Positions 1-64,000 of a stretch of DNA of 64,000 bases are shown here, piece after piece. Each line of letters starts with the position of its first letter. Position 1 is the stretch's first letter. A program made the position numbers and the translations under genes. Source of the stretch: Mobula birostris (Eukaryota); contig NC_092383.1 in the NCBI RefSeq assembly GCF_030028105.1, positions 86,881,921 to 86,945,920 of the forward strand. Reading direction: 5' to 3'. The notes beneath the pieces are model-generated. The model was given only the letters and a program-made list of their open reading frames with translations, did not search any database and was not told the origin of the DNA.

Positions 1-295
1 TTTCTAGACACTAAAGTGGTAATGACTACTGTTGCACCACTTTCCAACTACACATAGAAATACTGGTCAGGTACAAAATATAAAATTTCCATCATAACCA
101 GAGGGCACTGTTTCAGACATCATGAGGGGTTTCTTTCTGCAGTTTATAAACTTGTCTGTAAGTGAGGAGGAAGTCAGGTCGTTGGCATCATGGAGAGAAT
201 TGAAACATAACCTCAAATGATCCTACCAACCCCCGACTCAACCCCGAAGTTCCCCAGAATCCGAAACATACACACAAATCCCAAATAAATTTTGG

Positions 296-970
296 GAGGA
301 GGAGAATATGGCAGCACGACGCAGCGCGCAGCGGCCACTCCGGTGAATGATATCTGTTATCTGTCAAGTAGGGTGCCATGCACAATCCTGATTTGATAGA
401 GACAGACATGAGAGCACGCAGTCAAATCTGGAGAAACTTCTGAAATGCCTGCTTCGCTGCCGCTGCTACTGTGTGATCCAGAATCTCCGGAGAAGGCTCT
501 GAGTCCTCGGCTTTGCTTGTTGCTCGGCAGCCAGGGTGGGTTTAAGGCGCTCGGCAGAGGATGATGCTCGGGAGGCTGTATCGGAGGGGCTGGTGGGAGG
601 CTCGAAGTTTTCGGACGGACTCAGAGTCGGCTGTGGTCGGGTGTTTCCAATGCATCGGCAGTTGTTGGCGCCTGGAGGTTTATGATAGGGAGAGTTTCTC
701 CCTTTTGCCGCCTGCTATCAGGACTATCGGAAGTTGATCGGAACTTTGAGACTTTTTTTTACCGTTCCCACGGTCTGCTCTTTATCAAATTATGGTATTG
801 TTTTGCACTGCTGTAACTATACATTATAATTATGTGGTCTTGTCAGAGTTAGTCTTTGGTTTGTCTTGTTTTTGTGATATCACTCTGGAGGAACATTGTA
901 TCATTTCTTAATGCATGCATTTCTAAATGAAAATAAACCAGGACTGAGTGTCCTCATAATCTAAAATCTA
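296..970 (+). mobile_element. Unclassified non-autonomous retroelement, copy 1 of 3
   Basis: Homologous along its length to 4411-5020 and 43530-45335. Starts GAGAA(T/G)ATGGC and ends with AATAAA plus a TAATCTAA-type tail. No credible ORF. Confidence 0.7.
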
Positions 971-1409
971 AGCTAAATTAGCTGGGATCTTTGTGTACAT
1001 CTGAGGTAACTGCAAGTTCAAAACTGCGGCTCTCCCTCAGTACTGCACTAGAAGGTCGGCCCTGGGTTTCTGCTTAGGACTCTGGAGTATGATAACCCTT
1101 TCATTCCTGGAATCATCCTTGTGAACCTCCTCTGAACCCTCTGCAAAGTCAACTCATCTTTTCTGAGACGAGGAATCCAAAATTGTTCACATCAAGGTGA
1201 GGCCTCTCCAGTGCCTCAAAGCTTCACCACATTGGGTGTTAGAGCATCTTTTTTTAGTCAGTTCTATTGATTTTCTTCTCGTTTGTGGCTGACTGTAAGG
1301 AGGCGAATCTCAAGATTGTATATAACATATTTGATAATAAGTGTATTTTGAACTTTGAAATCTGAAATCAAAGTGCAGTCTGATTGGTGGTGACCCCATA
1401 AGCTTGAGG

Positions 1410-1650
1410 AAAATCTTTTTCCACACAGTTGTGGTTTTGTGGAATGCTCTGCCTCAGAGGGCAGTGGAGGCCAATTCTCTGGATGCTTTCAAGAAAGAAA
1501 TAGACAGAGCTCTTAAAGACAGCAGAGTCAAGGGATATGGGGAGAAGGCAGGAACGAGGTACTGATTGTGGATGATCAGCCATGATCACAGTGATGGCAG
1601 TGCTGGCTCAAAGGGCCAAATAGCCTACTCCTGCACCTACTGTCTATAAG
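1410..1650 (+). mobile_element. CR1 LINE 3' fragment
   Basis: Matches the 3' end of the CR1 at 7150-7408 (gtggaatgctctgcctcagagggcagtggaggcc...ggatgatcagccatgatc...cctactcctgcacct). Confidence 0.8.
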
Positions 1651-2029
1651 CTGTCACACCTATGCAATGGAATAGAATTCTGACTTTAAACTTCCAGAAG
1701 TGTGTTCCAGTTTAGAGAGGGTGCTGCAGAGTCAAAGAGTTATAGGTCATGGAAACAGGAGCTTCACCCCAAATCATCCATGCTAACTATGGTGTCTTCC
1801 TCAGCTTCTCCCATTTCCCTTCATTTGGCTCATACCAATCTAAATCTTTCCTATATATGATCTTGCCCAAATGTATTTTAAATAGTGTATTTGTATCCAT
1901 CTCTAGCACTTCTCCACATACACACTGCTTTGTGCAGAAAACACTGCCCCTCCAGGGCCTCTCAGACTTTGCCCCCTCACTTTCAGTCTCGGCTCTCTAG
2001 TTTTTGGCTCCAAGGGTAGTCATAGCCGA

Positions 2030-2600
2030 AGGGTGGTAGTGAGGATGAGCTCCCACTGTTAAACAAACGCTCTTCATGGCATGCGTCTCAAACAGCCTCT
2101 GACAACCAAGTCCAACTCCTGGCCTTCACATGTGGCATAGTTCTTAAGCCCGGCGGAGCTGTTCTCACTGACAGGAGACGGGGTAAAGGCGGGCCACTGG
2201 TGCCTTAAAACCAGTTGCTCTGGGCAGATGGGGCTCATTAACCACGGATGGTAGCTCATCTAGGAAAGGGAAAACTCCGATTTCAAACCTCCGCTGCCTT
2301 GTGACTATACCCGCTCACGGGAAAGGCTTTGGGAGTAAACCCCGAGGAAAAATCCAGAGTTGGAGTCTCAAAGGCGGCTGACTGCTGTACCCAGCACGGG
2401 CACGGCAACTCCTGTAATACTGCTGGCACCAAACTGCATCGACTTTCGTCGTTCATTTGCACCTGTCATCAGCATGGAGAGGGGGGTCCCACTGCATGGG
2501 CAACAGACGGATCTCCATATCAATTCTGCCCCGGCTTGCGCCCTGGAGAGGCCACTCCAGCTTCGCTTCAGTGACTACCAGAGGCACAGTACCCATGGTC
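2030..2600 (+). mobile_element. Probable RTE-clade 5'UTR-derived repeat
   Basis: GC-richer non-coding block (aaactccgatttcaaacctccgctgccttg...gggagtaaaccccgagg) that I recall as an interspersed repeat. Family assignment is from memory only. Confidence 0.35.
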
Positions 2601-3600
2601 AACCACGACCAACGGAGGCCACACACCCACTCTGGTATAAAGCCTGTGACCATCCACCATACCTTTGCCCACAAAACAAAGAAACACAATGGAATCCACA
2701 ACAAACATCCAATATGCAGAAGACGACAAATTGTGCACATCGTAAAAATATGTAAGCAATTAATACATGGAACATGAGTCGCAGAGTCCCTGAAAGTGAG
2801 TCCACGGCTGCGGAGTCAGTTCAGCGTTGAGGTGAGTGAAACCAATCCAGGAGCCCGATAGCTGCAGGGCACCGACTGCTGATGATCCCGGCGGCATGGG
2901 ACCCAAGAATCCTGCACCTTCCACCTGATGGTAGTACCGAGAAGAGAGGGAGATGGGTCAGAAGCAAGCTGACAGGACGGGCTCTGATGGGGGGGATCTT
3001 GCTGGCACAAAGTAATGGGGATGAACACTGGTTCATTTTTGAGATCCTCATGTAAACTTAGACAACTTTTTCCACTGCCCACAGCGCTACACTGTCACCT
3101 GTAACTTACTTATCATGTCACCTACATTTTCATTCTAAATTATTAATATTGATAAAAAGTAAGAGATTAACAAATAACAGCACTGATCCCAATGGCACAC
3201 TACTGATGACAAAGTCTGATATTGTCAGAAAACCAACAGTCCACTACCACAATTTGTCCTTCCATCAAGCCCATTCAGTATCCAACCAGCTAGCTTACCA
3301 TGTGATCTCACATTACAGATCAGTCTACAAAGCAAGATCTTGTCAAGTGCCTTGCTAAATTCATGTGCTAAACACTACTGCCCTGTTCTCAGCAGTTCCT
3401 CTGATCAACTCCTCAAAAAACTCAGATATTGTGTTCAATATCTTTTATGTATTTTTGTGCTGCATTGAATCCAGAATAGCAATGATCTCATTCTCATTTA
3501 CACGTTTGTACAGGAAATAACATTAAACAAGCTGCAATCTTGAATCTGCTTGTGTAAATTTGATTTTACCTGTCTATTTTTTGAAGATTTTCTCCCTCAG

Positions 3601-3920
3601 TTCCAGGTGCTTTATGGCCAGAAGATAAAGTAAGAGGAGTTGTGAAAAGGGCAATCACAATCGATTGTCACTATGCACCAATGTATCATTCACACTCAAA
3701 GTATTTGTGCCATATGTGGGATTGCCAGGGCACATTGTTAGTGAATACAGATGGACAAATGAGCAGTATGGAAGAATGACAGTCAGAGATAACACATCCC
3801 AGCAAATATTTACTGTTACTATGGAGAATCTTGTCTCTAATGATACAGGAGTTTACAGATGTGGAATTACAACATCTGGCAATCATCCAGTGTGTGATGT
3901 GCATCTACAAGTATCTGACA
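3601..3920 (+). pseudogene. Gene A: Ig V-set exon of a CD300/pIgR-like receptor, with a 1-nt frameshift
   Basis: Acceptor tttctccctcag ends at 3600; donor gtaggt at 3921. Translates as PGALWPEDKVRGVVKRAITIDCHY..KYLC..(frameshift)..GRMTVRDN..IFTVTMENL..NDTGVYRCG..VHLQVSD. Length is 320 nt, one short of a symmetric phase-1 exon. It has GG at 3753-3754 where the paralog has GGG, giving TGA at 3777. Confidence 0.9.
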
Positions 3921-4410
3921 GTAGGTTTCTCGTTGATCGACTTGATGTCTCCACTGAAATGCCTGATACATGTTTTCTCTGGAAAGAGTCAGGGCAGCAG
4001 GAATATCCGGAGGCTCCACAGCAGTGCAGAGATCTGTGGCGAGTGGACAAGGATAAAGAAATCCCGGTCATAATTCTCTCACCCAGTGCAGGGTCTGACC
4101 CAGGGCCGGGACACTGATTTCCAGTGGGAGGCTCAGCACATTTTCCTGCCTTGGAACTCCATGAATTGTCACCCTGTCAGAGGAGAAAGTATTTGCTACC
4201 CTGAGACAAATCAGTGTGGATAAATCGCCAGGGCCTGCTGAGTTTTTCCCTTGGACTCTATAGGTGGCAAGTGCAGAAATTACTGGGGCTATGCCATACG
4301 TATTTAAATCATCCTTAGTGACAGAAGACAGAGGACTGGAGGATAACCACTGTTGTTCTGCTGTTTAAAAATGGCTCTAAACATAAAACAGGAAATTATA
4401 GAGCGGTAAG

Positions 4411-5020
4411 GAGAAGATGGTGGCGCGTCGCAGCACGCGTAGCCTCTCCGGTGAAGTGATATGGTATTGTTAACTAGGGACTGTGAACAATTCTGATTTG
4501 ATGGAGACAGCCACGAGAGCACAGAGGAACATCTGGAGTAACTTCTGAAATGCCCGGTTTGCTGCCGCTGCTACCGTGTGATCGAGAATCTCCAGAGGGA
4601 AGGCCACAAAATCCTTGGCTTTGCCTGCTGCTGGCAGCCGGGGCCGGGGTCGAAGCGTTTGGCAGAGATGGTGCTCAGTGCTGGAGGGCTGGTCGGAGCT
4701 CGAAGTTTTCGGACGACTCAGAGTCGGACTGTGGTCGGGTATGGCAGGGAGGGTTTTCTTCCTTCTCCCATCTGCATGAGATGTGGGACTTCTGAGAGAC
4801 TTTGAACTTTTTACCATGCTAATGGCCTGTTCTTCGTCAAGTTACGGTACTGCTTGGACTGTTGTAACTATATGTTATAATTATGTGGTTTTTGTCAGTT
4901 TTTCAGTCTTGGTCTGTCCTGTGTATCTGTGATATCACTCCGGAGGAATATTGTATCATTTCTTAATGCATGCATTACTAAATGGCAATAAAAGATGACT
5001 GCATGTCCTCATAATCTAAA
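4411..5020 (+). mobile_element. Unclassified non-autonomous retroelement, copy 2, inserted in an old CR1 fragment
   Basis: Homologous to 296-970. The flanks rejoin as CR1 sequence (aattatagagcggtaag / tctgacatcagtgtaggaaag). Confidence 0.7.
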
Positions 5021-5640
5021 AATAAAGTCTGACATCAGTGTAGGAAAGTTATTGGAATGTGTTCTAAGAGACACATTCTAAGATATATGTAATATTTGGA
5101 TAGCTATGGACTGATTAAGGATAGTCAGCATGGCTTCAGGCATGGTAGTTCACGTCTAACCAATCTTATAAGGTTTCTTGAGGAGTTTACCAGGAAAGTG
5201 GATGAAGACAAGGCAGTGGATGTTGTTTACATAGACATTAGCAAGGCACTTGATGAAAACCAGCTTTGGAGATAGGTCAATAAGTTTCAGTTGCTTGGCA
5301 TTCAAGATGAGGTAGCAAACTGGATTAGACATTAGCTTTGTGGAAGAAGCCAGAGAGTGGTAGTAGATGGTTGCCTCTCCGACTGGAGGCCTGTGACTCA
5401 TGGAGTTCCACAGAGTATGGTACTGAGTCTGTTGTCCTTTGCATCTATATCAATGATCTGGATGATAATGTGGTTAAATGGAACAGCAAGTTTGCAGATG
5501 ACACCAAGATTTGGGGGTGTAGTGGACAGTGAGGAATGCTTTCATGACTTGCAGAGGGATCTGTAAAAGCTGGAAAAATGGGCTGAAAATTGGCAGATGG
5601 CATTTAATGCAGTCAAGTGTGAGGTTTTGCACCAGAAGCA
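5021..5640 (+). mobile_element. Old degraded CR1 reverse transcriptase (RT) fragment
   Basis: Remnant translations QHGF, SDWRPVT.GVPQ and SKFADDTK, with frameshifts. Confidence 0.8.
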
Positions 5641-5654
5641 CCTACCTACCTACC

Positions 5655-7408
5655 TGACTGACCAGTTGAATAACTACTTTGGTTCTGTCTTCACTAAGGA
5701 GGACATAAATAATCTTCCGGAAATAGTAGGGGACTGAGGGTCTACTGAGATGGAGGAACTGAGGGAAATACATGTTAGTAGGGAAGTGGTGTTGGGTAAA
5801 TTGAAGGGATTGAAGGCAGATAAATCCCCAGGGCCAGATGGTCTGCATCCTAGAGTGCTTAAGGAAGTAGCCCAAGAAATAGTGAATGCATTAGTGATAA
5901 TTTTTCAAAACTCGTTAGATTCTGGACTAGTTCCTGAGGATTGGAGGGTGGCTAATGTAACTCCACTTTTTAAAAAAGGAGGGAGAGAGAAACCGGGGAA
6001 TTATAGACCGGTTAGCCTAACGTCGGTGGTGGGGAAACTGCTGGAGTCAGTTATCAAGGATGTGATAACAGCACATTTGGAAAGCGGTGAAATCATCGGA
6101 CAAAGTCAGCATGGATTTGTGAAAGGAAAATCATGTCTGACGAATCTCATAGAAATTTTTGAGGATGTAACTAGTAGAGTGGATAGGGGAGAACCAGTGG
6201 ATGTGGTATATTTGGATTTTCAAAAGGCTTTTGACAAGGTCCCACACAGGAGATTAGTGTGCAAACTTAAAGCACACGGTATTGGGGGTAAGGTATTGGT
6301 GTGGGTGGAGAATTGGTTGGCAGACAGGAAGCAAAGAGTGGGAATAAACGGGACCTTTTCAGAATGGCAGGCAGTGACTAGTGGGGTACCACAAGGCTCA
6401 GTGCTGGGACCCCAGTTGTTTACAATATATATTAATGACTTGGATGAGGGAATTAAATGCAGCATCTCCAAGTTTGCGGATGACACGAAGCTGGGTGGCA
6501 GTGTTAGCTGTGAGGAGGATGCTAAGAGGATGCAGGGTGACTTGGATAGGTTGGGTGAGTGGGCAAATTCATGGCAGATGCAATTTAATGTGGATAAATG
6601 TGAAGTTATCCACTTTGGTGGCAAAAATATGAAAACAGATTATTATCTGAATGGTGGCCGATTAGGAAAAGGGGAGGTGCAACGAGACCTGGGTGTCATT
6701 ATACACCAGTCATTGAAAGTGGGCATGCAGGTACAGCAGACGGTGAAAAAGGCAAATGGTATGCTGGCATTTATAGCGAGAGGATTCGAGTACAGGAGCA
6801 GGGAGGTACTATTGCAGTTGTACAAGGCCTTGGTGAGACCACACCTGGAGTATTGTGTGCAGTTTTGGTCCCCTAATCTGAGGAAAGACATCCTTGCCAT
6901 AGAGGGAGTACAAAGAAGGTTCACCAGATTGATTGCTGGGATGGCAGGACTTTCATATGAAGAAAGACTGGATGAACTGGACTTGTACTCGTTGGAATTT
7001 AAAAGATTGAGGAGGGATCTGATTGAAACGTACAAGATCCTAAAGGGATTGGACAGGCTAGATGCAGGAAGATTGTTCCCGATGTTGGGGAAGTCCAGAA
7101 CGAGGGGCCACAGTTTGAGGATAGAGGGGAAGCCTTTTAGGACCGAGATCAGGAAAAACTTCTTCACACAGAGAGTGGTGAATCTGTGGAATTCTCTGCC
7201 ACAGGAAACAGTTGAGACCAGTTCATTGGCTATATTTAAGAGGGAGTTAGATATGGCCCTTGTGGCTATGGGGGTCAGGGGGTATGGAGGGAAGGCTGGG
7301 GCGGGGTTCTGAGTTGGATGATCAGCCATGATCATAATAAATGGCGGTGCAGGCTCGAAGGGCCAAATGGCCTACTCCTGCACCTATTTTCTATGTTTCT
7401 ATGTTTCT
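5655..7408 (+). mobile_element. Young 5'-truncated CR1 LINE
   Basis: Contains an uninterrupted RT ORF, a CR1 3'UTR and a (TTTCTATG)n tail. Confidence 0.95.
5750..7312 (+). CDS. CR1 ORF2, RT and C-terminal part (5'-truncated)
   Basis: 520 aa ORF with KSPGPDG, NYRPVSLTS, QHGF..GKSCLTNL, YLDFQKAFDKVPH, GVPQGSVLGP, KFADDTK and RPHLEYCVQFWSP. Confidence 0.93.
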   Translation: MEELREIHVSREVVLGKLKGLKADKSPGPDGLHPRVLKEVAQEIVNALVIIFQNSLDSGLVPEDWRVANVTPLFKKGGREKPGNYRPVSLTSVVGKLLESVIKDVITAHLESGEIIGQSQHGFVKGKSCLTNLIEIFEDVTSRVDRGEPVDVVYLDFQKAFDKVPHRRLVCKLKAHGIGGKVLVWVENWLADRKQRVGINGTFSEWQAVTSGVPQGSVLGPQLFTIYINDLDEGIKCSISKFADDTKLGGSVSCEEDAKRMQGDLDRLGEWANSWQMQFNVDKCEVIHFGGKNMKTDYYLNGGRLGKGEVQRDLGVIIHQSLKVGMQVQQTVKKANGMLAFIARGFEYRSREVLLQLYKALVRPHLEYCVQFWSPNLRKDILAIEGVQRRFTRLIAGMAGLSYEERLDELDLYSLEFKRLRRDLIETYKILKGLDRLDAGRLFPMLGKSRTRGHSLRIEGKPFRTEIRKNFFTQRVVNLWNSLPQETVETSSLAIFKRELDMALVAMGVRGYGGKAGAGF

Positions 7409-7429
7409 TACAAAGAGAACAGTAGGGCA

Positions 7430-8460
7430 CTGAGGAATGTGGTAGAACAAAAGGAATACTAATCCATAATTTGTTGAAAGTGGTGTCACAGTTAGATAGG
7501 GTCGTAAAGAAATATTTTGGCACATTGCCCTTCATAAAAAATGTATTGAGTGTAAGAGATAGGATGATAGGTTGAAGTTGTATAAGATAGTGAGGCCTAA
7601 TTTGGATTATTGTGTGCAGTTTTGGTCACCTGCCTTCAGGAGAGATGTAAACAAAGTTGAAAGAGTGAAAAGAAAATTTACAAGGATGTTGCCAGATCTG
7701 GAGGACCTTAGTTATAAGGAAAGTTTGAATAGCTTTGGACTGTATTCCTTAGAACGTAAAAGAACAAAAGGAGATTTGATAGAGGTGCACGAAATTATGA
7801 GGGGTATAGATAGGACAAATGGAAGCAAGCTTTTTCCACTGAGGTTGGGTGGGACTACGATCAGAGGTCATAGGTTAACGGTAAACAAACTTCCTTTAAA
7901 TTTTCCCCTTATCGCCTTAAAACCATGCTCACCATTATTTGATATTTTAACCCTGGAAAATAGATCCTGATTATCTTCCTGATCTATGATTCTGTAACTT
8001 TATAAACTTCTATCAGTTCTCTCTTCAGCCTACACTCCAGCAAAAACAATCCAAGTTTGTCCAACTTCTCCCCATAGCTAATAAACTCCAATCCAGGTGA
8101 CATGTTGGTGAAGCTCTTTACCTTCTCCAGAACCTTTCCATTCTTTCTATATAGTTGCAAACAGAACTGTACATTATGTTCCAAATGTGCCCTAACCAAA
8201 GTTTCATGGCTACAAGTTACCTTGTCAGCCTTAGTCTCCAGCATGTAGAATGAAGGCGGCAAACATGCTGAATGCTTTCATTACCATTATGTCCACTTGT
8301 GTTGCCACGTTCAGAGAGCAATGGACTTGTACCCCAAAAGCTCTCTGTATATCAATTCTAAAGGGATCTAACTATTAAACTCCAGATGATGTCAAATTTC
8401 CCTAATGTATGAGGAGCGATTGAAACCTCTGGGCCTGTACTCACTGGAGTTTAGAAGAAT
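7430..8460. mobile_element. Cluster of old CR1 3' fragments in both orientations
   Basis: ORF 7572-7970 (+) reads LDYCVQFWSP; ORF 7984-8262 (-) reads LVRAHLEHNVQF. The part at about 8130-8460 is paralogous to 41495-41810. Confidence 0.75.
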
Positions 8461-10745
8461 GAGAGATAAATTCCAACATATTTGTCAGACAAAATTTTCC
8501 CTTGTGGAATCATTACAGACCATAGTTCACTGTGGACTATTTTATCATGTGCCTCCAAATACTCAGAGATCTCATTATTGGTAATCGACTCCAACATCTT
8601 CCCAACCATAGTGGTCAGACTAACTGATCTATAGTTTCCTTTTTCTGCCTCTGTCACTTCTTGAAGAGTGGAGAGACATTTGCAATTTTCCAGTCTTTCA
8701 GAACCATTCCAGAATTGAGTGATTCTTGAAAGATCATTACTAATGCCTCCACAATCTCTTCAGCAACCTCTAAGAACACTGGTGTCACAATGGGGTGCCG
8801 TGAATGGACCCAAATGAGAGACACAGACACTGAAGTACAGTACAAGGAACAGGACTTGACTAGAGTAGGGACGTGACAGGATTCAGACCAGCAGCAGGGA
8901 CAAGAATGTAGACTTGGGCTAGGGAAGGCGGGACCAGGACTCGAAACCATGGACTAGGAGACAAGGCTTCAACTCCGAGCCCGAGACTGACAAGGACCCA
9001 GAACTTGGGTCTTGCCTCGCACTCGGACCCCAGAACCAGGCAAGGACAGACATGGCTTCAGGACAGGATGTGGCTGGGGCCTTGGGTCGTGAGGTTGGAG
9101 GCTGCAGGAGTGTCGAGCCTTGGGTCCTTGGAGCTTGGCTGCGGGATCTTTGTCTTGAAATGCAGAGGCTGATAACTCAGAGACTGGAGCTGAGAGGCAG
9201 ACTGGGAACTGAACATCAACATAGAGCTAGGACTTATCCTTCAAAAAGCCAGGATTCATCATTAACACAACACCAACATGAAACAGGACAGTACATAGAC
9301 ATAGAGCCAGGACTTATACTTAGACAAGCCTGGCTAAATCCCTCCACACCAAGGTGGAACAGGTCCACCTGTTTGGTAAAAGCAAAACAGCCAGACTTAC
9401 CCAACAGAGGCAAGGACAAGACAAGACAGATCCCCCCACAGGACAACAGCAAAACCACCTGACTATCCCACAGAGGTGAGGACAACAAGAGACAAATACT
9501 AAAGAACAACAAACAGTTCCATCTCTGCTTCAGGGTTGCTCCAAGTCACAGTTATAGCCAACAACCTCTGCTGGCTACAGAAACAGCCAGATCCCTACCT
9601 AGTTCGGAGTGGCTAACAGCCACTCAGCTGGTCCAGGAAACAGCCAAATCCATACCACAAAGACTACTCCAATGAGTGGCAACAAGGCTCCACGAAGCAG
9701 TGGTCCTCCAACCAGGCCCAGAGATCACAAATGGTTTCACTAGCCTTCCATCAGCAGGTTGCTTCAAGGGGGACTGACAGGACAAACCAGCAGCCCACAC
9801 TCAACCCCAAGGCCTCTTATATTCCAAGCCCCAAGATGGGAATCAGGTGCCTATGATTAACTCAACCAAACGATGGACAGCTGGAAGACCCGGAGTCCTG
9901 AGTCCATGGAGACCGGACCGTGAACTAGAATTCCGACTTCACAGACCAGACCATGACAACTGGGGTGTACACCAACTGGTCTATATGACTTATCTACCTT
10001 GAGAACTTTCAGTTTCCCAAGAGCGTTCTCTCTAGTTCACACACTTCATGCCCCCGATACCTGAAATTTCCGCTATAATGCTTGTGTCTTCCACAGCAAA
10101 GACTGATGCAAAATACTTATTTAGTTCATTCGTTATTTTGTTTTCCCCCATTACTACCTCTCTAGCATTGTTTTCCAGTGATCCAGTATACACTCTTCCC
10201 TATATTTTACACTTTATATATCTGAAGAAATTGTTGGTATCCTCTTTAACGTTATTGGCGAGCTTACTTGCCAATATTTTATCTTTACCTTCTGAATGAC
10301 TTCTTTAGTTGCCTTATATTGGTTTTTAAAAGCTTTCCAATCTTCTACCTTCCCACTAAGCTTTGCACTCTTACATGGCCTTTCTTTCGCTGTTATGTTG
10401 GCTTTGACATTATACAAATCCCAATCCTCCAGTGGGCTCCGCCACGAGCTGCTCGAAAAAGCCTTTTTGTAGGCACTCTAAAAATTACCTCTCCTGAAAT
10501 CCAGCACCAACCTGATTTTCCCAATCTGCCTGCATATTGATGTCCCCCATGACTATTGTAACATTGCCCTTTTGGCATTGCTATTTCCTGTTGTAATTTG
10601 TAGGCAACATCCTTCCTACTGTTTGGGGGTGTGTATAGTACGCCCATCAGGATCCTTTTACCCTTGCAGTTCCCTAACTCTACCCACAATGATTCAACAT
10701 CTTCTGTCCTTATGTCATCTCTTTCTAATGATTTGATTTCATTTT
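8460..10745 (-). mobile_element. Degraded CR1 fragment (endonuclease to RT start, internally deleted), split by a solo LTR
   Basis: Minus-strand ORF 10393-10755 resembles the CR1 endonuclease (ESLWVELGNCKGKRILMGVLYTPPNS). EDWKIANV-like and NYRSVSLT motifs lie at 8451-8780. Confidence 0.85.
8783..9958 (-). mobile_element. Solo LTR, family 1
   Basis: TGTCA...TGACA termini with an exact 5-bp TSD, ACTGG, on both sides. Reverse-complement homolog of 44086-45252. Confidence 0.9.
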
Positions 10746-10816
10746 TTTGATGCAAAATGCTAATATAGTCAGTATAATCTGGGAGTATTTACTTTGTCTC
10801 CTCGACAACCAGGCTC

Positions 10817-10898
10817 TGAGGATCAGATTCATCACGTCTCTGCAAAAGGAAATGGTCAACCCATCAGATTCCTCGACAATGGGATCTCTGCTTCATTT
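10817..10898 (+). repeat. Inverted repeat, left arm (82 bp)
   Basis: Reverse complement of 11843-11924, with 6 mismatches in 82 nt by manual alignment. Confidence 0.9.
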
Positions 10899-10902
10899 CC
10901 AG

Positions 10903-10953
10903 CTGCACCAGCTATTCAAATTTCTATTTACCCACCTGCACCCATGACTTCAT
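10903..10953 (+). CDS. Gene A: candidate stalk exon 1
   Basis: Acceptor cttcatttccag; 51 nt, symmetric phase 1; reads APAIQISIYPPAPMTS. The donor gtgact is weak. Confidence 0.4.
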
Positions 10954-11140
10954 GTGACTCTCATCCGGAGGCTAAGCAGGTGTTAAACCTTGCCCAAATG
11001 TGACCTGTAGGCCAGCAGAGGGAATAGTGCCTTACACCTCCTTTGGTAGAGACATATCTCCACTCTGCCACCCTATATTAATCATTCTAATCTGTCTGCA
11101 TATTTCATGTCCCTTCTCCCTTTCACCCTTTCACCATCAG

Positions 11141-11200
11141 TCACGCGTCATTTATTATCTATCACATCTATCCTTACGGCAGTGTCCACTTCCTTCAATG
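11141..11200 (+). CDS. Gene A: Ser/Thr-rich stalk exon
   Basis: Long polypyrimidine tract plus cag ending at 11140; donor gtattg at 11201; 60 nt, symmetric phase 1; reads TRHLLSITSILTAVSTSFN. Confidence 0.65.
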
Positions 11201-11378
11201 GTATTGCTTTATCATAGTCGCACCTCTGCACTTCACTTACTTGTCAAAATTTATTTTCACTTTGCAATTTCCGATTCACAGTCCTCATTTTTCTGCAGTC
11301 ATGTCCCAGTAGTTAGATCTGTAACAGATAATCAGAGGTTTTTTTCTCTCTGTCTCTCTCGCTCTCTCTCACTTTCAG

Positions 11379-11388
11379 TCGAACACTA
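11379..11388 (+). CDS. Gene A: candidate 10-nt microexon
   Basis: Very strong (CT)n acceptor ending at 11378. TCGAACACTA followed by gtttag supplies the phase 1 to phase 2 shift needed to join the stalk to the TM exon, reading VEHY. Confidence 0.45.
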
Positions 11389-11536
11389 GTTTAGTCTTCT
11401 CTTTGAACCTTCCAGCACAGCTGGTTTACATCATTCCACTCCACTGAGATTACAGTTGAAACAGGAGGCAAATCTTTCAAACACAAAGCCACCTCATTTC
11501 CTCGCACTGATTCTATATCTCTTCCATTTTGTTCAG

Positions 11537-11639
11537 TTTCATGATATGGATGATGGGTCGTTGGCTGCTCTTTGCTCTTCTGATGATCAGCACGAGTTCA
11601 GTCTCATGGTTTACAAGCGAAACTAAGATAGGCTTATAG
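11537..11639 (+). CDS. Gene A: terminal TM exon with Arg in the membrane segment and a short tail
   Basis: Acceptor cttccattttgttcag. Reads FMIWMMGRWLLFALLMISTSSVSWFTSETKIGL*. The hydrophobic W..RW.LF segment resembles fish pIgR/CMRF35-like TM regions. An AATAAA lies at 11844. Confidence 0.75.
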
Positions 11640-11842
11640 ATATCAGATAAATTGCTTGCAAATATACTGTTCATTTGAAGAAAAACATTTAAATACATGA
11701 ATACTTTCTTATCCTATGGTCAAACCAAGCTTTATGCAGATGATACAACTCGGCTTTGACATGCTCTCTTGTGTGCAGAATGCTTGATGTGAATGTATGG
11801 AATGCTTGTTTCAGACAAAATTCCATTGTGAGTGGCCATCTG

Positions 11843-11924
11843 AAATAAAGCAGAGATCCCATTGTCGAAGAATCGGATGGGTTGACACTTGCCTTTTGCA
11901 GAGACGTGATGAATCTGATCCTCA
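11843..11924 (-). repeat. Inverted repeat, right arm (82 bp)
   Basis: Reverse complement of 10817-10898. Confidence 0.9.
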
Positions 11925-13589
11925 CAGTATGGTGGTCCAGGAGGTAAAGTGAAGTCTCCCAGATCGCATTGACTGTGCTTCAATTTTGCATCAAGATCAA
12001 ACTTTCATTCTTCTGCCCACTGTCATCCTTCAAGGCAGTGACTTTGATTTTTTGAAATTCTTTCTCCAACATGTTACCCTCATTGATATCAATATAACAG
12101 CAGTTTTCCCAATGTTTCCTTCATCACCCCAGCAAGTATTTTAACCCGTACATACTGTTTCTGTGAACTAATTAATACCCTTATACACTGTTAAACTCAT
12201 TCTATGGATTCAATTGCCTGCAGATGTTGTTTATTCTAATAACCGATGAATGATAATCAATTAAGATGCTTCTTCATAAACTGATATTATCAAAAATGGG
12301 TTTTGTTTCGAACTGAAATGCATTCATGGGGAATAGATCACATTCAGGCTCCTGGACTTCCCTTTGTTGTCAACAGCTGTGAATGTTCAGGAAAGGGGAA
12401 CAGTTAATTACCCATTCTGATATTCCATCAGAACAAATTTATGAAGTATTAGCTTTCCTTTTAACTCTTCCGAAGCTGTCTGACATTCTGGGTCTCTCTA
12501 TTATCTGCAGATTTCATTTCAGATAGGCACATATTCATAGTTCATAGTTCAAGTTTCATTGTCATTCAACCACACATGAATATGCATGAATACAACCAAA
12601 CAAAACAGCACTACTCTGGGGCCAAGGTGCAAAACACAGTACCAACAGTCACACAACTAATACATGTAAGATTGCAAGCACATATAAGTAAAATACCGTC
12701 AAACAAAAGATCATGATGTTGCAGAAATCTGCAGTTTCATACAATACGGCTGAGTGAACACTAGGGGGCAGCATCGCTTGCAGCTTGAATGCTGCACCAC
12801 ACCGCCTGCTGCAGAGCGCACTGACTCTGATGCCTCTCTCCTGGGGGGCTGGAAACATGCAACATTGTGGCTTGAAGCCGAGGCCACACAACTCCTCTGC
12901 TGTCCATCAATAAATCAGTGAATCAGAGTTGCAGAATTCCAAATGAACAATGTCCAACAAGTTCTTGCGATCGCAAGGAAAGCACTAAGACCATCACTTC
13001 CTGCTAGATTGCACACCTTCTTTGTGCGACAAAGCCTCTCTGACACAGGCAGCTTCACGGTCCGCACCAAGTCCAGCTCTTTCAGTTTCGCCACCAACAA
13101 GCAACTCACTGACGGGGTAGACCTGCAGTACTTTAAGTTCTTAATGTCTTGCAGGGAGATGTGATTGAAAATAATACATTTAAAAAGGACAATAACATAT
13201 TTGGTTGAGCTCATAGAAGCTGCTATGATCAAACACACCACCATCTTATTTTGCTTTTGTGTTTGGAAATATTGGCACACATCGATTGCTGTGAAGAATT
13301 TTTCAATACGAGTACAATTAATGTCACTGTACAAGGGTGTTAAAGGACAGAGAACAATAGAAATTAATACAGTATAGGGAGCTGAATAAAATGAGTGACA
13401 CACACGTTGCAGGTTGTATCGGTCAATGCAGTGTGAAATTAGAAACAGGAGATATTGTTTATCTCAAAGCCGATCTGTGACTGTAGCCCACGATTGTACA
13501 ATAAATCACGTTCTTTGAAAATGACAGAAGGGAAACTGCATTGTTGTAATCAAGAAGTTAGAAAACATAGATTACTCACTACTAATCGG

Positions 13590-13672
13590 CAGTCCTGATG
13601 AAGAATCTCAGCCTGAAACATCGACTGTACCCTTTTGCAAAGATGCTGCCTGGCTTGCTGAGTTCCTCCAGA
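13590..13672 (+). mobile_element. Penelope-like terminal repeat fragment with a degenerate hammerhead motif
   Basis: cagtc-ctgatga-agaatctcagcct-gaaac-atc-gactg, then gatgctgcctggcttgctgagttcctccag. It is interrupted by a CR1 3' insertion. Confidence 0.7.
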
Positions 13673-14063
13673 AGAATGGGGGGAGATTTGATAGAGGTAT
13701 ATAAAATTATGATGGGTATAGATAGAGTGAATGCAAGCAGGCTTTTTCCACTGAGGCAAGAGGAGAAAAAAACCAGAGGACATGGGTTAAGGGTGAGGGG
13801 GGAAAAGTTTAAAGGGAACATTAGGGGGGACTTCTTCACACAGAGAGTGGTGGGAGTATGGAGTGAGCTGCCAGGCGATGTGGTAAATGCGGGTTCTTTT
13901 TTAACATTTAAGAATAAATTAGATAGATACATGGATGGGAGGTGTATGGAGGGATATGGTCCGTGTGCAGGTCAGTGGGACTAGGCAGAAAATGGTTCGG
14001 CACAGCCAAGAAGGGCCAAAGGGCCTGTTTCTGTGCTGTAGTTTCTATGGTTCTATGGTTCTA
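13673..14063 (+). mobile_element. CR1 3' fragment nested in the Penelope-like repeat
   Basis: Reads RRMGGDLIEVYKIM..FFTQRVVGVWSELP and ends in a (TTCTATGG)n tail. Confidence 0.88.
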
Positions 14064-14084
14064 TTTTATGTGTGTTGCTCCTCC

Positions 14085-14705
14085 GCAATTTCCATCAGCA
14101 TGGGAGTACCACAGGGATGCATGCTGAGCACCCTGCTTGACTTGCTTTACACCTATGACTGTGTGGCTAAGTACAGCTTCAACACCAGATACAAGTTTAC
14201 TGATGACAGTACTATTGTGGGCTGAATCAAAGTTGGTGATGAATCAGCAGAGAGGAGGGAGATTGAAAAATTTGGCTGAGTGGTGTAATAGTAACAACCT
14301 CTCAGTCAATGTCAATAAGACCAGGGAACAGATGGTGGACTTCAGGAGAGGGAAATCAGAGGTCTATGAGCCAGCAATCCTTAAAGGATCAGAGGTGGAG
14401 AGGGTCAGTAACTTTAAACTCCTGGGTGTCACTATCTCAGAGGACTTATCCTGGACCCATCCTATAAATATAATTGCAAAGAAAGCACGACAGCACCTCT
14501 GCTTACTCAGGCATCTGTGGAGATTCAGCATGACATCAAAAACCTTGGCAAACTTCTATAGATGTGTGGTGGAAAGTGTGCTGACTGGCTGCATTACGGC
14601 CCAGTATGGGAACACCTAAGCCTTTAAGCAGAAAATCCTACAAAAGGTAGTAGATTCAGTACATCATGGTAAAAACCCTCCCAACCATTGAGCCCATCTA
14701 CATTA
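14085..14705 (+). mobile_element. Rex1/Babar-type LINE RT fragment
   Basis: Reads GVPQGCMLSTLL..YTYDCVAK..YKFTDDSTIVG and KKARQHL..LR..FYRCVVESVLTGCITA. Confidence 0.8.
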
Positions 14706-14754
14706 AATGTAGGCTAGTATGGCTGTATGGCCGCTCTCTCTATAGTGAATACTA

Positions 14755-15250
14755 TACAGAGAGTACAGAGGAGATTTACAAGGATGTTGCCTGGATTGGG
14801 AAGCATGCCTTATGGGAACATGTTGAGTGAACTCGGCCTTTTCTCCTTGGAGCAACAGAGGATGAGAGATGACCTGATAGAGGTGTATAAGATATTGAGA
14901 GGTATTGATCGTGTGGATAGCCAGAGGGTTTTTTTTTCCACAGGGCAGAAATGGCTAACACAAGGGGGCATAGCTTTAAGGTGCTTGGAAGTAGGCACAA
15001 GGGGATGTCAGGGGTAAGTCTTTCACACAGAGAGTGGTGGGTGTGTGGAATGCATTGCCAGCTATGGTGTAAGAGGCAGATGCAATAGGGTCTTTTAAGA
15101 GACTTTTAGATAGGTACATGGAGCTCAGAAAAAGAGAGGGCTATGCGGTAGAGAAATTCTAAGCAGTTTCTAGATTAGGTTATAGGGTCGGCACAACATT
15201 GTGGGCTGAAAGGCCTGTAAATGTGCTGTAGATTTCTATGTTCTATGTTC
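14755..15250 (+). mobile_element. CR1 3' fragment
   Basis: Reads QRVQRRFTRMLPGL..RMRDDLIEVYKI and ends in a ttctatg tail. Confidence 0.85.
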
Positions 15251-15254
15251 TGTG

Positions 15255-15645
15255 TTCTAAAAGCAGCATCCATCGTCAAAGATCCTCACCACCCAGGCCG
15301 TGCTCTTTTCTCGCTGCTGCCACCATGTGGAAGGTACAAGAGCTTCAGGAATCGCAGGTTTCGGAACAGTTACTACCCCTCAACCATCTGGCTCTTGAAC
15401 AAAAGGGGATAACTACACTCACACTATTTCTGGTTTCCCACAGCCGATGCTCTCACTTAAAGGACTCTTTATCTTGTTGTTTTGTGCTCGTTATTTATTG
15501 CTATTTATTTATATTTGCATCTGCACAGCTTGTCCATTGATCCACTTACAGTTTCTGTTCTATTGATTTGTTAACTATGCCCGCTGAAAAGAAATCTCAG
15601 GATTGTATGTGGTGACATTTATACAATCTGATAATAAATTTGACT
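15255..15645 (+). mobile_element. Rex1/Babar 3' end
   Basis: Reads KAASIVKDPHHPG.ALFSLLP.GRRY..RFRNSYYPSTI, followed by an AT-rich 3'UTR with AATAAA. Confidence 0.75.
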
Positions 15646-16449
15646 TTTCCTGTCCAGTCTTGAAGAAAGGTCACTCCCCGAAACGTCGACTGTTCATTCA
15701 TTTCCATAGTCTGACCTGCTGAGTTCCTCCAACATTTTGTGCACGTTTCTTTGGAATCCCAGCATCTGCAGGATTTCTTGTGTTCACGTATTGTAGAATT
15801 GGTACCTTGCATTAGCTGAGAAAGTGAGTGTAGGTAAGATGGGCTAGAGGTAAGGGGAGATAGATACTATACATGTGCTGTCCAAATTCTATTCTGTATC
15901 ATTCTATGAGAAATATTTAAGCGACTTACACAGACCATTTCCTGTCTAAATGGATTTGATCGGGTTCAAGAACAGAACCGACATGGATTTTACAACTGTG
16001 ATAAAATCCATGTCACCACAGTGCATGAATGTGTAATTCCATTCAAATGTTTTCCCCCTAATATTGAACTGAAGTAAAGTGAAATCCCATCCTAGCTCTT
16101 GAATTTGCTCTGGCCAATGGAATACAGTATATTTCAGAAGGGGTGAATTTTTCAGTTGCCTCAAAGAAATGACACAGCCTTTAGAGGGAAAGAAGCCAAA
16201 TATTGCATGAAAAGCCCTTTCTTCATCACAGCTGTTTTCTGCTCTGCTCTTTCCTCAGAGGCAGTCTGCCGAAGAGGTTCAGCTGTCAATTCTCTAGAAT
16301 AGAGCGTATAAACTGTATGGAGAGGTTGTACAAACAAGGATTGTTTTCTTTCGAGACTGAAGAGATGTCAGATGGAAGATAATGAAATTAGAAGCAGCAT
16401 AGATAGATGGGGCAGAGATTCAAAGTCTCTTTCCCCAGGATCTAATCCT

Positions 16450-18360
16450 GTACGGATGAGTGCGGCTTGCTGTACATTCCCAAACCAAAAGCTGTGGATG
16501 AACCAGGAGGTATGTCATCTGCCGAAGGCTAGATCTGTGGCATTCAAGTCTGGCAATCCAGGTCTGCACCAGAAAACCAGATGTGACTTGGGCTATTTTA
16601 AAGTCGAAGAGACAATTTCAAATGAGGTTGGAGGCAACATCGGATGCACGACAACTCTGGCAGGGCCTGCAAGACATTACTTCCTACAAAGCAAAATCCA
16701 CTACTCCACTCTCTCTATACCCATGACTCTGTGACTAGGCACAGCACGAATACCATCTGTAAATTGCTGATGATACAACCATTGTTGGGAGAATCTCAGA
16801 TGGAGATGAGAGGATATTCAGGAGCGAGATATACCAACCAGTGGGGTGGTGTTGCGACAACCTTGCACTCAATGTCAGTAAGACGAAAGAGCTGATTGTG
16901 GACTTCAAGACGGGTAAGATGAAGGAACACATACCAATCCTCACTGAGAGATCAGAAGTGGAGAGCCGTTTCAACTTCCTGGGTGTCAAGATCTCTGAGC
17001 ACCTAACGTGGTCCCAACATATCAATGCAGCTATAAAGAAGGCAAGGCAGTGACTATACTTCATTAGGAGTTTGAGGAGATTTGGTATGTCAACAAAAAC
17101 ACTCAAAACAACCTTTCCCTCAATGTCGTAAGAACAAAGGAGCCGGTTGTGGACCACAGGTGGAATGGAGACAGGCCAACCCCGATTAATATCAATGGAT
17201 CTGGGTTTGAGAGGGTGAACAGCTTTAAGCTTCTCGGCATACACATCACTGAGGATCTCACGTCATCTGTATATACCGGCTGTGTGGTGAGAAAAGCACA
17301 ACAGCACTTCTTCCACTTCAGACGGTTGAAGAAGTTTGGTATGAGCCCCCAAATCCTAAGAATTTTCTACAGGGGCACAATTGAGAGCATCCTGACTGGC
17401 TGCATCACTGCCTGGTATGGGAACTGTAATTCCCCCAATTGCAGGACTCTGCAGAGAGTGGTGTGGACAGATGTGAACTTCCCACTGTTCAGAACATTTA
17501 CAGAGACAAGTGTGTAAAAAGGGCCCGAAGAATCTTTGGGGACCCGAGTTACCCCAACCACAAATTGTTCCAGCTGCTGCCATCCAGAAAACTGTACCGC
17601 AGCATTAAATCCAGGACCAACAGGCTCCGGGACAACTTCTTCCACCAGGCCATCAGACTGATGAATTCGCGCTGATGCAATTGTATTTTTATGCTATATG
17701 GACTGTCCTGTTGCACATACTATTTAATACAAATTACTATAAATTGCACATTGCACATTTAGATAGAGACATATGTGAAGGATGTAAGTAATAAAGTCAA
17801 TTCAATTTAAAAACTTCTATAGATGTACCATGACAGGCTGCATCACTGCCTGGTATGGTTGATGGGCGAGGGGTGGGGAGGAGGGTTGAGCTGCTGCTCA
17901 GGTCTAAAAGAAGCTGCAGAGGGTTGTAAATTCAGTTGGTAAGGTCTTGGGTATGAGCCTACAAAGTACCCGGAACATCTTCAAGGAGCGGTTTCTCAGA
18001 AAGGCAGCGTCCATTATTAAGGACCCCCAGCACCCAGGGCATGCCCTTTTCTCACTGTTACCATCAGGTAGGAGGTACAGAAGCCTGAAGGCACACACTC
18101 AGCAATTCAGGAACAGCTTCTTCCCCTCTGCCATCCCATTCCTAAATGGACATTGAACCCATGAACACTACCTCACTTTTATAATATATATTATTTATGT
18201 TTTTGCACAATCTTTAATCTATTCAATATACATACACTGTAATTGATTTACGTATTTATTTATTCTTTTTTCTCTTCTATATTATGGATTGCATTGAACT
18301 GCTGCTGCTAAGTTAACAAATATCATTACACATGCCGGTGATAATAAACCTGATTCTAAT
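16450..18360 (+). mobile_element. Three stacked Rex1/Babar fragments
   Basis: Repeated LNVSKTKELIVDF, ESILTGCITAWYG and IIKDPQHPGHALFSLLPSGRRYRS motifs, each fragment with its own 3' tail. Confidence 0.8.
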
Positions 18361-19247
18361 TCTGAATATGAGAGGTGAGAGTGGTGAAATCTAAAGAAAT
18401 TTACCAGTGAGAATTTTAGAGTTGTAGGTGCCTGGAATGCACTGCTAGATTGGATAGTAGGAGCAGATGTGATAATGACATTTAAGAGGCAATTGGCCAG
18501 GTACATGAACATGCAAGGGATGGAGTGATATGGGACATATACAGGCAGATTCAATAGGTTTATTTGGCATCACAGTTAGAGCAGACATGATGCTGTTCGT
18601 TACTGTTTCATGTTCTATTAACTAACCATAAGCATAATATACATTTTGTTGACTACTCCAATCAATGCAAAATGAAGGCAGGTGGACCGCGTTTATGATT
18701 TGTTCAAATGGAGATTTTCCGTGCTTTCACACTCTGACTCCATGACTCTAGTTTACAACAAGTACAGAACATTACTGACGTTCATAATACACATTTTAGG
18801 TAACTGTGCAGAAGCAGAATTAACATTTATCTCTGACCACTCACGCGGATATCTGATGATCAAAGGCCACCCCATTTTTTGATGGGGAATCCATGACCAG
18901 TACAAGGATAGAGGGATCAGCAGGAGAAACCAGCCACATGGGGGAGGTAATTGAAGCTATTTATTTGATTTAGACATGATTGCATAAAAGTTTAAATTGC
19001 TTTAAATGTATATTCACTTATTCATCTAAATTTCAACATTTAACTAATTTATCATTATTAATATGATTGTTCAATGTTACAAAATGATATAGCCCTCTGT
19101 TTCAGTGAATAAGTTCTCCATCAACTGCTGCTTCTGTGGGTTTAATTGAAATGCTCTGCACTGTTGAAAACATACAGGGGGCGGGCGGGGGGACTATTCG
19201 ACTCACATCCAAAATAACACTCAATACACCCTCAACAGGAGTACTTG

Positions 19248-19675
19248 ATAAAGTGGCCACTGACTGTATGTTTGTGGTCTTCAAATGTTGTAGCCCGTCC
19301 AATTCAATGTTCAATGTCCTGTGCATTCAGAGATGTTCTTCACATGGTATCACATGGTTATTTGAGATACCGTCACCTTCCTGTCAACTTGAACCAGTCT
19401 GACCATTCTCCTCTAACTTCTCTCGATAACAAGACATTTTCACCCACAGAGCTGCTACTCACAAGATGTTTTTTTAAACTTGTTTTCATTCTCTGTAACT
19501 TTAGAAACTGTAATGTGTGCTAAACCCAGGAGATCACCTGTTTCTGAGATACTCAAACTACCTCATCTGGCACCTAAAATCATCCTGCAGCCAAAGTCAT
19601 TTACATTGCATTTCTTGCCAATTCTGATGTTTGTTCAGAACAACAACTGAACCTTTAGATCATGCCTTTTCTTTT
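19248..19675 (-). mobile_element. Tc1-family non-autonomous DNA transposon remnant
   Basis: The minus strand gives a degraded Tc1 transposase N-terminus (similar to KKCDLSDFDRGMIVGAR.G.SISETADLLG). The end motif is ataaagtggccactga. Confidence 0.7.
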
Positions 19676-20009
19676 CCTCAGTTAACTTTTTGCCATGAAA
19701 CCTTTCCTCGATGACTTATCACAGCTGACATTTTAACTCAGGCAAGAAAAAAAGCTTCTGGAGGAATGTAGGGAGTCAGACAGCATCTGCAGATGTAGAG
19801 TGGTCAACATTTTGGATTAAGCCCCTGCTTTATGACACTTCCAGCAATTTATTCTTGTGCCAGATTATAACATCTGCTGTTGTTGGTGTCTCACAATTTG
19901 ATTTTTCTCACAATTTCTATCAGTCGTTGGGAATTGTCTTTTATTTTGCTAAATATAATTAAGAACTTTTGATATTCTGGTCTTTTACCTCATCCCACCT
20001 TCCTATCAT

Positions 20010-20290
20010 TTCTGCCTGGGTGTCTGCCTCCTTCCCTTTCTCCAATGGTCCACTTTCATCTCCCATGAGATTCCTTCCTCTCCAGCCCTTTACCTTACCC
20101 ACCCACTTGGGTTTACCATTCACCTTCCAGCTAGCCTGCATCCCCTTAACTCACCTTTTCAATCTGGTGTCTTCCCCTTTCCTTTTCAGTCCTGATAAAG
20201 GGTCTCGGTCCGAAACATCAACTGTACGTTCACATACATAGATGCTCCCCGACCTGCTGAGTTCCTCCAGAATTTTCTGTGTGTTGCTTT
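20010..20290 (+). mobile_element. Penelope-like terminal repeat fragment
   Basis: Pyrimidine-rich body, then cagtcctgataaagggtctcggtccgaaacatcaactg and gacctgctgagttcctccag. Confidence 0.65.
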
Positions 20291-20317
20291 TCATATGATG
20301 ACACATCAGCCTAAGAT

Positions 20318-20428
20318 GGCTCATTGTGGTTTCCGATTAGACTTCCTGCCCTCTTCTTCCTTATTTTTATTTGACAGTAATTTCACTCTGTGAACAGACA
20401 AGTGCTGACTGGGTCTGTGAATAAAACA
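20318..20428 (+). promoter_or_regulatory. Putative promoter and 5'UTR of a CD300/pIgR-like gene
   Basis: RUNX-like TGTGGT at 20325 and ETS-like ACTTCCT at 20341. AACAGACAAGTGCTG is shared with the region upstream of the leader exon at 51337. Confidence 0.5.
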
Positions 20429-20465
20429 ATGTGGATTTCGATTCTTCTGATTAGTTTCCTGCCTG
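20429..20465 (+). CDS. Signal-peptide (leader) exon of a CD300/pIgR-like gene
   Basis: ATG in acaATG context; reads MWISILLISFLP plus G; perfect gtgagt donor; phase 1, matching the V exons. A paralogous exon lies at 51337. Confidence 0.88.
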
Positions 20466-20614
20466 GTGAGTGAAAACCAGTATGGGACATTTTTATAATC
20501 AGTGTTAGTTTGCAGAACGGTGCATGATTATGTGTAGACACCAAAGCTATCAGAATCTGGATTTCAGAGAAACTCCTGGAGGACCTCAGCAGGTCGAGCA
20601 GCATCTGTCATGGG

Positions 20615-21800
20615 AAGAGATACTTTATACTTCATTGTCGCCAAACAATTGATACTAGAACGTACAAACATCACAGTGATATTTGATTCTGTGCTTCACA
20701 CTCCCAGGATTACAAATATTAAATATTAAAAATAGTTAAAATCAGTAAGTATTAAAAATTTAAATTATAAATCAAAAATAGAAAATATAAAAATGGGAAG
20801 TAAGGTAGTGCAAAAAAACCGAGAGGCAGGTCTGGATATTTGGAGGGTATGGCCCAGATCCGGGTCAGGATTCGTTCAGCAGTCTTATCACAGTTGGAAA
20901 GAAGCTGTTCCCAAATCTGGCCGTACGAGTCTTCAAGCTCCTGAACCTTCTCCCAGACGGAAGAGGGATGAAAAGTCTGTTGGCTGGGTGGGTCGTGTCC
21001 TTGATTATCCTGGCAGCACTGATCCGACAGCGTGCGGTGTAAAGTGAGTCCAAGGACGGAAGATTGGTTTGTGTGATGGGCTGCGCCGTGTTCAGGATCT
21101 TCTGCAGCTTCTTTCAGTCTTGGACAGGACAACTTCCATACCAGGTTGTGATGCACCCTAGAAGAATGCTTTCTATCGGTGCATCTATAAAAATAAGTGA
21201 GGGTTTTAGGGGACAGGCCAAATTTCTTTAGTTTTCTCAGGAAGTAAAGGCGCTGGTGGGCCTTCTTGGCAGTGAACTCTGCTTGGTTGGACCAAGTCAG
21301 ACCATTTGAAAGTCAGGTCATTTGTGATATTGACCCTGAGGAACTTAAAGCTTTTGAGCTGTTCCACTTGCGCACCACCGATATAAATTGGGTCGTGCGG
21401 TCCGCTACTCCTTCTGAAGTCAACAACCAATTCCTTCATCTTGCTGATGTTGAGGGATAAGTTATTGTCTTCACACCATGCCACCAGGTTCTTAATTTCC
21501 TCTCTGTACTCAAACTCATGATTACCTGAGATACGGCCTACAATTATTGTGTCATCAGCAAACTTACATATTGAGTTTGATGGAAACTTGGCTACACAAT
21601 CATGGGTGTACAGTGAGTACAGCAGGGGGCTGAGTACACAGCCTTGTGGGGCACCGGTGCTCAGAGTGATTGTAGAGGAGAGCTTGTCCCCTATTTTTAC
21701 AGCCTGGGTCCTGTCTGTGAGGAAGTTGAAGATCCAGCTGCAGATCTGAGTGCTAAGGCCTAGGTTCTGGAGCTTAGGAATCAGTTTGTCGATGGTTTGG
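20615..21800 (-). mobile_element. Rex1/Babar LINE, 5'-truncated and well preserved
   Basis: Reads [39 protein letters not shown] and FIPLPSGRRFRSLKTRTARFGNSFFP, with 3'UTR. Confidence 0.9.
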
Positions 21801-23127
21801 GTCAAGACTCTGCATTGAATCTGAAGGGGGAGGGAAGATAGTACAAATAGGAAAGGGGACACTGTGAAACAGGATAACTTACCTGGAATGTACCCCAGAA
21901 TTCGGAACAAGGTAGCTGAAGAGATTATGGAGGCATTATTATTGTTCCAGAGGCCTGGAAAATTACAAATGTCACTCCACTCTTTAAGAAGGGAGGGAGA
22001 CAAAACGCAGGACATTACAGGCCAATTATCCTTACTTCAGTAGATGGTAAGATGTTAGAATCTATTATTCAGGATGATTGTTCAGAGTACAAGGAGGCAG
22101 ATGATAAAATAGGCCAAAAACAGGATGGTTTCCTTCAGGAGAAATCTACCCTGCAAAATCTGTTTTTTTTTTAAGGAAATAACAGGCTGGATAGACAAAG
22201 GAGACTTTGTCTGTCAGTGGATGTTGTTTACTTGGATTTTCAGAAGGCCATTGACAAAGTGCTACACCAGTCAAAATCAAAGCAAATTTATTTATCAAAG
22301 TACATTTATGTCACCATATACTACTGTGAGATTCATTTTCTTTCAGATTTTTAGAAAAAAAGGCAATGTGATAGAATTTGTGAAAACCTACAGAAGTTAA
22401 ACCCATAAGACAAAGGAGCAGAAGTCAGCCGTTCAGCCCATTCGAGCCCATTAAGACTGACAAGCAACCAATGTGCAAAAGAAGACAAATATTGTAGTGC
22501 AAATTTTAAAATTACATATTTTTAATAAATGATTTTTATACTGAGAGTGCAGGTTGCAGAATCCTTAAAAATGAGTCTGAGTCCATGGGTCGTGGAATCA
22601 GTTCAGAGTTGACATGAGTGAAGTTATCCACCTCAGTCAGGAGTCTGTTGTTTGAAGGGTAATAACTGTTCCTGAAACTTAGGGAGTGGATGCTGAAGGG
22701 TCTTGGTCAAAATGTGGACAGTACCCGTTTCTATAGATGCTGCCTGGCCTGCTGAGTTCTTCCAGCATTTCATGTGTGTTACTAAGATCAATCTAATCCT
22801 TTCCTTCTATAACTTTCCTATTATCCATGTGTCTATCTAAGAGTTTTTAAGTGTATCTGCCTCTACCATCACTCCTGGTAAGGCTTTTTATGCTCCCACC
22901 ACTCCGTGGAAAGAACATACCTCTGACACCCTCTCAATCCTTTCCTCCAATCACCTTGAAATTATTCCCCCACACGTTGGCCATTTCTGCCCTGAGATAT
23001 TCTCTGAATCTCCACTCAATCTATGCCTCTGATCATTTTGTACATCTCTATCATGTTGTCTCTCACCCTCATTTGCTCCCATTCTGAATTGTCTTCAGAT
23101 CCTCAAGAATTTTGCTTTCAATTTCAG

Positions 23128-23330
23128 TTTCCTTTTTGGTTAGAGAGACATGGAGTTGTGGAGATGGAGAGATGGGGTAAGAGGAGTTGTTGGAAAAGTG
23201 ATCACAATCAAATTCCCCTATGCAACAGTAAACTAGTCACATACAATGTATTGGTGCTATGGAATATTGGTCACCAATATTCAGTTTTAGTGGAAACAAA
23301 TGGGCTACATAGACAGGAAGGAAATGTTGC
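23128..23330 (+). pseudogene. Decayed and truncated Ig V exon (5' half)
   Basis: Reads VRGVVGKVITIKFPYATVN*SHTMYWC..(frameshift)..QYSVLVETNG, which aligns with the V exons at 3601 and 41175. The B-strand Cys is lost, there is an in-frame stop, and the 3' half is absent. Confidence 0.8.
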
Positions 23331-24224
23331 ATGTATATTCAGTTTTCTTAAAAAGATTGGCTTTTTATTTGTCACGTACATGAAAACATTGAAACATACA
23401 GCAAAATGCATCTTCTTGTGTCAAATCAAATTAGTAAAGACTGTACTGGGATTAAACTGGGTTAAATCGGTGGGTTACTGGGTGGTGCGGCTCTTTGGGC
23501 CTAAAGAGCCTGTTCTGTGCTGAATCTCCAAACAAATAAACACTGAGAACATGAGTTGTGGAGTCCTCGATAGTGAGCCCATAGGTTGTGTGTAGTGATC
23601 AGTTCAGTGTTGAGTGAGTGAAGTTATCCATGCTGATTCAGGTGCCTGATCTTGAAACTACAGTTGGTTAGTTACTGAAACTTGATGCATTAAAATGTGA
23701 ATCCTCTAAATCAATTTATCAATGAAAATGACATCATCTTGAAAGATATACAACTAAACTAAGCTCAAAATTGTTGTGTAGATAGCAGTTTTATTCCATG
23801 TTGAAACTTGCATAAGAGTGATCTACCATGTAAAGACAGCCTTAGGCAGAATTTCTTCTCTCCCTCAACCACTGTGTGAACAAATCTGTGCTATACTACT
23901 TCATTATCTGATTACAAAGAATCTTCTAATATTTCTAATGTTGTTTTCTCATGTTGATTCTCACATTTGCAAACAACTCCCTTCGTGTAGTAGCTCTGAG
24001 GCTAACTGTACATCCACGGGTTACAGTTACACGTCAACTCTGAGAAAAGTAGCAACTTCTGTTTGCAGATTCACACCCCGTTGACCATTGCAAACTGCAT
24101 CAAGCTGCAATCACTCATTTTGTTCAACACCCAACTTTTAATTCTATTGTTCATCTGTCTTTAAGACCTTTTAATATTGACTGGAAATATATCCAATTTC
24201 AATTAATTTTACTTTTATGTTAAT

Positions 24225-25145
24225 CAAATTGTTGCATCATTCTCAGAAAAGAAGCTTAAATTTATTATTAAAGTACATACTGTATATGTCACCATGTTAC
24301 TATCCTGACATTCATTTACTTTTGGGCATTCAATGTAAATACAAGGAAACACAATAGAATCAATAAAAACTACCCATGAACAAAGACAGACAAACAACCA
24401 GTGTTTAAAAGACAAAAAAATGTGGAAATATCAATAATAATAATAATAATAATAGGTAAGTAAGCACTAAAAATTATTTGAGAACATGAGTTGTAGAGTC
24501 CTTGAAATTGAGTCCATAGGTTGTGGAATCAGGTCAGTAGTTGGTGGAATTCTCCACTCTGGTTCAGGAGCTTAGTGATTAAGGGGTAAAATCTGTTTCT
24601 GAACCTGGTGATGTAGGAATTAAGGCTCCTGTACTTGCTTCCAGCCGGCAATAGCAAGAAGAGCACAAGGCCTGGATGATGGATGCTGGTTTTGTGCAAC
24701 AATGTATTCATCAGTGAGGAGAGGTTTACCTGTGATGGACTGGGCTAGATTCACGACCTTTTGTAAATTTTTCCTTTCAAGGGCATTGGTGTTTTTATAC
24801 CATGCCGTGAAGCAGCCAGTCAGGATACTCTCCACTGAGCATCTGTTGTACTTTTTTAAAATTCTAGATGACATTTTGATCTTTACAAACTTCCGAATAA
24901 ATAACGTGCTGCTGTGCTTTCTTTGTGCTGGACACAGGGTAGATTTTCTAAAATGATAATGCCAAGGAATTTAAAGTTACTGACTCCTTCCATCTCTGAT
25001 ACCCTGATGAGGACTGGCTCAAGGACCTTTGGATACCTTTTCCTGCAGACAATAATCAGCTCTTTGGTTTTGCTGATGTTGAGTGAGAGATAGTTGTTGT
25101 GACACCATTCAGCCAGATTTTTAATTTTCCTCCTACATGCTGATT
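24225..25145 (-). mobile_element. Degraded Rex1/Babar fragment
   Basis: Reads NLAEWCHNNYLSLNISKTKELII, ESILTGCFTAWY and RFRNRFYP. Confidence 0.8.
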
Positions 25146-25912
25146 GAACATACACAAATGCTGGAGGAACTCAGCAGATCAGGCAGCATCTATGGAAAGG
25201 AATAAACGGCAATATTTCGGGCTGAGACTCTTCATTGAACCCATTTTCAGGTCAGGGACCCCTCCTCAGATCTGTATTAGAAGTGGAACACTGTCAGTTT
25301 AGAAAGAAGATCTGATCAGAGGAATGATGTGTAAGATAAAAGATGATACAGTTCAGTCCCTGGTTATGAACTCCTGATTCCCAACACATTGATGTAGTCA
25401 TAAAGAAGGCAAGACAGTGGCTATACTTTATTAGGAGTTTGAAGCAATTTGGCATGTCAACAAATGCACTCATAAACTTCTATAGTTGTACTGTAGAGAG
25501 CATTCTGACAGGCTGCATCACTGTCTGGTATGGGGGGGCTACTGCACAGGACCGAAAGAAGCTGTAGAAGGTTGTAAATCTGGTCAGCTCCATCTTGGGC
25601 ACTAGCCTACAAAGTACTCAGGACACCTTTAGGGAGCGGTGTCTCAGAAAGACAGTGTCCATTATTAAAGACCTCCAGCACCCAAGGCATCATAGGTGGC
25701 CCTAGCTATGTTTCAGCCGTTTCAACTGAAACGGGCCCCACCCTCCCAGGGGCCCCCGACTGACATGCAAAAATTTAATGCACAGCTCCCAGACCCCACA
25801 ATATTCTTCTGCTATTGCCAGCCGAACCACCAGTGGGCACTCACTGACTGACATCTGAGAAAATACATTAAAATATTTACTTCACTTCTAAACATTGCTC
25901 CTTGCAAAGAAG

Positions 25913-26115
25913 CAACACACATCAAAGTTGCTGGTGAACGCAGCAGGCCAGGCAGCATCTGTAGGAAGAGGCGCAGTCGACGTTTCAGGCCGAAGGGTCT
26001 CGGCCTGAAACGTCGACTGCATCTCTTTCTACAGATGCTGCCTGGCCTACTGCGTTCACCAGCAACTTTGATGCGTGTTGCTTGAATTTCCAGCATCTGC
26101 AGAATTCCTGTTGTT
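25913..26115. mobile_element. Foldback Penelope-derived mini-insertion inside the hAT
   Basis: 84-bp near-perfect inverted arms at 25910-25993 and 26000-26083. Flanking direct repeat CCT(T/A)GCAAAGAAG at 25900-25912 and 26116-26128. Confidence 0.85.
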
Positions 26116-26150
26116 CCTAGCAAAGAAGGCTACTTTTCAATGAGAGGAAA

Positions 26151-28747
26151 ATGAAACACTCCTATCCTAGTGGTGCTGAAAAACCGAAAATATTAGACAA
26201 CAAAACAAAACGTCTAAATAGTCTCCCAAAAGTTACATCTTTCTTTGGTCCAGCATCTGTAAAAGGCCCACCGACTGCAGTTGCTGCTGCACCATCGTCA
26301 CAGCATGGGGCTGCAGTGCCAAGTGACAGTGCGAGCGGTACAGGAGATGTTGAAAATCAGAGCAATGAAAATGAGAAGAACAATTTTACTCAAACAGATG
26401 GTGATAATGATGATCAAACTTTGTTTGATGAACAAGCAGCACAGCATGATGACAGTCCTACAACTGAGACAGGTGAGGGAGATGCCGCCACCAGCACATC
26501 AGACAGAGGGAAAGCCCTACTAACATTCACAGAGACCGATCTGGCACGTTGGCCAACACATATTACCAGTGACCAACAGATCGACATTATTAGGAGAGGT
26601 CCCGTTCAGTTAGAGGACATTAACTTTCCACAGAGCCAATCACGCCGTCGTTTTACCAAAGACAGATATCTTATGAAGATGAAAGTTGGAGAAACCATTC
26701 GTAGGTCATGGTTAGTGTACTCAGAATCATTTGATTCAATCTTCTGTTCCTGCTGTACCCTATTTGGCAAGCAAAATCACAGTCTCACTTGCGGAGGTTT
26801 CAGAGTGTGGGAGCGACTCACTCTCACACTCCAAGGATCATGAGAAGTCAAATGCGCACCGTGCCAACATGGATAGCTGGCACGAGCTGGAAACGCGCTT
26901 AAGAACGCACAGTGCCATTAACAACATGTACCAAGAAATGCAAATGCTGGGAAAAAAAACACTGGAATGATGTTATGAAGAAGTTCATTGCCATAGTCTG
27001 TCACCTTGCAGAATGAAACCTTGCTTTCTGTGGCCACAATTCCACCCTACATGAACCAAATAATGGGAACTTTCTAGGTCTGGTGGAGCTGCTTGCCGAG
27101 TTCGATCCAGTGATGAGCGAACATGTCAGACGAGCAGAGAAAAATGAGATTGCTGACCACTACATGGGAAAAACCATACAAAATGAGTTAATCACACTTA
27201 TTGGAGACAAGATACTGGAAGCGATAACAGAGAGAGTAAAATAATCACGTTACGACTCGGTGATAATGGACTGCACCACTGACGCTGCGCACATAGAGCA
27301 GCTCTCGGTGACACGGCGCATTGTCACGTGCCAAGTCAATGTCGGAGCTATTGTTAGTGAGCATTTTGTCGGTTTCCTACCAGGGCTTGACACAACAGGT
27401 GCAGGCCTAACCGACATTTTCTTAACGCATATGGAGAAGTTAGGGTTAGATATCTCAAAATGCAGGGGACAGGCATATGATAATGGGAGCAATATATGGG
27501 GGAAAAATAGTGGCGTGCAGAAGAAGGTGCTAGATATTAACCAAAAAGCACTGTTCATGCCATGCGCTAGCCACAGCCTAAACCTAGTCATTGTCGATGC
27601 TGCAAAATCAACAGTGGAGTCTGTGAGCTTCTTTGGGGTGCTGCAACGTCTATACACACTATTCAGCTCATCGTCACAGAGATGAGAGCTTTTCAAGGAG
27701 AACATGCCATAGATGACCCTCAAGGCCATATCCAACACGCGATGGGAATGCCGCGTGGGAAGTGTGAAAGTCCTGCGCTACCAGCTTCTCGATGTTGGCA
27801 ATGCGCTCCTGTCACTGATTGAACAGGCCACACAGAAAGGTGACAGTGAAACCATATCTGCAGCCAGAGGCCTAGAACAGGAGATCATGTCTTGGAAATT
27901 CCTGCTGACTGTTATCATCTGGTACAACGTTTTACATGAGGTGAATCGTGTCAGCAAGCTGCTTCAGAGCCCACAAGTGGGAATCGATGTGCTATGGCGC
28001 GAGGTGGAATATGTTCTGAAATTTCTCAAGGAATGCAGAGAGGACGGCCTTTCATCTGCCCAAACAGATGCCAGAGACATAGCTGAAGCGATAGGGATGC
28101 CAATGGTCTTTCCTACTGCACGAATCAGAACACCAAAACACCAGTTCCAGTGCGAGTCCCAAAGTGCAGATCCTTCCCTGACAGTGGCACCCGAGGAACG
28201 GTACAAGAGAGAAGTTTTCCTTCCACCTGTGGACTCTGCCATCACAGGCATTAGTGAGCGCTTCAAGCTGATGGAGTCATTTTACAGTCTGTTTGGCTTC
28301 ATTTATGGAAGAGAGGAAATGAAAAAAGCCACCCAAAGTCGCACACTGAAAGACAGCTGTGTAAACATGGAGAGGACTCTTGGTGATGTGGATGCTGAGG
28401 ACCTTTTGCGTGAGGTGCTGGCTGCTATCAGTGTCGTGCCTGCAAAAGAAACTACTGGCCTGCAGATTCTGAGCTACATTTACAGCAACAATCTGGTTGA
28501 ACTGTATCCTAACCTCACCATTGCTCTAAGACTCATGCTGACAGTGCCTGTGACTGTAGCCAGTGGAGAGCGAAGTTTTTCGAGGCTAAAGCTCATCAAA
28601 ATGCATCTGAGGACAACCAAGCTCCAGAAGCGTCTGTCAGCTCTTGCTCAGATATCAATTGAGCATGAAATAACAAGATCGCTGGACAAAGATGATCTCA
28701 TTAAAGCATTCTCAGCACTCGAGCACAAGAGGGTAGTGAATTTCTAG
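26151..28747 (+). pseudogene. hAT transposase (ZMYM1-like / DUF4371 type), disrupted
   Basis: TTF-type zinc finger (RSWLVYS..DSIFCSCCTLF), IMDCTTD, CRGQAYDNGSN, PCASHSLNL, TRW, and the hAT dimerisation motif VPVTVASGERSFSRLKLIK. It is broken into several ORFs by frameshifts and stops. Confidence 0.92.
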
Positions 28748-30114
28748 TGGTAAGTCTTTTAACACATTTTTAGCATAAATAAAGTTTATAATTAAAATAA
28801 AAAATAAACCACGTATTTCACTCAAAATGTGTATAGGCGACTAGGGGGCGTTTCCACAAATCGTAATTTCTCTCTCCCATTTACGTCCCCTCGCTCTCGC
28901 ACTCTCCTCCTGTTCGCTCTGCAGGCTTTACGTGAGCTGTCTATGGTGCTGAAAGAGCGCGAGTTGCAGTTTGTTGTAAATTTCCAGTAGTTAACTTTCA
29001 GACACTGTTCAGTGAATAAATAAAGTGTGAATTTTCATTAAATATGACATTGCTTTTGTTTTTAATTTGATTAGATGGAAATTGTTTAAGTTTTTCTTAT
29101 GTTTTCTGATACCTAACACGTAGTGCCATTCAATGCAGACTATTTGCTGAAAAGGGCGAGGCTCCTCACTCCAAAGCAAAAAATGTCATTGTTTCAGTTT
29201 TTAATTAAGAGAATTGTTTGGATTATGATGAGCTGTCAGTTCATTATGCTGAAAGTGCATATAGTGCATCAATGTTTAAGTCCGAAATTATACCATTATT
29301 GATGAAAACCAACTTGAATATTCGCTTTTATTCTTTCTTTTTTTTGGGAAGCGGGGGTAGGGCCCCACATTAAGTCTTGAAACGGGCCCCCAGATGCTTA
29401 AGGCTGCCTATGCAAGGCATGCCCTTTTCTCACTTTTGCCATCAGGTAGGAGGTACAGAAGCCTGAAGGCACACACACACCGATTCAGGAACAGCTCCTT
29501 CCCCTCTGCCATCCAATTCCTGAATGGACTTTGAAGCTTTGGACACTACCTCACTTTTTTTAATATACAGTATTTCTGTTGTTGCACATTTTTAAATAAT
29601 CTATTCAATATACCTAATTGATTTACTTGTTTATTTATTATTATATTCTATTTTACTTATTTTTTTCTCTCTCTCTGCTAGATTATGTATTGCATTGAGC
29701 TGCTTCTGCTAAGTTAACAAATTTCACATCACATGCCGGTGATAATAACCCTGATTCTGATTCCTCTCAACTTTTCAGAATTTCAGAATTACAGTAGCAT
29801 GAAATTTTCCAGTCACTGCACAAAGGTCTTAAAGGAGAACAGGCAATGGAAATAAAAGTTGGATGCTGGATAAAATGAGTGAGCTGCAGAATACATTGAG
29901 TGAGCTTGCATTGGTCGTCAGGGTGTGAATCTGCAAATAGAAGGTGTAACTTTTCTCAGTACCGATTTGTGACCGTAACCCATGAATGTACAATAAAGGG
30001 TCTCGAAAATGAGAGGTGAACTATAGTTTTGCAATTATAATCAGGGTAGTATATTGTTACATATATGCATTTTGATATTAAATATAATTTGAATTTTGAA
30101 GTTTGAACTGACAA

Positions 30115-33100
30115 GGATGAATATCACATTATACCCTGTGAGGATTGAAGTAGTAACACCAGAGACTGTTTTCAGCTCTTGACCCCTTCAGCTCAGGGTT
30201 ATCTGATGGCTGTTGATTAGCTGCAGATAACTCCAGAACTAGTGGTCCCACTTGTGAATCTGGACCTGTTAAACCTGAGCTCATTAATGGTCTGAGGGAA
30301 GGAGTTTGCTTTGTGTTTTTTACTGCTGCAAAACAAAATATTTCACATCAGATTACAGTGAAAATAAGACTGATTCTGATGCTGAAAGAGAACTTTACTT
30401 GTCCCAGGACATCCCAAAGCCATTCTCAAAGGATATGGTAGAACTTCTGTGCTCTTTACTTGTTCAAAACAGGGTTCAGGGAAGTGCCAATGGATGCCTC
30501 ATGTAAATAGACTGACCATCCTCTCCTGCATTACCTGTTACTTCAGACCATAAGACAATGAGCCATCGGGGCATAAGAAGGCCATTCAGCCCATTGAGTC
30601 TGTTGCACCATTCCATAATGGCTCATTTATCATCCCCGTCAACAACATTCTCTCCATAACTTTTGACACCCTTACTAAGCTAAAACCTATCAACCTCTGC
30701 TTTAAATATACGCAATGACCTCTACCACTATCTGTGACTATTAATTCCATAGAATCATTGCTCTCTGGTCAGGGACTCTCCCACCAGAGGAAACAACCTC
30801 TCCACGAACGCTCTGTCCAGTTTCTAGGACCTTCACTATTCAATAGGTTTCAAAGAGAATACCTACCCCTCATTCTTCTAAACTCCAGTGAGTACAGACC
30901 CAGTGCCATTAAACACTCCTCATACATTAACACTTTCATTCCTGGGATCATTCTCGTACCCCTCCTCGGACCCCCTCCAATTACAGCATATCTTTTTGAA
31001 GATAAGCTGCCTAAAGCTGTTCAACAATTTCCACCTGCAGTCTGACCAATACCTTACAAAGCTGCTGTTTTTGTATGTCATCTCAACAACAGAATGGAAA
31101 ACGTTTTAGAATCCCACCGTTTTATTTACACGTGTGCACGTCTGGGATTAGGTTCAAACACAATAGGCCTTTTCACTTTCCTTCACAAAGTTTTTATTGG
31201 TGTTCAGTGATCTAGTGGCTGAAACAAAAATGCTTTGCTGAAGATGTTTTGTATCTCTGCACTCGCTCTCATCAGCATATTGACCCACGGCTGTTGAGAT
31301 GTTTTCCAAGGAGTGATGGGGCTATTCAGGAAGAGACCAGAACTATCTGTCAATTTTCTATCCTGACATAAATTATGAACTTTTGAAGAGAAGGAAGAAA
31401 TTTAATCCAGTGAAAAAAATCCTATGGGATCACGGTTATCATTTTATATTGCGTTACCCCGCAACCTTGAAGATTTTTTTGACTGGTGGAGAAAAAAGAT
31501 TTTTTGATGATTACCGGAAAGCGGAGCAGTTTGTGCAAGACTCTCTGAATATTCACCAGGTACAAGAACAAAACCAGGGGAGCGAGATGGATTGAAGAAG
31601 AAGACTGGGTCAAAGAATGGACTTGTTGGATTTTTGAAGGCAGATGAATATATAAATATATTACTAATTATATGAGGGAGGGGAAGTAAGGTTAAAATTT
31701 GAGGAATACTGTTTGGGAATAGTAACATTAATTTTTTTTATATATATATAATTTTTTTTGTTGCGGGGGAGCTGGGCGAAGCACTGATCAATTGCTACGC
31801 TAATCATATGTGCAAGCATGGCTTTAGCCACGACCCGTAAAATGGAGGGGGGTAGGGTTGTGTATCCTTTCATTCACAACATTAGTGGGGGGGTATTTTG
31901 TTTTTTCTTTTTTTATATCCCATCTATCTCTTTTTTTTTCTTTTTGCCTGGATGATTGGGGGGGGGAACGCATAGCAACATGGTAAAGTTCAAAGAGATT
32001 CCCCAAGGAACTATGAGAGTTGAGAAGTTAAGTAATGTTTTAGATTGGAGTAAATTTGTTAAAAATAATGACTAATTTATTGAATTTTTTGAGTTTTAAT
32101 GTTAATGGGCTTAATGGACTAGTGAAAAGAAAAAGAATCTTAACACATATTAAGAAAATGAAGATAGATTCAGCCTTTTTACAGGAAACGCATTTAACAG
32201 AAACAGAATATCAGAAATTAAAGAGAGATTGGGTGGGTAGTGTTGTTGTAGTGGGGAGTAGCAATTTTTAAGTCAAAACAAGAATGGGAAACAGATCTGA
32301 ATATTAATATTGATGAAACAAATTGGTCAAGACTGTGCCTTGACAGTATGACAAACACAATAAATGTTCGACTTAGATTCGTATAATATAACTTTTAGCA
32401 CCAATTATATATTACACCACAAAAAATAAATTACTTATAATTTAAGAGATAAATATGTAACATTTTTGAATATTTGGCACCCTTATTTATAAAAGATAGG
32501 ATGGCATATTTAAGTGTTCCGATAAAGATCTTGGTCACTTGGGGAAAGTAACGAATAAGTATACCAATTTTATTTTGAACTCCATGGAGCATGTGGAAAC
32601 CTCCCAATACCCAGGCAGCTCTCTTTTTTTTTTCTTTTTTTCTTTTTAGGTAGGACTTTATATGGGGGGAGAGGGTTAAGGGGAGGGGAAGGGTAGATAC
32701 TATCTTTTCATGTATTTTTGAAAACTCAATAAAAATTATATTAAAAAAAAACAACAGAATGGAAAACGCTTTAGAATCCCACCGTTCTATTTATACGTGC
32801 ACATTTGGGATTAGGTTCAAACACAATAGGCCTTTTCACTTTTCTTCACAAAGTTTTTATTGCTGTTCAGTGATCTAGTGGCTGAAACAAAAATGCTTTG
32901 CTGAAGAAGTTTTGTATCTCTGCACTCGCTCTCATCAGCATATTGACCCACAGCTGTTGAGATGTTTTCCAAGAAGTGATGGGGCTATTCAGGAAGAGAC
33001 CAGAACTATCTGTCAATATTTAGCAAAATATTGACACTTCTCTAAATTCTGTAAGACAAGTAAAGAAAAGAGAAGTTCTAATCACATCTTTCATTGAGAG

Positions 33101-33465
33101 TGAACAGCAGTGACTGATGCAATAGAGTCAGCACTCATACTACACAATGTACAGAATTTAAGCAGATATAAATTCACGGCTAATATACTGCACTGTTTTC
33201 CCCTAAAACAAATGTAACAAACCCAAAGTAACAAAAGCTGTCTGTGTATACTGAATTATTTTATCATTTATCTATTTCTACACAATGTGAAATTAAATGT
33301 TTACAAACAATTGCAAAGTTAGAAACAAAAATTAGCCACATTCTTGGATCACCTCAACCCTCGCGCTACAATGAAATGAAAAACAACACACACAAACCAC
33401 TGGAGGAACTCAGCAGGTCAGGCAGAATCTTTGGAAATGAATAGAGAGTCAAACTTTTGGGCCAT
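30115..33465 (+). repeat. Segmental duplicate A
   Basis: Collinear with 35205-38160 once copy-specific insertions are removed (agtaacaccagagactgtt...cctgagctcattaatggtctgaggg...gatgcaatagagtcagcactcatact). Confidence 0.88.
31355..32749 (+). mobile_element. Internally deleted L1 LINE
   Basis: ORF1 C-terminus (IFYPDINYELLKRRKKFNPVKK..LRYPATLKI), then the ORF2 endonuclease start (FLSFNVNGLN..KRKRIL..AFLQETHL), a jump to the ORF2 C-terminal region (WETDLNINID), a 3'UTR with AATAAA, and a poly(A). Confidence 0.88.
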
Positions 33466-33990
33466 TTCTTCTTCTTCTTCTTCTTCTGCCTTTCAACTCA
33501 CTAGTGAGCATAGGCCATCAACAACCTCTTTCCAGATCAACCTGTCTTGTGCATATCTCTCCAGCTGTAACCATGTCATTCCCACTCTCCTGGCATCGGT
33601 TAACACTTCCCTCCGCCATTTGGACTTGGGCCTACCTCGATTTCGCTTGCCCTGAGGATTCCACTTGTAGGGTTTTCCCAGCTTCATACAAGGTCCTCAC
33701 ATTCCAGATGCCAATTGTGGAGGTCATCTTGGTTGACAGTAGATTTTTCGGTGAAGGAGCTTCCTTTCGGCTTTCACTTCTCCACGTCATACGGCTCTCC
33801 AAAAGAGGCCCTACCTCTCCCAAGACTGGCTGGCTTGGTTTTGATGCTGCTGATGTTTCTGTAGCAATAATTATTTTTACAGGATTGGGCTGATAACCCT
33901 CTGCCCAGCCCTCTTTAGTCACCTTTTAGGACATACGTGGCAGGGTACAGCGGTTCTATTCTTTTAAAGGACTCGGAAACCACACGGGTC
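33466..33990 (-). mobile_element. Internally deleted RTE-clade LINE
   Basis: The endonuclease start (TIGIWNVRTLYEAGK) is joined directly to the C-terminus (WNPQGKRNRGRPK..W...QDRLIWKEVVDGLCS). It has a (GAA)n tail and a degenerate TSD TTTGG(G/A)CCA. Confidence 0.88.
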
Positions 33991-34589
33991 TTTGGACCAA
34001 GTGCTTTCTTTTAACTCTTCTGACCCACCTGGATCTGCATACAGCTCCAATAGTAATTGTCGAATTTTCCTGATTATGACTGCAATAGCTAATTTCACGG
34101 CATACAGTGTGCTGGCGACATTAAACCTGATTTTGTTTCTGATTCTGTATTACTTCTCCAACATGTGTAACACGTGAGAATTGTTATCCTTTGTACTGAA
34201 GCTCTCCTCAGACTTCATCTGCCCCAGTGAATCACACAGCATGAATCTGGATGGATCACACTTTGACCAGCATTGAAAGATCTAACCGGGTGAACAGGGA
34301 AACTAGGAAGTTAGCAACTGAGAATCTGAGCAAAGGTATGCAGGGTCAAATGTCACGGCAACCACGTGGGTGAGATAGGTAAGACAGGAATGTCTTCTCC
34401 TTGGACAAGTGTGATTTGTCTATTCACTGTGCCCTCTGATTCTGTAAGGAATAGAAGCTACAGGGATTGTCTGCATGCACAAGCCATTTCATGTCAAAAT
34501 GGGGTTGTTTTTTCATAAAACAAAAGAAAGGTTATATAATATAGTAAGTATTAGTGGGAATAACAGAAGTTTGGCAATGTCAGGGGACA

Positions 34590-34960
34590 GAAGTGAGCAT
34601 GGTTGCTACTACTAAGGAGAAGGTGCTTGAGAATTTGAGAGGTCTGAATGTAGATAAGTCACTTGGACCAGACAGACTGCACACCAAGTTCTGAAAGGGG
34701 TAACTAAAGAAATTGTGGAGGCATTAGTGGTGACCTTTCAAGAATAACTAGACTCTGGAATGTTCCAGAGGACTGGAAAATTGGAAATGTCACTCCTCCC
34801 TTTGAGAAAGGAGGGAGGCAATAAAAGGAAATTGTAAACCGGTTAGTATGACCTCAGTGGTTGGAAATATGTTGGAGTCCATTATGAAGAACAAGAATTT
34901 GGGATACTTTGATGTATACGATAAAATATAGTTTCCTCATGGGGAAATCTTGCATGAACA
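34590..34960 (+). mobile_element. Old CR1 fragment
   Basis: Degenerate DKS.GPD, EDWKI.NV and QHGF-region motifs. Confidence 0.7.
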
Positions 34961-36381
34961 ATCAGCCTCAGAATGCAAGGTCATCCCTTTATTTTATTTA
35001 CCAAAAGAGTTCACGGTAGGACTTCCCGGCCCAGCAACCCTCAACAAACCTGATTAACCATATTCTAATCACAGGACAATCTACAAAGATCAATTAACGT
35101 ACCCAGTTTGTCTTTGGACTGTGGAATGGAATGGGACCACCAGTCTACTATGCAAGACTCCTGTATACTGGGAGAAATGAACCTTGAAATGCCCCACTGA
35201 CAACGTGGAATATCACATAATAAGCTTCACCTGCTCTCTGAGGATGTGAAGCAGTAACACCAGAGACTGTTTGGAGCTCTTGACCCCTTCAGGTCAGGGT
35301 TATCTGATGGGATTTGATTAGCTGCAGATAATTCCAGATGCAGTGGTGCCACTTGTGAATCTAGGCCTGTTAAACCTGAGCTCATTAATGGTCTGAGGGC
35401 AAGAACTTGCTTCGATTTTTTTGCTGCAAGACAACAAATTTCACATCAGAAGACAGTGAAATTAAATCTGGTTGTGATTCTGATAGAGAACCTTCCCTGT
35501 CCCAAAGCAATTCTCAAAGGATATGGTTAGAACTTCAGTGCTTTTTACTTGTCTGACAAAACAGAATAAATGAACGCCTCATGTAAACGAACTTTTCCAT
35601 CCTCTTCCTTCATTGCCTAAGTAATTCAAACCATAAAGCAATGAATCATAGGGCAGAATTAGGTCACTCAGCCCATTGAGTCTGTTTCATCATTCTACAA
35701 TGGCTCATTAACTTTTCCCCTCAACCCCATTCTCCCCATAACCTTTGACACCTTTACTAATCAAAAAAACAATCAACCTCTGCTTTAAATATACCCTATA
35801 ACTCGGCCTCCACAGCCATCTGTGACAATGAATTCCATGGAATTAGCACCATCTGGTCAGGGACTTGCCCATGATAGGAAACATTCTCTCCACGTATACC
35901 CCATCTAGGTTCTAGGCCCTTCACTATTCAAGAGGAATTCAATGAGAATCGCTACCCCGCCCCCACCAACGTTCTTCTAAACTCCAGTGAGTATAGGCCC
36001 AGAGCCATCAAACATTCTTCACGCATTAACCGTTTCATTTCTGAGATCATTCTCAAGAAACTCCTCTGGACCCTCTCCAAATACAGCACATCCTTTCATA
36101 GATAAGGGGCTCAAAACTGTTCGCCATATTCCAAGTGCAGTCTGACCAATATCCCATCTTATAGAGCTGCAGTTCTTGGATAACTTCCCAACAACTGAAT
36201 GGAAAGCACTTTACAATCTCACTGTTGTATTTACGGTTATGCACAGGATTGGGATTAGGTTTAAACACAATGGTTAAATGGCCTTTTCACCTTTCTTCAC
36301 CAAATTGTTACTGTTGTCACTGCTCTAGTTGCTGAAACAAAAATGCTTTGCTGAAGGTGCTTTGTATCTCTGCTCTAGCTC

Positions 36382-36858
36382 AAGTGGAAGGAGGCCGCCA
36401 CGCCCACTCATGTTCAATAGCTATCTGACGTTATGTTGTGCCTCGATCTAGGGAAGATTCGTTGTTCCCGATTTCTGATTCTAAACATGATTTTCTAATG
36501 TTATGCGGACCCTTTCTGAATTATTTTCACAATTTTTGAACTGTTATTAAAGTATGGATCTGAGTCATTATTATTATAATATCATATGGTAAGGTAAGCT
36601 TCTTTTTTCTTCTTTACTTTACCAACCAGCTCATTTCGGTAGTGGGGGTAGATTTTTTTAATAAAATACAATTATTTTATTCTATTTCATTTCATAATTC
36701 AATCCTTTTTTATACATGATTCATTTGGAATATAGGATATTGTGATCATATTACTGTGATTTAAATGTAATGTAATCCGTATTATTTCCTTGTATCCTTA
36801 TGAATTTTGTATTTGTATTCATGTAATTTATATATCAATAAAGATTTTGAAAAAGAAA
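36382..36858 (+). mobile_element. L1-type 3' fragment
   Basis: ORF2 C-terminus (KWKEAATPTHVQ..SDVMLCLDLGKIR), T-rich 3'UTR, AATAAA and an A-rich tail. TSD GTATCTCTGC at 36364 and 36859. The site is empty in duplicate A. Confidence 0.8.
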
Positions 36859-36927
36859 GTATCTCTGCACTTGTTCTCATCAGCTTATTGAACCATAGTT
36901 GTTGAGAAGTTTTCAAGAAGTGATAGA

Positions 36928-37636
36928 GCGTAGAACATAGAATAGTACAGCATATTACAGGCCCTTCGGCCCATAATGTTGTGCTGACCCTCAAACCCTG
37001 CCTCCCATATACCCCCCACCTTAAATTCCTCCATAGACCTTCTAGTAGTCTCTTAAATTTTACTAGTGTATCTGCCTCCACCACTGACTCAGGCAGTGCA
37101 TTCCATGTACCAACCACTCCCTGAGTAAAAAACCTTCCTCTAATATCCCCCTTGAACTTCCCACCCTTTACCTTAAAGTCATGTCCTCTGGTATTGAGCA
37201 GTGATGCTCTGGGGAAGAGGCGCTGGCTATCCACTCTATCTATTCCTCTGATTATCTTGTACACCTCTATCATGTCTCCTTTCATCCTCCTTCTCTCCAA
37301 AGAGTAAAGCCCTAGCTCCCTTAATCTCTAATCATAATGCATACTCTTTAAACCAGGCAGCATCCTGGTAAATCTCCTCTGTACCCTTTCCAATGCTTCC
37401 ACATCCTTCCTATAGTGAGGCAACCAGAACTGGACACAGTACTCCAAGTGTGGCCTAACCAGAGTTTTATAGAGCTGCATCATTACATCGTGACTCTTAA
37501 ACTCTGTCCCTTGACTTATGAAAGCTAACGCCCCATAAGCTTTCTTAACTACCCTATCTACCTGTGAGGTAACTTTCAGGGATCTGTGGACATGGACCCC
37601 CAGATCCCTCTGCTCTTCCACACCAAGTATCCTGCC
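36928..37636 (-). mobile_element. Young CR1 3' fragment
   Basis: Closely matches the 3' 700 bp of the CR1 at 54405-56600. TSD AAGTGAT at 36918 and 37637. Confidence 0.9.
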
Positions 37637-38079
37637 AAGTGATGGGCAATGCAGGAAGAGACCAGAACAATCTGTCAATGTGTAGCATCTGTCGTTACTT
37701 CTCTATATTCTCTCTGGAGAGACAATTAAAGAAAACAGAAGTTCTGACCACATTCTTCACTAAGGTTGAACATTACACAGATGACAGCAGTGACTGATGC
37801 AATAGAGTCAGCACTCATACTATACAACGTACAGAATTTAAGCAGATATACATTCGCAGCAAATATACTGTACTGTTTCTCCCTAAAGCAAATGTAACAA
37901 ACCCAAAGTAACAAAAGCTCTCCATGTATCTTGAATTATTTTATCATTTAACTATTTATATACAATGTGAAATTAAGTTTTTATGAACAATTGCAAAGCC
38001 AGCAACAAAAATGCGGGAAAATATAAATTAGCTACGTTCTTGGATCACCTCAAACTCACACTACAATGAAATGAAGAGC

Positions 38080-38500
38080 AACACACACAAAATGCTGGCG
38101 GACCTCAGCAGGTCAGGCAGAATCTATGGAAATGAATAGATAGTCGAGGTTTCAGGCAGAAGCCATTCTTTTACCTCTTCTCAGCCGCCTGCTACTCCCC
38201 CCCGGGCCCCTCCTCCTTTCCTTTCTTCTATGGTCCACTCTTCTCTCCTATCAGATTCTTTCTTTACAGTCCTTGACTTTTCCCACCCACCTGGCTTCAC
38301 CGATCACCTTCCAGATAGCCACCTTCCCCTCTTCCATCTTTTTATTCCAACAATTTCCCACTTCCTTCTCAGTCCTGAAAAAGAGTGTTGGCCAGAAACA
38401 TCAACGACCTATTCATTACCATAGATGCCGTCTGACCTGTTGAGTTCCTCTAGCAGTTTTCCGTGTTGCTTTGGATCTTTAGTATCTGCAGAATGGTTGT
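38080..38500. mobile_element. Penelope-like terminal repeats in inverted arrangement
   Basis: acacaaaatgctggcggacctcagcaggtcagg at the left end and its reverse complement (tctgacctgttgagttcctctagcag) at the right end. Confidence 0.65.
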
Positions 38501-39074
38501 GTTTACAATGAAATTAAGAGTGAACAATTAACATTGTTCAGTTAAACGGACGGGAGGAGGGGAAATGTCAACATTTCAATTGAGACCCTGCATCAATAGT
38601 GAGTGGAGGGGGAGATAGTGTGAACAGGAGAGAGGGAGGTGTGAAACTGGATGCACTAGGTGGTCGGGGACTAGGGGGTGGGGAGTTGAAGCACAACAGG
38701 CAAATGGAATGGGGAGAAAATGGGGTGGATTTTGGAGATGGGTGAGAGGTGGAAACAGATCAGGAGAAAAGGGGGATAGTGTGGAGCCAGGTGAGGGGAG
38801 AATATGTCCAGCTGGAGAAATCCCCTGGAGGCTGCTAAGAGGGAACATCAGGTCTATGGTACTGCACAGGGTAGTCAAGGTGAGGTCTGGTCAACATCTT
38901 TAAGTTGTGCCTTTGTTTAATTTCCTAAGATGCATCACTTCACACTGCCTGAGTTCAATTCCATCAGTCATTCCACTGACCACTTTCCTAGTTGAAAGTT
39001 CAAAGTAAATTTATTATCAAAGTATGTGTTCCATAAACAACCTCGAGATTCATCTTCTTGCAGATACCCACAAA

Positions 39075-41174
39075 ACAAAGAAACAATAGAACCCACGACA
39101 AGCCACACACAACAAAGTCTGACAAACATCAACACGCAAAATAGGATGAATCGTGCAAATAATTAAAAAGATGTAAACAAGTAGTACATAGAACATGAGT
39201 CACGGAGTCCCCGAAAGTGAGTCCACAGTTTCAGAGTCAGCTCAGTGCTGAGGTGTGTGAAACTAATCCAGGAGCGCGATAGTTGCCGGGCATCAACTGT
39301 TGATGAACTCTGCAGTGTGGGCCCCAGGGCTCCTGTACCTTCCGCCTGAAGGTAGTACCAAGGAGAGAGGGAGACGGGTCAGACGCAGGCCTATGGAACA
39401 GGCTCAGGTGGGGGGATCTTGCTGACACGGAGTAATGCAGCTGAACACTGGTTCATTTCCAGGTCCCTTTGTAAACTTAGACAACTCTTTCCACTGTCCA
39501 CCACACTACAGTGATACGCGTAGCTTATTACTCATACCACCTACATTTTCATTCCAAATTATTAATATTGATGACAAATGACAGTGGTTAACAAATAACA
39601 GCACCGATCCCGATGGCACACTACTGGTGGTAAAGTCAGATGTTGTCAGAAAACCAACACTCCACTACCACAGTCTGACTCCTTCCACCAAGCCTATTCA
39701 GTATCTATCCAGCTAGTTTACCATGAGATCTCACATTGCAGATCAATCTACTATACAAGATCTTGCCATAAGCCTTGCTAAACTCATGTGCTAAACGCTA
39801 CTGCCCTGTTCTCATCAGTTCCTGCTGTGATGACAAACCAAGTTATCAGAAGATTGATGCTAATGAGAGAGAGATAAGGGAGACAAATGGAGAAACGTTC
39901 CAATGTTAATGAGAGAGGAGAGAGATAACGGAAAAGAAACACAATTCAGAATATTGACAGACTGATTGCTTTGAACCTGAACTGTTTGAAGTTTGATGGA
40001 CAGGCGATACCCCAGCAGGGGGATAAAAAGAACAGGTTCGCTAAGGCATGACACACACCACAAGATCACGAGATAACGAGACCCTGGAAGAGCGGTGTGC
40101 CCCCACAAGTTGGTGAGAGTTTGGAGGTCCGGTTGGCGGGAACCGACCATAGACTCACAGGGTGAAAAGGTACAATCGGCGGGAACCTGGTGTGTGTGTC
40201 CGCCCTTGCTTGGGCGCTGGGTTCACTGCGGAAGAACGGTCGGATCCGGAACGGAGGGGTCACAGTCGGTGACCACAGCGGGATAGAAGACATAAAAGGG
40301 TTCGCCCGAAAGCCAACTGCGAAGAACATCAAAGGTCTGCTTGAATCAAAATTTGCATCTCTCTCTCTCTCTCTCTCTCCAACGGCACAACAGCGATTAC
40401 TGCGAACTGTACTAAGCTGAACTGAACTCTGCGTCACTTGAGACTGATCATCTTACCCCTAGACTGCGATAGAGCTTGGTGGATTCCTATTACCCTAGTT
40501 CTGTGTACATGTGTGTTTTATCATTGCTAACCTGTTGCATTTATATCCTTACGATTAGAGTACTGTGTTACTTATTTCTTTAATAAAACTTTATTAGATC
40601 CTAGTAATCCAGACTCCAACGAGTGGTCCATTTCTGCTTGTTTGGCAACCCAGTTACGGGGTATGTAACACTGCGGTCATTTCTTCAAAAAAATTCAGTC
40701 AAATTCTTTTGAGAGAGGATTTCCCATGCTCAAAATTATGTTGACTATCTCAATCAGATGTTGTCTTTGCAAATTCAGGTAGATCATGTCTTGCACAATT
40801 GCCTCCAGCTGAATCATTAGTGGGCAGTGACAAGGATGACTCCAATCAAATAAAAGTCATTACTTGTGAAGAGTTGTGAGCACATGATGAGGGACGATGC
40901 TGTTGTCTTCTCAGTCTATATGGACTTCAATTGTACCAATAGACAAGGGCACACTGCCACTGGGGAACACAACTTTAAATAAAGCATCTTCTTTTATTAT
41001 TATTATGTTCTTTATCTTTCGTATTTTTTTTGCTGCTGCATTGAATCGAGTAACAATGATTTCACTCTCCTTTACACTTTTGTACAGGAAATGACATTAA
41101 ACAATCTCGAATCTTGAATCTCCCTGTGTTGATTTGATTTTACCTGTGTATTTTCTGAAAAATTTCTCCCTCAG
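39075..41174 (+). repeat. Intron segment paralogous to 2680-3600
   Basis: Collinear similarity up to the V exon, interrupted only by the solo LTR at 39826 and a short extra block. Confidence 0.9.
39826..40670 (+). mobile_element. Solo LTR, family 2 (Gypsy-like)
   Basis: TGT...TAACA termini, exact 4-bp TSD CTGC, and AATAAA near the 3' end. The paralogous site near 3400 is empty. Confidence 0.9.
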
Positions 41175-41494
41175 TTTCAGGTGCTGTATGGGCAGAAGAT
41201 GAAGTAAGAGGAGTTGTGGGAAGAGCGATCACAATCGATTGTCACTGTGCACCAATGTACCGTTCACACACAAAGTATTTGTGCCGCATGTGGGATCGCC
41301 AATGCTCATCGTTAGTGAATACAAATGGGACAAATGAGCAGTATGGAAGAATGACAATCAGAGATAACACATCCCAGGGAATATTTACTGTTACTATGGA
41401 GAATTTTGTCTCTAATGATACAGGACTTTACAGATGTGGATTTACAACATCTGGCAATCTTCCAGAGTTTGACGTGCATCTACAAGTATCTGAC
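41175..41494 (+). CDS. Gene B: Ig V-set exon of a CD300/pIgR-like receptor (open frame, normal splice donor missing)
   Basis: Acceptor tttctccctcag. Reads SGAVWAEDEVRGVVGRAITIDCHC..KYLCRMWDRQCSSLV..GRMTIRDN..NDTGLYRCG..VHLQVSD. After GAC the sequence jumps to DNA that lies about 4.2 kb further downstream in gene A. Confidence 0.9.
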
Positions 41495-42614
41495 CTCCAC
41501 ATCCTTTCTATAAGGTTACAACCAGAAATGCATTTTATGTTCCCAATGAGCCCTAACCAAAGTTTCATGAAGCTACAAAATAACTTGTCAGCTTTAGTCT
41601 CCAGCATGTAGAATGAAGAAGCCAAGCGTGCTGAATGCTTTCATTACCATTATATCCACTTGTGTTGCCATCCTCATGGAACAATGGACTTATACCCCAA
41701 GAAATCTCTGTATATCAATTCTAAAGGGATCTGGCTATTAAATTCCAAGTGAAGTCAAACTGCTCCAACATATGAGAAGTGTTTGAAGGCTCTGGGCCTG
41801 TACTTGCTAGATGTCTAGCCCAGAAGGCACAGTTTCAGAATAGTAGGACATCCCTTTGAAAGAAAGATGAGGAGAAATTTGTTTGGCCAGATGCTCGTGA
41901 ATCTGTGGAATTTTTTGTTAAAGGCAGCTCTGGAGGTCAAATCATTGGGTATATTTAAAACAGAGGTTGATAGGCTTTTGCTTAGTAAGGGCATCAAAGG
42001 TTGCAGAGAGAAGGCAGAAGAATAGATTAATTAAGAGGGATTATAAATAAGCCATGATGGAGCAGACTGAATGGCCTAATTCTGCTCCTGTGTCTTAGAC
42101 CTTATGGTCTATGGTTTTCTGGTTCTCCAGTCTCATATGATTCCCTGTTGGCTTCATATAGATATCAATAGTAATGGGATCCCTTCCTGCTGCAGGTCAT
42201 TGAAACCAATCACAATTATACTCTCTCCCTAAAGTCACCATTTATTTTGTACATATCTGACAATTTCCTGCTTTGATATTCTGTAGAGGTTTCCAGGACA
42301 CCCAGAAATACTGCCATTCCAAAGTCAAACTGTTGGGTGCCACCTTAGACTGTCTCCTTGCTGCTGAGAGAGATTGTAACTCTGACTTTCACACTGACAC
42401 ATACTCAGCGTCATCACTGCTGTCCTGATCTGGAGACCTGCTCTGTTCAGCGACACTGACAGACATGGCAGTTCAGGCAGATGCGGGGATACAGTGACAA
42501 AGAGAGACAGCTGAGCTGCTGAGATTCCAAACTGGTGGGTTCTGGTCAAGATACAGAGCTGCTGAAATCTTCAGTGTGTTTGATTTTCAGATGTTCACTG
42601 ATTCTTTTCCACAG

Positions 42615-42930
42615 AACCTGTCTGTTCCTTTGCTTCGATTTTCACCACCAAGTGGCTCAAGTTGTGCGGACTCCATGTCACTGTCCTGTGAGTCTGCCCA
42701 TGGATCCCTTCCCATTCAGTACTCATGGTATGAAAAGACCCCATCCATGGATTCAAAGATCTCTGACATCAATAAACTGGATCTACATTGTCAATCCTTA
42801 AAATACAAAAATTATCTGTATTATTGCAAAGCCTCAAATGCTAATGAAGAGAAGTCCAGTGAAGTACTTAATGTATCCATCTCCAACGGTGTCAGCACCT
42901 GCAGAAATGTGATTGAAGTCAACAGCACGG
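42615..42930 (+). CDS. Gene B: C2-type Ig domain exon
   Basis: Acceptor attcttttccacag and perfect gtaagt donor at 42931. Reads SVPLLRF..SMSLSCES.HGSLPIQYSWYEK..LYYCKASN..KSSEVLNVSI. At 316 nt it is 2 nt short of a symmetric phase-1 exon. Confidence 0.88.
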
Positions 42931-43070
42931 GTAAGTGGTGCAGGTTTTGATTCTTTATGATGGTCAATGGAGTACAACTGAATGATTGATGTGTGCTGGA
43001 TATTGTGTTGTTGGAACTTCACTCAGGAGCATGGAGTGTATGTTGTCACCACCTTTCAGAGAATGAAACT

Positions 43071-43420
43071 ATGCAGAAAATTTGAAGTTAATAACTCATC
43101 TCCTTCTACCTTAGACCACGAACTTATCAATCAACCCTGATGAGTTATTAACTTCAAACTTTCTGCATAATCACTCAAAGAGTTGACCTGCATGTGCATG
43201 TAACAACAGCTGTATAACTCATCTCCTTCTACCCTAGGCCACGAACTTATCAATCAGCTGTGCTGTGGACACTTTCTGGAGGTCCAAGATCCGTATATTC
43301 CACGACCGCTGGACGAAATGTGTAAATGTAGGAGGGGACTACGTTGAAAAATAAATGTGCTAGGTTTTCTAAAAGTGACTCCTGCTACCTTAGGCCACAA
43401 ACTTATCAATCACCCCTGTA
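43071..43420 (+). mobile_element. Mariner-derived non-autonomous element remnant
   Basis: Encodes KIRIFHDRWTKCVNVGGDYVEK*, a mariner transposase C-terminus. Three copies of the TIR-like motif ccttaggccacgaacttatcaatca; the last ends at a TA. Confidence 0.75.
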
Positions 43421-44085
43421 TGTAAAATCATACTTTCATATAATTCTCAAAAAAAGGTCAGGTGTATCTTTTACCTCTTGACCACTCACTGCATACCACT
43501 GGAGAAAATTCCCTGCTTTCATTATACATGCGGGAGGAGAAGATGGCGACGCGACGCAGCTCACAGCGGCCACTGCGGTGGTGATGTCTGTTATTTGTCA
43601 AGTAGGGTGTCGTGTGCAATTCTGTTTTGATGGAGACGAACGTGAGAACACGGAGGAACATCTGGTGAAACTTCTGAAATGCCTGCTTCGCTGCTGCTGC
43701 TACTGTGTGGTCCAGAATCTCCAGAGGAGAAGGCCCCAAGTCCTTGGCTTTGCTTGTTGCTCGGCGGCCGGGACGAGGTTGAAATGCTCGGCAGAGGATG
43801 GTGCTCGGAGAGGCTGTGTCGGAGGGGCTAGTCGGAGGCTCGAAGTTTTCGGATGGACTCAGAGTCTGCTGCGGTTGGGTGCTTCCAATGGTGCTGCTGC
43901 GTGAAATGATGAATCTATCGGGACGTTGAGACTCTTTTTTACCGTGCCCATGGTCTGCTCTTTATCAAATTATGGTATTGCTTTGCACTGTTGTAACTAT
44001 ATGTTATAAATATGTGGTTTTGTCAGTTTTAGTCTTGGTTTGTCCTGTGTTTTCTTGTGATATCATTCTGGAGGAATGTTGTATC

Positions 44086-45252
44086 TGTCATGGTCCGGTC
44101 TGTGAAGTCCGTATTCCGGTTCACGGTCCGGTCCATAGTTCCTTATTCCAGGGTTTCTAGTTTTCCCCAGTTTCTGTTGTAGGCACATGATTCTCGTTTT
44201 GGGGCTGAGACATAAATACCTCTGCAAACCAGGGATTCCCTGCTAGACTGTCCTGTTCCCCTCCCTGTCTTTTCCCCCCTTGTCTGACTCTCTGCCTGGA
44301 TACCTCACCTGACTCTCCATCTAGTTCAATTGCCAGTGCAGAGATGGAACTGTCTGTTGTTCTTCGGTGTTTGTCTCTTCTTGTCCTTGCCTCCATGGAG
44401 TAAGTCAGGCCTTTCTGCCGTTGCCCTGTGGGGGGGATCTGTCTTGTCTTGTCCTCGCCTCTGTGGAGTAAGTCAGGCCGTTCTGCCGTTACCCTGCGGG
44501 GGGGGACCTGTCTTGTCTTGTCTTGTCTTTGCCTCTGTTGGGTAAGTCCGGCCGTTCTGCCATTACCCGACGGATGGTCCTGTCCCACCTTGGGGTGGAG
44601 ATGAAGTTGAGCCCCGGCTTGTCTAAATATAAGTCCCAGCTCTGTGTCTATGTACTGTCCTATCTCATGTTGGTGTCGTGTTGAAGATGAGTCCCGGCTT
44701 GACGAAGGATAAGTCCCGGCTCCATGTTGGTGTACAGTTCCCAGTCTGTCTCCGAGGTCCAGCCTCCGGGTTATCAGCCTCTGCATTCCAAGCCTCAAGA
44801 CCCCAAGCCTGTCTCCAAGCCTCCAGCCTCAAGACCCCAATCCTGTCTCCAAGCCTCCAGCCTCAAGACCCCAATCCTGTCTCCAAGCCTCCAGCCTCAA
44901 GACCCCAAGCCTGTCTCCAAGTCTCCAGCCTCAAGACCCCAAGCCTGTCTCCAAGCCTCAAGACCCCAAGCTTCCAGTCTCAAGACCCCAAGCCTGTCTC
45001 CAAGCCTCAAGACCCCAGTCTCCAGTCCTGCAGTCATGTCCATGCCTGGTTCTGGGGCCTGAGCCCGAGGCAAGACCCAGATTCTGGGTCCTTGTCCAGT
45101 CACTGGCTCGGGATCCAAGCCCAAGTCTGTGTTCTTGTCCCTGCTCCTTGACTGTATCCTGTCACCTCCCTACTCTAGTCAAGTCCTGTTCCTTGTACTT
45201 CACTGTCTGTGTCTTGCATTTGGGTCCACCATCAACACCCCCCAAGGTGACA
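44086..45252 (+). mobile_element. Solo LTR, family 1
   Basis: TGTCA...TGACA termini with exact 5-bp TSD GTATC at 44081-44085 and 45253-45257. Homologous to 8783-9958. Confidence 0.92.
44785..45020 (+). repeat. Minisatellite inside the LTR
   Basis: Units of about 35 bp, CCAAGCCTCCAGCCTCAAGACCCCAA(G/T)CCTGTCT, in roughly 6-7 full or shortened copies. Confidence 0.9.
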
Positions 45253-45391
45253 GTATCATTTTTATAATGCATGCATTTCTAAATGACAATAAATGAGGAC
45301 TGAGTGTCCTCATAATCTAATCTAATCTAAATCTAATCAAAGTTACTGTAGATTAAGTCATGGGTCTGTTTTATTGAGATGATCCTGAGAT

Positions 45392-45615
45392 GGGCACCAT
45401 GGTGGCGTAGAGGTTAGAGTGAAGCAATTACAGTTCGGGCATTTTGGAGTTTGGTGTTCAATTCTGTAAGGAGTCTGTACATCTTCCCTGTGGAATGCGT
45501 GGGTTTTCCCCAGGTACTCTGGATTCCTCCCACAGTCCAAATACATACCGGGGAGGTTAATTGGTCACTATAAATTGTCCCATGATTGGGTTGGGGCTAA
45601 TCAGGTTTATTATCT
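45392..45615 (+). mobile_element. tRNA-derived SINE
   Basis: A-box-like ggtggcgtagaggttag, B-box-like gttcaattc, and core tgcgtgggttttcc...ggattcctcccacagtccaaa. Confidence 0.75.
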
Positions 45616-45694
45616 AATAAAAGTTTTTAACTTTTCATACCTTTCACATTCATCAGTCATATAATAGATCTTGAAATTTATTTTTTTATTTCAG

Positions 45695-45762
45695 GAAATA
45701 ACCACATTGGAAGAAAACGTCGTTTATACAGATCTTCCCCACACTTGAAACAATGAGGCAGG
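45695..45762 (+). CDS. Gene B: candidate cytoplasmic exon with an ITIM
   Basis: Acceptor tttttttatttcag. Phase 0 reads EITTLEENVVYTDLPHT*; VVYTDL fits (I/V/L/S)xYxx(L/V). TGA at 45746 precedes a possible donor, gtaaag, at 45763. Confidence 0.6.
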
Positions 45763-47344
45763 GTAAAGTTCTTTTGCATCTCACACGTTCAGTGTCCATG
45801 TGACTCAGTTCAGTACTCACAACCATCTCATAGAGTTACAGAGTAATACAGCGTGGATAAAGGCCTTTCGGCCCAGTCTGTCCATGCTGACCACAGGGCC
45901 CCCCAGCAGGTACAGGTGCTTTCTGTGGGTTCAGTCTTGAGACTTATTGGAGGTCTGCAATGGTGACTGTAAGTTCAGGAGCATTTGGAGACTGTCAGGG
46001 CAAGTGATAACAATCCAAACTCTTTCTGTTGAAAACGTGCTTAGAATGCATAAGGTTCATTGGGAAGGGATCTGGTGTGATCAAACATACTGCTTCATAT
46101 TGCAGCCTATTATCACAATTAAACCCTGCCAAATCTGACAGCCAGTCTGAGAAATTGGTTTTGTCTCTTGGCATTGTCGATTACTTTATAAAGGTCATGA
46201 ACCGATTTCTTGCAGAACTCAGGGTCACCAAGTGTGACCGCCACAGTGCTGAGCTTTGTTCAGAGCAGACCTGTCATCAGTCACCCAGGTCTTACTTTTC
46301 ATTGCCTAAATAGTTGTCTGAAATGAAATGTTTCCTTAGAATATAAATGAGGAATTATGCAGAAGGAAGACAGATTAGAAATCACAGTGAGTCAGCTGAT
46401 GATATCAGACATCCAAATGATTGAAGTTTGCGAAGTACATGAAACAAAAAACAGTACACGCTGCATGGCATTCTGGCTGAACAGAGGAGCACTTTTAGTA
46501 ATAGACTAAGACAACTGTGCTGCACAAAGAGCGCTATATGACGTCATTCTTACCCTCGGTATTAGGCTCTATAATGAGTCAACCTATAGCTGGGGAAGTG
46601 ATGAAGCCCTCCTGTTAGACTGTTCATGGTAACTTTTTTTAAAATTTTACTTCTGTTTTAATATTTATATCTGTGCACTTGTAATGCAACTGTGACACTG
46701 GGATTAAGGTATCTATCTATCTAATTTTCAGCAAATGATAGAAATTTGTGGAGAGTGTTAAAATGTTAGCAGGACTGAGTGATAATACTCAAGTGAGGGG
46801 ATCCTGGTGATTTGTGGGCTGTGTCAGAAAAGATGACATGTTGAGAATCAGATGAAACTACTTCCAGAAGCAAAGGAGATGTAAATGAGAGCCACAGATG
46901 AAGCAGTTGGAACAGAGCTTGTTGGCAGTGGACGAACACCTGAGCTCACAGTTGGAGTTAATGTAAAGTTCATGATTGTTGTCAAAGCTGGTTCTTGTAC
47001 ACAGGCACTCAGTAAATTTCTTCAAAGTCTTCCCACTCTGCTGAATCTGTTCAGCCAGTGGGACGTCCCAATTGCTGCAGGAACTTGCCCACTCTGGGAA
47101 ATTCCTCCTTTCCCGGCCCCTGCCCACAACCAGAACCACACACAAACTGCTTCAGGAACTCAGCAGACCAGGCAGTGTCTACAGTGAGAAATGGCAAGTT
47201 GATGATTTGGATTGGGACCTTTCAATGTGAGGTGTCCAAAACCACTAGCAGAACATCTAGTGTCTCAGGAGGCATTGCACACTCTCAGCTGGACAATTTT
47301 TATTTTTGATTTGATTTTATTTAGGGATATATACAGCCCAACAA

Positions 47345-47525
47345 GAATTCACTGCCTATTTAACCTGCTAACCCGTATGTCTTTGGAATGTGGGAGGAAA
47401 CTGAAGCACCCAGATGAAACCCACACAGTCACGGGGAGAATGTACAAACTCCTTACAGACAGTGGTGGGAATTGAACCTGGGTCACTGGTGCTGTAATAT
47501 TGTTATGATAGCCGCTACACGGTAA
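47345..47525 (-). mobile_element. tRNA-derived SINE
   Basis: The minus strand has the B-box ggttcaattccc and the same core as 45392-45615. Confidence 0.78.
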
Positions 47526-48835
47526 AGTTAACATCAATTAGGATGGAAGGGCACAAACTTTTCAAACCCATTAAGTAATTCCTTGATGCTGACCATTCCT
47601 GTTGCTGGCTATGCCACGTGTAGGCTCAATGTTGGCTGCAGGGATCCCCGTGGCAGACGGCATAGTACCGCACCTGACTCTCTGATGGCCGGTGGACAGG
47701 GAACAGATCAGGAGAGGGACTTATGATGGCTGAAAACTGTAGGTATGAGCAGGGCCGAGGCCATGGACGAGGCTTCTCCTCGTGAGTGGGGCTTGCTCTC
47801 ATTGTCCAGCTTTGTCCTCACTGGTGGGCTTTCTGAGCCTTGGATTTCAGATGGAATTTGTCCCACGGGAAGGTCTTGTTCAAATAGGAAGGATTTTAAA
47901 GTTCAAAATAAATTTAGTATCAAAATGCATTTCTGTCACAATATATAGCCCTGAGGTTCACTTTCTTGTGGGCATTCTGAAAGGGTCACTAGCGAACTCA
48001 AGTGCAGGAATCACAGTAATTTCAACAATCCAAACAAGAGACTTATTCCAGAAATGCACCAGCAAAACGTTAGCAGGAACTCAGGCACACTACAGAGAAT
48101 CTTGAAGAACTGAAATGACCTGATACAGAGAAGAACTCGGTCTGAGTTTCACCAGGCAAGAATCCACAATGACCAAGCAAAGGGGTATTGGCAAGCACTC
48201 TTCAAATACACTCTGGAACCCGTAGGAATTCAGTGCCAATCAGATAACATAGGTTTCCACACGAAGCTATAATCCCCAAAGGCAACAACTCCAATGCAAG
48301 ATATTGACAATACCGTGCTAATTAAATGATCCCAAATCGAATAAAAGTGATAAATACATAGACAGCTCAAAAATCCCCACGATCCCAAATGAGACACCTG
48401 CAACACAAAGTGAGAAACCTAGATTGTCCAGACGAACAATTAGACATAAAAAGCAAACAATCTAAGGAAAACCGCATACCCACAAGGTGACACTGAAAAA
48501 ATACAACCCACATACTAACTGAAAAAAAATCTCTTCTTCTTTAAAGAAATTTTCTGTGACAGATTCGCAGTAAATACAAATAAACACCAGAGATTCAATG
48601 AAAAAACACACTCAAAATAGACAACCAACCAATATGCAAAAGACAACAAACTCTGCAAACACAAAAAAAACAAAATAATAACAATAAACAAATATTAATT
48701 ATCAAGAGCATGAGATGAAGAGTCCTTGAAAGTGAGTGTATAGGTTGTGGAAGCTGTTCAGTGTTGGGATAAAAACACCGATTGCAATTCCCCCCCACTC
48801 AACTGTACTCACTCAGTCCATAAATGAACGTGTTC

Positions 48836-50465
48836 CCATAAGACCATAAGACAAAGGAGCAGAAGTCGGCCATTCGGCCCAACGAGTCTGCTCTGCCATT
48901 TCATCATGAGCTGATCCATTCTCCCAATTAGTTCCACTCCCCCACCTTCTCACTATAACCTTGGATGTCCTGGCTACTGAGATACCTATCAATCTCTGCC
49001 TTAAATACACCCAATGACTTGGCCTCCACTGCCACCCGTGGCAACAAATTCCATAAATTCACCACCCTCTGGCTAAAAAAATTTCTTCACACCTCTGTTC
49101 TGAATGGGCACCCTTCAATCCTTAAGTCATGCCCTCTTGTACTAGACTCCCCCACCATGGGAAACAACTTTGCCACATCCACCCTGTCCATGCCTTTCAA
49201 CATTCGAAATGTTTCTATGAGGTCCCCCCCATTCTTCTAAACTCCAAGGGATACAGTCCAAGAGCGGACAAACGTTCCTCATATGTTAACCCTCTCATTC
49301 CCGGAAGCATTCTAGTGAATCTTCTCTGTACCTGCTCCAACATCAGCACATCCTTTCTTAAATAAGGAGCCCAAAACTGCCCACAGTACTCCAAGTGATG
49401 TCTTACCAGTGCCTTATAGAGCCTTAACATCGCATCCCTGCTCCTATACTCTATTCCTCTAGAAATGAATGCCAACATTGCATTCCCCTTCTTCACCACC
49501 GACTCAACCTGGAGGTTAACTTTAAGGGTATCCTACATGAGGACTCCCAAGTCCCGTTGCATCTCAGAACTTTGAATTCTCTCCCCATTTAAATAATAGT
49601 CTGCCCATTTATTTCTTCTGCCAAAGTGCATAACTATACACTTTCCAACATTGTATTTCATTTGCCACTTCTTTGCCCATTCTTCCAATCTATCCAAGTC
49701 TCTCTGCAGACTCTCTGTTTCCTCAGCACTACCGGCTCCTCCACCTATCTTTGTATCACCAGCAAACTTAGCCACAAAGCCATCTATTCCATAATTCAAA
49801 TCATTGATGTACAATGAAAAAAGAAGCGGCTCCAACGCGGACTCATGTGGAACACCACTGGCAGCCAACCAGAATAGGATCCCTTAATTCCCACTCTCTG
49901 TTTCCTGCCAATCAGCCAACGCCCTATCCATGTATGTAACTTTCCCGTAATTCCATGAGCTCTTATCTTGTTAAGCAGCCTCATGTGTGGCACCTTGTCA
50001 AAGGCTTTCTGAAAATCCAAATATACAACAACCACCGCATCTCCCTCGTCTAGCCTACTTGTAATTTCCTCCAAAAATTGCAATAGGTTTGGCAGGCAGG
50101 ATTTTCCTTTAAGGAATCCATGCTGAGTTCTGCCTATCTTGTCATATGCCTCCAGGTACTCCGTAACCTCATCCTTGACAATCGACTCCAACAACTTCCC
50201 AATCACTGATGTCAAGTTAACAGGTCTACAATTTCCTTTTTGCTTCCTTGCCCCCTTCTTAAATAGCGGAATGACATTTGCAGTCTTCCAATCCCCCGGA
50301 ACCATGCCAGAATCTATTGACTTGAAAGATCATCACTAATGCCTCCACAATCTCGACAGCTACTTCCTTCAGAACACGAGGGTGCATTCCATTTGGTCCA
50401 GGAGATTTATCAACCCTTAGACTATTCAGCTTCCTCAGTACTTTCTCTGTCGTAATTGTGACTGT
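48836..50465 (-). mobile_element. 5'-truncated CR1 with frameshifts
   Basis: RT motifs in ORFs 49796-50305, 49533-49868 and 49215-49499; (CTTATGGT)n tail; same subfamily as 59962-64000. Confidence 0.92.
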
Positions 50466-51186
50466 AATTCCCAGTTAAGTTTCGGACTATACCTACATTC
50501 TACACAGAGCCCTGGCCTGTGAATGAGCTTGGAGACACCAAAGCACTACTCCCTATTATGGCCCCAGTCAGAAGACCCAGGAAAGCCTGGCTAGGCAGAA
50601 CATGTCTTGATGTTTGTGCAAGCCACAGGTAAGCTCTCTGGAGTATCGCCGACTGAAGCAAATCCCTCCGAACAGACACATTACCCTTCTCTGAGGATAG
50701 TAACCTCATTGCAACTGAGTGGCTTGAGATTACCTGAGATCCCGAGAGCAATGTTATCATCAGCTTGGTTCCTGGTCGGTCATCAATGGCGGTATGGTCA
50801 AAGGGGCCTTTCCAGACAAAGAGCCAACAGTGGAGCTGGCAGAAGATGCTGATATTTCACAATGGAGGAAGGCTGCAGCAGATAAGGTTCCACAACACTG
50901 GACCCTGACACCAATCTGGCAAAGACTTTGTCTGTGTATCAGCCTCCCTATGTTAAACAAAGTTGTGCAAAGGTGTTTCTCCATAAAGGGAATAAGGAGA
51001 ACATCATAATCAACTCAAGTGATAGCAGTATTTTTGTCACAGTCACCATTAACTTCTCAGTCAGATTGTTTTACTGACAGTAACTATACTTCACCATTTC
51101 AATCAGATAGTTAAAATTTGATTTGATTCATCTGTTTAGTTTAACCAAGAGTGCCTCAGATTCTAAGGCATTCACTTTCAGCGTCT

Positions 51187-51336
51187 GGCTCACAGTGGTT
51201 TCACAACTGAACTTACTGATTTCTTCTTTCTCTTTCAACTTCCATGTCCCATTTGGTTTGGTCTGTTATTTAGTTCTTAGAGCGAAGAGCTGAGCAACAG
51301 ACAAGTGCTGCCCAGTCAGTCACTGTCAACAGAACA
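51187..51336 (+). promoter_or_regulatory. Putative promoter and 5'UTR, paralog of 20318-20428
   Basis: ggctcacagtggtttcac..acttactg aligns with ggctcattgtggtttcc..acttcctg; AACAGACAAGTGCTG is shared. Confidence 0.5.
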
Positions 51337-51373
51337 ATGTGGATTCTGATTCTTCTCATCTGTTCACTGCCTG
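51337..51373 (+). CDS. Signal-peptide (leader) exon of a further CD300/pIgR-like gene
   Basis: Reads MWILILLICSLP plus G, gtgagt donor, phase 1. No V exon was found downstream within the window. Confidence 0.88.
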
Positions 51374-52349
51374 GTGAGTGACCGCTGGCACGAGACGTTA
51401 CAGACACTGGTAAATACAGGAAATACTCAGCAGGTCAGGCTGTACCCGTGGAAATGAAACAGTGGATGTTTCAGACCCAAGACCCTTTAACCTTGTTTCA
51501 CTTCCCAGAGTTTCAGCCTGACATACGCAGTATTCCCAGTACGTTCTGTTTTTGTCTCAGATTTCCAACATCTGTCATTTACTTGTTCATTCAAATGATC
51601 AGTGTTAATTTGGATCTAGTGCATTGTTTCTGTAACAGAGGTGGTAAAATATGTGCAGTTATGCAAAGACAGAAAATACTCCATAAATGTGTTCAACAGT
51701 TTGGGGTGTGGATCACAGACAAAATGCTGGAAGAATTGTACGGGTCCAGCAGTATCTATGGAGGCAAAAGTTGAAAACTCTGCATCGGGGCTGGCGGGGG
51801 AGGGGGTGGGGAGTTGTGGGTGTGCATGAGGAGTGTAGAGAGCTGTGTACAAGTCCTGGTCTGGCACCAGCATTGAGGATAATCATGGCAGTGTTGAGGA
51901 TAATGCATAAGCATTAATTTGTAAAAGTTTGCACTGTAAAATTCATTCATAAGATATCATTTTAATGCTGCCTTTTGCTCACTAAAAGCAGCATGAGAAT
52001 AATACATGAAAAATAAGTTGTCTCCGTTTGATAGTTGTTCCCGTTATTGGAATATCCTGTTCTTCACTTCTGTGTGGGCTGAGGGCTGATCTTGCACTCA
52101 GAATCCATTTCCTTCTCAGTCTCTTCCTCCAACTGTGAACATTTGTTTTACTCATCAGCATCCAGTATTTTTTATTTCCTTTTACCCATTTTTTAAAAAG
52201 CTTGTTATGGACGTTCTCCCTGCAGAGGCTCAGTGTCAGCATTTATTGTCTTTGTTCATTGTTTTACTGAGTAATTCCAGGTGGGGATGTTTGTAGAGCT
52301 CATTTAGGGATTTTGACGGATATCTTCCTTGAATATTCATTGCCCCACT

Positions 52350-52845
52350 TAAAGAATGCCATCAACATAGTAACATTTGGGGGATATGATTGCTTGTGAG
52401 ATTCGAAGATGTTCAGTACTCTTTGACAATATACTGGCAACTTTTTATTCAATATTTTCATTTAATTTGATTTATTACACTTCCAATTTTTTTTCTCTGG
52501 AAGTTTTTGATTTGATCAGACAGTTTTTCTTTTTTTTGGTCGTATCCTCAGAATGGACTGCCCAGTCCCTGTTTTTTTTCATTTTTTTTTTGTATAGTGT
52601 AGTGGGGTTTTTTTTCTTCATTTAAAATCCAAATTTTTTCTTTCCTCTTTATGAATTGATAAGAGGAGAATTTCTGTTTTTTTTATTGTATACTATATAT
52701 TAGCTTAACATGTATGATGTTGATAATGTCTATTTCAATCTCGGTTTGTATTGTTATTGATATATATATATATTTGAGATAATTCTCCTCTTGTTTGTAT
52801 TTATGTTCCTTTTAAATCAATAAAAAGATTAATAAAGAAAAGAAG
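52350..52845 (+). mobile_element. L1-type 3' fragment
   Basis: Degenerate ORF2 end, T-rich 3'UTR, AATAAA and an A-rich tail. Confidence 0.6.
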
Positions 52846-54404
52846 ACAATGTAGATTCAAATGCAGGGTATGAGGTGTCGATACCAGGCTGAAATTGACT
52901 AGGTGATTGACAGGAAGAAGGAAAGATTTTCACCCCAGGGGCATTTGGATGGTTAGTGGGTCAGAAAAAGACTGTAAGGAGATCAAATAGAACATAGAAC
53001 AGTACTTCAGCCTATGATATTGTGCTGAACCAATTAGATTAGTAATCAAATGGCCAACTAAACATCCCTTCTGCCTGCACAATATCAATATCCTTTGATT
53101 TTCTCCACATTCATGCCCCGATCTAAATGTCTTTTAAAAGTTCAGACACCGCAACCCACTGATATCATCTGTTGACAGGCCCCCAACACCCGCTTAGTGA
53201 CACCGTGTCCTTAAGGCTCAGTCCTCGTCCTGACACCCAACTCCCAGTAGGTGAATCCGTGGCTTTGAGACCCAGTCCTCGCATATACAAAACACAACCA
53301 GACAAATATAAATGTATATCGTCCAGACCCCTCAGTCCATTTTAAATCTTCCATCACCACAACTGAGCTACACCACCCCCAGTAGCTCAGTGTCTTGATC
53401 GCCTCAACTCCGATGGCCGAAAAGCAAGAGACATGCAGCTTGAGGCCCAAACCCAATCAGTGCCACTAAAAGATCTGCAGTCAGCTGCACCAGAGCTTGT
53501 CTTCTGCAGAGCGAAATCTTGGGAGAGCAGAGGGCAGCTCTGACTCCATTCCGGACACTGTACCACACCACCCCCGGCGAATTGCACCAGCTTTGTTCCC
53601 TCGTTCCCAGTGGCTGCAAACAGGGGACACCACAGTTTCAAGCCTAGTCCTAGTTATGACCAAAGAACTGCCTCCGCCCAATCCGCTGCTGCTCATATCC
53701 AATAAGTCAGCGAATTGAACTTATGGCGTAGCAAATGTACAATGTCCAAAGGGGTCTTGCTATCACAAGAAAAGTGACCGTGACGGCTACTCACTATTTG
53801 ACTGTAAGCCTCCATTGACTCAGGCAGCGGCACCTTGCGTAGTTCCTTCATTATCTCTGCCAGTGAGCAACTCGTTGATGCTGTAGACCTGCAGTCCTTT
53901 GAGTTTTTAACATATAGCAGAATCTTGCGATCATAGATGTACATTTAAGTACAACAGTAGCACCTTTTGTTGACCCCATAGAGGCCGCTGCGATCAGCCG
54001 CACCACCATCGTGCCAGAAGTTGGTAATCTTCTACGTTCTGAAGAATACAGTGCTAACCTATTCAGCCTTTCCCTGTAACACAGGTCCTTCAGACCCGGC
54101 AACATCCTTGTAAATTTTCTCTGCAATCTTTCAAACTTGTTTACATCTTTCCTGCAGATAGCCGACCAAAGCTGCACACAATACTCTAAATTAGGCCTCA
54201 ACTTCAACATCTTCTGTACTCATTGTTTTATGAAGGCCAATGTGCTAAAAGCTTTCTTTACAACCTTCAACTGTGACACAACTTTCAACAAATTATGTAC
54301 CTGTATTCCCAGATCCCTTTGTTCTACCACACTCTCATTGCCCTACCATTCACTGTGTAAAACCTACCCTGGTTGGTCCTACCGACATGCAAAGCGTTGC
54401 ACTT

Positions 54405-56600
54405 AGAACATAGAACATAGAACATAGAATAGTACAGCACAGTACAATCCCTTCGGTCCACAATGTTGTGCCAACCCTCAAACCCTGCCTCCCATATAAG
54501 CCCCCACCTTAGATTCCTCCATATACCTGTCTAGTAGTCTCTTAAACTTCACTAAAGTATCTGCCTCCACCACTGACTCAGGCAGTGCATTCCACGCACC
54601 AACCACTCTCTGAATAAAAAACCTTCCTCTAATATCCCCCTTGAACTTCCCACCCCTTACCTTAAAGCCATGTCCTCTTGTATTGAGCAGTGGTGCCCTG
54701 GGGAAGAGGCGCTGGCTATCCACTCTATCTATTCCTCTTATTATCTTGTACACCTCTATCATGTCTCCTCTCATCCTCCTTCTCTCCAAAGAGTAAAGCC
54801 CTAGCTCCCTTAATCTCTGATCATAATGCATACTTTCTAAACCAGGCAGCATCCTGGTAAATCTCCTCTGTACCCTTTCCAATGCTTCCACATCCTTCCT
54901 ATAGTGAGGTGACCAGAACTGGAGACAATACTCCAAGTGTGGCCTAACCAGAGTTTTATAGAGCTGCATCATTACATCGCGACTCTTAAACTCTATCCCT
55001 CGACTTATGAAAGCTAACACCCCATAAGCTTTCTTAACTACCCTATCCACCTGTGAGGCAACTTTCAGGGATCTGTGGACATGTACCCCGAGATCCCTCT
55101 GCTCCTCCACACTACCAAGTATCCTGCCATTTACTTTGTACTCTGCCTTGAAGTTTGTCCTTCCAAAGTGTACCACCTCACACTTCTCCGGGTTGAAATC
55201 CATCTGCCACTTCTCAGCCCACTTCTGCATCCTATCAATGTCTCTCTGCAATCTTTGACAATCCTCTACACTACCTACAACACCACCAACCTTTGTGTCG
55301 TCTGCAAACATGCCAACCCACCCTTCTACCCCCACATCCAGGTCATTAATAAAAATCACGAAAAGTAGAGGTCCCAGAACAGATCCTTGTGGGACGCCAC
55401 TAGTCACAATCCTCCAATCTGAATGTACTCCCTCCACCACCACCCTCTGCCTTCTGCAGGCAAGCCAATTCTGAATCCACCTGGACGAACTTCCCTGGAT
55501 CCCATGCCTTTTAACTTTCTGAATAAGCCTACCGTGTGGAACCTTGTCAAATGCCTTACTAAAATCCATATAGATCACATCCACTGCACTACCCTCATCT
55601 ATATGCTTGGTCACCTCCTCAAAGAACTCTATCAGGCTTGTTAGACACGATCTGCCCTTCACAAAGCCATGCTGACTGTCCCTGATCAGACCATGATTCT
55701 CTAAATGCCTATAGATCCTATCTCTAAGAATCTTTTCCAACAGCTTTCCCACCACAGACGTAAGGCTCACTGGTCTATAATTACCCGGACTATCCCTACT
55801 ACCTTTTTTGAACAAGGGAACAACATTCGCCTCCCTCCAATCCTCCGGTACTATTCCCGTGGACAACGAGGACATAAAGATCCTAGCCAGAGGCCCAGCA
55901 ATCTCTTCTCTCGCCTCGTGGAGCAGCCTGGGGAATATTCTGTCAGGCCCCGGGGACTTATCTGTCCTAATGTATTTTAACAACTCCAACACCTCCTCTC
56001 CCTTAATATCAGCATGCTCCAGAACATCAACCTCACTCATATTGTCCTCACCATCATCAAGTTCCCTCTCATTGGTGAATATCGAAGAGAAGTATTCATT
56101 GAGGACCTCGCTCACTTCCACAGCCTCCAGGCACATCTTCCCACCTTTATCTCTAATCGGTCCTACCTTCACTCCTGTCATCCTTTTTTTCTTCACATAA
56201 TTGAAGAATGCCTTGGGGTTTTCCTTTACCCTACTAGCCAAGGCCTTCTCCTGCCCCCTTCTTGCTCTTCTCAGCCCCTTCTTAAGCTCCTTTCTTGCTT
56301 CCCTATATTCCTCAATAGACCCATCTGATCCTTGCTTCCTAAACCTCATGTACTCTGCCTTCTTCCTCCTGACTAGATTTTCCACCTCACTTGTCACCCA
56401 TGGTTCCTTCACCCTACCATTCTTTATCTTCCTCACCGGGACAAATTTATCCCTTACATCCCGCAAAAGATCTCTAAACATCGACCACATGTCCATAGCA
56501 CATTTCCCTGCAAAAACATCATCCCAATTCACACCCGCAAGTTCTAGCCTTACAGCCTCATAATTTGCCTTTCCCCAATTAAAAATTTTCTTGTCCTCTT
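54405..56600 (-). mobile_element. Young 5'-truncated CR1
   Basis: Uninterrupted RT reading frame, 3'UTR and (TTCTATG)n tail. Confidence 0.95.
54478..56600 (-). CDS. CR1 ORF2 (tether, RT and C-terminus; endonuclease missing)
   Basis: 713 aa ORF in the track with KSPGPD, NYRPVSLTS, QHGFVKGRSCLT, YMDFSKAFDKVPH, GVPQGSVLGP and FADDTK. Its first few codons come from the host element. Confidence 0.92.
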
Positions 56601-56851
56601 TGTCTGTATTAAATTCCATCTGCCATTTTTCAGCCCATTTTTCCTGCTTATGCGATCCCTCTGCAAGCCCTGCTAGCCTTCCTCACTACCCGCTACACCG
56701 CCAGTCTTGGTGTTATCCGCAAATTTGCTGATCCAGTTAACCATGTTATCATCCAGATCATTGATACAGATGACAAACAACAAAGAACCCAGCTTCCATC
56801 CCTGAAGGACACCACTAGTCACAGGCCTCCAGTCAGAGAGGCAACCATATA

Positions 56852-58471
56852 CAGGTTTCCCCCGCCATCCAAAGGTAGAGAGTTCCTATGAAATGGTTCG
56901 TAAGCCAGAAGGTCGTAAAGCGAAGAAGCAATTACCATTTATTTATATGGGAAAAATTTGTGAGCCTTCACAGACCCAAAAATAACCTACCAAATCATGC
57001 CAAATAACACATAAAACCTAAAATAATAGTAACATATAGTAAAAGCAGGAATGATATGATGAATACACAGCCTATATAAAGTAGAAATACTTTTCCACAA
57101 TCATTGCCGCACCGTTCTCCGCAACGAAAATCTCATGCAAGCGCTCTCCACAGAAACACGGCACAAGCGCTCTCCAGTAACCTTTAAGCTATGAAGCTGC
57201 CAAATCATACCAAATAACACGTAAAAATACGCAGCCTATATAAAGTAGAAATAATGTATGTATAGCGTAGTATCACTTACAGGAATCGGGACGACAGCGA
57301 GCACACTGATGATGGTGTGTTAGGCTGAGTCGTCGGTGCTTGGGGTGGTGCAGTGGCCCCCACCCTCCGGGCAGCGAACCGATACTGATCCGTGAAGCAT
57401 GCAGGGGTACCGCGGTAGCCGGGACGCACCCAGCACATCTTTAAGAAAAAAGCCGAAACAAACAAGCTAATTAATTAGGTGCCTCCCGGCACGTAAATGT
57501 CGGCCCAGATCAGAGGCGATGCAATCGGCAATTGCCTTTGATCTGGGCCGACATTTACATGCCAGGCGGCACCTAATTAATTAGCTTGTTTATTTCGGCT
57601 TTTTTTACTTAAAGATGTGCTGGGTGTGTCCCGGCTACCGCTGCATTCTCCGCGAATTGGTATCTGTCCGCGGCCAGGGGGTTGAGGTGGTGGGACACGG
57701 GGGTGTCATCTCATCGTCAATCAGGGCAGGCAAGTCATCTTCTTCTATGTCTGCCTGCCTCGATGTCGAAGGTCGAGGTTCGTCGTCTGCTGAAGGCTTG
57801 CTTGACTGCTAGCCTCACGCATTTTTCTATCATACAGTTCTTTGTAAGCACTCAAACCATCTTGCAAATATGCCCTAAACCGATGTACCCTTTCAAAATT
57901 AAAGTCGTACTTTATCATTGCAGCGAAAATCTCACGCAGTTGCTTCACGTTCAAGTCCTGGACGACTTCACTTTTGGTCCGTTCGCTACTGCATTCGGTT
58001 TTGATTGTTATCCTTTCCTCTTTCAATTGCATCAGCTCTTCATCTATCAGTTCTTGGTCATGGTATGCCAAAACCTCTTCAACATCATCTTCGTCAACTT
58101 CCACATGCCAAACTCACTTTGTCCTTACTTCGTTCACCATGATCAAAACACTTAATTATGTCTAGTTTTATGCTAAGTGTAAAACCCTTACGAGCTCTTT
58201 TAGGCTTTTCCGATAACATAAAAGTCATCTTGCTAATGGCTGCTCACAGGCACGTGTTTAAGCAAAGCCGGTGAGAATGCCGTTCTGAATCTGGGGAAGA
58301 GCGGCTGCTCGGAGTGCACACTGCTTTTTTTCGCGCGCTGCTTTTTTCCACACGCTGCCTTTATTCATAACAGTGAAAACACCTTCTGTTAGCGAAAACA
58401 GGGAACTAATATAGGTCTTTCGTAACAGTGAGGTTTCGTAAAGCGAATGTTCGAAAAGCAGGGGACACCTG
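56852..58471 (-). mobile_element. Tigger/pogo non-autonomous DNA transposon
   Basis: TIRs CAGGTTTCCCCCGC and CAGGTGTCCCCTGC. TA on the left flank; TG on the right. Minus-strand ORF 57745-58104 resembles a Tigger transposase C-terminus (EVDEDDVEEVL..EL.DEELMQL). Confidence 0.85.
57412..57641. repeat. Long internal palindrome in the Tigger element
   Basis: Arms of about 110 bp (gcggtagccgggac...cccagatcagaggcgat / attgcctttgatctggg...gtcccggctaccgc). Confidence 0.9.
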
Positions 58472-59160
58472 TGCTACCACTCTCTGACTTCCCCCAGCTG
58501 ATGTCTGATCCAATTTACTACCTCATCCTGAATGCCGAGCCACTGTACCTTCTTGACAAGCCTCCCATGTGGAACTTTGTCAAATACTTATCTCAATGCA
58601 TGTTTACATCCTCTACTGCCTTGCCTTCATCCACTATCCTTGTAACTTCCTTAAAAAACTCTGTAATATTGGTTAGATATGACCAACCATGCACAAAGTC
58701 ATGCTGCCTATCCTTAATCAGTCCATGTCTATCCAAATACTTATATATCCGGTCCCTTGGAATACCGTCCAGTAACTTTCCCACAACTGATGTTAGATTC
58801 ACCAGCCCATAATTTCCTGGTTTTTGTTTAGAGTTTTTGTTAAGCAGCGGAACACATTGGTTTTCCTCCAATCCTCTGATACCTCTCCTGTCGCTAAGGA
58901 TGTTTTAAATATCTCTCGTAGGATCCCAGCAATTTCTACAGTACCCTCCCATAGGATCCAAGGGAACATCTCGTCAACCCTGGGAGTTTATCCATCCTGA
59001 ATTGCCTCAGGGTAGCAAGCACCTCTTCTGCAATCTGTACAGGGTCCATGAAGTTGATGACACTTTGCCTCACTTCCACAGACACTGTGTCCATCTCCCA
59101 ACTAAGCAGAGATAAAGAGTGCATTTAAGATCTCCCCCATCTCTTTTAGCTCCACACATT

Positions 59161-59792
59161 TGAAACCCCACTGCTTTCCTTAGCTGTGTAAGTCTAGGGA
59201 ATGCACACTCTGGTCCCGCCAGTCCCGTGAGATTGAGAAGGCTCTCGCACCCCAAACTCTTGTTAGTATGGATGTTGTGTAATTTGCTACCCTGTTACAA
59301 CTCAGTGCCAAAAAATAATACTTAGCGCACTGCATACAATTAAAGGAATTATATTTATGAATCTTAACTAAAGGGTTAATAAAGAAAAGAAAGTAAAAAA
59401 CAAAAAGAGCCATTATAATTAAACAGTCAAATGTGCACAAGTTGGAGCACTACTCTTCCAGAAGTCACACATATTCTCTGATCCTCAGTAGACCTCGTTG
59501 CCTTGCTCTATCGAATCACGTCTCCCACTGGGTTGAATCCTACGGCCAGTTCTTTCCAGCATCTTCTTTCTTCATTTCCCGCCAAACAAAAGAAACCTAA
59601 GACCAACCTTAGTGTCCATCAAAAAACTTCCCAGTTCAAGCATTCTAATTGGATGACACACATTCCCCAGCATCTCTTATGATTTTAACCATAACCCTAA
59701 CAGTCTGAAAGCAGAATGGACTGCTCTTACAGAACTGCTAAAATGAAATACCTACAGCATAGCAGTAAAAATGTTAACCAGGGTGTTAAACA
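59161..59792 (-). mobile_element. Possible solo LTR
   Basis: TG...CA termini with a weak terminal inverted repeat; interrupts the CR1. No matching TSD was found. Confidence 0.35.
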
Positions 59793-62325
59793 TGAATGAC
59801 AGTTCTGGTCGTCCAGAAGATCAACTTTGTCCCTTGAAATCCATTTGCTCTTAATATATCTCAGAATCAGGTTTATTTTCACCAGCATATGTCGTGAAAT
59901 TCGTTAACTTAGCAGCAGCAGATCAATGCAGTAAATAATGTAGAAAAAGAAGAAAAAATAGTAAGACCTTAAGACCATAAGACAAAGGAGCAGAAGTCAG
60001 CCATTCGGCCCATCGAGTCTGCTCTGCCATTTTATCATAAGCTGATCCATTCTCCCATTTAGTCCCACCTGCCCGCCTTCTCACCATAACCTTTGATGCC
60101 CTGGCTACTCAGATACCTATCAATCTCTGCCTTAAATACATCCAATGACTTGGCCTCCACTGCTGCCCGTGGCGACAAATTCCACAGATTCACCACCCTC
60201 TGGCTAAAAAAATTTCTTCGCACCTCTGTTCTGAATGGGCACCCTTCAATCCTTAAGTCATGCCCTCTCGTACTAGACTCCCCCACCATGGGAAACAACT
60301 TTGCCACATCCACCCTGTCCATGCCTTTCAACATTCGAAATGTTTCTATGAGGTCCCCCCCTCATTCTTCTAAACTCCAAGGAGTACAGTCCAAGAGTGG
60401 TCCAACGTTCCTCATATGTTAACCCTCTCATTCCCAGAATCATTCTACTGAATCTTCTCTGAACCCTCTCCAATGTCAGCACATCCTTTCTTAAATAAGG
60501 AACCCAAAGTTGCACACAGTATCCCAAGTGAGGTGTTACCAGTGCCTTATAGACCCTCAAAATCACATCCTTGCTCCTATACTGTATTCCTCTAGAAATA
60601 AATGCCAACATTGCATTCGCCTTCTTCACCACTGACTCAACCTGGAGGTTAACCTTAAGGATATCCTGCACGAGGACTCCTCAGAACTTTGAATTCTCTC
60701 CCCATTTAAATAATTGTCTGCCCATTTATTTCTTCTGCAAAAGTGCATAACCATATACTTTCCAACATTGTATTTCATTTGTCACTTCTTTGTCCATTCT
60801 CCCAATCTATCCAAGGCTCTCTGCAGACTCTCTGTCTCCTCAGCACTTCTAGCTCCTCCATCTATCTTTATATCAGCAACAAACTTAGCCACAAACCCAC
60901 CTATTCCATAATCCAAATCTTTGATGTACAACGTAAAAAGAAGCGGCCCCAACATGGACCCCTGTGGAACACCACTCGTAACCGGCAGCCAACCAGAATA
61001 GGATCCCTTTATTCCCACTCTCTGTTTCCTGCCAATCAGCCAATGCTCTATCCACATATGTAACTTTCCCGTAATTCCATGGGCTCTTATCTTGTTTGGC
61101 AGTCTCATGTGTGGCACCTTGTCAAAGGCCTTCTGAAAATCCAAATACACAACATCCACTGCATCTCCCTTGTCTAGCCTACTTGTAATTTCCTCAAAAA
61201 ATTGCAGTAGGTTTGTCAGGCAGGATTTTCCTTTAAGGAAACCATGCTGAGTTCTGCCTATCTTGTCATATGCCTCCAAGTACCCCATAACTTCATCCTT
61301 AACAATCGACTCCAACAACTTTCCAACCATCGATGTCAAGCTAACAGGTCTATAATTTCCTTTTTGCTTCCTTGTCCCCTTTCTAAATAGTGGGGTGACA
61401 TTTGCAATCTTCCAGTCCTCCGGAACCATGCCAGAATCTATTGACTTTGGAAGATCATTGCTAATGCCTCTGCAATCTCCACAGCTACTTCCTTCAGAAC
61501 ATGAGGGCGTATTCCATCTGGTCTGAGAGATTTATCAACCTTTAGCCTATTTAGCTTCCTGAATACTTTCTTTGTTGTAATTGTGACTGCGCACACTTCT
61601 CTTCCCTGCTACCCTTGAGTGTCCGGTATACTGCTGATGTCTTCCTCAGTGAAGACTGATGCAAAATACTCATTCAGTTCTTCCGCCATCTCCTTATCTC
61701 CCATTAGAATTTCTCCAGCATCATTTTCTATCAGTCCTATATCTGCTCTCACCTGTCTTTTACTCTTTATATACTTGAAAAAGCTTTTAGTATCCTCTTT
61801 GATATTATTTGCTAGCTTCCTTTCATAGTTTATCTTTTCCCTCTTAATGACCTTCTTAGTTTCCTTTTGTAAGCTTTTAAAAACTTCTCAATCCTTTGTC
61901 TTCCCACTAATTTTTGCTTCCTTGCATGCTGTCTCCTTTGCTTTAACTTTGGCTTTGACTTCTCTTGTCAGCCACAGTTGCATCCTTTTCCCATTTGAAA
62001 ATTTCTTTTTTGGAATATATCTGTCTTGCACCTCCTCACTTCTCGCATAAACTCCAGCCACTGCTGCTGTGTCGTCCGTCCCGCTAGTGTCCCTTTCCAG
62101 TCAACTTTGGCCAGTTCCTCTCTCATGCCACTGTAATTTCCTTTACTCCACTGAAATACCGACACATCAGATTTCGGCTTCTCTTTCTCAAATTTCACAG
62201 TGAACTCAATCATGTTATGATCACTGCCTCCTAAGGGTTCCTTCACCTCAATCTCCCTAATCACCTCTGGTTCATTACATAATACCCAATCCAGCACAGC
62301 CGATCCCCTAGTGGGCTCAACAACA

Positions 62326-62805
62326 AACAACAGGAATTCTGCAGATGCTGGAAATTCAAGCAACACACATCAAAATTGTTGGTAAATGCAGCAGGCCAGG
62401 CAGCATCTCTAGGAGGAGGTACAGTCGACGTTTCAGGCCGAGACCCTTCGTCAGGACTAACTGAAGGAAGAGTTAGTAAGGGATTTGAAAGTGGGAGGGG
62501 GAGGGGGAGATCCAAAATGATAGGAGAAGACGGGAGGGGGAGGGATGGAGCCAAGAGCTGGACAAGTGATTGGCAAAGGGGATATGAGAGGATCATGGGA
62601 CAGGAGGTCCAGGGAGAAAGACGGGGAGGGGGGGGGGGCGGAACCAAAGGATGGGCAAGGGGTATAGTCAGAGGGACAGAGGGAGAAAAAGGAGAGTGAG
62701 AGAAAGAATGTGTGTATAAAAATAAATAACAGATGGGGTACGAGGGGGTGGTGGGGCATTAGCGGAAGTTACGAGGGGGAGGTGGGGCATTAGCGGAAGT
62801 TTCAA
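62326..62805 (-). mobile_element. Penelope-like 3' fragment inserted in the CR1
   Basis: 13-bp TSD GGGCTCAACAACA at 62313-62325 and 62806-62818. The minus strand ends an ORF as NFR*, followed by a pyrimidine-rich terminal repeat. Confidence 0.8.
62422..62459 (-). ncRNA. Minimal type I hammerhead ribozyme motif
   Basis: UAGUC-CUGACGA-A-GGGUCUCGGCCU-GAAA-C-GUC/GACUG. Conserved core, stem I UAGUC:GACUG, palindromic ACGU stem III. Confidence 0.65.
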
Positions 62806-64000
62806 GGGCTCAACAACAAGCTGTTCTAAAAAGCCATCTCGTAGACATTCTACAAATTCTCTCTCTTGAGATCCAGTGCCGACCTGATTTTCCCAATCCA
62901 TTCGAATGTTAAAATCCCCCACAATTATCATAACACTGCCCTTCTGACAAGCCTTTACTATTTCCTGTTGTAATTTGTAGTCCACATCCCTGCAGCTGTT
63001 TGGAGGCCTGTACAGAACTGCCATCAGGATTCTTTTACCCCTGCAATTTCTTAGCTCAACCCGTAAAGATTCTGCACCTTCCAATCCTATGTCACCTCTT
63101 TCTAATGATTTAATATCATTTCTTACCAATAAAGCCACGCCACCCCACTTATCATTCCGATACACCGTATATCCTTGGATGTTCAGCTCCCAGATGCATG
63201 CATCTTTTAGCCACAGTATCATACTTGCCAATCTGTAGCCGTATGACAAGATCATCCGCCTTATTCCTTATGCTGCGTGCATTTAAGTACACATCTCAAG
63301 TCTAGTATTTGGTACTTTTTGCATTGATTGCACTGCAATTCATCCCAATGGCTGCAAATTTGCCCCATCACCTGCCTGTCCTTCCTGACATCTTTATTAC
63401 TCACTATCTTAGATTTATTTCTGTTTTGCCCCTCCTCCGCTCTATCATTCCAGTTCCCATCCCCGTGCCAAATTAGTTTAAACCCCCCCTAACAGCTCTA
63501 TTAAACCTTCCCACCGGTATATTATTCCCCCTTGGGTTCAGGTGTAACCCGTCCTTTTTGAACAGGTCGTACTTCCCCCAGAAGAGATCCCAATGATCCA
63601 AGAATCTGAAGCCCTGCCCCCTGCACCAGTCTCTCAGCCACACATTCATCTGCCTGATCCTACTATTCTTGCCCTCACTAGCATGTGGCACAGTAGCAAT
63701 CCTGAGATTACTATCCTGGAAGTTCTACTTCTCAGCTTCCTTACTAACTCCCAGAAATTTCTCTTCAGGACCTTCTCTCTTTTCCTATCTATGTCATTGG
63801 TACCAACATGTACCAAGACAGCTGGCTGCTCTTTCTCTCCCTTCGGAATATTCTGGACCCGATCCAAGACATCTCATACCCTGTCACCTGGGAGGCAACA
63901 CACCATGTGGGTATCTATATCAGGCTCACAGAATCTTCTGTCTGTTCCCCTGACTATGAAATTCCCTATGACTACCGCATTCCTCTTCTCCCTCCTTCCC

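Follow-up and report, generated by a model that had tools for sequence, protein, structure and literature searches.

The question raised by this locus is whether it holds a pair of working immune receptors, one activating and one inhibitory. An earlier note on the window (the whole stretch of 64,000 nucleotides of Mobula birostris that was analysed) had described a CD300/pIgR-like cluster of a cartilaginous fish, in which a gene A (V, stalk, transmembrane) and a gene B (V, C2, cytoplasmic exon with VVYTDL) join near-identical ligand-binding domains to opposite signalling modules. The comparison with annotated chondrichthyan PIGR-like and CMRF35-like proteins that it proposed bears out the family and the animal group: the exons match this family significantly, significant homologues with a CMRF35-like or pIgR-like annotation occur in rays, skates and sharks, skate MDIR2 among them, and the best matches come exclusively from these three groups. 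Protein searches (lengths 83 to 663 aa) found no near-identical database protein for these exons, the top identity being 88.7%. All the exons named in the note are present, namely the V exons at 3601 and 41175, the transmembrane (TM) exon at 11537, the C2 exon, the exon at 45695, the leaders and a decayed V exon. The remainder of the window contains LINE reverse transcriptase and endonuclease as well as a hAT transposase. The window is probably a transposon-invaded stretch of a batoid MDIR (CD300/pIgR-like) multigene cluster, with the relics of two receptor units, here called A and B. Judged from the sequence, it does not look like a working activating/inhibitory pair, and both proposed genes appear to be broken or incomplete.

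The exons of both units, with their homology, phases and lesions, were observed directly. The V exon of unit A (V-A, 3601..3920, + strand), recognised by homology, by alignment to the V exon of unit B (V-B) and by exon phases, is a V2-type CD300/pIgR-like V-set pseudo-exon. Compared to V-B and all the homologues, it has a 1-nt deletion in a context starting at 3744, which amounts to a GGG-to-GG length change, and a stop at 3777-3779. A Gly is found in place of a conserved Cys (the C' Cys of the QC pair). With the frameshift and the loss of this Cys, V-A lacks the four-Cys arrangement of a CD300/pIgR-type V-set, and it breaks 7 of the 49 positions invariant among homologues, the top count in the set. 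The acceptor is kept, and so is the donor, a phase-1 site with GT at 3921-3922. A reading frame running past 3920 and aligned to P0027 was rejected as a spurious gapped extension.

The TM exon of unit A (11537..11627, + strand; E = 2e-13 to P0034) is of the activating type with an Arg (GRWLLFALL); it translates as FMIWMMGRWLLFALLMISTSSVSWFTSETK and shares 69-78% identity with P0034 and P0014. The Arg in the TM segment and the 9-residue tail without tyrosine are read here just as the earlier note had described them. This tail is a read-through of the exon past an AT (11628-11629, after AAG), where a GT donor is expected, and the read-through appends IGL and a stop. The tail exon of the family, RRDESDPHSMVVQEVK followed by a stop, is present at 11902..11952 (+ strand) with a phase-0 acceptor; it matches the ends of Hemitrygon P0027 and P0020 at 82% identity, and with a dead TM donor it would be skipped. 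An inverted repeat (10747-10899 / 11842-11994) flanks the TM exon and encloses an extra, inverted copy of the tail exon (10792..10842, - strand). As for the proposed gene A, its V and TM exons exist, but they do not form a gene: the V exon is frameshifted, no stalk exon homologous to that of the family was found between 3921 and 11536 by tblastn, Smith-Waterman or motif search (these could miss a very divergent micro-exon some 40 nt long), and V-A joined straight to the TM exon is out of frame, reading D-I-S and then a stop. A complete frame with ectodomain, charged TM and short tail is therefore missing from unit A, although the TM Arg is present. Unit A is probably the surviving 3′ part of an activating-type gene running from a V2 exon through an Arg TM exon to a short tail exon; its V2 is frameshifted, no stalk exon is left and AT stands at the TM donor.

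Single-base lesions of this kind could also have arisen during assembly or be confined to a null haplotype; unit A (V2-stalk-TM with Arg-tail), if not more, would then work as an activating receptor in other haplotypes or individuals. The GGG-to-GG change in V-A can stem from a sequencing error, both V-A splice sites are kept, the frames of the TM and tail exons are undisturbed, and paired-receptor clusters such as KIR and LILR commonly vary in copy number and carry null alleles. However, several independent lesions of different kinds are found in each unit, V-A additionally lacks a conserved Cys and breaks more invariant positions than any homologue, and the absence of stalk, TM and C2a exons is not explicable by base-calling. 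We therefore consider this explanation unlikely, and the lesions of units A and B are probably real.

Unit B begins with an intact leader exon (20429..20465, + strand), MWISILLISFLP then G/gtgagt, upstream of a decayed V exon recognised by homology (23153..23331, + strand), in which the first Cys is changed to Phe, an in-frame stop and a frameshift are present and the 3′ half is lost. The two related V exons and the decayed one had been described as a tandem array; all three do lie on the + strand, but the decayed exon, downstream of the leader at 20429, is of the V1 type and not a copy of the V2-type V-A or V-B. V-B (41175..41494, + strand; Pfam V-set E = 1.3e-10) is a V2-type V-set with an intact reading frame and without a GT donor. 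Among solved structures, the closest to it are pIgR D1-type domains and CD300/CLM-1 (phmmer, E = 4e-43 for pIgR D1-type and E = 6e-15 for CLM-1/CD300f), and all four Cys of the CD300/pIgR-type V-set, the canonical pair and the extra C-C' pair, are in place. V-B is 58% identical to skate MDIR2 (P0044, E = 3e-40) and 88.7% identical to the V2 domains of P0084 and P0081, and breaks 5 of the 49 invariant positions, which is inside the range of the annotated homologues. The homology between V-B and V-A stops precisely at 41494, where it gives way to a LINE fragment.

V-B and the C2 exon of unit B (C2-B, 42615..42930, + strand; homology and exon phases) are adjacent exons. In the family layout, V and C2 lie on separate phase-1 exons, whereas here V-B has no donor and the Ig frame of C2-B is open in phase 0 only. 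The canonical phase-1 entry leads to a stop after 24 codons, the pattern expected if 2 nt have been lost close to the 5′ end. C2-B is otherwise well kept, with a good phase-1 donor (G/gtaagt), 50% identity to skate MDIR2 (P0044, E = 3e-27) and 3 of 46 invariant positions broken, again inside the range of the annotated homologues. The first cytoplasmic (ITIM) exon, recognised by homology at 45695..45763 (+ strand), is of the inhibitory type with VVYTDL and translates as EITTLEENVVYTDLPHT, then a stop. This in-frame TGA (45746-45748) occupies the Q/R position of six homologues, whose frames continue, and beyond it the NNEA codons and a gtaaag donor are still recognisable. Spliced straight from C2-B, the exon at 45695 would not be read in the frame of VVYTDL.

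The stalk, uncharged TM and distal cytoplasmic exons were searched for by low-stringency tblastn with ten homologue tails, Smith-Waterman over four intervals, a motif search and a hydrophobicity scan, which gave only chance-level or repeat-borne matches. For unit B, the low-stringency tblastn, Smith-Waterman and hydrophobicity scans found no stalk, TM or distal cytoplasmic exon in 42930-51300, and all the hydrophobic open frames within this interval lie inside repeats. Among the candidates for missing receptor exons, 15530-15601 (containing a stop, E = 0.4) and 40506-40574 (E = 0.15) were rejected. C-terminal matches to P0010, P0014, P0011 and P0009 at 2652-2729, 39076-39159, 24341-24421, 17982-18153, 29412-29866, 332-394 and 43521-43661 were rejected as repeated elements; they arise because the gene models of these homologues read through repeats.

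As with gene A, the exons of the proposed gene B exist, but the V donor is lost, C2 is shifted by 2 nt, the ITIM exon contains the TGA and there is no TM exon, so the ITIM could not be intracellular. The complete frame, ectodomain, TM and cytoplasmic ITIM of an inhibitory member are thus not found together in unit B, although the VVYTDL exon is present. Unit B is probably what remains of an inhibitory gene like that of P0084, with the order L-V1-(C2a)-V2-C2b-stalk-TM-tail: its leader has survived intact, V1 is destroyed, and C2a, stalk, TM and the last cytoplasmic exon are absent. The loss of the V2 donor, the 2-nt shift in C2b and the nonsense codon cutting the first ITIM exon are further lesions of this unit. 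We infer that neither unit yields a membrane receptor and that the missing exons of both were removed by transposon-associated rearrangements.

On this evidence it is very improbable that gene A (V-stalk-TM with Arg) and gene B (V-C2-ITIM tail) both function and form a couple whose ligand-binding domains are closely related. Such a couple would be in keeping with the existence of all the named exons, with splice sites kept except for the V-B donor, and with the Arg TM and VVYTDL being genuine family modules. Annotated ray proteins also link the same V2 type to both kinds of module: the V2-type domain is combined with an Arg-containing TM in P0027, P0020 and P0034, and with a tail carrying several tyrosine motifs in P0084, P0081, P0080, P0082 and P0083. 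Against it stand the frameshift and stop at 3777 in V-A, the lack of a stalk and the out-of-frame V-TM join on one side, and on the other the missing TM exon, the lost V donor, the C2 shift, the C2/ITIM phase mismatch and the nonsense codon of gene B. The activating/inhibitory theme of the earlier note accordingly holds for the family, where V2-type proteins carry either module, but not for two working genes in the window. The V domains are, moreover, just 79% identical in protein, which does not agree with the claim of near-identical ligand-binding domains. The two domains are no closer to each other than to the V2 domains of other annotated genes, to which V-B is clearly closer. At the DNA level, V-A and V-B are 90.6% identical and the adjacent intron 87.1%. 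Their dN/dS is 1.1 (24 non-synonymous and 6 synonymous changes), which is in keeping with relics, although values near 1 also occur in immune receptors under diversifying selection.

The relics in the window thus belong to a family whose intact members are already predicted by genome annotation in Mobula, Hemitrygon and Hypanus. Among the annotated Mobula pIgR-like and CMRF35-like proteins, P0084 and P0081 are inhibitory and P0034, P0017 and P0011 activating. They share the leader, V1, C2a, V2, C2b and stalk modules with the window family, and their 3′ modules are either a TM with Arg and a RRDESDP-type tail or an uncharged TM and three tyrosine motifs. These annotated models are complete open reading frames, unlike the units in the window, in which several modules are missing and others frameshifted or truncated. 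With mammalian CD300 and pIgR, the V-set shares the extra disulphide pattern (KY-x-C ... QC); however, mammalian CD300 members have one V domain and lack C2 domains, and the likeness is one of sequence similarity. The CD300 family has paired members with either a charged TM or ITIMs, and adaptor recruitment through the TM charge and phosphatase recruitment through ITIMs are established for CD300, LILR and KIR. By analogy with these receptors, an acidic adaptor chain, for example DAP12 or FcR-gamma, would be recruited through the TM Arg of the ray family, and phosphatases through its ITIM tails.

In the part of the literature summarised in PMC3031540, the skate MDIR (Cannon et al. 2006, Immunogenetics 58:362) make up a multigene family that includes both activating and inhibitory receptors, with a CD300/pIgR/TREM-like V domain ahead of a modular number of C2 domains, as in the window; the copies studied here differ in being fragmentary, in having disabling lesions and in coming from a myliobatiform ray. 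Since paired MDIR receptors of both forms have been known in skate since 2006, the window exons have little weight as a discovery. What they do illustrate is how members of such a cluster die in the course of birth-and-death turnover, with transposons inserted at the edges of exons; the decayed copies are consistent with birth-and-death evolution, as the earlier note had proposed. The practical use lies in annotation, where these exons are best entered as pseudogene relics instead of a functional pair.

The well-kept frames of V-B and C2-B imply that unit B was either inactivated recently or still has parts in use. Preserved exons might then serve as cassette or alternative exons, for example from the leader at 20429 to V-B and on to C2-B, through a weak phase-0 GT at 41486 in V-B (CAA/GT at 41485/41486), which gives an in-frame V-B to C2-B junction. 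The product of such use would be a soluble V-C2 protein or a feed into the 3′ exons of a neighbouring gene; taken together, this use and its product have a low probability. The intact leader at 20429 fits such a use, and there is a precedent in soluble carp relatives of the CD300/pIgR-like receptor class, as far as these are covered in PMC3031540. On the other hand, the cryptic donor agrees with the consensus at only 6 of 9 positions, and its presence is no evidence of use because it lies in coding sequence common to V-A. In a more specific form, which we hold to be quite improbable, the V2 donor loss and the 2-nt loss in C2b would cancel each other through this GT in the conserved Q-V-S codons, and the leader at 20429, V-B and C2-B would still make a secreted V-C2 MDIR decoy. 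If true, a conversion from a receptor to a soluble form would have been caught in progress.

Relics of an inactivated unit B remain the preferred reading. A degenerate leader candidate at 40918-40962 was rejected, having neither an ATG nor a donor, and neither intact leader directly precedes V-A or V-B. The second intact leader (51337..51373, + strand), MWILILLICSLP then G/gtgagt, intervenes between V-B/C2-B and the next gene, which speaks against a feed into the 3′ exons of that gene. No V exon follows it in the window, and it points to a gene outside the window.

The window is vertebrate DNA with zero runs of N, and rays, skates and sharks account for every protein homologue of its immunoglobulin exons, the closest being those of Mobula, Hemitrygon and Hypanus, so that the earlier note was right to suppose a cartilaginous fish; its exon coordinates also proved accurate. 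The V exon of unit B (V-B) is recognised as a V-set domain by Pfam, and its nearest solved structures are pIgR D1-type domains and CD300/CLM-1. From full-length homologues we derived a module scheme for the family. Inhibitory genes encode a leader, V1, C2a, V2, an optional C2b (present in P0084 of M. birostris and absent from P0081 of M. hypostoma), a stalk, an uncharged TM segment and three cytoplasmic tyrosine motifs. Activating genes (P0027, P0020, P0034, P0017 and P0011) have the same ectodomain modules, to which they add a short stalk, an Arg-containing TM segment and a small RRDESDPHSLVLQEVK-type tail exon. Two V subtypes can be told apart, V1 (KYWC ... LVETNG) and V2 (KYLC ... LVNTNG); both well-kept V exons of the window, V-A and V-B, are of the V2 type, and its decayed V exon is of the V1 type.

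We then examined unit A, which had been proposed to encode a V-stalk-TM receptor with a 9-residue tail. The V exon (3601-3920) and the TM exon with its Arg core (11537-11627) are where they were said to be, and the latter has the family-conserved G-R-W-L-L-F-A-L-L core (E = 2e-13 against a Mobula CMRF35-like protein). However, V-A is one base short compared with V-B and with every homologue, in a context from 3744 at which tblastn was forced into a frame change, and after this loss the frame runs into a stop at 3777-3779. In addition, its conserved C' Cys is replaced by Gly, and of 49 positions at which ten homologous V2 domains never vary it departs at seven, more than any other domain compared. 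Since the V-A donor is phase 1 and the TM exon requires two bases from the preceding exon, a direct join gives D-I-S and then a stop, and a stalk exon would be required. Homology and motif searches found none homologous to that of the family between 3921 and 11536, which is mostly LINE and other repeat sequence. The V-stalk-TM model thus fails for this gene. The final codon of the TM exon, AAG, is followed by AT rather than GT, and reading through gives I-G-L and a stop, while 275 nt further 3′ lies an open, phase-0 tail exon (11902-11952) with a good acceptor and 82% identity to Hemitrygon tails. Hence, the 9-residue tail is a read-through after apparent loss of the donor. Donor loss by itself would not be sufficient to disable an activating receptor; the frameshifted V-A together with the absent stalk exon would, judging from the sequence, disable that of unit A. 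The TM exon is flanked on both sides by a 153-nt inverted repeat (10747-10899 and 11842-11994, 83% identity), which looks like a local inverted duplication. Each arm contains a copy of the family tail exon with its acceptor, the second copy (RRDESDPQSLVVEETK plus stop) lying at 10792-10842 on the minus strand.

In unit B, the V, C2 and VVYTDL exons attributed to gene B are all present, but they do not join as proposed. The unit opens with a leader exon at 20429, followed by the decayed V1 exon (23153-23331), reported in the earlier note and found here, in which the first Cys is replaced by Phe, one stop and one frameshift occur and the 3′ half is gone. The unit has no C2a exon. The reading frame of V-B (41175-41494) is intact; homology to V-A breaks off exactly at 41494, where the GT is missing, and a LINE fragment begins at 41500. 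The C2 exon (C2-B, 42615-42930) is 74-87% identical to Mobula proteins. Its opening bases encode E-P-V in the canonical phase-1 frame, after which the sequence continues in phase 0 with S-V-P-L-L, the switch expected from a 2-nt loss; entry in phase 1 leads to a stop after 24 codons. The VVYTDL exon (45695-45763) resembles the first cytoplasmic exon of the inhibitory P0033 and P0084, at 61-65% identity over 23 residues, and the AG and GT boundaries match as well. At 45746 it has a TGA in place of the Q or R codon of six homologues; this stop is secondary, since the N-N-E-A codons and the gtaaag donor persist 3′ of it. Because C2-B ends in a phase-1 donor and this exon is phase 0, a direct join reads another frame, without VVYTDL. 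Homology searches and a hydrophobicity scan across 42930-51300 detected no stalk, TM or distal cytoplasmic exons, hydrophobic open frames there being confined to repeated elements. Within the interval expected to hold the stalk and TM exons, 44371-45025 contains tandem repeats (periods 68, 34 and 49 nt).

The two V exons had been described as near-identical ligand-binding domains. They share 90.6% DNA identity, barely above that of the adjoining intron (87.1%), but only 79% protein identity, with 24 non-synonymous and six synonymous differences (dN/dS 1.1). V-B is nearer to the V2 domains of the inhibitory P0084 and P0081 (88.7% protein identity), to which V-A is 82-83% identical. At invariant positions, V-B and C2-B are no more aberrant than annotated homologues, which suggests that unit B was inactivated recently or that parts of it are still in use. 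The joining of one V2 type to either signalling module is a family-wide property, visible in the annotated proteins. The observation of the earlier note is partly confirmed; its interpretation names the right family but is wrong about these two genes. Judged from its sequence, the locus holds ordinary, pseudogenised representatives of a known family. Single-base lesions might reflect null alleles or errors in the assembly, an explanation that does not work for the absent exons.

Elsewhere on the chromosome, the inhibitory P0084 and two activating proteins, P0034 and P0017, all from one 99.8-Mb record of M. birostris, have C2b domains that differ only in a single residue where the exon ends (NSTG versus NSMG), and 3′ of C2b they split into ITIM-type and Arg-TM-type modules, respectively. 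Judging by the protein sequences, these genes have the look of a true activating/inhibitory pair of very recent origin, although their likeness could be due to chimaeric gene prediction.

The second of the two leader exons claimed was also found, at 51337, and both have an ATG and a G|gtgagt donor. Upstream of it, 46885-47222 (+ strand) contains no Pfam domain and matches residues 1-112 of P0035, a Hypanus isoform with an unusual N-terminus ahead of V1, at 50-55% identity. Conservation of an alternative first exon or 5′ region could explain the match, as could misannotation of non-coding sequence.

The window is crowded with LINE reverse-transcriptase and endonuclease fragments. One open frame of 520 aa (5750-7312, + strand; RVT_1, E = 6e-34) sits in the intron that separates V-A from the TM exon, and another of 713 aa (54478-56619, minus strand; RVT_1, E = 4e-36) has relatives repeated at about 5.5-kb spacing over 48836-61589. 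Between the decayed V1 and V-B lies the single hAT transposon relic (26151-28747, + strand), whose two open frames encode 230 and 344 aa; the longer one carries a hAT dimerisation domain (E = 4e-10). The C-termini of the annotated ray proteins P0014, P0011 and P0010 match dispersed repeats on both strands of the window (2652-2729, 17982-18153, 24341-24421, 29412-29525, 29798-29866 and 39076-39159), and transposon-derived read-through sequence probably makes up the ends of these gene models.
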